Source of the DNA: Alistipes sp. UBA943
GTDB lineage: Bacteria > Bacteroidota > Bacteroidia > Bacteroidales > Rikenellaceae
Reading direction: 5' to 3'
Assembly: GCA_002293345.1 (NCBI GenBank)
Contig: DBDB01000010.1
Location: forward strand, 1-53,079
Length of the DNA: 53,079 bases
Part shown: positions 1 to 53,079 of the stretch, piece by piece
How positions within the stretch are numbered: the first letter of the stretch is position 1
How the letters are laid out: the number at the start of each line of letters is the position of its first letter
Notes under the pieces: model-generated
Databases searched by the model: none
Seen by the model: the letters and a program-made list of their open reading frames with translations, nothing else
What the model was told of the DNA's origin: nothing
Position numbers and translations under genes: made by a program

Positions 1-21
1 GTACCCCGGAGCGGGGAGGAG
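1..21 (-). repeat. Variable cassette copy 0: 5' head only, cut by window start
   Basis: Reverse complement reads CTCCTCCCCGCTCCGGGGTAC (LLPAPGY), the same head as the other cassettes. An in-frame ATG at 30 lies in the terminator U-tract. Confidence 0.8.
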
Positions 22-33
22 AATAAACATGAA

Positions 34-68
34 ACAAGAGAGCCGATCCATAGGATCGGCTCTCTTGT
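34..68. terminator. Intrinsic terminator hairpin
   Basis: ACAAGAGAGCCGATCC-ATA-GGATCGGCTCTCTTGT perfect inverted repeat, downstream of the minus-strand lipoprotein genes. Confidence 0.8.
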
Positions 69-106
69 GATGGGGTGGCGAATTACCCCTCCCCCTGTTT
101 TGACAC

Positions 107-1108
107 TTACTCTTCTTCTACCCACTCGAACTCGTGAAACTCCACGAAGAGGAGGGGCATTTGTCCCGGTGCCGAATCGTCGATATAGACATAGATGATC
201 GACATTTTATCGTCATTCTGGAACATGTCGGCCATGGCGTTCATACCTGTCGTCAGGTTACTCATGGGTTTTGTTCCGAGGAACGGATAGGTGGCGTGCA
301 AGTGTGCTTTTACCTGGGCGGTGTAGAGCACATCCATCAGCGATGCCGCCTGATAGAGCATGTTACCGTTAAAGAATCGGTATGCGAAGTTATCTACAGA
401 TCCGCTGCCGGGATAGCCGTAATAACCCGAGCCGGCGGGACCTGAAACAAGTTTGGCGACATCATACCCGGCTTCCGTGAGTGCCTCCTTGAATGCACCT
501 ACGCTCAATCCCCATGCCTGGAGCGGCTCCTCGAATTCGAGTTCCAAGCCGACGGGCGAAATGATGGGTGTAAACGTGGCGATCAGATATTCTCCCCCGT
601 TACGAGGATCCCCACCGATACGCAAGTCGATCATCGAGTTGGTGGGCTCGTCGCGGAACAGTTCTCCGATTCCGTCCTCAGCCTTACCGATATAGGCACC
701 CACTACCTCTGCCTGTTTGAACATTTGATGCCAATAAATCTCGTGCATCACAGCGACGGATTTCATCAACTGATCCTCCTTCGAGAAGTAGTAATAGTAC
801 TGCAGGGTAGTACCTTTTCTGGATGTCGTCAGGTTGACGTCACCTTCGAATTGGGCCTCCTCCTCACCAGACGGAAGCGTTACCTGATCAATAAAGGCCG
901 TCACATTAGAGGCATAATTGGCCACAAAATCGGAATTCACACCCCACGCCTGAACGGGAGGGACGAATTTCATCAGCGTGTCTTTAGGAGGGGGAGGCAC
1001 ACAACCTTCTTCGCCCTCCTTACAACCTCCACCATCACACCTCACGAACGTGAGTGTCAGAATCGCGATACCGAACAGTGCGACAAGCGCGTATAATAAT
1101 TTTTTCAT
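107..1108 (-). CDS. Putative lipoprotein with two copies of a domain shared with the next two genes
   Basis: MKK-hydrophobic-C signal; internal repeats FVPPVQAWG and FEEPLQAWG. Confidence 0.75.
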   Translation of the reverse strand: MKKLLYALVALFGIAILTLTFVRCDGGGCKEGEEGCVPPPPKDTLMKFVPPVQAWGVNSDFVANYASNVTAFIDQVTLPSGEEEAQFEGDVNLTTSRKGTTLQYYYYFSKEDQLMKSVAVMHEIYWHQMFKQAEVVGAYIGKAEDGIGELFRDEPTNSMIDLRIGGDPRNGGEYLIATFTPIISPVGLELEFEEPLQAWGLSVGAFKEALTEAGYDVAKLVSGPAGSGYYGYPGSGSVDNFAYRFFNGNMLYQAASLMDVLYTAQVKAHLHATYPFLGTKPMSNLTTGMNAMADMFQNDDKMSIIYVYIDDSAPGQMPLLFVEFHEFEWVEEE

Positions 1109-1128
1109 ACGTATATAGTATTTAAAGA

Positions 1129-1605
1129 TTAGTTATTAGGTACGTATTCGATCATCGAGAGCTCGTCGAACGGTTGTTTCAAGTAAGCCATGGCCGTATC
1201 GCCACTCTTGTTGACGAAGATCAAGACCCCTCCGTCAGCAGTTTGCTCGTACGTGTGTGTAGCCCTCATGTAGGCTTCCATCTCGACATTTCGAGTCGTA
1301 TAGACCCACGCAACGACGCTGATCAATCGTTCGTTACCATCGAAAAGGTACCAATATTCGGCCGTTGCACCGTCACCTTCATACACGTCGATATATCCCT
1401 TTTCGGCACTTCCACCATCGGTTGTCTCGAGGAATTTGGTGGGAGCCACATCTTTGACGGACGCCCTTGGGAACTGCCATCCAATAAACGGTTCGGTGTA
1501 GGAGAAGGGGCCGTTATCTCCACCTTTTTCTTTGTCGCACCCCGTGCTGAACATTGCCGAGCCAAGCACCGCAATGGCAGCTATGGCGAGTAAATATTTT
1601 TTCAT
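1129..1605 (-). CDS. Putative lipoprotein, paralogue of its neighbours
   Basis: Lipobox STGC; FSYTEPFIGW and YEGDG..EYWYLFD motifs. Confidence 0.8.
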   Translation of the reverse strand: MKKYLLAIAAIAVLGSAMFSTGCDKEKGGDNGPFSYTEPFIGWQFPRASVKDVAPTKFLETTDGGSAEKGYIDVYEGDGATAEYWYLFDGNERLISVVAWVYTTRNVEMEAYMRATHTYEQTADGGVLIFVNKSGDTAMAYLKQPFDELSMIEYVPNN

Positions 1606-1623
1606 AATCGTGATTTTCTTAGG

Positions 1624-2118
1624 TTATTGTTGACCTGCGTATACGGTATCCATGTACATGGCGATCACGACAGGATTTTCGGGATCCGATTGGTCGATAT
1701 AGAGGTTAACGGAAGTCAACCTGTCTGTCGATACATAGAGTTTACCGCCGCTATCGGTATCCTGGGAGAAGTTGAATTTCTGACTCAGGTGGGTAGCCAT
1801 ATCCACTGCTGTACCATTAGGCAGTACGGCAAGGACCATGTAGAGTTTCCCTTGGGCATCGAAAACATAGCCATATTCAATGGCATCGCCGTATCCTTCA
1901 TAAAAATCGGCAACTCGATTTTCCCCATAATCGACAGCTTCGACAAACGGCGTGGGAGCGATGTCTCTGAGTTGTGCACGCGTGAGTGTCCAGTCGATGA
2001 TCGGATCCACATACTCGAACTTTCCATCATCCTTTCCAGGATCGTTTGTTTTCGGATCACACCCGGTGATGGAGAACATAACCAGGATCGCCGACGCGAT
2101 CAATAATAGTTTTTTCAT
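1624..2118 (-). CDS. Putative lipoprotein, paralogue of its neighbours
   Basis: Lipobox ITGC; FEYVDPIIDW and YEGYG..EYGYVFD motifs. Confidence 0.8.
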   Translation of the reverse strand: MKKLLLIASAILVMFSITGCDPKTNDPGKDDGKFEYVDPIIDWTLTRAQLRDIAPTPFVEAVDYGENRVADFYEGYGDAIEYGYVFDAQGKLYMVLAVLPNGTAVDMATHLSQKFNFSQDTDSGGKLYVSTDRLTSVNLYIDQSDPENPVVIAMYMDTVYAGQQ

Positions 2119-2255
2119 CTTTGAGTTATTTTAATTTTACGTTATTTCTGGTGTCAATTAGAGCAAAGGAAAACAAAAATTTCGGGTTTTGCAATAGCGG
2201 TACAAAAAAAGAACCGCTCAATGTATGAACGGTTCCCTTTGCGATAAGATTGTGT

Positions 2256-2597
2256 TCAGAGTTTTCTGAGCAATCCCGAGAGTACGGAGTAGAGGATGTT
2301 GGAGGTTTTCTCCGTCACCCACGTATGCACATTTCGGATGATCTGTGCGGCATGGTTGATGTTTTCGACATACTCCCCGATGCGTTGGATCGTGGGTCTC
2401 ATCCCGACGAGATAGACCACCAGGGCGAGGATGAGGAAGAATCCTCCGACGATGACCGCCCCGAGGGCTGCACAGCCCAACAGTTGTCCGATCCAGATCG
2501 TGAGTGCCGTGGTGAGCAACGCGAGTGCGACCAACAGGAACAGCGCGAACACGAAGAAGGGCGCGATCCTGATTTTAGTATGGTTGTTGTTGTTCAC
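2256..2597 (-). CDS. Small membrane protein (two TM helices; phage-holin-like family possible)
   Basis: Two hydrophobic segments; co-oriented directly after the YtxH gene. Confidence 0.65.
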   Translation of the reverse strand: MNNNNHTKIRIAPFFVFALFLLVALALLTTALTIWIGQLLGCAALGAVIVGGFFLILALVVYLVGMRPTIQRIGEYVENINHAAQIIRNVHTWVTEKTSNILYSVLSGLLRKL

Positions 2598-2603
2598 GTC
2601 CGG

Positions 2604-2849
2604 TTACTGTTTTTCGGCCATCTCCTCCAACTTGTCGACGATCTGGTTGCGCAGGCGCGTTTTGACATTTTTGGCTTTGGCCTTCATGTTGTTGACTTTT
2701 TTGCGTGCCGCCACTTTGGTATCGTCGACGAAGTCCATAATATCCTCCCTCAACTCGGGACCCGACTTGGGCGTTGTGAGAGCGACGATAACGGCCCCTG
2801 TGATCAATCCACCGAGGAAAGCGAGCATACCTGTTTGACAGTTTTTCAT
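2604..2849 (-). CDS. YtxH-domain protein
   Basis: FLGGLITGAVIVALTTPKSGPELRE is the YtxH pattern. Confidence 0.8.
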   Translation of the reverse strand: MKNCQTGMLAFLGGLITGAVIVALTTPKSGPELREDIMDFVDDTKVAARKKVNNMKAKAKNVKTRLRNQIVDKLEEMAEKQ

Positions 2850-2934
2850 AGCTATTAAGATTTAAATGGTTTGTACGCAAATTGTTTCATGGGTAAATAT
2901 ACAAATTTCAAACCAAAAACACTAATTTTGCGGA

Positions 2935-3414
2935 ATGAAAAATCACCTTCCCTGCCGGATTGCCTTTACGGGTCACCAGACTTATGACGGAGCGGTAGCC
3001 ATGGGTCTTCGCGACACCGTGCGGCGCTTGTGGCACGAGGGCGGCCGTACGTTTTTGAGCGGTATGGCACGCGGATTCGACTTGGCTGCTGCTGAGGCGG
3101 TGTTGGAGCTACGGGGTGAATGTGCAGGTTCCCGATTGGTGGCTGTGGTGCCGTATGAGGGTCAGGCGGAGGAGTATTCGCAGGAGGATCGTGCGCGTTA
3201 CGACCGGGTGTTGAAGGCGGCGGACGAGGTGGTGGTATTGGAACGTGAATACTCGAAGGGCGTGTTTTTCCGCCGTAACGACTATTTGGTAGACAATGCC
3301 GACCGGGTGGTGGCGTGGTGCGTGCGTCCGAAGAGCGGCACGGGTTACACGATCAAGCGGGCCCGCAGCCAACGCAAAGAGGTAATAAATCTGATGTTTC
3401 CGTCGTTATTTTGA
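2935..3414 (+). CDS. SLOG family (DUF1273/YspA-like) protein
   Basis: AFTGH, SGMARGFD, RRNDYLVDNAD and SGTGYT motifs. Confidence 0.85.
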   Translation: MKNHLPCRIAFTGHQTYDGAVAMGLRDTVRRLWHEGGRTFLSGMARGFDLAAAEAVLELRGECAGSRLVAVVPYEGQAEEYSQEDRARYDRVLKAADEVVVLEREYSKGVFFRRNDYLVDNADRVVAWCVRPKSGTGYTIKRARSQRKEVINLMFPSLF

Positions 3415-3415
3415 G

Positions 3416-5962
3416 ATGCAAAATGATGTGTTACATATCGAGGGGGCCCGCGTCCACAACCTGAAGGATGTTTATCTGGACATTCCGCGACGTGCGTTGG
3501 TCGTGATCACGGGTCTGAGCGGCAGCGGCAAATCGTCACTGGCGTTCGACACGCTCTATGCCGAAGGGCAACGACGCTATATGGAGACGCTGTCTTCGTA
3601 CGCGCGTCAGTTTGTGGGCACGATGGAGCGTCCCGATGTGGATCGTATCACGGGTCTGAGTCCTGTGGTGGCGATCGAGCAGAAGACGACGAACAAGAAT
3701 CCCCGCTCGACGGTCGGCACGGTAACAGAGATCAACGACTTCCTGAGATTGCTGTACGCACGGGCGTCGCGTGCCTATTCGCCGCACACGGGTGAGGAGA
3801 TGGTGCACTATACGGACGACCAGATCGTGGATTTGATCTTGCGGGAGTTCGCCGGGAAGAAGATGGCGCTGTTGGCTCCGTTGGTGAGGGGTCGTAAGGG
3901 ACATTATAGGGAGCTGTTCGAGACGTTGGCCAAGCGTGGCTACGTGAACGTGCGTGTCGACGGCGAGATCCGTGAGTTGATGCCGGGCCTGAAGTTGGAT
4001 CGGTATAAGGTCCACGACATCGAGTTGGTGGTGGACAGGATCGTGCCCAAGCCGGTGGATCGGGAGCGGTTATTGACCTCTCTTCGCGAGGCGATGCGTC
4101 AGGGTAAGGGCAATGTGATGGTCTACACGTATGACGACGACGGGATGAGGTACTATTCGCGCCACCTGATGTGTCCCACGACCGGCATGGCGTTCGAGGA
4201 TCCGGCGCCACATACGTTTTCGTTCAACTCGCCGAAGGGCGCATGTCCGCACTGCAACGGTTTGGGTGTGGAGCCGCGCGAGGAGGTGGATGACTATTTG
4301 GAGATGGGTGCCCCGGAGGGATGGGTGGCGGAGAAACTCTCGGCGGAGCCCTGCACAGTGTGCGGCGGATCGCGGTTGAAGGCAGAAGCGTTGCAATTCA
4401 AGATCGGGGGATTGAACATAGCGGAGGTGTCGGCACTGTCGATCGAGAAGTTTTCGCACTGGATTTGTGGTGTGGAGGAGTACCTCAATGAACGCGAGCG
4501 TGCCATCGCCCGTGAAATCATCAAGGAGATCGGCGAGCGGTTGAAGTTCCTGGTCGATGTGGGGTTGGGATACTTGTCGTTGGACCGGGCGTCACGGACA
4601 CTGTCGGGCGGCGAGAGCCAACGGATACGCCTTGCGACGCAGATCGGTTCCAAGTTGATGAATGTGCTCTATATATTGGATGAACCGAGTATCGGACTGC
4701 ACCAGCGGGATAACGAGCGGTTGATCCGCAGTTTGAGCGAACTGAGGGATGCGGGTAACTCGGTGATCGTGGTGGAACATGACGAGGAGATGATGCGTGC
4801 GGCGGACTGGATCGTGGACGTGGGGCCGTTGGCCGGACGTCGCGGGGGACGGATCGTGGCGAGCGGCACATTCGAGGATATTTTGAAGGCCGATTCCGTG
4901 ACGGCGGACTATCTGACGGGACGCCGGAAGATAGAAGTGCCGACGGAGTTACGTCCCGGTACGGGTGAGTTCCTGACGGTACGCGGCGCACGGGGTCACA
5001 ACTTGAAAAATGTGGATGTGCGTTTCCCATTGGGCAAGTTGGTGGTGGTGACGGGCGTCAGCGGCAGCGGCAAGTCGTCGCTCGTCAACCAGACGCTGAG
5101 ACCGGTGTTGTCGCACAAACTGTACCGATCGACGGACTTGCCGCTGCCGCACGACGGAGTGGATGGGCTGGAACATGTGGATAAACTGGTGGTGGTGGAT
5201 CAGAGTCCCATCGGGCGGAGTCCGCGCAGCAATCCGGCGACCTATTCGGGTGTGATGACGGACATACGGAAGCTGTTCGAGCAGACGCCGGACGCACAGA
5301 TACGGGGTTTCAAGGCGGGACGCTTCTCGTTCAACGTGAAGGGCGGTCGATGCGAGGCGTGCAGCGGGGCAGGGGTGCAGACGATCGAGATGAATTTCCT
5401 GCCGGATGTGTATGTGACGTGCAAGGTGTGCGGCGGCCACCGATACAACCGTGAGACGTTGGAGGTACGTTACAAGGGTAAGAATATCGACGAGGTGCTC
5501 AACATGACGGTCAACATGGCGGCCGAGTTTTTCGAGCATGTGCCGTCGATCTATCAGAAATTGAGGGCGATCCAGGAGGTCGGCCTGGGGTACCTGACAT
5601 TGGGACAGCCCTGCACTACGCTATCGGGTGGCGAGAGCCAACGGATCAAGCTGGCGAGCGAATTGTCGAAACGCGACACGGGTCACACCTTATATATACT
5701 GGACGAACCGACGACGGGTCTGCATTTCGAGGACATACGTCAGTTGTTGGGGGTGTTGTCGAAGTTGGTGGATCGCGGCAATACGGTGATCGTGATCGAG
5801 CACAATCTGGATGTGATCAAGACGGCGGACTGGGTGATCGACGTGGGCCCGGAGGGTGGTGACGGCGGAGGCAAGATCGTGGCGGAAGGTACACCCCAAC
5901 AGGTGGCGAAGGTGAAAAAGAGCTATACCGGAAATTTTCTGAAAAAAGTATTACATTTGTGA
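3416..5962 (+). CDS. uvrA: Excinuclease ABC subunit A (short, 848 aa)
   Basis: GARVHNLK; two Walker A motifs (GLSGSGKS, GVSGSGKS); two LSGGESQR signatures; zinc-binding Cys pairs. Confidence 0.97.
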   Translation: MQNDVLHIEGARVHNLKDVYLDIPRRALVVITGLSGSGKSSLAFDTLYAEGQRRYMETLSSYARQFVGTMERPDVDRITGLSPVVAIEQKTTNKNPRSTVGTVTEINDFLRLLYARASRAYSPHTGEEMVHYTDDQIVDLILREFAGKKMALLAPLVRGRKGHYRELFETLAKRGYVNVRVDGEIRELMPGLKLDRYKVHDIELVVDRIVPKPVDRERLLTSLREAMRQGKGNVMVYTYDDDGMRYYSRHLMCPTTGMAFEDPAPHTFSFNSPKGACPHCNGLGVEPREEVDDYLEMGAPEGWVAEKLSAEPCTVCGGSRLKAEALQFKIGGLNIAEVSALSIEKFSHWICGVEEYLNERERAIAREIIKEIGERLKFLVDVGLGYLSLDRASRTLSGGESQRIRLATQIGSKLMNVLYILDEPSIGLHQRDNERLIRSLSELRDAGNSVIVVEHDEEMMRAADWIVDVGPLAGRRGGRIVASGTFEDILKADSVTADYLTGRRKIEVPTELRPGTGEFLTVRGARGHNLKNVDVRFPLGKLVVVTGVSGSGKSSLVNQTLRPVLSHKLYRSTDLPLPHDGVDGLEHVDKLVVVDQSPIGRSPRSNPATYSGVMTDIRKLFEQTPDAQIRGFKAGRFSFNVKGGRCEACSGAGVQTIEMNFLPDVYVTCKVCGGHRYNRETLEVRYKGKNIDEVLNMTVNMAAEFFEHVPSIYQKLRAIQEVGLGYLTLGQPCTTLSGGESQRIKLASELSKRDTGHTLYILDEPTTGLHFEDIRQLLGVLSKLVDRGNTVIVIEHNLDVIKTADWVIDVGPEGGDGGGKIVAEGTPQQVAKVKKSYTGNFLKKVLHL

Positions 5963-5966
5963 TCTC

Positions 5967-8597
5967 ATGTCGGATTACGCCCCAAAGAAATCAGATACGC
6001 CCTTGATGCGTCAATATAAGGCCAAGAAGGCCGAGCATCCCGATTCGATTTTGTTGTTTCGGATGGGTGATTTTTACGAGACTTTCGGTGAGGATGCGGT
6101 CAAGACGAGTGCCATTTTGGGCATCACGCTGACCAAACGTGGCAACGGATCTGCGTCGGAGGTGGCTTTAGCGGGATTTCCACACCATGCGCTGGACACG
6201 TATCTGCCTAAGTTGGTACGTGCCGGTGAGCGTGTTGCGGTGTGTGACCAGTTGGAAGATCCGAAAACCGCCAAGGGCCTGGTGGAGCGTGGCGTGATCG
6301 AGATCTTGACGCCTGGCGTGGCACCTACCGACACGGTGGAAAACAGTTTTTTGGCGTCGGTCTATTTCGGCAAGGAGTCGACGGGTGTGGCGTTTCTTGA
6401 TCTCTCGACGGGTGAGTTCTATGTCGCGGAGGGCACGGACGGGTATGTGGATAAGCTGCTGTCCAATTTTCGTCCGAAGGAGGTCTTGTATCCGCGCGGG
6501 ATGGAGGATCGTTTCGCAGACGCGTTCGGTGCCGCGGGACACTACGTGTATCGTTTGGACGAGTGGGTCTTCTCGGAACGGATCAATCGCGAAAAACTGT
6601 GCAAACAGTTCGGTACGCCATCGCTGAAGGGTTTCGGTGTGGAGGAGTTCACGGTGGGCATCTCCGCCGCGGGAACTATCTTATACTATCTGGATTTCAC
6701 GCATCACAAGGATCTCGATCATATCCGTTCGCTGTCGCGTGTCGATCAGTCGGAGTACGTGTGGTTGGATCGCTTCACGGTGCGTAATCTGGAACTGTTC
6801 GGTTCGTCGAGCGGACGTGAGGGGTCGTCGTTGGCCGAGGTACTGGATCAGACCTCCACGCCGATGGGGTCGCGGTTGTTGCGGCGTTGGATCGCCTTCC
6901 CGATACGCAACAAGGAGCAGTTGGAGGAGCGTCTGGATGTTGTGGAGAGTTTTGTGGGCGACGAGATGTTGTCGGATGAGGTCGCGGCCCGCCTGTCGCA
7001 GATCTGCGACATGGAGCGATGCGCTTCGCGCCTCGCGGCGCAACGCATTTCGCCGCGCGAAATCGTTGCGCTGGGCCGCTCGCTGGAGGAGCTCTCGGGA
7101 TTGAAGAGCGTGTTGGCGGCGAGCGATTGCGAGCCGTTGTGCGACATGGCGGAACAGATCGAGGTGCTGCGGAAGGTACGCGAACGTATCGAACATGACC
7201 TGTGGCCCGACCCGGAGAGCAATCAGATTCAGAAGGGGGGGGTGATCGCGGCGAACGTGGATGCGGAGTTGGACGATCTGCGTGACACGGCCAAACGCGG
7301 CAAGGAGGTTTTGGAGGACATCCGTGCCCGGGAGACGGATCGCACGGGGATCCCGTTGAAAATATCGTTCAATAACGTTTTCGGGTACTACATCGAGGTA
7401 CGTAATACACACAAGGATAAGGTGCCCGCGGAGTGGGTGCGCAAACAGACGCTGACGGGTGCCGAGCGATATATCACACCCGAGTTGAAGGAGTACGAGG
7501 AGAAGATCCTCACGGCCGAGGAGCGAATTATCGAGATCGAGGTACGTGTCTGGACGGAGCTGTTGGAATTCCTTTCGGAGTCGCTGGCCGCGTTGCAGAG
7601 GAATGCCGCGTTGGTCGGCCGCGTGGATTGCCTACTATCGTTCGCCACTCAGGCACGCAAGTGGAACTACTGCCGTCCCGAGTTGGTCGACCCGTTGGGG
7701 AAGGATGAAGCTGCTCAACCCGGAGACGACGGCGGTTGTAGCGTGGCGATTATTCAGGGACGCCACCCGGTGATCGAAACGCTGTTGGGCGTGGGCGAAC
7801 ACTACATTCCGAATGACGTGACGTTGGACGCCATGCAGCAGATCCTCATGATTACCGGCCCCAACATGTCTGGTAAATCGGCACTGCTACGCCAGACGGC
7901 CCTGATCGTGCTGATGGCTCAGATGGGGTCATTCGTACCGGCAAAGGCGGCACGCGTGGGGCTGGTGGATAAAATCTTCACGCGTGTCGGTGCGAGCGAC
8001 AATTTGTCGCAGGGCGAGAGTACATTTATGGTCGAGATGCTGGAGACGGCGACGATTCTGCATAACGCCACGCCTCGGAGTCTGGTATTATTGGACGAGA
8101 TCGGTCGCGGCACGAGCACTTATGACGGTATGTCGATCGCGTGGGCGATCGTGGAGTATCTGCACGACATGCCTGCCTCGCGGGCACGGACACTCTTCGC
8201 GACGCACTATCACGAGCTGAACGAGATGGAGTTGCATTACGAACACGTGAAGAATTTCCACGTGACGGTGCAGGAGGTCGACGGTACGGTGGTGTTCATG
8301 CGTCGCCTTGAGCCGGGTGGCACGGAACACTCGTTCGGTATCCACGTGGCGAATATGGCGGGGTTGCCGACCTCGGTGATCCGTCGCGCGGAGAAGATCC
8401 TGGAAGGCCTCGAAGCCTCTTCGGCCGACGTTCTGCCGACACACAGTGGCGGCGGCACGCAGATGCAGCTGTTTGAGTTGGCGGATCCGGTATTGGCGGG
8501 GATACGCGACCAGTTGAAGGGTCTGAATCTGAACGAGTTAACCCCTATCGAGGCGCTCAACAAATTGAACGAGATCAAACGCCTCGCCGATTCCTGA
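5967..8597 (+). CDS. mutS: DNA mismatch repair protein MutS
   Basis: TPLMRQY, GDFYETF, TGPNMSGKS, DEIGRGTS, FATHYHEL. Confidence 0.97.
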   Translation: MSDYAPKKSDTPLMRQYKAKKAEHPDSILLFRMGDFYETFGEDAVKTSAILGITLTKRGNGSASEVALAGFPHHALDTYLPKLVRAGERVAVCDQLEDPKTAKGLVERGVIEILTPGVAPTDTVENSFLASVYFGKESTGVAFLDLSTGEFYVAEGTDGYVDKLLSNFRPKEVLYPRGMEDRFADAFGAAGHYVYRLDEWVFSERINREKLCKQFGTPSLKGFGVEEFTVGISAAGTILYYLDFTHHKDLDHIRSLSRVDQSEYVWLDRFTVRNLELFGSSSGREGSSLAEVLDQTSTPMGSRLLRRWIAFPIRNKEQLEERLDVVESFVGDEMLSDEVAARLSQICDMERCASRLAAQRISPREIVALGRSLEELSGLKSVLAASDCEPLCDMAEQIEVLRKVRERIEHDLWPDPESNQIQKGGVIAANVDAELDDLRDTAKRGKEVLEDIRARETDRTGIPLKISFNNVFGYYIEVRNTHKDKVPAEWVRKQTLTGAERYITPELKEYEEKILTAEERIIEIEVRVWTELLEFLSESLAALQRNAALVGRVDCLLSFATQARKWNYCRPELVDPLGKDEAAQPGDDGGCSVAIIQGRHPVIETLLGVGEHYIPNDVTLDAMQQILMITGPNMSGKSALLRQTALIVLMAQMGSFVPAKAARVGLVDKIFTRVGASDNLSQGESTFMVEMLETATILHNATPRSLVLLDEIGRGTSTYDGMSIAWAIVEYLHDMPASRARTLFATHYHELNEMELHYEHVKNFHVTVQEVDGTVVFMRRLEPGGTEHSFGIHVANMAGLPTSVIRRAEKILEGLEASSADVLPTHSGGGTQMQLFELADPVLAGIRDQLKGLNLNELTPIEALNKLNEIKRLADS

Positions 8598-8622
8598 TTT
8601 TTCCTAAAACCTTTCCTTTTTC

Positions 8623-8651
8623 AGACCGCCGCTTTTTGGTGAAAAGCGGCA
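8623..8651. repeat. 29-bp hairpin repeat, probable bidirectional terminator (second copy 25429-25457)
   Basis: AGACCGCCGCTTTTTGGTGAAAAGCGGCA between convergent genes; exact reverse complement at 25429-25457. Confidence 0.7.
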
Positions 8652-8657
8652 GAGAGA

Positions 8658-9212
8658 TTACTTTGCAAACACCGCTCCGAGCCAGAGTCCGGGCATGTTT
8701 TCGAGGAGCGTGGCGATGGTGGTGAACTGTTCGTCTTTGGCGAGTTCGGGTGAGATTGTTTTCGCGGTTTGAGCGGCACGGCTGGCATCGAACATGATCA
8801 CGAAACCTGTATTGGAGGGATTCCCGGATGGGTTTTGGGCGGAAGTAATTTCACCGCGAATGGTGTATTTTTTCTTTTTATCGGCCCATGTGAAGTCGAT
8901 GTTTTTGCCGTCGGGAGCGATGGTGTAGGTACCGTCGATTCCTTTGTTACCCTCCTTGTCGACGACCCAGCTGGTGAACCGATTTTTGGATTTAAACTGG
9001 ATATAGGCACGGTTTTTATCGAGACCGTTTTGGAGGTAGAGGATGTTTATTTGTTCCTTGAAGCCGGTCACCGCCATCGCGAGAAGCATATCCGCCCCAC
9101 GGTACTCGACTTTAGGCTCTTTGAAGGCATAGGTGCCGGAGAGAGAGAGGTTTGTCGCAGAAACTGAAAAAGACAGGGCGATGAGGGCGATTGTTAGAAG
9201 ATTTTTTTTCAT
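8658..9212 (-). CDS. Secreted hypothetical protein (DUF4923/lipocalin-like possible)
   Basis: Signal peptide; LSGTYAFKEP start; beta-rich. Confidence 0.65.
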   Translation of the reverse strand: MKKNLLTIALIALSFSVSATNLSLSGTYAFKEPKVEYRGADMLLAMAVTGFKEQINILYLQNGLDKNRAYIQFKSKNRFTSWVVDKEGNKGIDGTYTIAPDGKNIDFTWADKKKKYTIRGEITSAQNPSGNPSNTGFVIMFDASRAAQTAKTISPELAKDEQFTTIATLLENMPGLWLGAVFAK

Positions 9213-9222
9213 TGTAGGATCA

Positions 9223-10827
9223 TTAAGAGGCGATCAGGTTATCGATTTCACGGAGCCATAGGGACGCGGAGGCATCGGATGGCACGTTCCACGCGCCACG
9301 TGGTGACAGCGATATAGCGGTAATTTTAGGACCATCGGGCATGGCGGAACGCTTGAACTGGTTGGCGAAGAATCGCGCGAAGAACACACGCATCCACCTC
9401 AGGATGGTCTGCCGGTCATATTTCCCGTGGAACTGTTGTTGCGCGTCGTCTAAAAGTTCGGCCGGGTTGGCATGCCGGAGGATGAACCCTTCGAGAAACG
9501 CGTCATGCAACTCGTACGGCCCGACAATATTTTCGGTATGTTGATCGGTGGCGAGGAGCTCTGGGGAGATGGGCGTGTCGACAATATCCAACAAAATTTT
9601 GCGTTTTTCGCGGATGATTTTTGCCGCTTTTTGCTTGTCGCCGAGGGGAGGTACGTCATGTACATCCCCATCGGCTTCGCACTGCATCGCGGCAAAAATC
9701 CCTCTCCGAAATTCCACAAAATTGGAATTCTCCGCATCCTCTCTTTCATCACCCAATCCTTCCGCATATTCCCGTGTGATGGTCTGGATGAGCGTTTTGG
9801 GCAGCGACGCGTTGAGCGAATACATCGACATCTGGTCACCGTTGTAGGTACACCATCCGAGTGCGAGTTCACTGAGGTCACCGGTACCGATGACGAGCGC
9901 GTTTTCCATATTGGCGACATCCATCAGGATTTGGGTGCGTTCGCGGGCTTGCGCATTTTCATAGGAAGCTCCCTTGTGTGAGATAAGTCCGATATCCTGA
10001 AAATGCTGTTCACAGGCGTTACGGATGGATATTTCGCGCATCGTCACACCCATGGACGACATGAGTTCGATGGCGTTTCGGTAGGTACGCCCTCCGGTGC
10101 CGAATCCGGGCATGGTGATGGCGATGATGTTTGAGCGCGGCAGGTTGAGACGGTCGAACGTGTGACACGTGGCGATAAGTGCCCACGTGGAGTCGAGACC
10201 ACCCGATACTCCGATCACGGCTTTTTGGATGCCCGTATGTGTGAGACGCGTGGCGAGGGCAATGCTTTGCATCTGCAATATTTCTTTTGCCTGCCCTTCG
10301 CTGGCGATTCGCTGACCCGTCACAGGCCCGTCAATGGAAGCGACGACGAGTTGTTCGTGGAGCGAGAAGCGTTCCGAGGCGGCGATCAGGGTGCCACGGT
10401 GAAAGATCATCGCGTCACCGGCATACACATAATCGGTGGTGGATTCGCCGTATCCGGGCGACACATATATAACAGGTTCGTCTGTCGCGAGCGATCGACA
10501 TCGGAGTTTTTCGACGAGTTGCGGGTACGTTCCAAGTATTGCGTGACACGGGGCCTCCGCCTGAAAGTAAACTTTCAGACCCGCTTCGCGTGCAGCGTGC
10601 CGAATCACAGATTCGGCACGCGCGGAGGCCGCCGCGAGGAGCGGTTGTAGGGACAGGTCGCCACATGTCACACCGGTTGTAGCCCTGTGAGGCAGGTGTA
10701 GCTCTGTGGCACCTTTTTCAGCTGCGCGTTGAATGAGGGTAACGATACGCCATGCATTCTCGTCAGGATCGGCGAGGCACACGATGGGCACCGCCGCCGC
10801 GATGATCCTATGGGCTATTTGGCCCAC
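9223..10827 (-). CDS. nadE: NAD+ synthetase with a degenerate glutaminase domain
   Basis: GVSGGLDST, ENAQARERT, TGDLSELALGW, NQFKRSAMPDGPK. Confidence 0.9.
   Translation of the reverse strand: MGQIAHRIIAAAVPIVCLADPDENAWRIVTLIQRAAEKGATELHLPHRATTGVTCGDLSLQPLLAAASARAESVIRHAAREAGLKVYFQAEAPCHAILGTYPQLVEKLRCRSLATDEPVIYVSPGYGESTTDYVYAGDAMIFHRGTLIAASERFSLHEQLVVASIDGPVTGQRIASEGQAKEILQMQSIALATRLTHTGIQKAVIGVSGGLDSTWALIATCHTFDRLNLPRSNIIAITMPGFGTGGRTYRNAIELMSSMGVTMREISIRNACEQHFQDIGLISHKGASYENAQARERTQILMDVANMENALVIGTGDLSELALGWCTYNGDQMSMYSLNASLPKTLIQTITREYAEGLGDEREDAENSNFVEFRRGIFAAMQCEADGDVHDVPPLGDKQKAAKIIREKRKILLDIVDTPISPELLATDQHTENIVGPYELHDAFLEGFILRHANPAELLDDAQQQFHGKYDRQTILRWMRVFFARFFANQFKRSAMPDGPKITAISLSPRGAWNVPSDASASLWLREIDNLIAS
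9605..9720. mobile_element. Palindromic miniature element (family A), in frame within nadE
   Basis: Arms GATTTTTGCCGC/GCGGCAAAAATC; core GTCGCCGAGGGGAGGTACGTCATGTACATCCCCATCG shared with 16611-16739. Confidence 0.75.
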
Positions 10828-12035
10828 TGTTTAGCGATGTTGATAATCGTGGAAACTGATTTTTCCATGGTGGTGAGTGAGGCATACTCGAACTTCCCGT
10901 GAAAATTCATACCGCCGGCAAACAGGTTGGGACACGGCAGATCCATGAACGACAGACGCGCTCCGTCGGTACCGCCGCGGATGGGGCGGATCAAAGGTTC
11001 GACATTGGCTTCACGCATGGCGAGGATGGCTTTTTCGATCACCGCGGGATGCGGCTCGATCATCTTACGCATGTTGTAATATTGGTCTTTGAGGGTCAGT
11101 GTGAGAACACCTTCGCCATATTTTTGTTGAAGGAGGGCCACGGCCTCGGTCATGAGTTTCTTTTTAGCCTCGAACCGCTCCATGTCATGGTCACGGATGA
11201 TGTAGGCGATGGTGGCATTCTCGACGCTACCGTTGAGGGTGTGACAGTGGAAGAACCCTTCGTACCCGGTCGTGTGTTCGGGACGCTCCCAGGCGGGAAT
11301 CATCGCGTTGAGTTCACACGCCACCTGTATCGCGTTGATCATTTTGTCCTTAGCGTACCCGGGATGCACGTTCAATCCCTGGATGTCGATCTTGGCACCC
11401 GCGGCATTGAAATTTTCGTATTCGAGTTCTCCCTCGAAACCGCCGTCTATGGTGTAGGCGAACTTGGCACCGAACGCCTTGACATCGAAGTGATCGACCC
11501 CTCGACCGATCTCCTCGTCGGGAGTGAACCCGATGCGGATTTTCCCGTGCTTGATTTCGGGATGCGCGATGAGGTATTCGGCGGCTGTCATAATCTCCGC
11601 GACCCCGGCTTTGTCATCCGCACCGAGTAGGGTGGTACCGTCTGTGGTGATGAGGGTGTGACCCTTGAAGAACGACAACTCGGGAAAATCCGCCACACGC
11701 ATCGTGAGCGTGTCGTTGAGCTTGATATCCGACCCGTCATAATTCTCGATGATCTGGGGATGGACGTTGGCGCCGCTCATATCGGGGGCGGTATCGACAT
11801 GGGCGATAAACCCGATCACGGGTGCTTTTTCGCACCCCGGAGAGGCAGGGATAGACCCCATTGCATAGCCATTCTTGTCGATTGACACTTCGGTGAGCCC
11901 GATGGCTTTCATCTCCTCGACGAGATGGTTCAGGAGCACGAGTTGCTTCTCGGTGGACGGGTACGAGGTGGACGATTCGTCACTCCGTGTATCGAATGAC
12001 ACGTATTTCAGGAACCGATCTTTCAGTGTTGTCAT
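10815..12035 (-). CDS. pepT: Peptidase T (tripeptidase)
   Basis: GFIAHVDT, LLGADDKAG, FTPDEEIGRG, IRGGTDG. Confidence 0.95.
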   Translation of the reverse strand: MTTLKDRFLKYVSFDTRSDESSTSYPSTEKQLVLLNHLVEEMKAIGLTEVSIDKNGYAMGSIPASPGCEKAPVIGFIAHVDTAPDMSGANVHPQIIENYDGSDIKLNDTLTMRVADFPELSFFKGHTLITTDGTTLLGADDKAGVAEIMTAAEYLIAHPEIKHGKIRIGFTPDEEIGRGVDHFDVKAFGAKFAYTIDGGFEGELEYENFNAAGAKIDIQGLNVHPGYAKDKMINAIQVACELNAMIPAWERPEHTTGYEGFFHCHTLNGSVENATIAYIIRDHDMERFEAKKKLMTEAVALLQQKYGEGVLTLTLKDQYYNMRKMIEPHPAVIEKAILAMREANVEPLIRPIRGGTDGARLSFMDLPCPNLFAGGMNFHGKFEYASLTTMEKSVSTIINIAKQWAK

Positions 12036-12047
12036 GATGGTATGTTT

Positions 12048-13973
12048 TTACTCTTTTTTCGCTTTGAGCGTGTGGATGACGAAGTAGGTTACGAGACCGA
12101 CGTATGCCGCGATACCCACGTAACCTGACACGGGATTGGCGAGCCATCCCTGGAGGGTGAGATCGCCACCGAAATAGCTGATAATGGCCGAAACGACACC
12201 CATCAAAGCACCTCCGGCAATGAATCCCGAAGCGATGAGCGTACCCTGGTTCGAGCGTGCCTTATTGAGAACGGAGTCTTTGGAACGTGTCGTGAACCAT
12301 GCCACGAGACCACCCACGACGAGTGGCAGATTGAGGTGCAACGGGATAAACATACCGAGTGCGAACGGCAGTGCGGGTACGCCGAGCGCTGTGAGGATGA
12401 GGGCCAACACTGCACCACAGAAATACAACACCCAAGGTGCCGATCCCCCGGTCATGAGGGGTTGGATCACGGCTGCCATGGCATTGGCTTGCGGTGCGGT
12501 GAGCGACGAATCGGGACCGAACCCATACGCCTGGTTCATGATCATCATCACACCGGCAACGGTTGCGGCAGAGATCACGGTACCGACGAACTTCCATCCC
12601 TCCTGTTTCTTGGGCGTGGTACCGAGCCAGTAACCGATTTTGAGGTCTGTGATGAATCCGCCTGCCATGGAGAGGGCTGTACACACGACGCCACCGATGA
12701 CGAGTGCGGCTGTGATACCGGCATTGCCATTCAGACCGATCGACACGAGTACGAGCGACGAGAGGATGAGCGTCATGAGTGTCATTCCCGACACGGGGTT
12801 CGACCCGACGATAGCGATGGCGTTCGCCGCGACGGTGGTGAAGAGGAACGCGATCACGAACACGATAGTGAGCGCGATGGCGGTCTGTCCCCAGTTATTG
12901 AGCACACCGAACTGGAAAAAGAAGAATACGGCTGCCAAGGTGGCGATGAGAATGGTGAGAATCGTACGCATGGATATGTCGCGTTGTGTCCGTTCGACGA
13001 CGACCTTCTCTCTCTTTTTACCCGAAAACTCGCTGACCGCAAGCCCGAGCGCTTGTTTGATAATACCGCCCTGTCGAATGATCCCGATAAGACCGGCCAT
13101 CGCTATGCCGCCGATACCGAGGGGCCGTCCGAACGACGCGAACAACTCTTCGGGCGACATCGCGGCCCCCGTAGCAGTGGAACCTACGACCGGCACGATG
13201 ATCCACCACACGAGACAAGACCCGGCAGCGATAATGGCGGCATATTTCAATCCGATAATGTATCCCAGACCGAGCACAGCGGCAGAGGTATTGAGGTTGA
13301 TGAGTACCTTGAATTTATCGGCGATGGCAGTGCCCCATGCCGACATACGTGTGGAGATGGAATCCGTCCAGAGTCCGAACGTGGAGACGGCAAAGTCGTA
13401 GAGACCGCCCACGAGACCTGCCACCGCGAGGAGTTTGGCCTGATTGCCACCCTTCTCACCCGACACAAGCACCTCCGTTGTAGCCGTTGCTTCCGGGAAG
13501 GGGTACTTGCCGTGCATCTCCTTGACGAAATATTTGCGGAACGGGATCAACAGGATGATACCCAGGATGCCGCCGAACAGCGACGACAGGAACACTTTAT
13601 AGAAGTCTGCTTCGAGACCGAGGATGTATAGTGCCGGCAGGGTGAATATGGCCCCTGCCACGATTACGCCCGACGACGCGCCGATGGATTGGATGATAAC
13701 GTTCTGCCCCAACATGTTCTTTTTACCGAGCACGTTTCCCATACCGATGGCGATAATAGCGATCGGAATCGCGGCTTCGAACACGTGCCCGATACGAAGT
13801 CCGAGGTATGCCGATGCAGCTGAGAAGATGATGGCCATGATGATACCCATCGTCACCGAATAGGGCGTCACCTCTTTCGGATTTGACGATGCGGATTGCA
13901 ACGGTTTGTACGATTCGTTGGGTTTAAGTTCGCGATAAGCGTTTTCTGGCAGCGCGTGTTGATTGTGTTCCAT
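12048..13973 (-). CDS. OPT family oligopeptide transporter
   Basis: Polytopic membrane protein; YPFPEATAT, NPVSGMT, DLKIGYWLG, APQANAMA. Confidence 0.92.
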   Translation of the reverse strand: MEHNQHALPENAYRELKPNESYKPLQSASSNPKEVTPYSVTMGIIMAIIFSAASAYLGLRIGHVFEAAIPIAIIAIGMGNVLGKKNMLGQNVIIQSIGASSGVIVAGAIFTLPALYILGLEADFYKVFLSSLFGGILGIILLIPFRKYFVKEMHGKYPFPEATATTEVLVSGEKGGNQAKLLAVAGLVGGLYDFAVSTFGLWTDSISTRMSAWGTAIADKFKVLINLNTSAAVLGLGYIIGLKYAAIIAAGSCLVWWIIVPVVGSTATGAAMSPEELFASFGRPLGIGGIAMAGLIGIIRQGGIIKQALGLAVSEFSGKKREKVVVERTQRDISMRTILTILIATLAAVFFFFQFGVLNNWGQTAIALTIVFVIAFLFTTVAANAIAIVGSNPVSGMTLMTLILSSLVLVSIGLNGNAGITAALVIGGVVCTALSMAGGFITDLKIGYWLGTTPKKQEGWKFVGTVISAATVAGVMMIMNQAYGFGPDSSLTAPQANAMAAVIQPLMTGGSAPWVLYFCGAVLALILTALGVPALPFALGMFIPLHLNLPLVVGGLVAWFTTRSKDSVLNKARSNQGTLIASGFIAGGALMGVVSAIISYFGGDLTLQGWLANPVSGYVGIAAYVGLVTYFVIHTLKAKKE

Positions 13974-14063
13974 CTATGCAATAAGGTTGTTTTTGATTGT
14001 AGGAACAAAAGTAAGGAAAATAATGAAAACAAAAAATCCCGCTCTGCCGCCGCTTTGTATCGT

Positions 14064-14277
14064 CCCTACATTAGATCTTTATACAACGGAGAGAGAAGAC
14101 ATAACCGACGTTATCGGTACTCGTCGAATACGTGGCGCCGGCATCGAACGGAAACCTTCGCGCACTCGTTGTAGACGAGGCCGCCGGTACCCAATAGTAT
14201 CCGCGGGAAGTCTGGTCGTACAGTTGACCAGTGGAGCTGCGACGATACCCCGCCGCGGGGAGGATGGAGAGGAGGAG
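14064..14277 (-). repeat. Variable cassette copy 1
   Basis: 14262-14071 reads LPAAGYRRSSTGQLYDQTSRGYYWVPAASSTTSARRFPFDAGATYSTSTDNVGYVFSLRCIKI*; an in-frame TAA lies just upstream and there is no start codon. Confidence 0.9.
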
Positions 14278-14314
14278 TTTTTAACGATTAATTTTCAATT
14301 AATAAGAAAAATAC

Positions 14315-14322
14315 TACCTTTG
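14315..14322 (+). promoter_or_regulatory. Bacteroidota -7 promoter element
   Basis: TACCTTTG matches TAnnTTTG, just upstream of the riboswitch. Confidence 0.65.
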
Positions 14323-14336
14323 CGACTGAAATTTTG

Positions 14337-14430
14337 AGGGGTGCCCCGATGCCGCGAGGTTGAGGAGCTGAGATTATACCCATAGAACCGGACACGGATA
14401 ATGCCGACACCGGGAGCATAATCTGCCCCT
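14337..14430 (+). ncRNA. TPP riboswitch
   Basis: GGGGTGC...GCTGAGATTATACCC...GAACC...GGATAATGCC...GGGA, upstream of TonB receptor-pnuC-thiN. Confidence 0.9.
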
Positions 14431-14461
14431 TTTTATTGTTTAATTAAAAAAATTAAAAGCA

Positions 14462-16621
14462 ATGAAAAGGTTTTTTTTGTGCGTGGCATTCGCCGCGCTG
14501 GTGTCGAACGTATGTGCCGAGGGATCGGCGGTGGACACGACACGGATCTACGAGTTACAGGAGATCGAGGTGAAGGGCACGCGTGCCGACCGTACCACAC
14601 CGGGGGCCTTCACGGAGTTAAGCCAACGCGATGTGGAGGATGCCAATTTCGGCGCCGACATGCCGACGTTGCTGCAAGGTACCCCCTCGTTGGTTGCGAC
14701 GTCAGATGCGGGTAACGGCATCGGCGGAACTGCGTTCCGAATGCGCGGCGCTGACGCTACGCGCATCAACGTCACGGCGAACGGCGTTCCGTTGAACGAT
14801 GCCGAGAGCCACTCGACGTACTGGTACGACACGCCCGATTTCGCGTCGAGTGTCGGCACGGTACAGATACAGCGTGGTGCGGGTACGAGTACGAACGGCA
14901 CAGGAGCCTTCGGCGGCAGCGTCAACATCGCCACGTCACCTTTGTCGAGCGAGTTCGGCGGCCAGGCATCGTTGAGTTACGGATCGTACAACACAAACAA
15001 GCAATCGGTACAGATCAATTCCGGACTGCTGGGCAAGCACTGGATCGTTGACGGACGCCTGTCGCACATTTGCAGCGACGGTTATGTGGATCGCGCGAAG
15101 ACGGACATGGGCGCGTATATGTTCCAGACGGGGTATTACAAGGGTCGCACGATGGTGAAATTCCTATCATTCGGCGGCGTGGCCAAGGTGGGATTGGCGT
15201 ACGACGGTGTGACGAAGGATATGTTGAAGGACCGTGTGTTACGGAGGTTCAACTCGCAGGGTCTCGTGGAACACGCCGATGGGAGCGTGTCGTATTTTGA
15301 CGACCAGACGGACAACTACACCCAGATCAACAACCAACTCATCGTGAACCATCGTTTTAACGGCCGTTGGGAGCTCAACGCCACGACACACTACACATAC
15401 GGTTACGGGTTTTATAACCAGTGGCGCAACGGCGACGATCCGGAGGAGTACGGATTTACGGAGTTCGTCGAGGGTGCGGATCCGATCCGCAAGAAGCTGA
15501 TGGACAACCATTTCTTCGGCGCTGTGGCATCGGCACGCTACACGTCGCACCGGTTTCAGTTGACGTTGGGCGGTGCGGCGAGTGTGTATGACGGCAAGCA
15601 CTGGGGTACGATGCAGGGGGTGAATTATTACCGGAATGCCTCGACGAAATACGACGGGAATTTGTACGCGAAGGCGAGTTACGAGGTCGCGCGCGGGTTG
15701 CATCTGTATGGCGACATGCAGTACCGCGGCATCCAACACAACATCGTGGGCACGAACGACAACTTTTCGAGTGTCACGGACGCCCTGCAGATGCTGAACA
15801 TCCATCGGAGCTACGACTTCTTCAATCCGAAAGCGGGTGTTAACTACACGTGGGCACGCAACCATCGTGCGTACGTGTCGTTCGCCGTGGCACATAAGGA
15901 GCCGAACCGCAGTAACTTCACGGACACCAAACTGGATGAATTTCCGCTCGCGGAGCGCCTGTACGACTGGGAGTTCGGTTACGGGTTTCGCAATAAGCGG
16001 TTCGACGCAGGTGTGAACTTCTATTACATGAGCTACAAGGATCAGCTCGTCGCGACGGGTGAACTTTCGGACACGGGCGAGGCGATGATGCGCAACGTGG
16101 CGAGGAGCTACCGGAGGGGTATCGAGGTGATGGCCGATTTGGACCTGACCCGTTGGTTCACGCTGGGCGGTAACGTCACGCTGAGCCAGAACCGCATCCG
16201 TGATTTTTCGGAATATGTGTCGGAGTACGACGCCGATTGGAACTATCTGAGCGAGAAGGAGTTGCCGACTGGCGAATCGACACTGTCGTACTCCCCCTCG
16301 TTGATCGCGGCCCTGGAGCTGGATTTCCATGTGTCGGGATTTTCGGCACGCATCAAGACGCGTTACGTGAGCAAGCAATACCTGACGAATGCCCGTGTGG
16401 AGACGTTGACGCTGCCCGAGTATTGTGTCACGGACCTCGATTTGGGATATACGTATAAAAACGTTAGATTTGGCGTACAGTTGAATAATATTTTCGACGT
16501 GAAATACGCGAGCAATGGCTACGGCTACTCCTCCCTGGTGGGTGGAGAACGGCAGGACGAAGCGTACTACCTTCCGCAGGCTATGTTTAATGTACTGGCA
16601 AACATTACGTTTTTGTGGTGA
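14462..16621 (+). CDS. TonB-dependent receptor, probably for thiamine
   Basis: Signal peptide; plug motifs RINVTANGVPLND and QIQRGAGTSTNG; TPP riboswitch context. Confidence 0.9.
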   Translation: MKRFFLCVAFAALVSNVCAEGSAVDTTRIYELQEIEVKGTRADRTTPGAFTELSQRDVEDANFGADMPTLLQGTPSLVATSDAGNGIGGTAFRMRGADATRINVTANGVPLNDAESHSTYWYDTPDFASSVGTVQIQRGAGTSTNGTGAFGGSVNIATSPLSSEFGGQASLSYGSYNTNKQSVQINSGLLGKHWIVDGRLSHICSDGYVDRAKTDMGAYMFQTGYYKGRTMVKFLSFGGVAKVGLAYDGVTKDMLKDRVLRRFNSQGLVEHADGSVSYFDDQTDNYTQINNQLIVNHRFNGRWELNATTHYTYGYGFYNQWRNGDDPEEYGFTEFVEGADPIRKKLMDNHFFGAVASARYTSHRFQLTLGGAASVYDGKHWGTMQGVNYYRNASTKYDGNLYAKASYEVARGLHLYGDMQYRGIQHNIVGTNDNFSSVTDALQMLNIHRSYDFFNPKAGVNYTWARNHRAYVSFAVAHKEPNRSNFTDTKLDEFPLAERLYDWEFGYGFRNKRFDAGVNFYYMSYKDQLVATGELSDTGEAMMRNVARSYRRGIEVMADLDLTRWFTLGGNVTLSQNRIRDFSEYVSEYDADWNYLSEKELPTGESTLSYSPSLIAALELDFHVSGFSARIKTRYVSKQYLTNARVETLTLPEYCVTDLDLGYTYKNVRFGVQLNNIFDVKYASNGYGYSSLVGGERQDEAYYLPQAMFNVLANITFLW

Positions 16622-16739
16622 TCGGGGTGCATCTTCGGCACTTTGCTCGTTGGTCGCCGAGGGGAGGTACTCATGTACATCCCCATCGTCGCCCAACTTC
16701 GACAAAGCCCCAAATCTGCAACCCCGCTGACCACAAAAA
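16611..16739. mobile_element. Palindromic miniature element (family A), overlapping the TonB receptor stop codon
   Basis: Terminal arms TTTTGTGGT/ACCACAAAA; core GTCGCCGAGGGGAGGTACTCATGTACATCCCCATCG. Confidence 0.75.
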
Positions 16740-16753
16740 TATAGATTAGGATC

Positions 16754-17311
16754 ATGGATTTTCCTCAAATACTCGAACTCTTAGGTGCTCTGACCGGACT
16801 GGTGTACATCTGGTTGGAGTACCGAGCGAGTGTGTGGCTGTGGGTGGTGGGGGCGGTCATGCCGGCGATCTACATCTATGTCTATTTCGAGTCCGGGGTG
16901 TACGCCAACATGGGACTGAATGCCTACTATCTGTTGGCGAGTATATACGGTTGGATCGCTTGGAAACGCGGTGTCGAGAGGAAGGAGCTCCCCATCACCC
17001 GTACGCCGCGCCGTTTCTACCCGTTGGGGGTGTTGGTCGCCACGGCAGCCACAGCACTGGTCTATCTCGTGTTGAGATACACGGACTCCACGGTACCGTT
17101 CGCTGACGCACTGATCGCGGGCTTGAGTGTGGTGGGACTGTGGATGCTTACCCGTAAGTGGGCGGAGCAGTGGTTGGTGTGGTTGGTGGCTGATGGTTTG
17201 ATGACCTGGTTGGCCTTCACGCAGGGGCTGTACCCGACCTCGGTACTGTACGGGTTATACATGATTGTGGCGGTATTTGGGTTTATCAAATGGCGACGGG
17301 AGGCAGTATGA
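16754..17311 (+). CDS. pnuC: PnuC/PnuT family thiamine transporter
   Basis: Hydrophobic; SIYGWIAW, KWAEQWLVW. Confidence 0.88.
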   Translation: MDFPQILELLGALTGLVYIWLEYRASVWLWVVGAVMPAIYIYVYFESGVYANMGLNAYYLLASIYGWIAWKRGVERKELPITRTPRRFYPLGVLVATAATALVYLVLRYTDSTVPFADALIAGLSVVGLWMLTRKWAEQWLVWLVADGLMTWLAFTQGLYPTSVLYGLYMIVAVFGFIKWRREAV

Positions 17312-17919
17312 GCACGGTCATTTTAGCGGATGGGGCTTTCCCGATGCATCCTGTGGCACTGGAACTGCTCCATAGCGCGGCACGGGTTGTCTGTTGCGAC
17401 GGCGCGGTCGTGAAACTCGTGGCCCATGGCATGGAACCTTACGCGATCGTGGGTGACCTGGATTCCATTCCGGATGATTTGCGCGAGCGGTACGCGGATA
17501 TTTTACACGCGGATGCGGATCAGGAGACGAACGACCTGACGAAATCGGTACAGTTTTGTATGGAGAGGGGCTGGACGAAACTCGTGATTTTGGGAGCCAC
17601 GGGCGGACGCGAGGATCACACGCTGGGCAACGTGTCACTGTTGGTGGATTACGCGAATCAGGGGGTGACGGTACGCATGGTGACGGACACGGGTATTTTC
17701 GTGCCGATTTTGGGCGACACGCGTTTCGATAGCATCGTTGGGGAGCAGGTGTCGATCTTCACGTTGAGCGAACGGACACTCGTCACGACGGAGAACCTGA
17801 AATACCCGTTACACGACGCGGTGTTGGAGGGTTGGTGGCGCGGCACGTTGAACGAGTCGTTGGGCGACTGGTTCGGATTTCGTGTGACGGGCCCGGCTAT
17901 CGTTTACAGATCTCTTTGA
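17308..17919 (+). CDS. thiN: Thiamine pyrophosphokinase
   Basis: CCDGA, IVGDLDSI, DQETNDL, GATGGREDHTLGN; ATGA overlap with the pnuC stop. Confidence 0.92.
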   Translation: MSTVILADGAFPMHPVALELLHSAARVVCCDGAVVKLVAHGMEPYAIVGDLDSIPDDLRERYADILHADADQETNDLTKSVQFCMERGWTKLVILGATGGREDHTLGNVSLLVDYANQGVTVRMVTDTGIFVPILGDTRFDSIVGEQVSIFTLSERTLVTTENLKYPLHDAVLEGWWRGTLNESLGDWFGFRVTGPAIVYRSL

Positions 17920-20620
17920 AGTCGCAGTACCGGCATGTGTGCACCGGGTCATTGCACTGTGTGAACGGGATCGTTTCGTCGAACAGTTCGGTGAGTGTGG
18001 TGCGCAGGAGCACCTCGAATTCATTTTTGTACGCGGAGTAGGGTAGCCCGGTGGCGTCACGCTCCTTGTCGACGAGCAGCGGCGAGTAGTCGGGGCGGTA
18101 CATATCGCGTACATAGTATAAATTAGGGATGGAATCCCCCTCGGATGAACTCATCATCGAGTACAGGAGCGTCTGGATGATGGCAGACTGCCGTTGCTTT
18201 CCATCGCCATGGAATAAGTCCCCCAGACTTTTGAACTCTAAGTGTGGCTCCCCTGTCTTATAATCGATTATTCGGATTTTCGCGGGTGCTTTTCGCACCT
18301 CCTTGTCGTTCAGTCGGTCATGTACTTCGGGTACACTCCCTCCTTCTCTCTGTCGCTCGGTGCAAAAATCCCTCCCCGAAATTTCCGAAAATCCTTCTAT
18401 CCGATCAATCCGATCGGCCACCCCCGCGAACCGCACGGATCTATCGGGTGCGAAGGTGAAGTCGTGATGAATTTGCTGTTCGAGTGCGATGGTGGTAAAG
18501 TCTGGATTCGCCCGGTCATACGCCACGACGTTACGTACGTAATGTGACGCTATCTCTTTGATCAGCAGCAGGTTGCCGGTATATGTTTCGGGCGACGCGT
18601 CGGGATTTCGGAGGTAGTTTTCGTTGATGGCTCTGATGACGGCGGTCTCGACACGGGCCGCAGCCTCCGTACCTCCGGCATCTCCGATAGAGATGCCTTC
18701 GCCAACGGAGGCACTGGCCCCGTACAGGTACTGCAACGCGCTGTGCAGGATGGTACCGAACATGGGTGCATCGACCTCATCGCCAACGGGATCCGCGGGA
18801 CGCAACCCGGCAATGGAGTGGAAGTAGAATTTGAGGGGGCAGGCGATGTACCTGAAAAAACTGGTCGGAGAGATCTTCCACGGGGCGGCGTCTGCACACG
18901 CGCCTGCGGGGCGCGGCGCATCGACACTCGCCATCGGCAGCAGGAATTGTCTCAATTTTTCCGCCACCTCGCCAGTTTTTGGCACCGCGATGGGAGTGAT
19001 TTCGACACGGTCGATATCTATCCCGACTGTATGACGGCTGATTTTGTGCGGCGACTCATATTCGAGTTGGTATATGTATCGCGACGGTTCACCGGTGGTT
19101 TTCTCATCGGCATGGGAGCAGTAGAGCAGGTGCACATTTTCGGCACGTTGGAGGAGTCGGTAGAAGAGGTATGCTTGCGTCCCTTCGTGATATTCGGGTG
19201 TCGGCAGACCGTATGCTGCACGCAGGTTATAGGGCACGAACGAGGCGTTGGAGGTATGTTTGCCGGGGAACACATCGTCGCTGCATGATAGTACGATGAC
19301 GTTTTTGAAGTCGATGTTTCGCGTTTCGAGAATACCCATCACCTGGATGCCGTCGAGGGGTTCCCCTTCGTACGGGATACGGAGTGATTGGAGGTGTTTT
19401 CGGGCGATTGCGGTGAATGTTTTCGGCGAGTAATCGACGCGGCATTCATCGAGCGAATTGGCGAGTTTGGTGAGTTCTTCGTTGAGATAGTTTGCTATAG
19501 GATTTTCTGATAGAATATTTTGAAACGATAGTTTTTTCTTATCGTCCCCTTGCTCCCACTCGGCATATTCATGGCTTTGCCTGAGGGGGTATCCCATCGT
19601 CACGTTTACCTTCAAATCGGCCGGCAATGCGTGTAGGAGCGGGATTAGGAGACTTTCATCGGTCAGCACGATGGCAGTCTCTTTGCCGAGGGTGCCAAAA
19701 GTGCGTTGCAGGCCCCTGAGAAGCGTATTTACGTGTTTGCACTGGATGGCATTGGAGGTCGTTGATGTGATGTCTATCTGTTTGTCTCTTAGGAAGTTGT
19801 CGTGTGTTACTTCAAGTGATGCTTTAAATGACTGTACGTTTTCTCTCAAAAATACACCTGCCTCCTGAAATTTATCATCCACATAATAGTTATCGAAATC
19901 CCACACGAATTCGGCATTTCGAGAGAGGTGTTTGAATAGGCGTAACTCGCACTGGGTTAGGGCGTTGAATCCAACTATTATATACTCCTTTTCGGACTCG
20001 AAACCGTCGTTTTTGAGACGTTCCACAGCATCGCGATGCACCATTCCCGGATACGCGATCACCTGTTCGGCAAGACGCGACTTAAATGTTTGATACACAG
20101 GAGATAGCGTCTTCCAAATCTTCAAGAATCGCTGTTTTTCGACGCTCACGGCACCCTCTTCGGCAAAGTTGCTCCAAAACTGTCGAATGAGTTGCAGTTG
20201 GTCTATTGAAAGATATGATATATCTGCTTCCAACTCTTTGATATCCAGAATGTTACGGAACAGCATATCGGCATCGACAAGGTATTTGTCGACGGTATCG
20301 AAATCGGAGAGCAGCAGGTCTCCCCATGCATAGAATTTATCGAATGACTCATCGTGAAATTGTGAGTACACGCGGTACAATTCCACGATCAGGCGTGTCC
20401 GGTCGGCGATTTTGAGTGGCGACAGTTCGGACATAAGGGAGTCGATCGTGGCAAATTTCGGTTGCCAGATGGGGCGTCCTGCGGCGATACTGATGGAACG
20501 CAACTCGTCGATGAAAAAAAGCTGCGCCCGTCGCGATGGGAAGACGATTTCGAGGTTTGAAATCCCGTCCCCATAGCGTTCGTAGAGGGTATTGGCAAGT
20601 TCGTGCAAAAAGGTTTTCAC
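17897..20620 (-). CDS. PD-(D/E)XK nuclease, AddB-like
   Basis: IVFPSRRA, QVMGILETRNIDF, CPLKFYF, GVADRID, IIDYKTG, C-terminal CRYCDFKEIC. Confidence 0.85.
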   Translation of the reverse strand: MKTFLHELANTLYERYGDGISNLEIVFPSRRAQLFFIDELRSISIAAGRPIWQPKFATIDSLMSELSPLKIADRTRLIVELYRVYSQFHDESFDKFYAWGDLLLSDFDTVDKYLVDADMLFRNILDIKELEADISYLSIDQLQLIRQFWSNFAEEGAVSVEKQRFLKIWKTLSPVYQTFKSRLAEQVIAYPGMVHRDAVERLKNDGFESEKEYIIVGFNALTQCELRLFKHLSRNAEFVWDFDNYYVDDKFQEAGVFLRENVQSFKASLEVTHDNFLRDKQIDITSTTSNAIQCKHVNTLLRGLQRTFGTLGKETAIVLTDESLLIPLLHALPADLKVNVTMGYPLRQSHEYAEWEQGDDKKKLSFQNILSENPIANYLNEELTKLANSLDECRVDYSPKTFTAIARKHLQSLRIPYEGEPLDGIQVMGILETRNIDFKNVIVLSCSDDVFPGKHTSNASFVPYNLRAAYGLPTPEYHEGTQAYLFYRLLQRAENVHLLYCSHADEKTTGEPSRYIYQLEYESPHKISRHTVGIDIDRVEITPIAVPKTGEVAEKLRQFLLPMASVDAPRPAGACADAAPWKISPTSFFRYIACPLKFYFHSIAGLRPADPVGDEVDAPMFGTILHSALQYLYGASASVGEGISIGDAGGTEAAARVETAVIRAINENYLRNPDASPETYTGNLLLIKEIASHYVRNVVAYDRANPDFTTIALEQQIHHDFTFAPDRSVRFAGVADRIDRIEGFSEISGRDFCTERQREGGSVPEVHDRLNDKEVRKAPAKIRIIDYKTGEPHLEFKSLGDLFHGDGKQRQSAIIQTLLYSMMSSSEGDSIPNLYYVRDMYRPDYSPLLVDKERDATGLPYSAYKNEFEVLLRTTLTELFDETIPFTQCNDPVHTCRYCDFKEICKR
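18274..18394. mobile_element. Palindromic miniature element (family A variant), in frame within the addB-like gene
   Basis: GGATTTTCG...CGAAAATCC arms; GCAAAAATCCCTC shared with the nadE insert; sits between DRID and IIDYK. Confidence 0.7.
18654..18720 (-). repeat. Hairpin element (family B), in frame within the addB-like gene
   Basis: Close copy of 22754-22820; encodes ASASVGEGISIGDAGGTEAAAR. Confidence 0.8.
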
Positions 20621-20658
20621 GGCAGTGAAATTACGAAAATTTTGGCTATTTTTACACG

Positions 20659-23600
20659 ATGCGAGCGAAAATTCTCAACGCGAGTGCAGGATCGGGCAAG
20701 ACGTGGCAGTTGGCGTATAAATATGTGCGTGACGTCATCGAGATGCCGATTTTGTACCGTCATATTCTGGCTGTCACGTTCACCAACAAGGCGACGGAGG
20801 AGATGAAGTCGCGTATCCTGACCGAGATCCATAAGCTGGCGATTGGTGATGAAAGCGGTTATTTGGACCCTTTGCAGCGCGATTTGGGACTCACGTCGGA
20901 CGAGATACACGCACGAGCGCGCGAAGTACAGTCGTGCCTGCTGCACGACTACTCACACTTTAGTGTGATGACGTTGGACCGATTTTTCCAACGTGTACTT
21001 CGCGCGCTCGTGCGTGAGTTGGGTCTGGATCTGAACTACAACGTGGAGATCGACACGCAGGGGGTTTTGTCACGGAGTGCCGACGCGTTGGTGGAGGAGA
21101 TCCGCGTGGACGATGCGCTAAGGAAGTGGCTGGCGGCATTCGTGGAGGAGCGTGTCGAGGAGGGAAAACGGTGGGACGTTCGCGAGGGGATTTTATCGCT
21201 GGGCGATGAACTATTCAAGGATTTTTGTGTTGAAAGTGCCGCCAATAAGGAGGAGCTGGAACGCATTGTCAACGAGGCGGTTAAGTCGGCAAACGCCACA
21301 CAAAATCAGTATCGCGCGCTGTGTGCCGGGGCGGTGGATCGGGTAGAGAACAAGACCGCGAACCGTTACCTGCAAAATGTGGCATCGAGCTCCGGCCTGC
21401 CTCCCGAACCCAACAAAACGGTACGCAAACAGGATGTGCTGACGGACGTCTGTGACTTTTACGACACGCATATCCGCATGTGGAACACCGCCTCGTTGTT
21501 GCGCGAGAACTACCGCAGTTTCGCCCTGCTATGGGATTTACGCATGCAGGTGCAACGCCTCTGTCAGGAGGAGAACGTGATGATGCTATCAGACACGAAA
21601 CATATTCTGGCAGAGTTCATTCGCCATAACGACACACCGTTCATATACGAAAAAGTCGGCAATCGTTTCGACCGATTTCTGATCGACGAATTTCAAGACA
21701 CGTCACGTCGCGAGTGGGAGAACTTTCTGCCGCTGTTGCACAACGCGATGGCCGAAAGTACGGCCGAGAGCGTGCTGATCGTGGGCGACGTGAAACAGTC
21801 CATTTACCGATGGCGCGGCGGGGACTGGCGACTGTTGGGCTACGAGGCCTCCGAATCGTTACGCGATGCCGACATCATCCACCTACAAGATAACTTCCGC
21901 AGCCTTCCCGAGGTGGTACGGTTCAACAACGACCTGATCGCCCGTGTCGTCGAAGCGGGAAACGGGCAACTGAATGAGTTACTCCCGCCGGGATTGACGG
22001 GTGAACTGGGTGACACCCTGCGACGTGCCTACACACATCACTCGCAGACTCCGAAAAAGGAGCAAGGCGGTTATGTCTCCGTGACGCCCTGCAACGAGGA
22101 ACCACCTGTCGTGGAGCGTATTCAGGCGATTCTGGATTTGGGCTACACGCCTCGCGATATCCTGATTTTGGTGCGTACACGTGCTGAAGGGGCACGGGTG
22201 GCGGAGACGCTGTTGGAGTTCAAACGACACAACACGGACCCCCGTTACGCGTTCGATATCATGACTCAGGAGGCTCTGGCGGTGGATGCGGCGCCGGTGG
22301 TAGGGTTCGTCATATCCAATTTGCGTCTCTCTCTCGATTTGAAGGACGGCATCTCCAAGGCGATTTTCAACCGGTTTCTGGACCGTAATTTCGCGACGGA
22401 GTTGAGTGAGGATGAGGTAGTGTTTTTTGAAACGTTGCGACATCTGTCGCCCGAGGAGGCGTTCGAGCGTATCGTGATGCGTTTCGGATTGGGGGCGGAG
22501 GATGCGTCGTCGTCCGAGATCGCTTACCTGCAGGCATTACATGAACAGATCATCGCGTTCTGCACGAACCGTACGCCCGACACGTCGCTGTACCTGCAAT
22601 ATTGGGATGACAAGGGCCATGCGGAATCATTGCGTGTCGGAGCGAGTGCCACGACGATCGAGATCCTGACGATCCACAAAGCCAAGGGACTCGAAAACAA
22701 GGTCATCCTGATGCCATACTGCAACTGGGCATTGAATTCCAAGGGGATAGTCTGGGCCAGTGCCTCCACTGGCGGAGGCATCTCTAACGGAGATGCCGGA
22801 GGTGCGGAGGCTGCGGCCCGGAGAGAGACCTTTCCCGTGAAGTTCAAGGCGGCGATGAGCGAGTCCGATTTCTCGGCGGATTACTACCGCGAGATGGTCT
22901 ATTCGCATGTCGATGCGGTGAATCTGCTGTATGTGGCTGTGACACGGGCCGTGGAGCAGCTGCATGTGTTTATTCCCGTCACGACGAACGCCAAGGGTGA
23001 AACCCACGCGCGCGGCATCGGTCAGTTGGTCCTGGATGCGGTCAGGTCGATGGGGCAGTGTGAATTCGGCGCTTTCCGGGCCGCCCCGCCCAAACACGCA
23101 CCCCCGCGGGGCGCCTCCGCACCGCCCCCCAAAGAACGTGGGGGCGCAGCTCCGGCACCGGTCCCGATGGTTCTGCCATCCTACCCGACGTCACTGCCTG
23201 ATATGAAGTTGCGTCTGAAGGGCACTTTGGATGACGAAGGATCAGGGCGGAAGATGGGAATCCTGTTGCACCGCGCGTTCGAGCATGCCGCGACGGCGGA
23301 GGATATTTTCGACGCGATCCGTGGCATGGAAATCGACGGGGTAGTCGCTCCCGTGGAGTCCGAGAGGCTTACCGAGGCGGTCCGAACGGCACTCGAAAAC
23401 CCCGACGTGGCGGAGTGGTTCATTTCCGCTTGGGACGAGATCCGTACCGAGAGTAGCATCGTCACGCCCGATGGGATGTTGCGTCCGGACAGGGTGATGA
23501 TCTCACCGGAGCGGGTTGTGGTGGTGGATTACAAGTTCGGCGAGGTGGAATTGCCGTCGCACCGCACCCAGGTGTTACGTTACGTCGACCTGCTGCGCCA

Positions 23601-23670
23601 AATGGGATATCCCCGCGTCGAGGGATACGTTTGGTACGTGATGCGAGGGAAGGTTATCGAGAACTGCTAA
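20659..23670 (+). CDS. UvrD-type helicase-nuclease, AddA-like
   Basis: ASAGSGKT, VTFTNKAT, IDEFQDTS, VGDVKQSIYRWRGG, TIHKAKGLE, LLYVAVTRA, C-terminal VVDYK. Confidence 0.9.
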   Translation: MRAKILNASAGSGKTWQLAYKYVRDVIEMPILYRHILAVTFTNKATEEMKSRILTEIHKLAIGDESGYLDPLQRDLGLTSDEIHARAREVQSCLLHDYSHFSVMTLDRFFQRVLRALVRELGLDLNYNVEIDTQGVLSRSADALVEEIRVDDALRKWLAAFVEERVEEGKRWDVREGILSLGDELFKDFCVESAANKEELERIVNEAVKSANATQNQYRALCAGAVDRVENKTANRYLQNVASSSGLPPEPNKTVRKQDVLTDVCDFYDTHIRMWNTASLLRENYRSFALLWDLRMQVQRLCQEENVMMLSDTKHILAEFIRHNDTPFIYEKVGNRFDRFLIDEFQDTSRREWENFLPLLHNAMAESTAESVLIVGDVKQSIYRWRGGDWRLLGYEASESLRDADIIHLQDNFRSLPEVVRFNNDLIARVVEAGNGQLNELLPPGLTGELGDTLRRAYTHHSQTPKKEQGGYVSVTPCNEEPPVVERIQAILDLGYTPRDILILVRTRAEGARVAETLLEFKRHNTDPRYAFDIMTQEALAVDAAPVVGFVISNLRLSLDLKDGISKAIFNRFLDRNFATELSEDEVVFFETLRHLSPEEAFERIVMRFGLGAEDASSSEIAYLQALHEQIIAFCTNRTPDTSLYLQYWDDKGHAESLRVGASATTIEILTIHKAKGLENKVILMPYCNWALNSKGIVWASASTGGGISNGDAGGAEAAARRETFPVKFKAAMSESDFSADYYREMVYSHVDAVNLLYVAVTRAVEQLHVFIPVTTNAKGETHARGIGQLVLDAVRSMGQCEFGAFRAAPPKHAPPRGASAPPPKERGGAAPAPVPMVLPSYPTSLPDMKLRLKGTLDDEGSGRKMGILLHRAFEHAATAEDIFDAIRGMEIDGVVAPVESERLTEAVRTALENPDVAEWFISAWDEIRTESSIVTPDGMLRPDRVMISPERVVVVDYKFGEVELPSHRTQVLRYVDLLRQMGYPRVEGYVWYVMRGKVIENC
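22754..22820 (+). repeat. Hairpin element (family B), in frame within the addA-like gene
   Basis: GGGCCAGTGCCTCC...GGCATCTCTAACGGAGATGCC...GGAGGCTGCGGCCC; encodes ASASTGGGISNGDAGGAEAAAR. Confidence 0.8.
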
Positions 23671-23998
23671 CCGCCTCTTCGATTTGGATTTTGATCGTCG
23701 GAATAATGTTACGCACGACGTCCCAGACGATGAAATAGTTAATCCACATATAGTCGTGGATCAACCGATCTCGCATCCCGGCCATGTTTTTCCATGAGAT
23801 ATTGCCCCATTTGAGTTTGATGTCGACCGGAATTTTCTTGGTTGCCTCACCGATAATTTCGAGGCTCCGCACAACAGCACGTTTGAGCGTTTCGTCGTGC
23901 ATGAACACCTCCTCGCTCACCTCGGGCGTGATGACTGAAATGATGTAGTCACACTCATCAAGGATGTGGCGCAGCAATTCGACGTAATTTTTATACAT
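23654..23998 (-). CDS. HEPN (DUF86/HepT-like) toxin
   Basis: AVVRSLEIIGEA and RDRLIHDY (Rx4H) motifs. Confidence 0.9.
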   Translation of the reverse strand: MYKNYVELLRHILDECDYIISVITPEVSEEVFMHDETLKRAVVRSLEIIGEATKKIPVDIKLKWGNISWKNMAGMRDRLIHDYMWINYFIVWDVVRNIIPTIKIQIEEAVSSSR

Positions 23999-24287
23999 AC
24001 ACCACTTCGTTTAGGATGTGACGTCCGATATATGGACTGAGACCTTTTCGGGTAACCACGTCGATATGTTCCCCCTTGAGCTTATCTTCCAAAATATCGT
24101 ATGCGGAGAGAAAATTTGAGTACGTTTCCTCACCTGTCTCAAAATCCAAAAGAATATCTATGTCGCTATCCGTCCCTGCTTGTCCGCGTGCGGAAGAGCC
24201 GAACAGTCCCACCTCCGACACACCGACCTGTTCGAGAAGTTCTTTTGAATGACGTAAGATCGTGATTATTTCATCTGTCGACAACAT
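23991..24287 (-). CDS. Minimal nucleotidyltransferase (MNT) antitoxin
   Basis: LFGSSARG..DSDIDIL; overlaps the HEPN gene. Confidence 0.9.
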   Translation of the reverse strand: MLSTDEIITILRHSKELLEQVGVSEVGLFGSSARGQAGTDSDIDILLDFETGEETYSNFLSAYDILEDKLKGEHIDVVTRKGLSPYIGRHILNEVVYV

Positions 24288-24596
24288 GGCGCAAATATAA
24301 TAAAAAAATCACTATATTTGCCCCCATCAATAGAGCACAACTCTTTGATCCCATTCACTAAACTTGCGCCCATCGGAAACGATGGTGTTTAAAAATCGGG
24401 TCGAGGTTGTACGCTCGGAGTGTGTGCCTATTTATTTAGGACCTCCGGTGCGGGACAATAATCCGGTTTGAGGTTCGCAAGACCAAGTGATGGGAAAATT
24501 GTTTCCGCACTTTTTCATTTCGGGATAAAAATATTCTAAAAAGTCAAAAAAGTCGGGAACGGGGCAATTATTTATATAATTTTTCGTTTCATTGGT

Positions 24597-25037
24597 ATGA
24601 ACAAGCTTTTGGGCAAGTGGCAGATGCGCTGCTGGAATTATAACACGCCGGACGGGTGGAAGACGTTCCGTAGATTTCGCTCCGGGGAGCAGGTTTGGGA
24701 GTTCCAGCCCCATGGCGTTCTTGTCGAGCGAAAACCCGGTCAGAAGCCCGTACAACGTAAATATCGGTACGATGAGGAGGCCGAAGTGTTGATGATCGAG
24801 TACCAACGCAAACCGGCACGTTATCGTTTGGATTTCGTGAATTTCAAGTACGCTATTTTTTATGATTTCGATATTCGTGTTATTGATTCTGAGGAGCATC
24901 TGGTGACGATGGAACTCGAAAAATTGATGGGTTCGACAACGCAACGTTTTTTTTTATTCCGTCAGCTATTGGGCCGCGCCTCCATTATTTTATTGTGGTT
25001 CGCCTCCCTCGCCACCTTCGTTCGCGATGGTCTCTGA
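24597..25037 (+). CDS. Hypothetical protein, lipocalin-like N-terminal GxW motif
   Basis: MNKLLGKWQ; beta-rich; C-terminal end uncertain. Confidence 0.55.
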   Translation: MNKLLGKWQMRCWNYNTPDGWKTFRRFRSGEQVWEFQPHGVLVERKPGQKPVQRKYRYDEEAEVLMIEYQRKPARYRLDFVNFKYAIFYDFDIRVIDSEEHLVTMELEKLMGSTTQRFFLFRQLLGRASIILLWFASLATFVRDGL

Positions 25038-25428
25038 TCTCTCCGTTTTTTTCCCCACTGTTCGCTTTTTCTTACTCAACTGTCGCTTTTTTGAAAAAAA
25101 GCTCCTGCAAAAAACTTCAGGAGATGCTTTGCATCTCCATAATTTGCGCGCCCACCAATCTCAAATTCTTTCAGAATTTTTGTGTCCAAAAATCAAATAT
25201 CTGCTTTCAAATAAATTTGACGCAGCCTTTTGATTTTCGTCCCCGACCCTTTCAGGGTCTGCGATTTTGGTCGCGAGGACAAGAGCTCCGCAGGAGCTCG
25301 TTCGTTTGGCGGGGAGGTTCGACGGGAGTTCACTCACGAAAGAACCTGCACGCTAAATGAACTGAAACGCTGAAAGCGTTTGTCCTCTCGCAGAAGGAGG
25401 GATACGAAGTATCCAGAAAAGTTTTTGG

Positions 25429-25457
25429 TGCCGCTTTTCACCAAAAAGCGGCGGTCT
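25429..25457. repeat. 29-bp hairpin repeat, probable terminator
   Basis: Reverse complement of 8623-8651, downstream of the M23 gene. Confidence 0.7.
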
Positions 25458-25480
25458 TAAAGGTCTTGAAAAAGAAAATT

Positions 25481-26416
25481 CTAATCGAACGACTGCATGC
25501 CCGATTCGGCGATACGCATGATACGTTGATACTCCTCGGGTGACAGTTCCATGAAGAAGTAGTGAATCGGATCGACACGCATGCGGTTGTGGCGCACTTC
25601 GTAATGGAGGTGTGGTGCGAGTGAGAGACCCGTGTCACCCGAGAGGGCGATGATGTCGCCACGGCGGACGGACTGTCCCCGTGTCACGTTCACGGCCATC
25701 AGGTGGCTGTACGACGTTTCGTACCCATTGCCATGGTCTATGACGACGGTTTTTCCGGCCGTGGAGCGCTCCGCAATCTCCTTGATATGCCCGTCCGCCG
25801 TGGCGAACACGCGCGATCCCTCCGGCACGGCGTAATCGACACCCTGATGCGACTCCAACGTGCGGTAAAACGGATGGATACGCATGCCGTAGGATGAGGT
25901 GAGGAGGGTAAGTTGCTTGTTCAGGACGGGTTGAATGGCGGGTATGTAGTTGCGTCCGCTGCCGACGGAATCCATTTGCGATTGCAGGGCGAGGTACGAG
26001 TCGTTGAGTTTGGCGAGTTCCTGCTCCATGCCATCGAGACGTGTCCTGAATTCCCTCACCAGACGCCTGTCCGAACGCCCGATCAGCTCCTCGTACGAGG
26101 CCAGTTCCTTGGCACGCTCCTCGGAATCGAAGTCGTAGGGTGTGGACTCGAACAGCAATCCGAATACATTTTGGTCGCGTGCCGCGACGTTGTCCATCAC
26201 GGTGAGCAGCGAATCGTAACGCTCCTCCAGGCGTTTGTACTCGGTACGCATGCGACGTGTGGATTTTTTGAGTTCGTACTCGACGGGCGTGTCGAAGAAC
26301 AGGGAGATCAGGATGTAATAGAGTACCAGCGCACCGATCCAGACGAGCGCCTGAAACGTGATACGTATCACGCGTTGCCTGATGGTCGACTGTTTGGCCG
26401 GTTTATTCATCGTCAT
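25481..26416 (-). CDS. M23 family peptidase
   Basis: HQGVD and HLHYEV motifs. Confidence 0.92.
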   Translation of the reverse strand: MTMNKPAKQSTIRQRVIRITFQALVWIGALVLYYILISLFFDTPVEYELKKSTRRMRTEYKRLEERYDSLLTVMDNVAARDQNVFGLLFESTPYDFDSEERAKELASYEELIGRSDRRLVREFRTRLDGMEQELAKLNDSYLALQSQMDSVGSGRNYIPAIQPVLNKQLTLLTSSYGMRIHPFYRTLESHQGVDYAVPEGSRVFATADGHIKEIAERSTAGKTVVIDHGNGYETSYSHLMAVNVTRGQSVRRGDIIALSGDTGLSLAPHLHYEVRHNRMRVDPIHYFFMELSPEEYQRIMRIAESGMQSFD

Positions 26417-27356
26417 CCATTATATCGAGATTCAACTCGGTCATCTGCTCCATCAGACGCTCGTACTCCTCGTTGGTCATGTTTCGGTTGAAGTAGTTGA
26501 TGGGATTCACGACGGAGCCATTATGTATCACTTCGTAGTGCAAGTGCGGCCCGGTGGAGGCACCTGTACTGCCTACACGGCCAATCAATTGGCCGCGAGC
26601 GACACGCTCGCCGGGCCGCACGTAGACGGTCGACAGATGCGCGTAACGTGTCTGGTACCCGAACTGGTGATCGAGCAGGATCTGTTTGCCATACCCGCGC
26701 AGGCGTGGATTGATGTCCGCTTCCTTGACGGTGGCATCGCCCGTGGCATAGACGGCATCGCCTGTGGAGGCGGCCATATCGACACCTTTATGGAAGATTC
26801 GCTGGTGGTGAATGGGATGAATTCGGTACCCGAACGCCCCGATACCGCGACGGAGTGCCTGTCGGTCGATGGGCCAGATGGCCGGAATGGCGGACGACAT
26901 GTTGTCTTTGTTGCGTGCGAGGATCTGCAGTTCGTCGAGCGACACGGAGGTACGGTACAACTCGCGACCGAACCGATCAAGTTGTTTCCACGTGGAGGTC
27001 ATCAGGGGGGTGTAATCATCCCCGTCGAGAGCGGCGTATTTCCCCGCCGGATAGGGTGTGTAGGCTCCGGGGATATCCAGCGTATCGGCGGAGAAAAGTG
27101 ATCGGTAGACATAGTTGTCGCGGTGGTGCATCTCATCGAGACGCTGCTGATCGGTACGTATGCGGTCTTGAAGGAGGTAATATTTGAGCACCATCTCCTC
27201 GTTGTCACGCAGGATCCGGTACATTTTCGGGGTGTAGAAGACGTTCGAGAAGACGACATTGGCGATCGACACGACGATAAAGACGAGCAGAATCTTCCGT
27301 ACCGTCCGATAGGCACGCAAGCGCAGGTTGGCCTTCTTCTTTTTCTGCGGCTTCAT
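26403..27356 (-). CDS. M23 family peptidase (tandem paralogue)
   Basis: HKGVD, YAHLS, TGPHLHYEV. Confidence 0.92.
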   Translation of the reverse strand: MKPQKKKKANLRLRAYRTVRKILLVFIVVSIANVVFSNVFYTPKMYRILRDNEEMVLKYYLLQDRIRTDQQRLDEMHHRDNYVYRSLFSADTLDIPGAYTPYPAGKYAALDGDDYTPLMTSTWKQLDRFGRELYRTSVSLDELQILARNKDNMSSAIPAIWPIDRQALRRGIGAFGYRIHPIHHQRIFHKGVDMAASTGDAVYATGDATVKEADINPRLRGYGKQILLDHQFGYQTRYAHLSTVYVRPGERVARGQLIGRVGSTGASTGPHLHYEVIHNGSVVNPINYFNRNMTNEEYERLMEQMTELNLDIMDDDE

Positions 27357-27394
27357 TTGGCAAATTTAGCGGAAATTATGTAGTTTTGCAAACT

Positions 27395-30150
<2,756 letters not shown>

Positions 30151-30154
<4 letters not shown>

Positions 30155-31650
30155 AGAAGGTACTTTTAATGATCCTTGACGGTTGGGGGATTGGCGACGG
30201 TGGTAAAGACGACGTTATTTCGCAGGTGAAACCGCCGTTTCTGACGAAGCTGTGGAACACGTATCCGCACGCAACGTTACGCACGGACGGTGAGTGTGTG
30301 GGACTTCCGGATGGGCAGATGGGTAACTCGGAGGTGGGACACCTGAATATCGGTGCGGGAAGGGTGGTGTACCAGGATCTGGTGAAGATCAACAAGGCCT
30401 GCACGGACGACACGATCCTCGACAACCCCGAGATTAAGAAGGCATTCGAGTATGCTGTCGAGCGTGGTGTGAAGGTGCACCTGATGGGACTTGTGTCGGA
30501 CGGCGGTGTGCATTCGTCACTGGATCATCTGTTGAAACTGACGGACATTTCGTCATGCTACGGCTTGTCGGCCCGAACGTATATCCACTGCTTTATGGAC
30601 GGCCGCGACACGGACCCACGCAGCGGCAAGGGATTCCTGGAGCGTGTCGAGCGGCATGGCAACGCGACGATCGCCACGGTGGTGGGGCGTTACTACGCGA
30701 TGGATCGCGACAAACGTTGGGAGCGCGTGAAGGTGGCGTACGATCTGCTGGTGAATGGGATAGGGGAAGAGAGTAAGCCCCTCGAAGGGGTACAGAAATC
30801 GTATGATGAGGGCATTACGGACGAGTTCATCAAACCGATCGTGTGTGACAGGGGTGGCATGATCGAACCCCACGATTTGGTGATCTTCTTCAATTATAGG
30901 AACGACCGTGCGAAGGAGTTGACGATCGTGTTGACGCAACAGGACATGTCCGAGGAGGGTATGCACACGCTGCCGCTGTACTACTGTACGATGACGCCGT
31001 ACGACGCCACGTTCAAGGGCATGCACGTGCTGTTCGACAAGGAGAATGTCACCGATACGCTGGGCGAATGGATCGCCAAGCAGGGCCTGACGCAGCTTCG
31101 TATTGCCGAGACGGAGAAGTATGCACACGTGACGTTCTTTCTGAACGGCGGCCGCGAGGAGAAGTTCAAGGGCGAGGATCGGATCTTGGTGCCCTCGCCT
31201 AAGGTGGCGACGTATGATCTGCAACCGGAGATGAGTGCCCCCGAGGTGGCCGATAAGCTGGTCGCGGCACTGGACACGCAGCAGTATGACTTTGTGGCGT
31301 TGAACTTCGCGAACGGTGATATGGTGGGACACACGGGTGTATATGAAGCGATCGAGAAGGCGGTCATGGCGGTGGATACGGCGGCGGCGAAGGTTGTCGA
31401 GGCAGCCCTTCGGAATGGTTATGAGGTGGTGCAGATAGCGGATCACGGCAATGCGGATCATGTGTTGAACGCGGACGGTACTCCCAATACGGCACATTCG
31501 TTGAACCCTGTGCCGATCGTCGTGGTATCCGGTCGCGTGAAGGAGGTGCGGGATGGAATTTTGGCTGACGTGGCCCCGACGGTATTGGCGCTGATGGGTG
31601 TGGAGAAACCGGCAGCGATGCAGGGCAGGAACCTCGTGGAATTCAAATAA
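30151..31650 (+). CDS. gpmI: 2,3-BPG-independent phosphoglycerate mutase
   Basis: [44 protein letters not shown]. Confidence 0.97.
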
Positions 31651-31656
31651 ACAGAC

Positions 31657-32421
31657 ATGAAAGTACATTTGATCGAGTACGCTCCCGAGTGGCAGGCATG
31701 GCGAGAGAATCTCGCCCGTGTCGAGCGTGAGCTCGCCACGATGAGCGACGTGTCGCTCATATGCCTGCCCGAGATGGGCTTCACGGGTTACGTTACGCAT
31801 CCCGATGAGATCGCCGCGGTGGCACAGCCGATGGACGGTGAGATTGTCGAGACGATGCGTGCGTGGGCCCGGAAGTATGACAAGGCGATTTGTGGCAGTG
31901 TCGTTATTGAGGATGGCGGCAGGTATTTCAACCGCCTGATCTTCGCCAAGCCCTCGGGTGAGTTGGCGTGGGCGGATAAACACCACCTCTTTTTGGGTGC
32001 CGAGGCGGACAATTTCGCACCCGGAACTATCCGCACAGTGGTGGAGTACGGCGGAGTACGATTTTTGTTGTTGGTATGTTACGACTTGCGGTTTCCTGTG
32101 TGGAGCCGCCGCGTGCCGTGCGTGTCGGGTGGCACGGATATGGATTACGACGCGATTATCTACGTAGCGTCGTGGGCATCGAGTCGCCGCACAGCGTGGC
32201 AGAAATTACTCCCGGCACGTGCCATCGAGAATCAGGCGTACGTATTGGGTGTCAACCGCATAGGTACGGATCCGTATGACGATTACGCGGGAGATTCGGC
32301 TGTGATTGACTTCAAGGGTAACGATCTGGGTGTGACGACAGATTTGGACATGGATGCACTGCACGCATTCCGTGCCAAATTTACGGCGTGGCGCGACGCC
32401 GACCGTTTTGCGATTTTATAA
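31657..32421 (+). CDS. Nitrilase-family amidohydrolase (YafV-like)
   Basis: LPEM, DKHHLF and VCYDLRFP (E-K-C triad); RAIENQAY. Confidence 0.9.
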   Translation: MKVHLIEYAPEWQAWRENLARVERELATMSDVSLICLPEMGFTGYVTHPDEIAAVAQPMDGEIVETMRAWARKYDKAICGSVVIEDGGRYFNRLIFAKPSGELAWADKHHLFLGAEADNFAPGTIRTVVEYGGVRFLLLVCYDLRFPVWSRRVPCVSGGTDMDYDAIIYVASWASSRRTAWQKLLPARAIENQAYVLGVNRIGTDPYDDYAGDSAVIDFKGNDLGVTTDLDMDALHAFRAKFTAWRDADRFAIL

Positions 32422-32422
32422 T

Positions 32423-32631
32423 CTCCTCCCCGCGGCGGGGTATCGTGCCGGCTCCGATGGGCAGCTGCAGGGTCAGAATTCCAGTGGACCTTACTGGTCC
32501 TGTCGGGCGACTTCCGCCACGGATGCGCAAAGGTTGGCCCTCTATTCCACGACGTTCAATGCGGTCACCAGTAGTGTTAGGGACGCTTTCCCCCTGCGTT
32601 GTATAAAGATCTAATGTAGGGCGGGACAAGG
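32423..32631 (+). repeat. Variable cassette copy 2
   Basis: LLPAAGYRAGSDGQLQGQNSSGPYWSCRATSATDAQRLALYSTTFNAVTSSVRDAFPLRCIKI* (stop 32614), then TGTAGGGCGGGACAAGG. Confidence 0.9.
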
Positions 32632-32652
32632 AGGGGCCGCGGAGCGCGCCTT

Positions 32653-32861
32653 CTCCTCCCCGCGCCGGGGTATCGTTATCGAGATAACGGAAATTTATAT
32701 CTTCGAACTTCCGATGGAATTTACTGGGCCTCTCGAGTAAGCACAACGGAACGTGCCCAAAGATTTAATTTCGAGACAATGGCTGTGGATTCTAACAACG
32801 CTCTCCCTTACGTCCATCAAGGCTTCTCCCTCCGTTGTGTAAAGATCTAATGTAGGGCGGG
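32653..32861 (+). repeat. Variable cassette copy 3 (tandem with copy 2)
   Basis: LLPAPGYRYRDNGNLYLRTSDGIYWASRVSTTERAQRFNFETMAVDSNNALPYVHQGFSLRCVKI* (stop 32850), then TGTAGGGCGGG. Confidence 0.9.
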
Positions 32862-32991
32862 TAAAGGTTTTCGCGGCTTCGCCGCGAGCTTTTACAACTT
32901 TTTGCTTGTCCAAAAAGTTGCATCAAAAAGGACACCCCGAAATTTTCACGGCGGGGATTGTGGCGCCGCCGACGAACTAAGATTTTTTTCT

Positions 32992-33144
32992 TATCTTTGC
33001 CGTCAAATATAGCCTAATCGCATCGAACTAACACCTTGAACTGATTTGGCTTTCCCCCTGGGACACGCCTTGGCGTGTGTTTACTTTGTGGGGAAAAGGT
33101 TTGTGTTAGACCTGATGCGAGCATCGTAGATGCGCGCCTTTTTT
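32992..33144 (+). ncRNA. Promoter plus structured RNA leader, copy 1 (unidentified)
   Basis: TATCTTTG; stems TCGCATC/GATGCGA, CTAACAC/GTGTTAG, CTTTCCCC/GGGGAAAAG; GCATCGTAGATGC followed by GCGCCTTTTTT; homologous to 48030-48188. Confidence 0.7.
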
Positions 33145-33188
33145 ATGCGGTTAGGTGGAAAAAATGTAAACTTTAAAACTTAATCGTT

Positions 33189-33467
33189 ATGAGAGAAAAA
33201 GTGAAACGTCAGGTGGACATGATCACCGGAAGGTGGGAAATCGTCGAGGTGCACACGTTACGCGATGGCGTGTGGACACCCTACACCGAGCAAATCGGGC
33301 AGAATATTTCGGGTTTTTCGTTGGCCCGGCTGATCGTTCAAAATCCCAAAACGTCGCACGTCGAAACGGTCGATGGCAATCCGAACGAAATCTTATTTTA
33401 CGACATGGCTTTCGATGAATCAATCGACCAACCCCTCCACCGAAGGGGCAGGTTTATAAGAGTGTAG
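33189..33467 (+). CDS. Small hypothetical protein, lipocalin-like GxW motif
   Basis: ITGRWEIV; AT-rich 5' UTR; follows the structured leader. Confidence 0.55.
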   Translation: MREKVKRQVDMITGRWEIVEVHTLRDGVWTPYTEQIGQNISGFSLARLIVQNPKTSHVETVDGNPNEILFYDMAFDESIDQPLHRRGRFIRV

Positions 33468-33504
33468 GTGCACGAAGCGCCTACACTCTTGTATGGTTGT
33501 GTGG

Positions 33505-35358
33505 CTACTGTACGACGACGAGAGGTGCGTCCGTCGCGACGGTATCACCCTCATGCACAAGGATTTGTACCACCGTACCCGCATAATCGGACGTGATGGA
33601 ATTCTCCATCTTCATGGCTTCGAGCACCACCACCTCGTCATCCGCTTTGATCGCGTCACCCTCCTTGACCGTCACGGCGATGATTTTACCCGGCAGCGGG
33701 GCGGTCACTTTCCGTCTGGAAAGTACGGATGCTCCTTGTGGAGCCTCCGCAGGCGACTTCGTCGCCTCCACCGCCCCGCCGCTTGCTTTGAAGGCTTCGA
33801 TCTTCTGTTTCGTCAGGAAATCCTTCGCCACCTGCGGGAACAGTTCGAGTAGGAGCTGCTCCTTTTCGTCCGCTGCGAGTTTCGCGTCACCTGCCTCGGG
33901 GAGGGTTGGGTTGGGTTGCGTCTGGTACTTCGACGTGTCGTAAGGGGTCTCTTCACGCGATCCGGTGATTTTCAGGCGAAACTCTGGATCCACGGGCACG
34001 GGCGTGCGTCCATATTCACCCTTGACGAGTGCCACGAACTGTGCGGATTTGTTGGTGTAGAACGGGCGTCCCGCCTTCTCGTCCATCGCGCAGTTAACCG
34101 CCTGTGCACCAACGATTTGCGATGTCGGTGTAACGAGAGGCGGAAGCCCTGCCGCGAGACGTACCATCGGGATCAACTCCATCGCACGGGGCAAAATATC
34201 CTCCGCTTTGAGCTGCTGCAACTGTGCCACCATGTTGGTGTACATACCACCCGGGATCTCCGCGTTCTTCACCAGTTCGTTCGGCGGCGGGAATCCGAAA
34301 TATGCTTCGATTGCCTGACACGCCGCCGTGAGGGTGTCGTAATCATCCGTTTGTGCCGCTTTGATGGCACGGTCGAACTCGGCCTCCACCTCTGCCGGGA
34401 GCGTGTCCGTGAGGGGATTGAACGGCTTGGGCTCGGGTTTATCCTCGTTGAACACCGACAGGTTGAGCTCCTTGCGAATCTCACGCAGCTGGGTGTTGAT
34501 ACGCGCCACAGCCTCCATATTCACCCCCGTGTCGATGCCCATCTTCTGACAGAAGATGTAGACCAACTCCACGGCCGGTGCCGAGGGGCCTCCCGCGAAG
34601 TACCAACAGTTCGTGTCGACAATATCGACCCCCGCGGCGATGGCACCGATCACGGAAGCCAGACCATAACCCGGCGTACAGTGCGTATGGAAATCCACGG
34701 GGATATGCAGGTGCTTCTTGAACAGCCGCACGAGACCCATCACGCGTGCCGGAGGGATGAGTCCCGACATATCCTTGATCGTGATCATGTCCGCACCGAG
34801 GGACTCCATTTCGAGCGCTTTTTTCAGGAAATAGTCATCTGTGAAGACCGGTTTGGGCGTCTTTTTACCGAACAGACCGCCCAGAAATCCAACCTTGGGA
34901 TACTTCGGATCGACCGTGTAACACACCGCACAGTCGGCGATACCGCCATATTTCTTCACATATTTGATCGTCGATTTAACGTTGTCGACATCGTTCAGCG
35001 CATCGAAAATACGCATGATACCCAATCCATTCTCCAACGACAGGCGGCAGAAACCCTCGATAATCGAATCGGGATAGGGCGCATAGCCGAACAGGTTGCG
35101 TCCACGCGACAGGGCGGTCAGTTTCGACGCCGTGCCGACATCCTTGTGGATCAATTCGAGGCGATCCCACGGATTTTCGTTCAGATAGCGCATAATCGAA
35201 TCGGGTACGGCACCGCCCCACACCTCCATGGCGTAGAAATGGGCATCTTTATAGAGCGGCAGGCAGCGGTCGACCTGTTGTTGGTTCATGCGTGTGGCGA
35301 AGGATGACTGTTGTCCGTCGCGAAGCGTGAGGTCACGGATTTTCAAGGTTTTACTCAT
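33505..35358 (-). CDS. Biotin-dependent carboxyltransferase (oxaloacetate decarboxylase alpha / pyruvate carboxylase B-like)
   Basis: DLTLRDGQQS, EVWGGA, IKDMSG, HTH, LVTPTSQIVG, biotin motif EAMKMEN. Confidence 0.92.
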   Translation of the reverse strand: MSKTLKIRDLTLRDGQQSSFATRMNQQQVDRCLPLYKDAHFYAMEVWGGAVPDSIMRYLNENPWDRLELIHKDVGTASKLTALSRGRNLFGYAPYPDSIIEGFCRLSLENGLGIMRIFDALNDVDNVKSTIKYVKKYGGIADCAVCYTVDPKYPKVGFLGGLFGKKTPKPVFTDDYFLKKALEMESLGADMITIKDMSGLIPPARVMGLVRLFKKHLHIPVDFHTHCTPGYGLASVIGAIAAGVDIVDTNCWYFAGGPSAPAVELVYIFCQKMGIDTGVNMEAVARINTQLREIRKELNLSVFNEDKPEPKPFNPLTDTLPAEVEAEFDRAIKAAQTDDYDTLTAACQAIEAYFGFPPPNELVKNAEIPGGMYTNMVAQLQQLKAEDILPRAMELIPMVRLAAGLPPLVTPTSQIVGAQAVNCAMDEKAGRPFYTNKSAQFVALVKGEYGRTPVPVDPEFRLKITGSREETPYDTSKYQTQPNPTLPEAGDAKLAADEKEQLLLELFPQVAKDFLTKQKIEAFKASGGAVEATKSPAEAPQGASVLSRRKVTAPLPGKIIAVTVKEGDAIKADDEVVVLEAMKMENSITSDYAGTVVQILVHEGDTVATDAPLVVVQ

Positions 35359-35416
35359 GACGTTAAGGTTTAGTTCAGCCACGAATATAGAAAAAATTAT
35401 TATAATTTTGTACCCC

Positions 35417-36838
35417 ATGAGCCTGACAGCGATTCTGATAACGATATTCGTCTACCTTGCCCTGTTGTTCGCCACGTCGTGGTGGGCCGGACGAAGGGCC
35501 ACGAACCGCACGTTCTTTACCGGTAACCGTGAAAACCCGTGGTGGGTGGCGGCCCTGGCGATGGTCGGGGCGGCGATGTCGGGCGTCACGTTCGTGTCCG
35601 TACCGGGATCTGTGGCTGCGGATTCGTTCTCTTATATGCAGATGGTGGCAGGGTTTGCCGTGGGGCAACTCGTTGTGGCGTATGTGCTTGTGCCACTGTT
35701 CTATAGGTTGCGCGTGACGTCGCTCTATGAATATCTCGGGGGGCGCTTCGGCGACACGACACACCGCACGGGAGCGTGGATCTTCTTCGCCGCCAAGATG
35801 TTGGGGGCGTCATTGCGGGTGCTGTTGGTGTGTACTGTGTTCCAGGCGCTGGTTTTCGATCCGTTGGGGGTATCGTTCGCGGTGAATGCCGGGATCGTGG
35901 TGGGATTGGTGTGGCTATACACACGTCGCGGCGGTGTACGTACCGTCGTCTGGACGGATGTGCTACACACGCTCTGTCTCGTGGCGGCTATCGTGCTGAC
36001 GATCTGTTATTTGCAGCCGTCACTTACAGCGATGGTCGAGGTGGTGCACGAATCGTCGATGTCACGAATTTTCTTTTTCGACGACCCCGCATCGGGACGC
36101 TATTTTTGGAAGATGTTTTTCGGCGGTGTGTTTGTGTTGATCGGCATGACGGGACTGGATCAGGACATGATGCAACGCAATTTGAGTTGCCGAACGCCCC
36201 GTGAATCGCAAATCAATATCGTCATTACGGCTGTGACACAGTCGATCGTGATATTTTTACTGTTGGCCCTCGGGGTACTGCTGTACGACTATGCGGCCCG
36301 GACGGGACTCCCGCTTCCGGCCAAGAGCGACCAGCTGTTTGGCCTTGTGGCAGTCAATGGGGGATTACCGTTAGTGGTTGGAGCAGTGTTCGTTGCGGGG
36401 CTTATATCGAGTACCGCTTCAAGTGCAGGGGCATCGCTGACGGCACTCACAACCTCGTTCACGGTGGATATTTTACGACGTGAAAAATCCACCTCGACAC
36501 GGCGATGGGTACATGTGGCGATGGCGGTGGCGATGGCTGCGGTGGTGGTGGTGTTCGGTGCGTGGGGCGATGAGAGTGTGATCAATCTCGTATTCCGTGT
36601 GGCGGGGTACACCTATGGACCGATCCTGGGTATGTTCACGTTCGGTATTGTGACGCGGCGACGGATCCGTGAGCGATGGTTGCCGGTGGTGGTTGTTGCG
36701 GCACCGGCACTCTCGTGGGTTATGCAACACGTACTGTCACAGCGATTTGGGTACGTCGTCGGTTTCGAGTTGATCGCTTATAATGCGCTCTTCACGATCG
36801 TCGGCATGTGGATCATCAGCAAAAAACAGCACCGATGA
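35417..36838 (+). CDS. Sodium:solute symporter
   Basis: SGVTFVSVPG, SLYEYLGGRFG, VVWTD, GLDQDMMQRNL. Confidence 0.9.
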   Translation: MSLTAILITIFVYLALLFATSWWAGRRATNRTFFTGNRENPWWVAALAMVGAAMSGVTFVSVPGSVAADSFSYMQMVAGFAVGQLVVAYVLVPLFYRLRVTSLYEYLGGRFGDTTHRTGAWIFFAAKMLGASLRVLLVCTVFQALVFDPLGVSFAVNAGIVVGLVWLYTRRGGVRTVVWTDVLHTLCLVAAIVLTICYLQPSLTAMVEVVHESSMSRIFFFDDPASGRYFWKMFFGGVFVLIGMTGLDQDMMQRNLSCRTPRESQINIVITAVTQSIVIFLLLALGVLLYDYAARTGLPLPAKSDQLFGLVAVNGGLPLVVGAVFVAGLISSTASSAGASLTALTTSFTVDILRREKSTSTRRWVHVAMAVAMAAVVVVFGAWGDESVINLVFRVAGYTYGPILGMFTFGIVTRRRIRERWLPVVVVAAPALSWVMQHVLSQRFGYVVGFELIAYNALFTIVGMWIISKKQHR

Positions 36839-37725
36839 AACTTTTCAGAACCATAGCAATGCCGGTCGGCATGTTAATCGGGGCACTGTTGTGTCGTCCC
36901 ATCGTGGCGATGGACACGGCTACCGATGGATGGATCACACCGATGTTGATCTTCGTGATGTTGTTCATTACGTTTTGCCGCATCAAACCGCGCCGTATGC
37001 ACTTCTCATGGCTGTATGCATGGCTTTTGACGGTACAGTTGGCGGTGTGCGGAGTGATCTATTTCGCCTTGGTATGCTATTCGCCGCTGTTAGCTCAAGG
37101 GGCATTGATCTGCGTCCTGACACCCGTGGCGATGGCATCGGTGGTGATCGGCGGCATGCTGGGCGCGAACGTCACCCTGATGGCGACGTACAGCCTCATC
37201 AATAACTTCGTCATCGCCTTCGTGGCACCGGCCGTATTGTCATGGATAGGGGGAGAGGGGATCACGTTTTGGATCGTTTTTGCGAGAGTGGGGCCTATGC
37301 TGATCCTGCCTTTTGTCGCGGCACAGTTGTGTCGTTGGGTGCTGCCCCGCGTGGCACACTGGCTGTCGTGGCACAGCGAATGGTCGTTTTACGTGTGGTT
37401 GGTTTCGTTGGTGGTGATTATCGGACGTACGACGGCTTTTATGATTGATTTACAGGGAGTTAGCATCTGGATGGAACTCGCTTTGGCCGCCGTGGCATTG
37501 GTGATATGTCTGTGTCAATTCCCGTTGGGACGCCACCTCGGACGTCGTTACGATGATCCTGTGGCGGGTGCACAGCTCCTCGGGCAGAAGAACACGATCC
37601 TTGCCATCTGGATGTCGCAATCATTCCTCGATCCCATATCGTCACTCGCCCCGACGGCCTATATCCTGTGGCAAAACAGCGTTAATTCGTGGCAGCTCTA
37701 CCGCTCCGGAAAGAGAAAGACGTAG
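36835..37725 (+). CDS. Membrane transporter (bile acid:sodium symporter-like)
   Basis: Polytopic; GQKNT and YILWQN motifs; ATGA coupling to the upstream gene. Confidence 0.75.
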   Translation: MKLFRTIAMPVGMLIGALLCRPIVAMDTATDGWITPMLIFVMLFITFCRIKPRRMHFSWLYAWLLTVQLAVCGVIYFALVCYSPLLAQGALICVLTPVAMASVVIGGMLGANVTLMATYSLINNFVIAFVAPAVLSWIGGEGITFWIVFARVGPMLILPFVAAQLCRWVLPRVAHWLSWHSEWSFYVWLVSLVVIIGRTTAFMIDLQGVSIWMELALAAVALVICLCQFPLGRHLGRRYDDPVAGAQLLGQKNTILAIWMSQSFLDPISSLAPTAYILWQNSVNSWQLYRSGKRKT

Positions 37726-37750
37726 ATACTCACTCTCTTTGTCTCCTTCT

Positions 37751-37970
37751 TCCGCCCTACATTAGATCTTTATACAACGGAGGGAGAAGCCGTAGGTGAC
37801 GTAATCGGTATTCGTCGCATACGTAGTGCCGGCATTGAAACTGAACCAGCGCGCATACGTCGTAGACGAAGCCGAGAGCATCCAATAGTAGCCGAGGGAA
37901 GTCTGATAGTTCAACTGACCACTGGAGTAGCGACGGTACCCCGCCGCGGGGAGGATGGAGAAGATGGAGG
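37751..37970 (-). repeat. Variable cassette copy 4
   Basis: SILPAAGYRRYSSGQLNYQTSLGYYWMLSASSTTYARWFSFNAGTTYATNTDYVTYGFSLRCIKI* (stop 37762), then TGTAGGGCGGA. Confidence 0.9.
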
Positions 37971-37974
37971 GCGA

Positions 37975-38340
37975 TTATTTTTTGAAGATGAAGAACACCG
38001 CCACGACAAGGAAGAAGAACCCGACGAGATGATTCCACCTGATCGGTTCGGACTTCATGAAGGCCAACATAAAGAGTGTGAAGATGATAAGTGTGATCAC
38101 CTCCTGCATCACTTTAAGTTCCCATAGCGAGAAGGGTCCCCCGAACTGTGCGCTTCCGAGACGGTTGGCCGGCACCATGAAAAAGTACTCGAACAGTGCG
38201 ATGCTCCAACTGAGAAAGATGACCCCGATGAGTCCGACACGCTCGAATTTCGAGCGAAAGGCGATCTGCCCGTACCACGCCAGCGTCATGAAACTATTGG
38301 CACAGACGAGCAACGCCACAGTAGCGATGGCACGTGTCAT
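37975..38340 (-). CDS. DMT family protein (DUF486-like)
   Basis: NSFMTLAWYG, IALFEY..VPANRLG, LKVMQEVITL. Confidence 0.85.
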   Translation of the reverse strand: MTRAIATVALLVCANSFMTLAWYGQIAFRSKFERVGLIGVIFLSWSIALFEYFFMVPANRLGSAQFGGPFSLWELKVMQEVITLIIFTLFMLAFMKSEPIRWNHLVGFFFLVVAVFFIFKK

Positions 38341-38347
38341 GATTGGG

Positions 38348-39373
38348 CTATTTTGAGTGCGTCACTTCGTCGATCCAAGGTTGGTTGTCGAGGTACCACT
38401 GCACGGTTTTCTCGATACCCTCCTCGAACTGTAAGGAGGGCTCCCAACCCAATTCGCATTGGAGTTTCGACGCGTCGATCGCATAGCGCAGATCGTGCCC
38501 CGCACGATCCTCGACATAAGTGATCAGGTGATCACTTGTGCCCTCGGTATGGCCGAGCATGCGATCGACGGTCTTGACGATGACACGGATCAGGTCAATG
38601 TTCGTCCACTCGTTGAATCCACCGATATTGTACGTGTCGCCGACGCGTCCCTCGTGGAAGATCAGGTCGATGGCACGCGCGTGATCCTCGACATACAACC
38701 AGTCGCGTACGTTCTCACCCTTACCGTACACGGGCAATGGTTTTTGCTGACGTATGTTTTTGATAAAGAGCGGGATAAGCTTTTCGGGGAACTGGTATGG
38801 ACCGTAGTTGTTCGAGCAATTCGTCACGACGGTAGGCAATCCGTATGTATCGTGATAGGCACGCACGAAGTGGTCGGAAGATGCCTTGGCAGCGGAGTAG
38901 GGGGAGTGCGGATCGTAACGCGTCTCCTCGGTGAAGAGGGTGTCGTCGAACTGCAGTGTGCCGTACACCTCGTCGGTGGAGATGTGATAAAATCGTTTGT
39001 CTCCTAAGTTGTTACCCCACAGCTCCTTAGCTGCCTGTAACAGCGTGAGGGTACCGAGGACGTTGGTACGTGCGAAGGTGAAGGGATCGGTGATCGACCG
39101 ATCGACATGACTCTCGGCAGCGAGGTGGATCACGCCGTCGATATCATATTTGCGCATCACGTCACGGATCGTGTCGAGGTCACAAATATCGGCCTTTACA
39201 AAGGTGTAGTTGGGTGCATTTTCGATATCGCGAATGTTGGCCAGATGCCCGGCATAGGTTAATTTGTCGAGATTAACGATGTGATAGTCAGGGTATTTCG
39301 TGACGAATAGACGCACGACATGCGACCCGATAAAACCGGCACCTCCGGTTATCAGAATATTTCTTTTAGGCAT
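38348..39373 (-). CDS. rfbB: dTDP-glucose 4,6-dehydratase
   Basis: ITGGAGFIGS, HLAAESHVDRS, HISTDEVYG, YSAAK. Confidence 0.95.
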   Translation of the reverse strand: MPKRNILITGGAGFIGSHVVRLFVTKYPDYHIVNLDKLTYAGHLANIRDIENAPNYTFVKADICDLDTIRDVMRKYDIDGVIHLAAESHVDRSITDPFTFARTNVLGTLTLLQAAKELWGNNLGDKRFYHISTDEVYGTLQFDDTLFTEETRYDPHSPYSAAKASSDHFVRAYHDTYGLPTVVTNCSNNYGPYQFPEKLIPLFIKNIRQQKPLPVYGKGENVRDWLYVEDHARAIDLIFHEGRVGDTYNIGGFNEWTNIDLIRVIVKTVDRMLGHTEGTSDHLITYVEDRAGHDLRYAIDASKLQCELGWEPSLQFEEGIEKTVQWYLDNQPWIDEVTHSK

Positions 39374-40209
39374 TTTTCTAACGATATTGTCCAGTGTGGG
39401 ACGGTGATGTGGAATATATTTTTGATTTTCGATTTGTCGAGTACCGAGAACGCCGGGCGTTCGGCACGCGTGGGATACTCGTCTGATCGACAGGGAGTTA
39501 CGTGACACTTGTGTCCCGCCATGCGGTTGATCTCGTGTGCAAAGTCGTACCACGAGCAAACCCCCTCGTTCGAGAAGTGATACGTGCCTTCGTGACCCGT
39601 AAAGTCCCGATTTTCAATCCGCTCTACGATGAACCGTGCCAGATCGGCGGCATAGGTCGGCGTGCCGATCTGATCGAACACCACACGCAGCGTCTCCTTT
39701 TCGGACGTCAGTCGAAGCATCGTTTTTAGGAAATTCTTCCCATAGGGAGAGTACAGCCATGCCGTTCGGATGACGAGGTGTTTGCACCCCGATGCCCTGA
39801 CAGCCTCCTCGCCGGCGAGTTTCGTTTGTCCGTACGCGCCGAGCGGTGACGTTCTGTCCTCCTCGCGAAGGGGGGTGTTTTGGGCGGTGCCGCCGAAGAC
39901 ATAGTCTGTCGAGACGTGAAACAGCGTGGCATCGACCACTTTGGCGGCATCGGCTAAGTGTTTGACCGCCAGATGGTTGATCTTGTCCGCCAGTTCGGGT
40001 TCATCCTCCGCGGCATCGACATTCGTGTAGGCGGCACAGTTGACGATCGCCCCGATTTGGTGCTCCTCCGTGAAATGTGTCACAGCCTGTGGATCGGAGA
40101 TATCGAGTTCCGCGACATCGGTAAAGTGCCACGTGTGTCGTGACGATGCGGCACACGTGCGGAGTTCCGAGCCAAGTTGTCCGTTGGCGCCTGTGACGAG
40201 AATATTCAT
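39352..40209 (-). CDS. rfbD: dTDP-4-dehydrorhamnose reductase
   Basis: VTGANGQLG, NCAAYTNVD, STDYVF, YGQTKLAGE. Confidence 0.95.
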   Translation of the reverse strand: MNILVTGANGQLGSELRTCAASSRHTWHFTDVAELDISDPQAVTHFTEEHQIGAIVNCAAYTNVDAAEDEPELADKINHLAVKHLADAAKVVDATLFHVSTDYVFGGTAQNTPLREEDRTSPLGAYGQTKLAGEEAVRASGCKHLVIRTAWLYSPYGKNFLKTMLRLTSEKETLRVVFDQIGTPTYAADLARFIVERIENRDFTGHEGTYHFSNEGVCSWYDFAHEINRMAGHKCHVTPCRSDEYPTRAERPAFSVLDKSKIKNIFHITVPHWTISLEKCLKEIF

Positions 40210-40763
40210 AGGTCGAATAATGCTTTAAGTGATACGCCGCAACTGTCTTTGGCTGAGATCGTTAATTCGTCATGCGAAAGGCGCCAGTCGATCGCCAGAT
40301 CGGGATCGTTCCACGCCACGGTCAGTTCGGTTTCGGGTGCGTAGAAATTGTCACATTTGTACTGGAAGATGGCCTCGTCGCTCAGCACCACAAATCCGTG
40401 AGCCATGCCGCGCGGGATGAACAGCTGACGGTGATTTTCGCCCGACAGTTCCACCGCCACATGACGTCCGAACGTGGGCGACCCCTTGCGAATATCCACC
40501 GCCACGTCCAGCACGCGTCCCACAGCGACGCGTACAAGCTTCGCTTGCGCGGCATCATTTCCATCCTTGCCGCGCTGGACGTGGAGGCCGCGCAGCACAC
40601 CGCGACGTGATTTACTCTCGTTATCCTGTACCCACTGCACGGGTCCGACCAAACGCTCGAATTCGCGTTCGGACCAACTCTCGAAAAAGTATCCCCGTTC
40701 GTCCCCGAAAACTTTGGGTTCGAGAATCACTACGCCGGGTATGGCTGTCTCAACTATATTCAT
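40206..40763 (-). CDS. rfbC: dTDP-4-dehydrorhamnose 3,5-epimerase
   Basis: [26 protein letters not shown]. Confidence 0.95.
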
Positions 40764-41647
40764 CTCTCCTTTAACTCCTCAATGACCTTTAGGAGGTACT
40801 GCCCATACTGATTCTTGATCATCGGTTCGGCAACTGCACGCATCTTCTCCTCCGAGATCCATCCCTTGCGGTACGCAATACCTTCCAGGCACGCAATCTT
40901 CAACCCCTGACGCTTCTCGATCACCTCCACGAAGATCGACGCTTGTGCCAACGAGTCGTGCGTACCGGTGTCCAACCACGCGAATCCCCTCCCCAGTGTC
41001 TGTACCTTCAACTCCCCATCCTCCATAAACCGCTGATTGACGGTCGTAATTTCCAACTCGCCGCGTGCCGATGGTTCGATCTCGTGTGCCACCCTGACGA
41101 CTTTATTGGGGTAGAAATACAGTCCCACGACGGCGTAGTTCGACTTCGGATGTGCCGGTTTCTCCTCCAATGAGAGACAATTCCCCTCGGCATCGAGTTC
41201 CGCCACGCCGTAACGCTCCGGATCATCGACACGATATCCGAAAACCGTCGCTTTGCGATCCTCGTCCGCCGTACGTACCGCCTCGCGCAACATGCCTGAA
41301 AATCCTGCCCCGTGAAAAATGTTGTCACCCAACACCAGACACGCATCGTCATTGCCGATAAACGCCTCGCCGATCAGGAAAGCTTGCGCCAACCCGTCCG
41401 GAGAGGGTTGTTCGGCATACTCGAACCGCACACCGAAATCACTCCCGTCGCCCAACAGGCGGCGAAAAGCAGGCAGATCCGTGGGCGTGGAGATAATCAA
41501 AATCTCGCGTATCCCCGCCAACATCAACACCGAAATGGGGTAATAGATCATCGGTTTGTCGTAAACAGGCAAAAGTTGCTTGCTTACGCCCTTCGTGATC
41601 GGGTAGAGGCGTGTGCCCGACCCGCCGGCCAAAACGATACCTTTCAT
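40760..41647 (-). CDS. rfbA: Glucose-1-phosphate thymidylyltransferase
   Basis: [28 protein letters not shown]. Confidence 0.96.
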
Positions 41648-41719
41648 CAAAAAGTTGAATTAGGGTTTGAATTTGGCCGTGAAGATAGCAAAAAATCCCC
41701 GGAAATACAATCCCTCCGC

Positions 41720-41974
41720 TTACAGTACCGTGATCGCGTCCTCTTCGATCTCGATATTGGCACCGTGTCGAATGGCATTCTGGATCACTTCGCGCAGTTC
41801 GTCCGATGTCTCGTACACCTCGCCGAAATCGACACACGCACCCGCACTGTCCAGGTCGAGATAATTTTTCAGATGCAGTTTGCCGCCGTGTTTGGACGAC
41901 AGGAGGTTTTTCATGTCCGCGATCAGGTGATCCTCCGTCTCGGGGAGGAGCAACGGGTTGTTCGGTGTGCTCAT
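41720..41974 (-). CDS. Small acidic hypothetical protein
   Basis: 84-aa ORF co-oriented upstream of rfbA. Confidence 0.6.
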   Translation of the reverse strand: MSTPNNPLLLPETEDHLIADMKNLLSSKHGGKLHLKNYLDLDSAGACVDFGEVYETSDELREVIQNAIRHGANIEIEEDAITVL

Positions 41975-42022
41975 AGCTGTATGGGTTTACGAAATTTATC
42001 TTAAATTTGTGGCACAAAAAGC

Positions 42023-42625
42023 ATGCCTGATTATATGAAAAAGCTACTGACGATCCTACTTTTGCTCACTTTGACCACACCCGTGCTGGCGAAACGCACC
42101 GATACTCCCCATTGGGACGGACACCACCGTGTCGACCGGACACACCTCAAATTCAACGCACCCTTCTGGTTGCTCGGCATGCCCAACGCCTCGGTCGAGG
42201 TACCCGTACATCGGATCGTCACCCTCAACGGCGAGGTGCTCTATTCGCCTTGGAAGAGCGTTTTCGGAGGCAACAGATTCCAAATGCTGCAAGTGTCGCC
42301 CGAGGTGCGGGTATATCCGTGGGGCGCGTTCCGCAAGCTCTATGTCGGATTCTACACCTCGTACCACAGGTTCAAGATGACCAAGTGGAACTACCTCAAC
42401 CAGGGGAAATATCAGGACGGAAACGGCCTTTCGGCAGGCTTTACGGTGGGATTCCAGGTGCCCTTTTCGGAACGTTGGTCGATGGATGTGTACGTGAGCG
42501 GCGGATGGCAACACAGCTGGTACAGGGGTTATGTTACCGCTACGGGCGAACAGTATGCCCCGTCGAACAAGTCAGGCGAGTGGTTGCCGTATAAGGCGGG
42601 GATCGCGTTCGGTTACGCGCTTTAA
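42023..42625 (+). CDS. DUF3575-like outer-membrane beta-barrel protein
   Basis: Signal peptide; LKFNAPFW..MPNASVE, PEVRVY, C-terminal IAFGYAL. Confidence 0.8.
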   Translation: MPDYMKKLLTILLLLTLTTPVLAKRTDTPHWDGHHRVDRTHLKFNAPFWLLGMPNASVEVPVHRIVTLNGEVLYSPWKSVFGGNRFQMLQVSPEVRVYPWGAFRKLYVGFYTSYHRFKMTKWNYLNQGKYQDGNGLSAGFTVGFQVPFSERWSMDVYVSGGWQHSWYRGYVTATGEQYAPSNKSGEWLPYKAGIAFGYAL

Positions 42626-42707
42626 ATTTGCGTTTGATTCGATTCGGCCCGCTATTTGCATGCGCATTCGATGTTACTTTAAATTTCACTTAATTATCAA
42701 ATGCGTT

Positions 42708-44129
42708 ATGAAAAAAATTTTTTTAATCGCACTGGCCGGAATCCTCGCGCTCGGTGCGGCGACGTCGTGTAACGACAGTGAAGTCGAATTTACCGTGACG
42801 TTTAACACCCAAGGTGGCTCGGCCGTCACTCCGCAGGTAATTCCCGACGGTGGTAAGATCACCAAACCTGCCGATCCCACCCGTGCCGATTACACCTTCG
42901 CCGGATGGTACAAAGAGACGGCGTGTATCAACGTGTGGGATTTCGACAAGGATGTTGTTCGCAACGCCCTCACACTCTATGCCAAGTGGACGGGTGCCGG
43001 TGCTCCGGGCGACAGCCAGGCCAAGATCGACCTGAAAGCCTCGATCGACGCGTCTGCCACGCTCAAACAGGGTGACTACACTTCTACGTCATGGGCTGCC
43101 TTCCAGACGGCCCTTACTGCGGCAGCGACCGCCTATGCAGATACCAACAGTACGGATGCCCAATTGACAGCTGCAAAAACAGCACTCGACGGAGCCAAGA
43201 ATGCCCTCGTGGCTGCCGCCGACAAGAGTAGTTTGAGTGCCGCCGTGACGGCGACGGGTACGTTGCGTCCCTATGGCTACACGGCCGAATCGTGGACGGC
43301 GTTCCAAACGGCACGCAACGCAGCGATCGGCATACAGGCCAATGGCGATGCCACACAGGCTCAGGTGGACGAGGCGCTGACGAACCTCAACACGGCTGTC
43401 GAAGGACTTCAGGCCGCTACATCGAGTGACAATGGCGGCAGCACGGACGATCCCGCCCCGGACAAGACTTCGTTGAGCGCTTCCATCACCGCTGCCCAGG
43501 GTAAGACAGAGGGTGACTACACGTCCGATTCATGGGCTTCGATGCAGAGTGCGCTCACGGCCGCCATTGCGATTCAAGGTGACACCACCGCCTCACAGGC
43601 ACAGGTAGACGCCGCGAAAGCCAATCTGGACAGGTCCGTTGCGGCGCTTCAGCACACCGCCGCGGCCAACGAAACAACCACCAAAACGGATCTCGACACG
43701 TTCATTGCCGACACGGATAAACTCGTTGAGGCGGACTACACAGCCGATTCATGGGCTGTGCTGCAAAGTGCGTTGACGGATGCGCGACAGGTTTCGGCCG
43801 ACGGATCGGCGACACAGAGCCAGATCAATTCCGCCTATGCGGCGCTCGAAACGGCTGTTCAGAACCTGATGCCCAGCACGGCTAATACGGGTACGGTCAG
43901 CACGTTGACCAACCAGTTGATCAGTCTGGTGAATGCCCTGCCGACGGTCGATCAGTTGAACCGCAACCCGTTGCTCGCTGTGACGACACGCCTCGCCGCA
44001 AGGACAGCTGACGGAGTACGTGACGCGCTGATGTTGCTGTTGGGTAACACGGCACCGGACAACGTGCTGACGCTGAACGAGACGCTGAACGGAGTTCTCA
44101 GTGTGGTTGGATTGGGCGACCTGATCTAA
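42708..44129 (+). CDS. Lipoprotein with an InlB B-repeat (Flg_new) domain and four FIVAR-like repeats
   Basis: Lipobox ATSC; FTVTFNTQGGS..P.DPTRADYTFAGWY..LTLYAKW; four (D/G)YTxxSW..Q.A repeats. Confidence 0.85.
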   Translation: MKKIFLIALAGILALGAATSCNDSEVEFTVTFNTQGGSAVTPQVIPDGGKITKPADPTRADYTFAGWYKETACINVWDFDKDVVRNALTLYAKWTGAGAPGDSQAKIDLKASIDASATLKQGDYTSTSWAAFQTALTAAATAYADTNSTDAQLTAAKTALDGAKNALVAAADKSSLSAAVTATGTLRPYGYTAESWTAFQTARNAAIGIQANGDATQAQVDEALTNLNTAVEGLQAATSSDNGGSTDDPAPDKTSLSASITAAQGKTEGDYTSDSWASMQSALTAAIAIQGDTTASQAQVDAAKANLDRSVAALQHTAAANETTTKTDLDTFIADTDKLVEADYTADSWAVLQSALTDARQVSADGSATQSQINSAYAALETAVQNLMPSTANTGTVSTLTNQLISLVNALPTVDQLNRNPLLAVTTRLAARTADGVRDALMLLLGNTAPDNVLTLNETLNGVLSVVGLGDLI

Positions 44130-44142
44130 CGCAACGCCACAT

Positions 44143-44181
44143 AACAAAGAGAGCCCGCCATCATGGCGGGCTCTCTTTGTT
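44143..44181. terminator. Bidirectional intrinsic terminator
   Basis: AACAAAGAGAGCCCGCCA-TCA-TGGCGGGCTCTCTTTGTT between convergent genes. Confidence 0.9.
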
Positions 44182-44190
44182 TGGAATAAC

Positions 44191-46806
44191 TTAGACTTCG
44201 AGGGCGGTGGTTAGGTAGTGCCCTTGCTGTGCGAGCGAGAGCGTGATGAAGGGCGACTGCCACCCTCCGGCACGTACCATTACGTCGGCAAACTCCATCA
44301 AACGTTCCGCGGCACGTGCGTCACCCGTTTCTGCCAGGATGGCGATCTCGTGTATCTCGCGGAACTGGCGTTCGTTACCCACCGTGACGGACAACACGTT
44401 GCCCTTGTTGCGGATGAATGACTCGACGACGGCCGACAGGACGGACGTTTGATCCTCCAACGAATCGGCACCGATGTTGAGTGTCAGGTCGACCGGTGCA
44501 CCGGCCGAGCAGCGCTCCAGGTCGAGGGATTTCAACGACGCGAAGATGTGTCCGAAGCTGCGGTTGAGGGTTCCCGGAGCGGGATTGTTGTTCTTCGACA
44601 GCGGGTCGTCCTTGAAACGATCCACCGACGCGGCGCAACCCATGCCCATCAACGTGAATGCGGCGAAGGTACCCAGACCACCGGTGAACGCGACGGTCTT
44701 TTTGAGACGCTTGTCGAACGAATCACCGAAGAATCCACCGGCCATACGCAACCGGCGTGCCTCCTCGGAGGTGATCGAGCCCTTCGGTTTCTCGCGATAG
44801 ATACGGTCGGTCATCTCCTTGGTCTTTTTGAGCGACGTGAAGAATAGATCGGTCACCGACTTGGCGATACGGTCCGCCTCGGGGTCGTTGGTACCGTAAC
44901 GGGGACTGTTCTCGTTCAGATCGCGATACAGGTGGCGGTAGGCGCGTGACACCTCACGGGGATGCAACCCATCGGCACCGAAATTATTGCGGAACGCTTC
45001 GCGCACCTCTTCGAGCGTGTATTTCTTCTCCTTGAAGATCCACTTGTCGATCGCGGCGATGGAGTTCACCGTGTTGGGTAGTCCGGAAAACACCGTTCCG
45101 GCCACCGACAGGCGGCATCCACCGCACGATTTATCGTGTCCGGTCTCCATGCACGACCCCAGAAAGGCGGACAGCAGCGGTGCCGGAGTGACGTACTCGT
45201 CCAGCAAATAGTAGTTGTACATCGCGGCGGCGGACTGGAAACAGATGAAGTCGAGGTGTTCGCCCAGGGCCGTCATCAGCTCCTTGTAGGTCGCGACGGG
45301 TTTCGAGCGGTAGCTCCGTTTGCCGCCACGCAACTGCATGTTGCCGCCATCCAACGTGTTACCCTCGTTCAGGGCACATTCGAGAGCCGTGAGGCCGTTG
45401 ATCATGTTGAATGTCCAGTCGCCCTGACCATTCAGGATCGGCTCCCAGCATCCATCGACACAGTAGTCGCGTACCAATTCGAGGGCATCCTCACGGGCGA
45501 TCGTCTCGTCATCCATGAACGATTGCAGGAATCCGGGGATGATCGTGTCGTCATTCAATACGGAGGGCAGATTGCGTGTCACGGCAATGGATTCCGCCAC
45601 TTTCTCGACCAACTCTCGCGGTGAATTCTTGTGCAGACGCACGTAGATGCCCGGCGTGGGGAGGTTCGTGTTGCGGAACGCCTGCAGGATGAGGTACGTT
45701 GCGTCGCACGTGGCATCGGCACCGGTTTTCTTGTCGACACCGCCGATACAGACATTTTGCAGGAACTGGTTCACGTTTCCACGCTGATCGGAGTACCATC
45801 GGCTCGTGCCCATCGACACACCGAAGTCGATGTGATCCTGCTCCATGAGGTGTGACGCCGTGAGGTTCATCGGTCCGGCGAGTTTGATCACCATACACTC
45901 CATCAGTTCCAACGCCCGTGCGGCATTCTTCTCCTTGACCAGGAACGGTTGCAACGTCTGGTCGAGACGTCCGAGCGAGAGGAGATCCATGCTGGCACGG
46001 AATCCGATTTGCAGGAACAGGATGCTCTGCAACGCTTCGTGTAGCGTCGATGCGGGTTCCATCGGCACCTTGCGACATACGCGTGCGATCTCGATCAGTT
46101 CGGCTTTACGCACGGCATTTTTCTCTTTAGCGGCCATCGTGTCGGCAAGTTCGGCATAACGTTTCGCGTAGGCCACCACACCCTCACAGGCGATGATCAC
46201 CGAGGTGTAGAAGTCGTGCTGTTCGCGATGGTCTTCGGTGAATTTCCCCGATTTTTTGAGCGTGTCGAGTTTGGCGAGTTTTTTCTGTGCGTCGCCGATC
46301 ACCTTGCGCATGCCGCCCTTGACGAGACGCTCGTAGTCGGCCGAGTTGTGTCCCTGGATCGAAAATTCGGAACGGTTCGACAGCGATGCCATCGCACGCT
46401 CTTCGGGTGTCAGGTAATCCGGAAAGACCTTACCGAGGCCGTTCGACCCCATCGGCAACACACCGACCAACAGTTCACCGTCGCCGATCTCCCATGAACG
46501 GGTACGTGCCGAGATTTTGGGTGTCGTGAGGGCATTCAACGTGGCGGCGATACCTTTTGCACGACGGATGATGATCGGTTCGTTGGATGCCAGGTTGGGC
46601 AATTCGTCCTTCGACAGCCAGTCGTTGGCACGGTTGCTTAGTGCACGGACGTTCAACTCGCGGCGCAACGCTTTCGTACGCGGCGTCATTGCGGACGGCA
46701 GGTTCAGGAACGGACTGACTGTAGGTTTTCCGGTAGATTTAGCCGCTGCTTTGGCCCTGGGTTTGGTCGTTTTCACGGAGGATGATTTGGTTGTGGTTGT
46801 TTTCAT
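44191..46806 (-). CDS. Glycyl radical enzyme (PFL superfamily), substrate unknown
   Basis: SLGRLDQ, Cys loop DGCWEP, RYGTND, Gly loop VRAGGWQSPF; adjacent activase. Confidence 0.88.
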   Translation of the reverse strand: MKTTTTKSSSVKTTKPRAKAAAKSTGKPTVSPFLNLPSAMTPRTKALRRELNVRALSNRANDWLSKDELPNLASNEPIIIRRAKGIAATLNALTTPKISARTRSWEIGDGELLVGVLPMGSNGLGKVFPDYLTPEERAMASLSNRSEFSIQGHNSADYERLVKGGMRKVIGDAQKKLAKLDTLKKSGKFTEDHREQHDFYTSVIIACEGVVAYAKRYAELADTMAAKEKNAVRKAELIEIARVCRKVPMEPASTLHEALQSILFLQIGFRASMDLLSLGRLDQTLQPFLVKEKNAARALELMECMVIKLAGPMNLTASHLMEQDHIDFGVSMGTSRWYSDQRGNVNQFLQNVCIGGVDKKTGADATCDATYLILQAFRNTNLPTPGIYVRLHKNSPRELVEKVAESIAVTRNLPSVLNDDTIIPGFLQSFMDDETIAREDALELVRDYCVDGCWEPILNGQGDWTFNMINGLTALECALNEGNTLDGGNMQLRGGKRSYRSKPVATYKELMTALGEHLDFICFQSAAAMYNYYLLDEYVTPAPLLSAFLGSCMETGHDKSCGGCRLSVAGTVFSGLPNTVNSIAAIDKWIFKEKKYTLEEVREAFRNNFGADGLHPREVSRAYRHLYRDLNENSPRYGTNDPEADRIAKSVTDLFFTSLKKTKEMTDRIYREKPKGSITSEEARRLRMAGGFFGDSFDKRLKKTVAFTGGLGTFAAFTLMGMGCAASVDRFKDDPLSKNNNPAPGTLNRSFGHIFASLKSLDLERCSAGAPVDLTLNIGADSLEDQTSVLSAVVESFIRNKGNVLSVTVGNERQFREIHEIAILAETGDARAAERLMEFADVMVRAGGWQSPFITLSLAQQGHYLTTALEV

Positions 46807-46819
46807 AGAGGATATGGTT

Positions 46820-47752
46820 TTAGGTTAAAATGCGTGCTTCGATGCCGCGGTGGGCGAAATAATCCCGTGCACGGTGCAGATCTTCCGGCGTGACGTGCGC
46901 CTCGTCACCGACGGTGCAGTTACGTCCCAAGGCTCGATAGAAGTGCGGCGTCTCACGGTTAAATGGCAGCAGTTCGAGTTCCGTGAGACGGTTCTCATGC
47001 ATCGTCGTGGCGATTTTGGAGAGGGATTCGGGCGTGTCGGTGATACCGGCCATCAGGGGGGTGCGGATGATCACGCGCGAACCTGTGGACGACACGAAAG
47101 AGAGGTTTTCGGCGATCTGTTCGGCATGTGGCGGGGCATAGATCGACGTGGGACGCAACCCGAACAGCCAACAGTCGACCCATTCGGACACCTGCTCGAA
47201 TGTGTTGCGTGGCAGCGTGCCCGAGGTCTCGATGGCGGTGTGGAACCCCTCCTTTCGGCAATATCGCAACAATTGTGACACCGCGTCGGCCTGCAGCAGT
47301 GCCTCGCCACCGCTCACGGTCAGACCACCGATCGTTTGGAGCAGTTCCAACTGGGGCGCGATCCATCGCCACATCTCATCGACCGTAGTGTCACGAAAGG
47401 GTAGTGCCAACGCTCCGGCCAACGTGTCGCGGCGCGATGCGGGACAGATCTCGATGCAACGGCCGCAGCCCTTGCATCGACGTCTGTCCAAGGAGTGCAC
47501 CCCGTCCGTAAGACGATGCACTCCCTGCGGGCACGCCCGCATGCACGCGCCGCAACCCGCGCAACGCGACTCGAAGAAGAGCAACGATCGGGATTGCGAG
47601 TGTGGCGAGTGACACCACGGACACTGCAACGCACACCCATGCAGATACACCACCACACGATGCCCCGGCCCATCGTGACGCGACAGCCACGCGATATCGA
47701 GATAACTGAGCGGCTGTGTAGTTTTTTTCTCTATTTGTGCAGGTCGTCCCAT
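46820..47752 (-). CDS. Glycyl-radical enzyme activating enzyme (radical SAM with ferredoxin insert)
   Basis: HDGPG, CALQCPWC, two CxxCxxCxxxC, SGGEALLQ, HTAIETSG. Confidence 0.92.
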   Translation of the reverse strand: MGRPAQIEKKTTQPLSYLDIAWLSRHDGPGHRVVVYLHGCALQCPWCHSPHSQSRSLLFFESRCAGCGACMRACPQGVHRLTDGVHSLDRRRCKGCGRCIEICPASRRDTLAGALALPFRDTTVDEMWRWIAPQLELLQTIGGLTVSGGEALLQADAVSQLLRYCRKEGFHTAIETSGTLPRNTFEQVSEWVDCWLFGLRPTSIYAPPHAEQIAENLSFVSSTGSRVIIRTPLMAGITDTPESLSKIATTMHENRLTELELLPFNRETPHFYRALGRNCTVGDEAHVTPEDLHRARDYFAHRGIEARILT

Positions 47753-47794
47753 CAGAAGACGCACCACAAAAATCGCACCGAAAATCTACCGCAA

Positions 47795-48001
47795 CTCCTC
47801 CCCGCGTCGGGGGAGCGTTACTACATCGGTGGTAACCTGAACAATCAAAATTCCCAATCAGAATTTTGGACTTCCGAGGCACATTCTGCAACAGGTGCGG
47901 GGAGAGTCTATTTCTATGCAGATCGTATGTATACGACAGCTACCGCCAGTGTCTCCCTCGCCTACTCCCTTCGCTGTATAAAGATCTAATGTAGGGCGGG
48001 A
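47795..48001 (+). repeat. Variable cassette copy 5
   Basis: LLPASGERYYIGGNLNNQNSQSEFWTSEAHSATGAGRVYFYADRMYTTATASVSLAYSLRCIKI* (stop 47989), then TGTAGGGCGGGA. Confidence 0.9.
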
Positions 48002-48029
48002 TAAGCAAGAATAATTGACAATTTTTTCT

Positions 48030-48188
48030 TACATTTGCCTTCAAATACAGCCTAATCGCCACCAAATTTCGACGTTTAGCAGTTTTTAGGCTCACTTTTA
48101 GTAGAACACGTTTTGGCGTGTGTTTACTTTGTAAGTGAGGAGGGCGTCGAAACCCTGGTGGCGAGCATCGTAGATGCGCGCCTTTTTT
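48030..48188 (+). ncRNA. Promoter plus structured RNA leader, copy 2 (unidentified)
   Basis: TACATTTG; stems TCGCCACCA/TGGTGGCGA, TTTCGACG/CGTCGAAA, CTCACTT/AAGTGAG; same GCATCGTAGATGCGCGCCTTTTTT end. Confidence 0.7.
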
Positions 48189-48371
48189 GTGGGCGTTTGG
48201 GTTTTAAAACTTAAAACTTGACGCCATGATTTTTCCGAGAAAACCACCATAAATAGATGCAAAATATTTTTGCAGGGCGCCTGATGGCGTGCGGAGAGGC
48301 AGAGTAACTCTTCCGTGCGGGATTGGTTTGTGACTCACTTATCCCACGCGCCCGTGCGCGCGCAGGGGTCC

Positions 48372-48593
48372 CTGTCCCGCCCTACATTAGATCTTTATAC
48401 AGCGGAGGGTAATGGCGTCCCTGACGTAAACGGACTCTATAACGAATCTTACCGAATCTTACCGAATCGAAGTAGAACCTATACGCATGCGTGGTCACGT
48501 TGTCCGTTTGACAGGACCAGTAGCGCCCACCGGAAGGCTGACTGCGCAGCTGCCCATCGGAGCTGATACGCACCCCCGACGCGGGGAGGAGAG
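48372..48593 (-). repeat. Variable cassette copy 6, frameshifted by a 10-bp duplication
   Basis: LLPASGVRISSDGQLRSQPSGGRYWSCQTDNVTTHAYRFYFDSVRF / VIESVYVRDAITLRCIKI*, then TGTAGGGCGGGACAGG. Confidence 0.9.
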
Positions 48594-50603
48594 TTATGCC
48601 TTCACCCTGAGCGGTTGCACGATCACGGACGAGGAGCCGTTATCGGGGCATGTGGATACGATACGGATGGCTTTGACGTTTGTGACGTCACGGAGCTTTA
48701 GACAGCCGTTTTTGAGTGTCCCGACACGGGCGAAGGTGTGTCCGTCGTGTGACGTTTCGACATAGCCGTCGTTGATGATCAGTCGCGGTACCTGCACGTA
48801 TCCCGTCCGGATAAAAATCTCTCGACACGTCACGGGACGCTCGAACGTGAACAGCACCCACTCTCCCTCGTGGCAGGTGCGTGTCGTCCGGGCACCCCCG
48901 ATGTACCGCGATGCACGTTCCCAAGGGGTATTTTTTTCCGCCGGCATGGATGAGGTGACCGTCACGGCGGGCGTCACGGTACGGTATGTTTCGATCGGAA
49001 GGGTGACAAATTCACCGTCTACCCACCCCTCCCAAGCACGAACCCCCGGGGTTTCCGGGGAGCATGTTGGACGATAAAAAATCCCCATCGCATCCATACG
49101 TTTGTTGTGCGTGTCGAGTCGCCGCGAGAATGATTCCCATGTCGCACCATGCCCGGTCCAAGCCAGTTCGGCCAGCGCGCACACACGCGGGAAGAGCATA
49201 TAGTCGATATAATCGCGTAGGCGGTCGATGTGAGGTAATCCGAGTTCATTCCAGAAGGCCCCTTCGACACCTTCGACGTGAGTCATTTCGCGGGGCGTGA
49301 ATCCCATTCGCTCGAAGTCGAACGTCAGGACTTTACGCACGTCGAAAATCGCTGCCCAGTTGTGTCCATCCTCCTCGGGCGACTGCCGCATATCGAAATA
49401 GAAGTAGTCGCCCGGCATCACGACTGTGGGATATCCTTGCGCTGCGGCCCGCCGGCAGGGCTCCACGCCCTGCCAGCCGTGTACACGGCTGTGGTGGGGA
49501 AATCTATTGCTCGCAATAGATTCCTCCCACACGGCGGGCCGCTTGCCGTACCGTTCGAGAATCGCGACGACACGCATCATAAACACGTGTTGCGGGTCGT
49601 GCAACTTGCCACACCCGGGACACGGACGCCATTCGGATTTCTCTACCTCGTCGCCCCCGATATGGAGGTATGGCGATGGGAAAAGGGACGCCACTTCGCG
49701 CAGAATATCGTCCAGCAGCGCGTAATTCTCTTCACGGGTCACGCACCATGCCGACCGTTCGTCATAACCGTTCGATGCCGTGAGGTTGGGCGTATAGGGA
49801 CACAGGATTTCGGGATGCACCCGCGCGATGGCACGGCTATGTCCCGGCAGGTCGATCTCGGGTATCACTTCGATGTTGCGTACCGCCGCGTATGCCACAA
49901 TGTCCCGCACCTCCGCCTGGGTGTAGTATCCGCCATATTTTTCGTTCCAACCGCCATAGATGGCTTTGATCGGCGAATCACCGCCACGAAATCCTCCCAC
50001 TTGGGCCAGTTCGGGGTGCGACACGATCTCGATACGCCACCCCTCGTCATCGGTCAGATGCCAATGCAGTTTGTTGATCTTGTGGTGTGCCAACAGGTCG
50101 ATCAGGCGCTTGATCTGCTCGGGTTCCACGTATGTCCGTGCCACGTCCAGATGCTGCCCCCGGTACGCGAAGCGCGGAGCATCCTCGATCGTGCGGCAGG
50201 GAAGCGACACGGGTAGTTGTAACTTTGATCCATACACCTCCGCCGGCAGGAGCTGCAACAGTGTCTGTATGCCGTTGAACACGCCGCCATATCCTCCTCC
50301 GGTAATTTGAACGCGTTCGGGCGTGACGTCGAGACGGTATGCTTCCGTTTCGAGTCTATGATCCGTCGTGAGTACGATCGCGTTGTGAGTAGGGTCGACA
50401 CCGAACGGACTATTCTGCGGCAGGTATTCCCAGAGATAAAAACCGAGCGGAGACAGGTCGCTCCCTTCCACCCGGATCGTTGTGCGTGCATCGAGGACGA
50501 ACCGCCCTTCGTGTGCCACATCGCTCACGGGCGACGGAATGAGATGGGACGCTCCCGCACTGCATGGCAACAGGAACAGAATCGCGGCAATGATTTTCTT
50601 CAT
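48594..50603 (-). CDS. GH20 beta-N-acetylhexosaminidase
   Basis: RGQHLDVAR, HWHLTDDEGWR, PEIDLPGH, HIGGDE. Confidence 0.93.
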   Translation of the reverse strand: MKKIIAAILFLLPCSAGASHLIPSPVSDVAHEGRFVLDARTTIRVEGSDLSPLGFYLWEYLPQNSPFGVDPTHNAIVLTTDHRLETEAYRLDVTPERVQITGGGYGGVFNGIQTLLQLLPAEVYGSKLQLPVSLPCRTIEDAPRFAYRGQHLDVARTYVEPEQIKRLIDLLAHHKINKLHWHLTDDEGWRIEIVSHPELAQVGGFRGGDSPIKAIYGGWNEKYGGYYTQAEVRDIVAYAAVRNIEVIPEIDLPGHSRAIARVHPEILCPYTPNLTASNGYDERSAWCVTREENYALLDDILREVASLFPSPYLHIGGDEVEKSEWRPCPGCGKLHDPQHVFMMRVVAILERYGKRPAVWEESIASNRFPHHSRVHGWQGVEPCRRAAAQGYPTVVMPGDYFYFDMRQSPEEDGHNWAAIFDVRKVLTFDFERMGFTPREMTHVEGVEGAFWNELGLPHIDRLRDYIDYMLFPRVCALAELAWTGHGATWESFSRRLDTHNKRMDAMGIFYRPTCSPETPGVRAWEGWVDGEFVTLPIETYRTVTPAVTVTSSMPAEKNTPWERASRYIGGARTTRTCHEGEWVLFTFERPVTCREIFIRTGYVQVPRLIINDGYVETSHDGHTFARVGTLKNGCLKLRDVTNVKAIRIVSTCPDNGSSSVIVQPLRVKA

Positions 50604-50665
50604 GCCACGAAGATACAAAAAAAAGACACCCCGCATGAGGTGCCTTTTCGCAGTTCCGTGTGACG

Positions 50666-51670
50666 TTACGCAAAGTAACCCTCCGCGAGACGCTTCTCGT
50701 TCAGTTCCACCACCAGCTTGTGGTCGCTTCCGGAGCCCGAAAGTTTCGACAGAACATGTTTCAGTGCGTCGATAACCGCAATCGGAAGACCCTTCTTGAA
50801 ACCCATCGTACGCATACCCGTGCCGCCCTTGGTCAACTGCTTGACGTTATTCAAACGGGTGTTTAGGTCGGCTTCCGCCGCTGCAGCCAGCGACTTGTAG
50901 ATGGCATCCTCGGTCATGTACTCAGTGATCGTTTTCGTACCGGCCATGAGGTTCTCCAGCAGACCGATCTGAAGCGTCTTGAATGCTTTCAGCGTAATGT
51001 CTGCCGTCTCGGCCAGGTACTGTTGCGTCTGGATCAGTTTCATGTCCGCCGCCATTGCCGCCTGGGCGCTGAAGAATTTAAACTCGTTCTCCAGGTCCTT
51101 GACACTGCGCATGATACGGTAGCTGATCGTCGTTGCGGTGATGGCTTCGGTGCCGAATGTATCCTTCTCCATCAGGCTGGTCGAGGTGGCCGAAAGGAAC
51201 GCAATGACACCCGGTGAGAGACGGATCATCGAGAACGACAAACTGGACGAAGTCTTGGATGACGATTTTGCCGCCTGGGCCACAGAGTCGATCACCTTGC
51301 AGTAGGAATTCACCGCATCCTGACTCAATACCACGGCAGCCATATTCTTTTTTTCCGGTGTCAGCGCCGCATCCTTGTCGTTCGCCTTCGACACAACCTC
51401 TCCGATCGCTTTCAACGAATCTTTTACCACCTGCGCAATTGTATCCAGACTAAATTCACTGGCGTATTCGACTTTGGTTTGTTTCTCGTAATGAATCTCT
51501 GTCGCATCGTCGATGTCGGCACTTTTCAAATGTGCGTCGATCTCGGCGTAAAATTTGGACTCTCCTTCCTTGGCGAGTTGCTCGACCCTCGACTGAAGTT
51601 TTTCCAACTGATCTGTCGCAGCTACCGATTTGGAAGCCGCTACTTGTACCTTTCCTGATCTACATGACAT
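50666..51670 (-). CDS. Hypothetical protein (helical, no recognised family)
   Basis: 334-aa ORF with AT-rich upstream region; Ala/Lys/Ser rich. Confidence 0.7.
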   Translation of the reverse strand: MSCRSGKVQVAASKSVAATDQLEKLQSRVEQLAKEGESKFYAEIDAHLKSADIDDATEIHYEKQTKVEYASEFSLDTIAQVVKDSLKAIGEVVSKANDKDAALTPEKKNMAAVVLSQDAVNSYCKVIDSVAQAAKSSSKTSSSLSFSMIRLSPGVIAFLSATSTSLMEKDTFGTEAITATTISYRIMRSVKDLENEFKFFSAQAAMAADMKLIQTQQYLAETADITLKAFKTLQIGLLENLMAGTKTITEYMTEDAIYKSLAAAAEADLNTRLNNVKQLTKGGTGMRTMGFKKGLPIAVIDALKHVLSKLSGSGSDHKLVVELNEKRLAEGYFA

Positions 51671-51738
51671 AAAAATGTGGTTTTAAGTGATTATTCTGTC
51701 TCTTCTGCACAAAAATTATACCGTTTTTTCACTCCTGC

Positions 51739-51754
51739 TGACATAGGGTTGTCA
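51739..51754. promoter_or_regulatory. Palindromic operator for the WYL regulator (putative)
   Basis: TGACA-N6-TGTCA upstream of TATATTTG (51766-51773) and the YafY-like gene. Confidence 0.6.
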
Positions 51755-51800
51755 ATTGCGATGCGTATATTTGTCTCACGAAGCAACAAAACCTGAACCG

Positions 51801-52952
51801 ATGAACCGTCTCGACCGCATATCCGCCATCCTCGTGCAGCTGCAATCGCGCTCTGTGGTACGTGCCGCCGACGTGGCCGAACGTTTTGACGTGAGCGTGC
51901 GCACGATTTATCGCGACATGCGTACGTTGGAACAGGCCGGTGTGCCGATATGTGGTGACGCAGGGGTCGGGTATTCGCTCGTGGAGGGTTACCGCCTGCC
52001 GCCCCTCATGTTCACCCCCGAGGAGGCGCTTGCGTTCCTCACTGCCGAGAAATTTATCGAGAACCTCACCGACAGCCACAACAGCCACCACTTTCGCAGT
52101 GCGATGGACAAGGTGCGTGCCGTGATGCGCGGCGTACAACGGGATTACGCGGTCGATCTGTCGGAGAAGATTGCCGTACGGCGACGCATCCCCGAGGCGA
52201 AACGCCCCGACCTGTTGCAGACGATCCTGCGCAGCATCAACGACCGCGAGATCCTTGTGATGGACTACACGAATGCAGATAACAGCATCACCGTACGCGA
52301 CATCGAAGCTGTGGGGGTGACATTTTCGCACCCCTACTGGTACCTCACCGCGTGGTGTCACCTGCGTGGCGAGTACCGCACGTTCCGTCTGGACCGCATC
52401 GACCGCCTCACCTCTACCTCGCGACGCCACACGATCGACGAACATCCACCATTAACTAACTATAACAATCAAAAAACCATGAAAATCAGCAACATCGAGG
52501 TCAAACACCTCGACCCGATCGAAGTGATCGCCTTGCAACACGTGGGCGAGTATTCCGGCATCACGTGTGCGTTCGAGCGCATCGTGGAGTGGGCCGGCAA
52601 GAACAACTATTGGCACCTCGGGCCGCGCATGCTGGGTGTGTATCACGACGACCCCGACACAACGTCACCCGACAAACTCCGTTCGAGTGCTGCCCTGGAA
52701 GCGAAACCGGGGATGGAGCCCGGCGATGGGATGACGCGTTACACCGTCACGGGTGGCAAATTTCTCGTGATGCGTGCCGAGGTGACGATGCCCGAGTATG
52801 GCGACGCATGGCAGAAGGTGATGGAGGAGGTCGCATCCCGGGGTTTGCACTGTGACGATCGCGACCACTACGAGGTCTACATCTCCTCCACGGATGCCAC
52901 CCAGGGAGGCGATGCACCATGGATCGTCGAATTCTGCGTTCCGGTTAAATAA
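51801..52952 (+). CDS. YafY-like HTH-WYL regulator, in frame with a GyrI-like domain (second ATG at 52479)
   Basis: FDVSVRTIYRD, LPPLMFT, WYLTAWC..RTFRLDRI; then HVGEY, GVYHDDP, GGKF. Confidence 0.88.
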   Translation: MNRLDRISAILVQLQSRSVVRAADVAERFDVSVRTIYRDMRTLEQAGVPICGDAGVGYSLVEGYRLPPLMFTPEEALAFLTAEKFIENLTDSHNSHHFRSAMDKVRAVMRGVQRDYAVDLSEKIAVRRRIPEAKRPDLLQTILRSINDREILVMDYTNADNSITVRDIEAVGVTFSHPYWYLTAWCHLRGEYRTFRLDRIDRLTSTSRRHTIDEHPPLTNYNNQKTMKISNIEVKHLDPIEVIALQHVGEYSGITCAFERIVEWAGKNNYWHLGPRMLGVYHDDPDTTSPDKLRSSAALEAKPGMEPGDGMTRYTVTGGKFLVMRAEVTMPEYGDAWQKVMEEVASRGLHCDDRDHYEVYISSTDATQGGDAPWIVEFCVPVK

Positions 52953-52974
52953 GTCGAACTTCCTTGTCCCGCCC

Positions 52975-53056
52975 AACTTCCGCCAAGCCGAGAGCAGAGA
53001 CTGCTTGCAGACTATGCCGAGGCGCGAATGGAAGTCGAGCCTCGAAGGGGCGAGAG
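52975..53056. repeat. ~82-bp palindromic element interrupting the tail of cassette 7
   Basis: ACTTCC..GCCGAGAGCAGAGACTGCTTGCAGACTATGCCGAGGC..GGAAGT lies between CCTTGTCCCGCCC and CATTAGATCT. Confidence 0.55.
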
Positions 53057-53079
53057 CATTAGATCTTTATACAACGGAG
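53057..53079 (-). repeat. Variable cassette copy 7: 3' end only, cut by window end
   Basis: CATTAGATCTTTATACAACGGAG is the reverse complement of LRCIKI*TG; rest of tail at 52962-52974. Confidence 0.85.

What the first reader, a model, noticed from the sequence alone, without database searches (positions are those of the whole stretch)
1..53079. Dispersed library of start-less hypervariable cassettes encoding a Fib_succ_major/C-type-lectin-like C-terminus
Seen: eight copies at 1-21(-), 14064-14277(-), 32423-32631(+), 32653-32861(+), 37751-37970(-), 47795-48001(+), 48372-48593(-) and 53057-53079(-), all intergenic between unrelated housekeeping genes. Each runs from a fixed head CTCCCCGCnnCGGGG (LPAxG) to a fixed tail CGYTGTRTAAAGATCTAATG(TAGGGCGG) (RC[I/V]KI*). 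The 192-198 nt between are very divergent in DNA but keep the frame and the pattern G-x-L-x2-(Q/R)-x-S-x3-(Y/F)W...A in 5 of 6 complete copies. No complete copy has a credible start or N-terminal domain; copies 1 and 4 have an in-frame stop just upstream. Known: LPAAGYR...YWS...SxRC is the ligand-binding C-terminus of Fib_succ_major-type domains, which are common DGR targets in Bacteroidota. Inference: these are silent donor cassettes swapped into an expressed surface or pilus-tip gene through the conserved ends, analogous to vlsE, pilS or msp2 gene conversion, or are archived DGR products. About one per 7 kb here would mean hundreds per genome if the density holds.
Basis: partly seen in the sequence, partly recalled or inferred. 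Interest (0 to 1): 0.95.

Follow-up and report, generated by a model that had tools for sequence, protein, structure and literature searches.

The report
Silent cassette library behind a DGR
This bacterium keeps about a hundred start-less copies of the hypervariable tip of one giant adhesin-like gene scattered through its chromosome, related to the template of its own mutating retroelement (DGR), and they likely work as a stored library of earlier tip variants that recombination could swap back into the gene.

Summary
The cassettes are real. The 1.34-Mb genome holds about 100 (106 profile hits), not hundreds. It has one reverse transcriptase, in a complete DGR (Avd–template–RT, contig C75). 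The cassettes differ from that template mainly at adenines (46% against 22%; 36% against 2% in the 20 closest). 78 of 80 complete copies keep the frame. A protein from another assembly shows that a roughly 2,050-aa Mfa-operon lipoprotein (C47) with six Fib_succ_major domains ends in the same head and tail. Three longer silent copies carry parts of that last domain, two with alternative sequence. Unlinked cassettes share exact 42–94-nt tracts. Young cassettes look filtered by protein-level selection. I therefore infer a DGR plus a recombination archive of tip variants. Return of a cassette into the gene is not shown. A second species in the genus has the same layout. Other relatives instead carry many templates, with a remote template matching the expressed tip. 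Nine paper searches found no description. The scan noted similar libraries earlier on other DNA (a jumbo phage; template arrays).

The parts
1..21 (-). Head stub of a cassette cut by the contig end
   Evidence: Completed in metagenome locus L113 as an intact young copy, A 17/51, non-A 6/136 against the template.
14064..14277 (-). Silent VR-type cassette, near the present template, frame intact, stop just upstream
   Evidence: A 20/51, non-A 16/136; PF09603 E 0.002
32423..32631 (+). Silent cassette of an older 184-nt type, directly after the stop of a carbon-nitrogen hydrolase gene
   Evidence: A 26/51, non-A 38/133
32653..32861 (+). Silent cassette, diverged type (190 nt), in tandem with the previous one
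   Evidence: A 23/50, non-A 47/136
37751..37970 (-). Silent cassette, young product of the present template; keeps a non-template head
   Evidence: A 19/51, non-A 7/136; 86% to C75:2379-2565
47795..48001 (+). Silent cassette, diverged type, frame intact
   Evidence: A 22/51, non-A 44/136
48372..48593 (-). Silent cassette broken by a 10-nt tandem duplication (frameshift), directly after the stop of a GH20 gene
   Evidence: A 28/51, non-A 41/136
53057..53079 (-). Tail stub of a cassette cut by the contig end; variant 3' flank with a repeated element after the stop
   Evidence: Parts outside the window: Avd-like ORF G000:C75:1448-2329, template C75:2379-2565, RT C75:2608-3804; target gene on C47, minus strand from 5527, running off the contig end and completed by P0003; long silent copies at the ends of C20, C54 and C95.

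Best explanation
The cassettes are start-less copies of the variable tip of one giant pilus-tip-like lipoprotein gene that lies under a DGR, and they likely form an archive that receives tested tip variants from the gene by DNA recombination and would hand them back the same way. Shown: one Avd-template-RT unit; adenine-specific divergence of cassettes from the template; a target gene ending in the same head and tail; about 100 frame-intact silent copies; exact tracts shared between unlinked copies; longer silent copies with alternative non-template segments. Inferred: (1) retrohoming acts mainly at the expressed gene; (2) selected versions overwrite existing cassette sites through the conserved head and the IMH-stop-purine tail; (3) about four fifths of the cassettes preserve products of earlier or unassembled templates; (4) conversion or exchange back into the gene restores or recombines these versions, giving scaffold changes that one template cannot make. 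Step 4 is untested.
For: DGR: the only PF00078 match in the genome, next to an AAY-rich template and a bAvd match of 45 bits, cut-off 40. Divergence from the template in 106 copies: A 2382/5229; C, G, T 21-24%; in the 20 closest, A 354/977 and non-A 57/2637 (this set was chosen on non-A). Target: P0003 joins the end of C47 to a last domain ending LPAPG...LRCIKI; the gene has PF09603 domains, a weak FimD-tip match, and follows an Mfa2 gene. Cassette flanks are pieces of that gene's flank of varying length: 0-18 nt upstream and mostly 11-27, up to 49 nt downstream. Silent: 68 of 104 have no ATG/GTG/TTG before the next in-frame stop; no sense bias in co-directional gaps, 20 against 18 (crude gene caller). 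Frames: 78 of 80 in frame, 1 stop. Exchange: tracts of 94, 75 of 76 and 42 nt, holding non-template bases, are shared by copies with unrelated flanks. Overwriting in place: flank length does not track divergence (rho 0.08 and 0.00), and 8 of 20 young copies keep a non-template head. Selection signature in young copies: adenines of Gln13, Gln17 and Tyr23 changed 1 of 57 times against 344 of 817 elsewhere; Tyr at codon 9 in 19 of 25; base choice differs among the 16 AAY codons, p 3e-7. Long copies: C20 holds an 87-residue stretch of the domain that is 45% identical to P0003 over 92 aligned positions and open, between conserved blocks; C95 has near-identical blocks around a replaced loop. Repeat case: G319 has one template by its RT and at least 43 matches; 31 examined give A 625/1436, non-A 186/4448, no stops, no frameshifts.
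Against: No transfer into the gene was seen. The three DNA versions of the long or expressed tip have 0, 1 and 0 non-A changes and share no diagnostic tract with a short cassette; P0003 shares at most 5 of its 16 changed residues with any copy. If recall were frequent, old-class tips should appear. Internal C47 domains share at most 20 nt exactly with any cassette, and no cassette is a clean template for them. The three 'structural' adenines were picked after looking, and their contexts (CAG, TAT) occur nowhere else in this template. In G319, adenines before G also change rarely (20 of 180), so RT context bias may explain part of the signal. The stop test (0 observed against 20 expected) overstates, because the changes are inherited from shared older templates. 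The gene's last domain and its link to the DGR locus come from other short-read assemblies, and three different downstream contexts follow the same upstream 70 nt, so some joins may be chimeric. Short cassettes were nearly all identical between assemblies (79 of 113; most of the other 34 were mismatched flanks, N artefacts or sites missing from G000), so present-day turnover is not shown.
Confidence: 0.5

Rival explanations
1. The cassettes are direct remote targets of the DGR, mutated in place while silent, and then donate to the gene (pre-diversified donors, not an archive).
For: Every complete copy keeps the IMH-type 3' end. One mosaic has an old 5' part and a template-like 3' part, the polarity expected of partial retrohoming (C47-9930). 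Young copies keep old heads. DGRs are known to act on remote sites (PMC5758913, passages).
Against: Unselected retrohoming should also hit Tyr23, Gln13 and Gln17 (1 of 57). One mosaic has the opposite polarity (C85+10595). Donation is no better shown than in the main model.
Confidence: 0.2
2. The cassettes are a one-way by-product: tip copies inserted at harmless places (behind stop codons, convergent gaps) and kept similar by conversion, never recalled.
For: No recall was seen. 32 of 67 copies with a same-strand upstream gene lie within 22 nt of its stop; convergent gaps are favoured 26 to 10, p 0.02. Intact frames and the selection signature can be inherited from the gene.
Against: About 21 kb (1.6%) of a 1.34-Mb genome with only 3 broken among 80 complete copies. 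The non-template tail stays fixed even in the most diverged copies. The layout recurs in G319 and G446.
Confidence: 0.2
3. The cassettes are extra RNA templates for the RT, as dispersed units are in several relatives.
For: In G315, G058 and G429 a remote unit matches the expressed tip almost only at adenines (A 7/34, 17/36, 19/48; non-A 0/152, 5/150, 4/144).
Against: Those units carry the template leader (78 of 82 examined). Here the 10-nt leader motif occurs only at the template and once fused antisense to a tail. Cassettes have lost adenines relative to the template, show no sense bias and no head-tail covariation (p 0.27; flanks only p 0.05).
Confidence: 0.07
4. Each cassette is translated on its own, or fused to the upstream gene by read-through or frameshift, as a small variable protein.
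For: Open frames ending in a stop; many copies sit right behind a stop codon; 36 of 104 have some in-frame start codon.
Against: 68 of 104 have no start. The three window copies that abut a stop do so in three different frames. They encode only the last third of the domain (profile positions 118-187 of PF09603).
Confidence: 0.03

Closest known systems
[quoted passage not shown]
   Same: Avd-template-RT; adenine-specific changes; C-terminal C-type-lectin-like variable region on a tip-like lipoprotein in an Mfa/Fim operon; unmutated 3' boundary.
   Different: The passages I saw describe variable regions at the ends of genes ('remote' and 'pseudogene' occur 0 times in the main text). Here about 100 start-less copies lie on 56 contigs, most of them from other template classes.
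DGRs with multiple or remote targets: Treponema (7 remote), Stenotrophomonas (8 tandem) (PMC5758913, passages); Thiohalocapsa PB-PSB1 (PMC10907252, passages)
   Same: One machinery related to variable regions far away; duplication of C-terminal CLec domains.
   Different: Those are target genes, at most 7-8 per DGR in that survey; here more than ten times as many, lacking starts and N-terminal domains. Supplements of these papers were not read.
Silent-cassette gene conversion: Borrelia vlsE/vls (search listing and abstract starts only); Neisseria pilE/pilS and Anaplasma msp2 (recalled)
   Same: One expression site, many silent frame-intact partial copies between conserved ends, segmental tract sharing.
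   Different: Here the diversity is made by an error-prone RT; copies are dispersed, not a contiguous array; flow into the cassettes is inferred and flow back is unproven.
Multi-template DGRs of related genomes (this work: G058, G315, G024, G023, G064, G352, G429, G446; named records L284 Alistipes muris DSM 112343, L304 Odoribacter lunatus DSM 112344); three TR-VR pairs in two Zeta crAss-like phages (PMC12386605, passages)
   Same: Related RT (53-56% for the closest), same domain type, multiplied roughly 190-nt units dispersed or in arrays.
   Different: There most units are template-type (leader, template 3' flank) and feed one tip; here they are tip-type (stop and gene tail). G446 has both kinds.

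Membership tests
Diversity-generating retroelement | Reverse transcriptase with DGR-type motifs | tested here: met
   PF00078 55 bits, intact 398 aa, YVDD and GxxxSQ visible; no DGR-specific RT model was hit in NCBIfam
Diversity-generating retroelement | Accessory Avd gene | tested here: met
   PF22296 45.4 bits, cut-off 40; NF033474 45.6 bits, below its cut-off of 80
Diversity-generating retroelement | AAY-rich template between Avd and RT | tested here: met
   C75:2379-2565, 16 AAY codons
Diversity-generating retroelement | Variable region differing from the template at adenines, with distinct IMH and IMH* ends | tested here: met
   L169, L182, L176: A 15, 22, 17 of 51; non-A 0, 1, 0 of 136; 3' ends diverge after the shared box
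Diversity-generating retroelement | Variable region at the C-terminus of a protein-coding target gene | tested here: met
   For the C47 gene through P0003, from another assembly; fold not confirmed (pLDDT 29; no PDB hit)
Diversity-generating retroelement | Ongoing RT-dependent retrohoming | not testable with these tools
   No reads were available to lay; four differing tip versions exist across assemblies but may belong to three loci
DGR with remote target genes | Remote variable regions lie in expressed genes | tested here: not met
   Longest stop-to-stop frame ending in the tail is 194 codons; 68 of 104 have no start
Silent-cassette gene conversion (vls/pilS type) | Silent, frame-intact partial copies homologous to the variable part of one expressed gene, with conserved ends | tested here: met
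Silent-cassette gene conversion (vls/pilS type) | Segmental DNA transfer within the family | tested here: met
   Between cassettes only: 94, 75 of 76, 42 nt tracts; short-read chimeras not excluded
Silent-cassette gene conversion (vls/pilS type) | Transfer from cassette into the expression site | tested here: inconclusive
   Not seen in four tip versions or in three internal domains; the sample is very small
Silent-cassette gene conversion (vls/pilS type) | Dependence on host recombination proteins | not testable with these tools
   Needs mutants
Shufflon (site-specific inversion) | Clustered invertible C-termini beside a dedicated recombinase | tested here: not met
   Copies lie on 56 contigs; four tyrosine recombinases, none on C47 or C75
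MITE or other transposon | Sharp ends with terminal inverted repeats | tested here: not met
   Flank conservation fades gradually; head-tail pairing is not copy-specific
MITE or other transposon | Target-site duplications | not tested
   Only looked at by eye output

The most novel reading that the evidence does not exclude
A bacterial two-tier diversifier with memory: the DGR makes tip variants, the chromosome stores about a hundred selected ones from successive templates as silent cassettes, and recombination recalls and recombines them. It is one state of a family-wide system in which the same 190-nt unit multiplies either as dispersed templates or as dispersed archives.
Probability: 0.45. 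Interest if true: 0.96.

Novelty: new variant of a known kind. Interest (0 to 1): 0.88.

Why it matters
DGRs are thought to have no memory: each round overwrites the last, and one template fixes the scaffold. A stored set of pre-selected variants, or a set of dispersed templates, would remove both limits and link two systems that are treated as separate, mutagenic retrohoming and silent-cassette conversion. The units are invisible to gene callers and to RT-neighbourhood surveys (PMC8144416 states that its search misses remote targets; passage). At least 23 of 400 family genomes searched filled the scoring cap, and named type strains carry arrays (L284, L304) or a start-less tip copy (L292), so the question can be tested in culture.

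Tried and rejected
Sequencing runs: none was listed for window:3416-12000, so no reads were laid. DNA search with a window cassette in 40 relatives: 0 of 40; relatives were reached through the RT protein and a domain profile instead. First idea that internal C47 domains are current conversion products: rejected, longest shared tract 20 nt. The N gap in C47 domain 5 as a sign of variability: rejected, since gaps and NN also occur at silent copies. First reading of the end of C54 as the target gene: wrong, it is a start-less long copy. L169, L182 and L176 as alleles of one site: not safe, their downstream DNA differs. Head-tail RNA helix or terminal repeats: no covariation. Single-sequence fold of P0003: pLDDT 29, not used; no PDB sequence hit. 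Homolog search of the C47 domains gave 2 distant proteins only. Rfam and tRNA scans of the window: 0. Paper searches found no description of start-less dispersed VR libraries or dispersed template sets; the library lacks most subscription papers, and I read no supplements. G401 has 43 matches, mostly in frames of about 200-290 codons, and no RT found with this query, so filling the cap does not always mean cassettes.
Full report
Observation. The tail occurs 7 times against 0 in 100 shuffles. Their neighbours are ordinary genes. In the whole genome (1,340,069 bases, 102 contigs, 98% complete) the tail pattern matches 86 times, 75 of these with a head 165-195 nt upstream. A DNA profile built from the template and 79 head-and-tail copies finds 110 hits: one template, three domains inside a gene, and 106 other copies. 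Of 80 complete copies without N, 78 keep the frame and one has a stop. Of 104 with a closed upstream frame, 68 have no ATG, GTG or TTG, and 52 meet a stop within 12 codons.

The DGR. One match differs from the rest: C75:2379-2565 is rich in AAY codons and has another 3' end. It lies between an Avd-like ORF and the only RT found in the genome. The 106 copies differ from it at 46% of adenines and at 21-24% of C, G and T. The 20 closest differ at 354 of 977 adenines and 57 of 2637 other bases. The window copy at 37751-37970 is one of them. Two further groups (9 and 10 copies) share another middle segment, and their variation implies two more AAY-rich templates that are not in the assembly (the reconstruction is partly circular).

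The target gene. C47 encodes a lipoprotein-like protein of at least 1,748 residues with five Fib_succ_major-type repeats, after an Mfa2 gene, and runs off the contig. Its N-terminus matches the FimD tip model weakly (39 bits, cut-off 170). P0003, from another assembly, is 98% identical to the last 56 residues on C47 and continues to a sixth domain that ends in the cassette head and tail. The length of about 2,050 residues is my inference from these pieces. Metagenome contigs of the same organism (83 loci, flanks mostly 99-100% identical) show this ending followed by three different downstream regions, one of them the DGR locus. So the gene and two long silent copies probably share it. The long copies at C20, C54 and C95 begin without a start inside the domain; C20 and C95 offer alternative sequence outside the template-covered part. 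The short cassettes carry variable lengths of the gene's own flanks, so they descend from the gene end and not from template cDNA alone.

How sequence moves. Unlinked cassettes share exact tracts of 94, 75 of 76 and 42 nt that include non-template bases, and one pair is 97% identical. Young and old cassettes have equally eroded flanks, and 8 of 20 young ones keep a non-template head, which points to overwriting of standing sites. In 19 young short copies, three adenines in conserved codons changed 1 of 57 times against 344 of 817 elsewhere, while two synonymous adenines changed 6 and 7 of 19 times. In 25 young copies, long ones included, Tyr dominates codons 9, 51 and 54. This suggests the sequences were tested as protein before storage. 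The caveats are real: the three sites were chosen afterwards, there is no same-context control, and adenines before G change rarely in G319 too. Against recall: the three DNA tip versions are nearly pure template products, and neither they nor P0003 match a cassette; the copy C45-3472 is identical to L169 and may be the same locus. The internal domains resemble older classes but have drifted. Short cassettes were identical between assemblies in 79 of 113 cases; 26 were scored different, mostly through repeated flanks or N, and 8 had no flank match in G000. These assemblies may not be independent.

Relatives. RT homologs at E below 1e-40 occur in 50 of 375 genus genomes. G319 repeats the layout: one template by its RT and 43 matches with 40 of 119 candidates scored; 31 examined have A 625/1436, non-A 186/4448, no stops or frameshifts; one of these has a long open frame upstream. 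G007 is a plain one-template, one-target DGR. G058, G315, G024, G023 and G064 have arrays of template-type units before the RT and more elsewhere. I fetched only part of their dispersed units. In G315 and G058 the best match to the expressed tip is a unit on another contig (non-A 0/152 and 5/150; array units 18 or more); in G023 no clean match was among the 8 array units, and no target was detected in the G024 and G064 stretches. G429 has no unit detected by its RT; a remote one fits the tip (A 19/48, non-A 4/144). G446 has five templates in the stretches fetched and at least 150 matches, those examined mostly start-less tip-type copies; G420 has a gene followed by 100 tandem units over 23 kb. 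Among 80 RT loci from the species collection, 8 have six or more units within 10 kb; their titles name Alistipes, Rikenella, Odoribacter and a Bacteroidales isolate. I infer from this that the window comes from the Rikenellaceae, probably Alistipes in the broad sense.

Comparison. As a DGR it meets the tested features. As a silent-cassette system it meets the anatomy and the exchange among cassettes, but transfer into the gene is inconclusive. It fails the tests for a shufflon and for a MITE. Wu et al. report at most eight tandem and seven remote target genes among 372 DGRs (PMC5758913, passages). The Bacteroides study covers pilus-tip targets (passages and one section). Doré et al. describe duplicated and trans-acted targets (PMC10907252, passages). 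Nine searches found no account of start-less dispersed libraries. Two unchecked notes of this scan describe a DGR-linked cassette library in a jumbo phage and template arrays; they are leads, not support.

Verdict. A real and unusual system: a known mutator with about a hundred silent tip copies, repeated in relatives in two forms. I give the archive-and-recall model 0.5, in-place mutated donors 0.2, a by-product 0.2, template use 0.07 and small proteins 0.03. Interest 0.88.

Noticed in passing
G315 (L067, L072), G058 (L066, L086), G429 (L239, L244): DGRs with arrays of up to 13 templates plus dispersed templates; a remote template, not one beside the RT, matches the expressed pilus-tip VR almost only at adenines. 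Worth a finding of its own.
   Followed up: partly
G420:C1 about 401,800-425,000 (L272, L273): A gene of about 790 codons followed directly by 100 tandem adenine-poor units at about 210-nt spacing, then the RT; none is a clean template or copy of the gene's VR.
   Followed up: partly
L292 (Rikenella microfusus DSM 15922) 6280-7447; same arrangement in L274: An inverted start-less tip copy about 1 kb behind the target gene; in L274 it shares about 100 nt of 3' flank with the gene. Recombination between the two could invert the segment and swap tips.
   Followed up: partly
L304 (Odoribacter lunatus DSM 112344) 2700-6200; L291; L288: Target gene followed by tip-type and then template-type units (L304); mixed arrays also in two Rikenella records.
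   Followed up: no
window 32983-33467 and 48022-48372; at least nine more places in G000: A second dispersed repeat: promoter-like box, conserved hairpin-like leader, and in five places a 92-aa ORF without Pfam match; five of the eleven copies start within about 130 nt of a cassette. No Rfam match.
   Followed up: partly
G000:C44:135-150: A 14-nt piece identical to the template's leader is fused antisense behind a cassette tail; possibly a footprint of cDNA integration.
   Followed up: no
G000:C75:370-1430: Several small genes, resembling toxin-antitoxin pairs of bacteria (label recalled, not tested), sit between the contig start and avd.
   Followed up: no
G000:C23:5001-12575 and C10:1371-3356: Paralogous tip-like genes that end in a related domain without the cassette tail; the C23 one is in an Mfa-like operon next to a tyrosine recombinase.
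   Followed up: no
G401: 43 matches, mostly in open frames of about 200-290 codons, and no RT found with this query: perhaps whole-domain copies.
   Followed up: no
window 42531-44129: Surface protein with four FIVAR repeats and a Listeria-Bacteroides repeat.
   Followed up: no
window 8619-8651 and 25429-25461; 18644-18720 and 22754-22830: Inverted repeat pairs of 33 and 77 nt unrelated to the cassettes.
   Followed up: no
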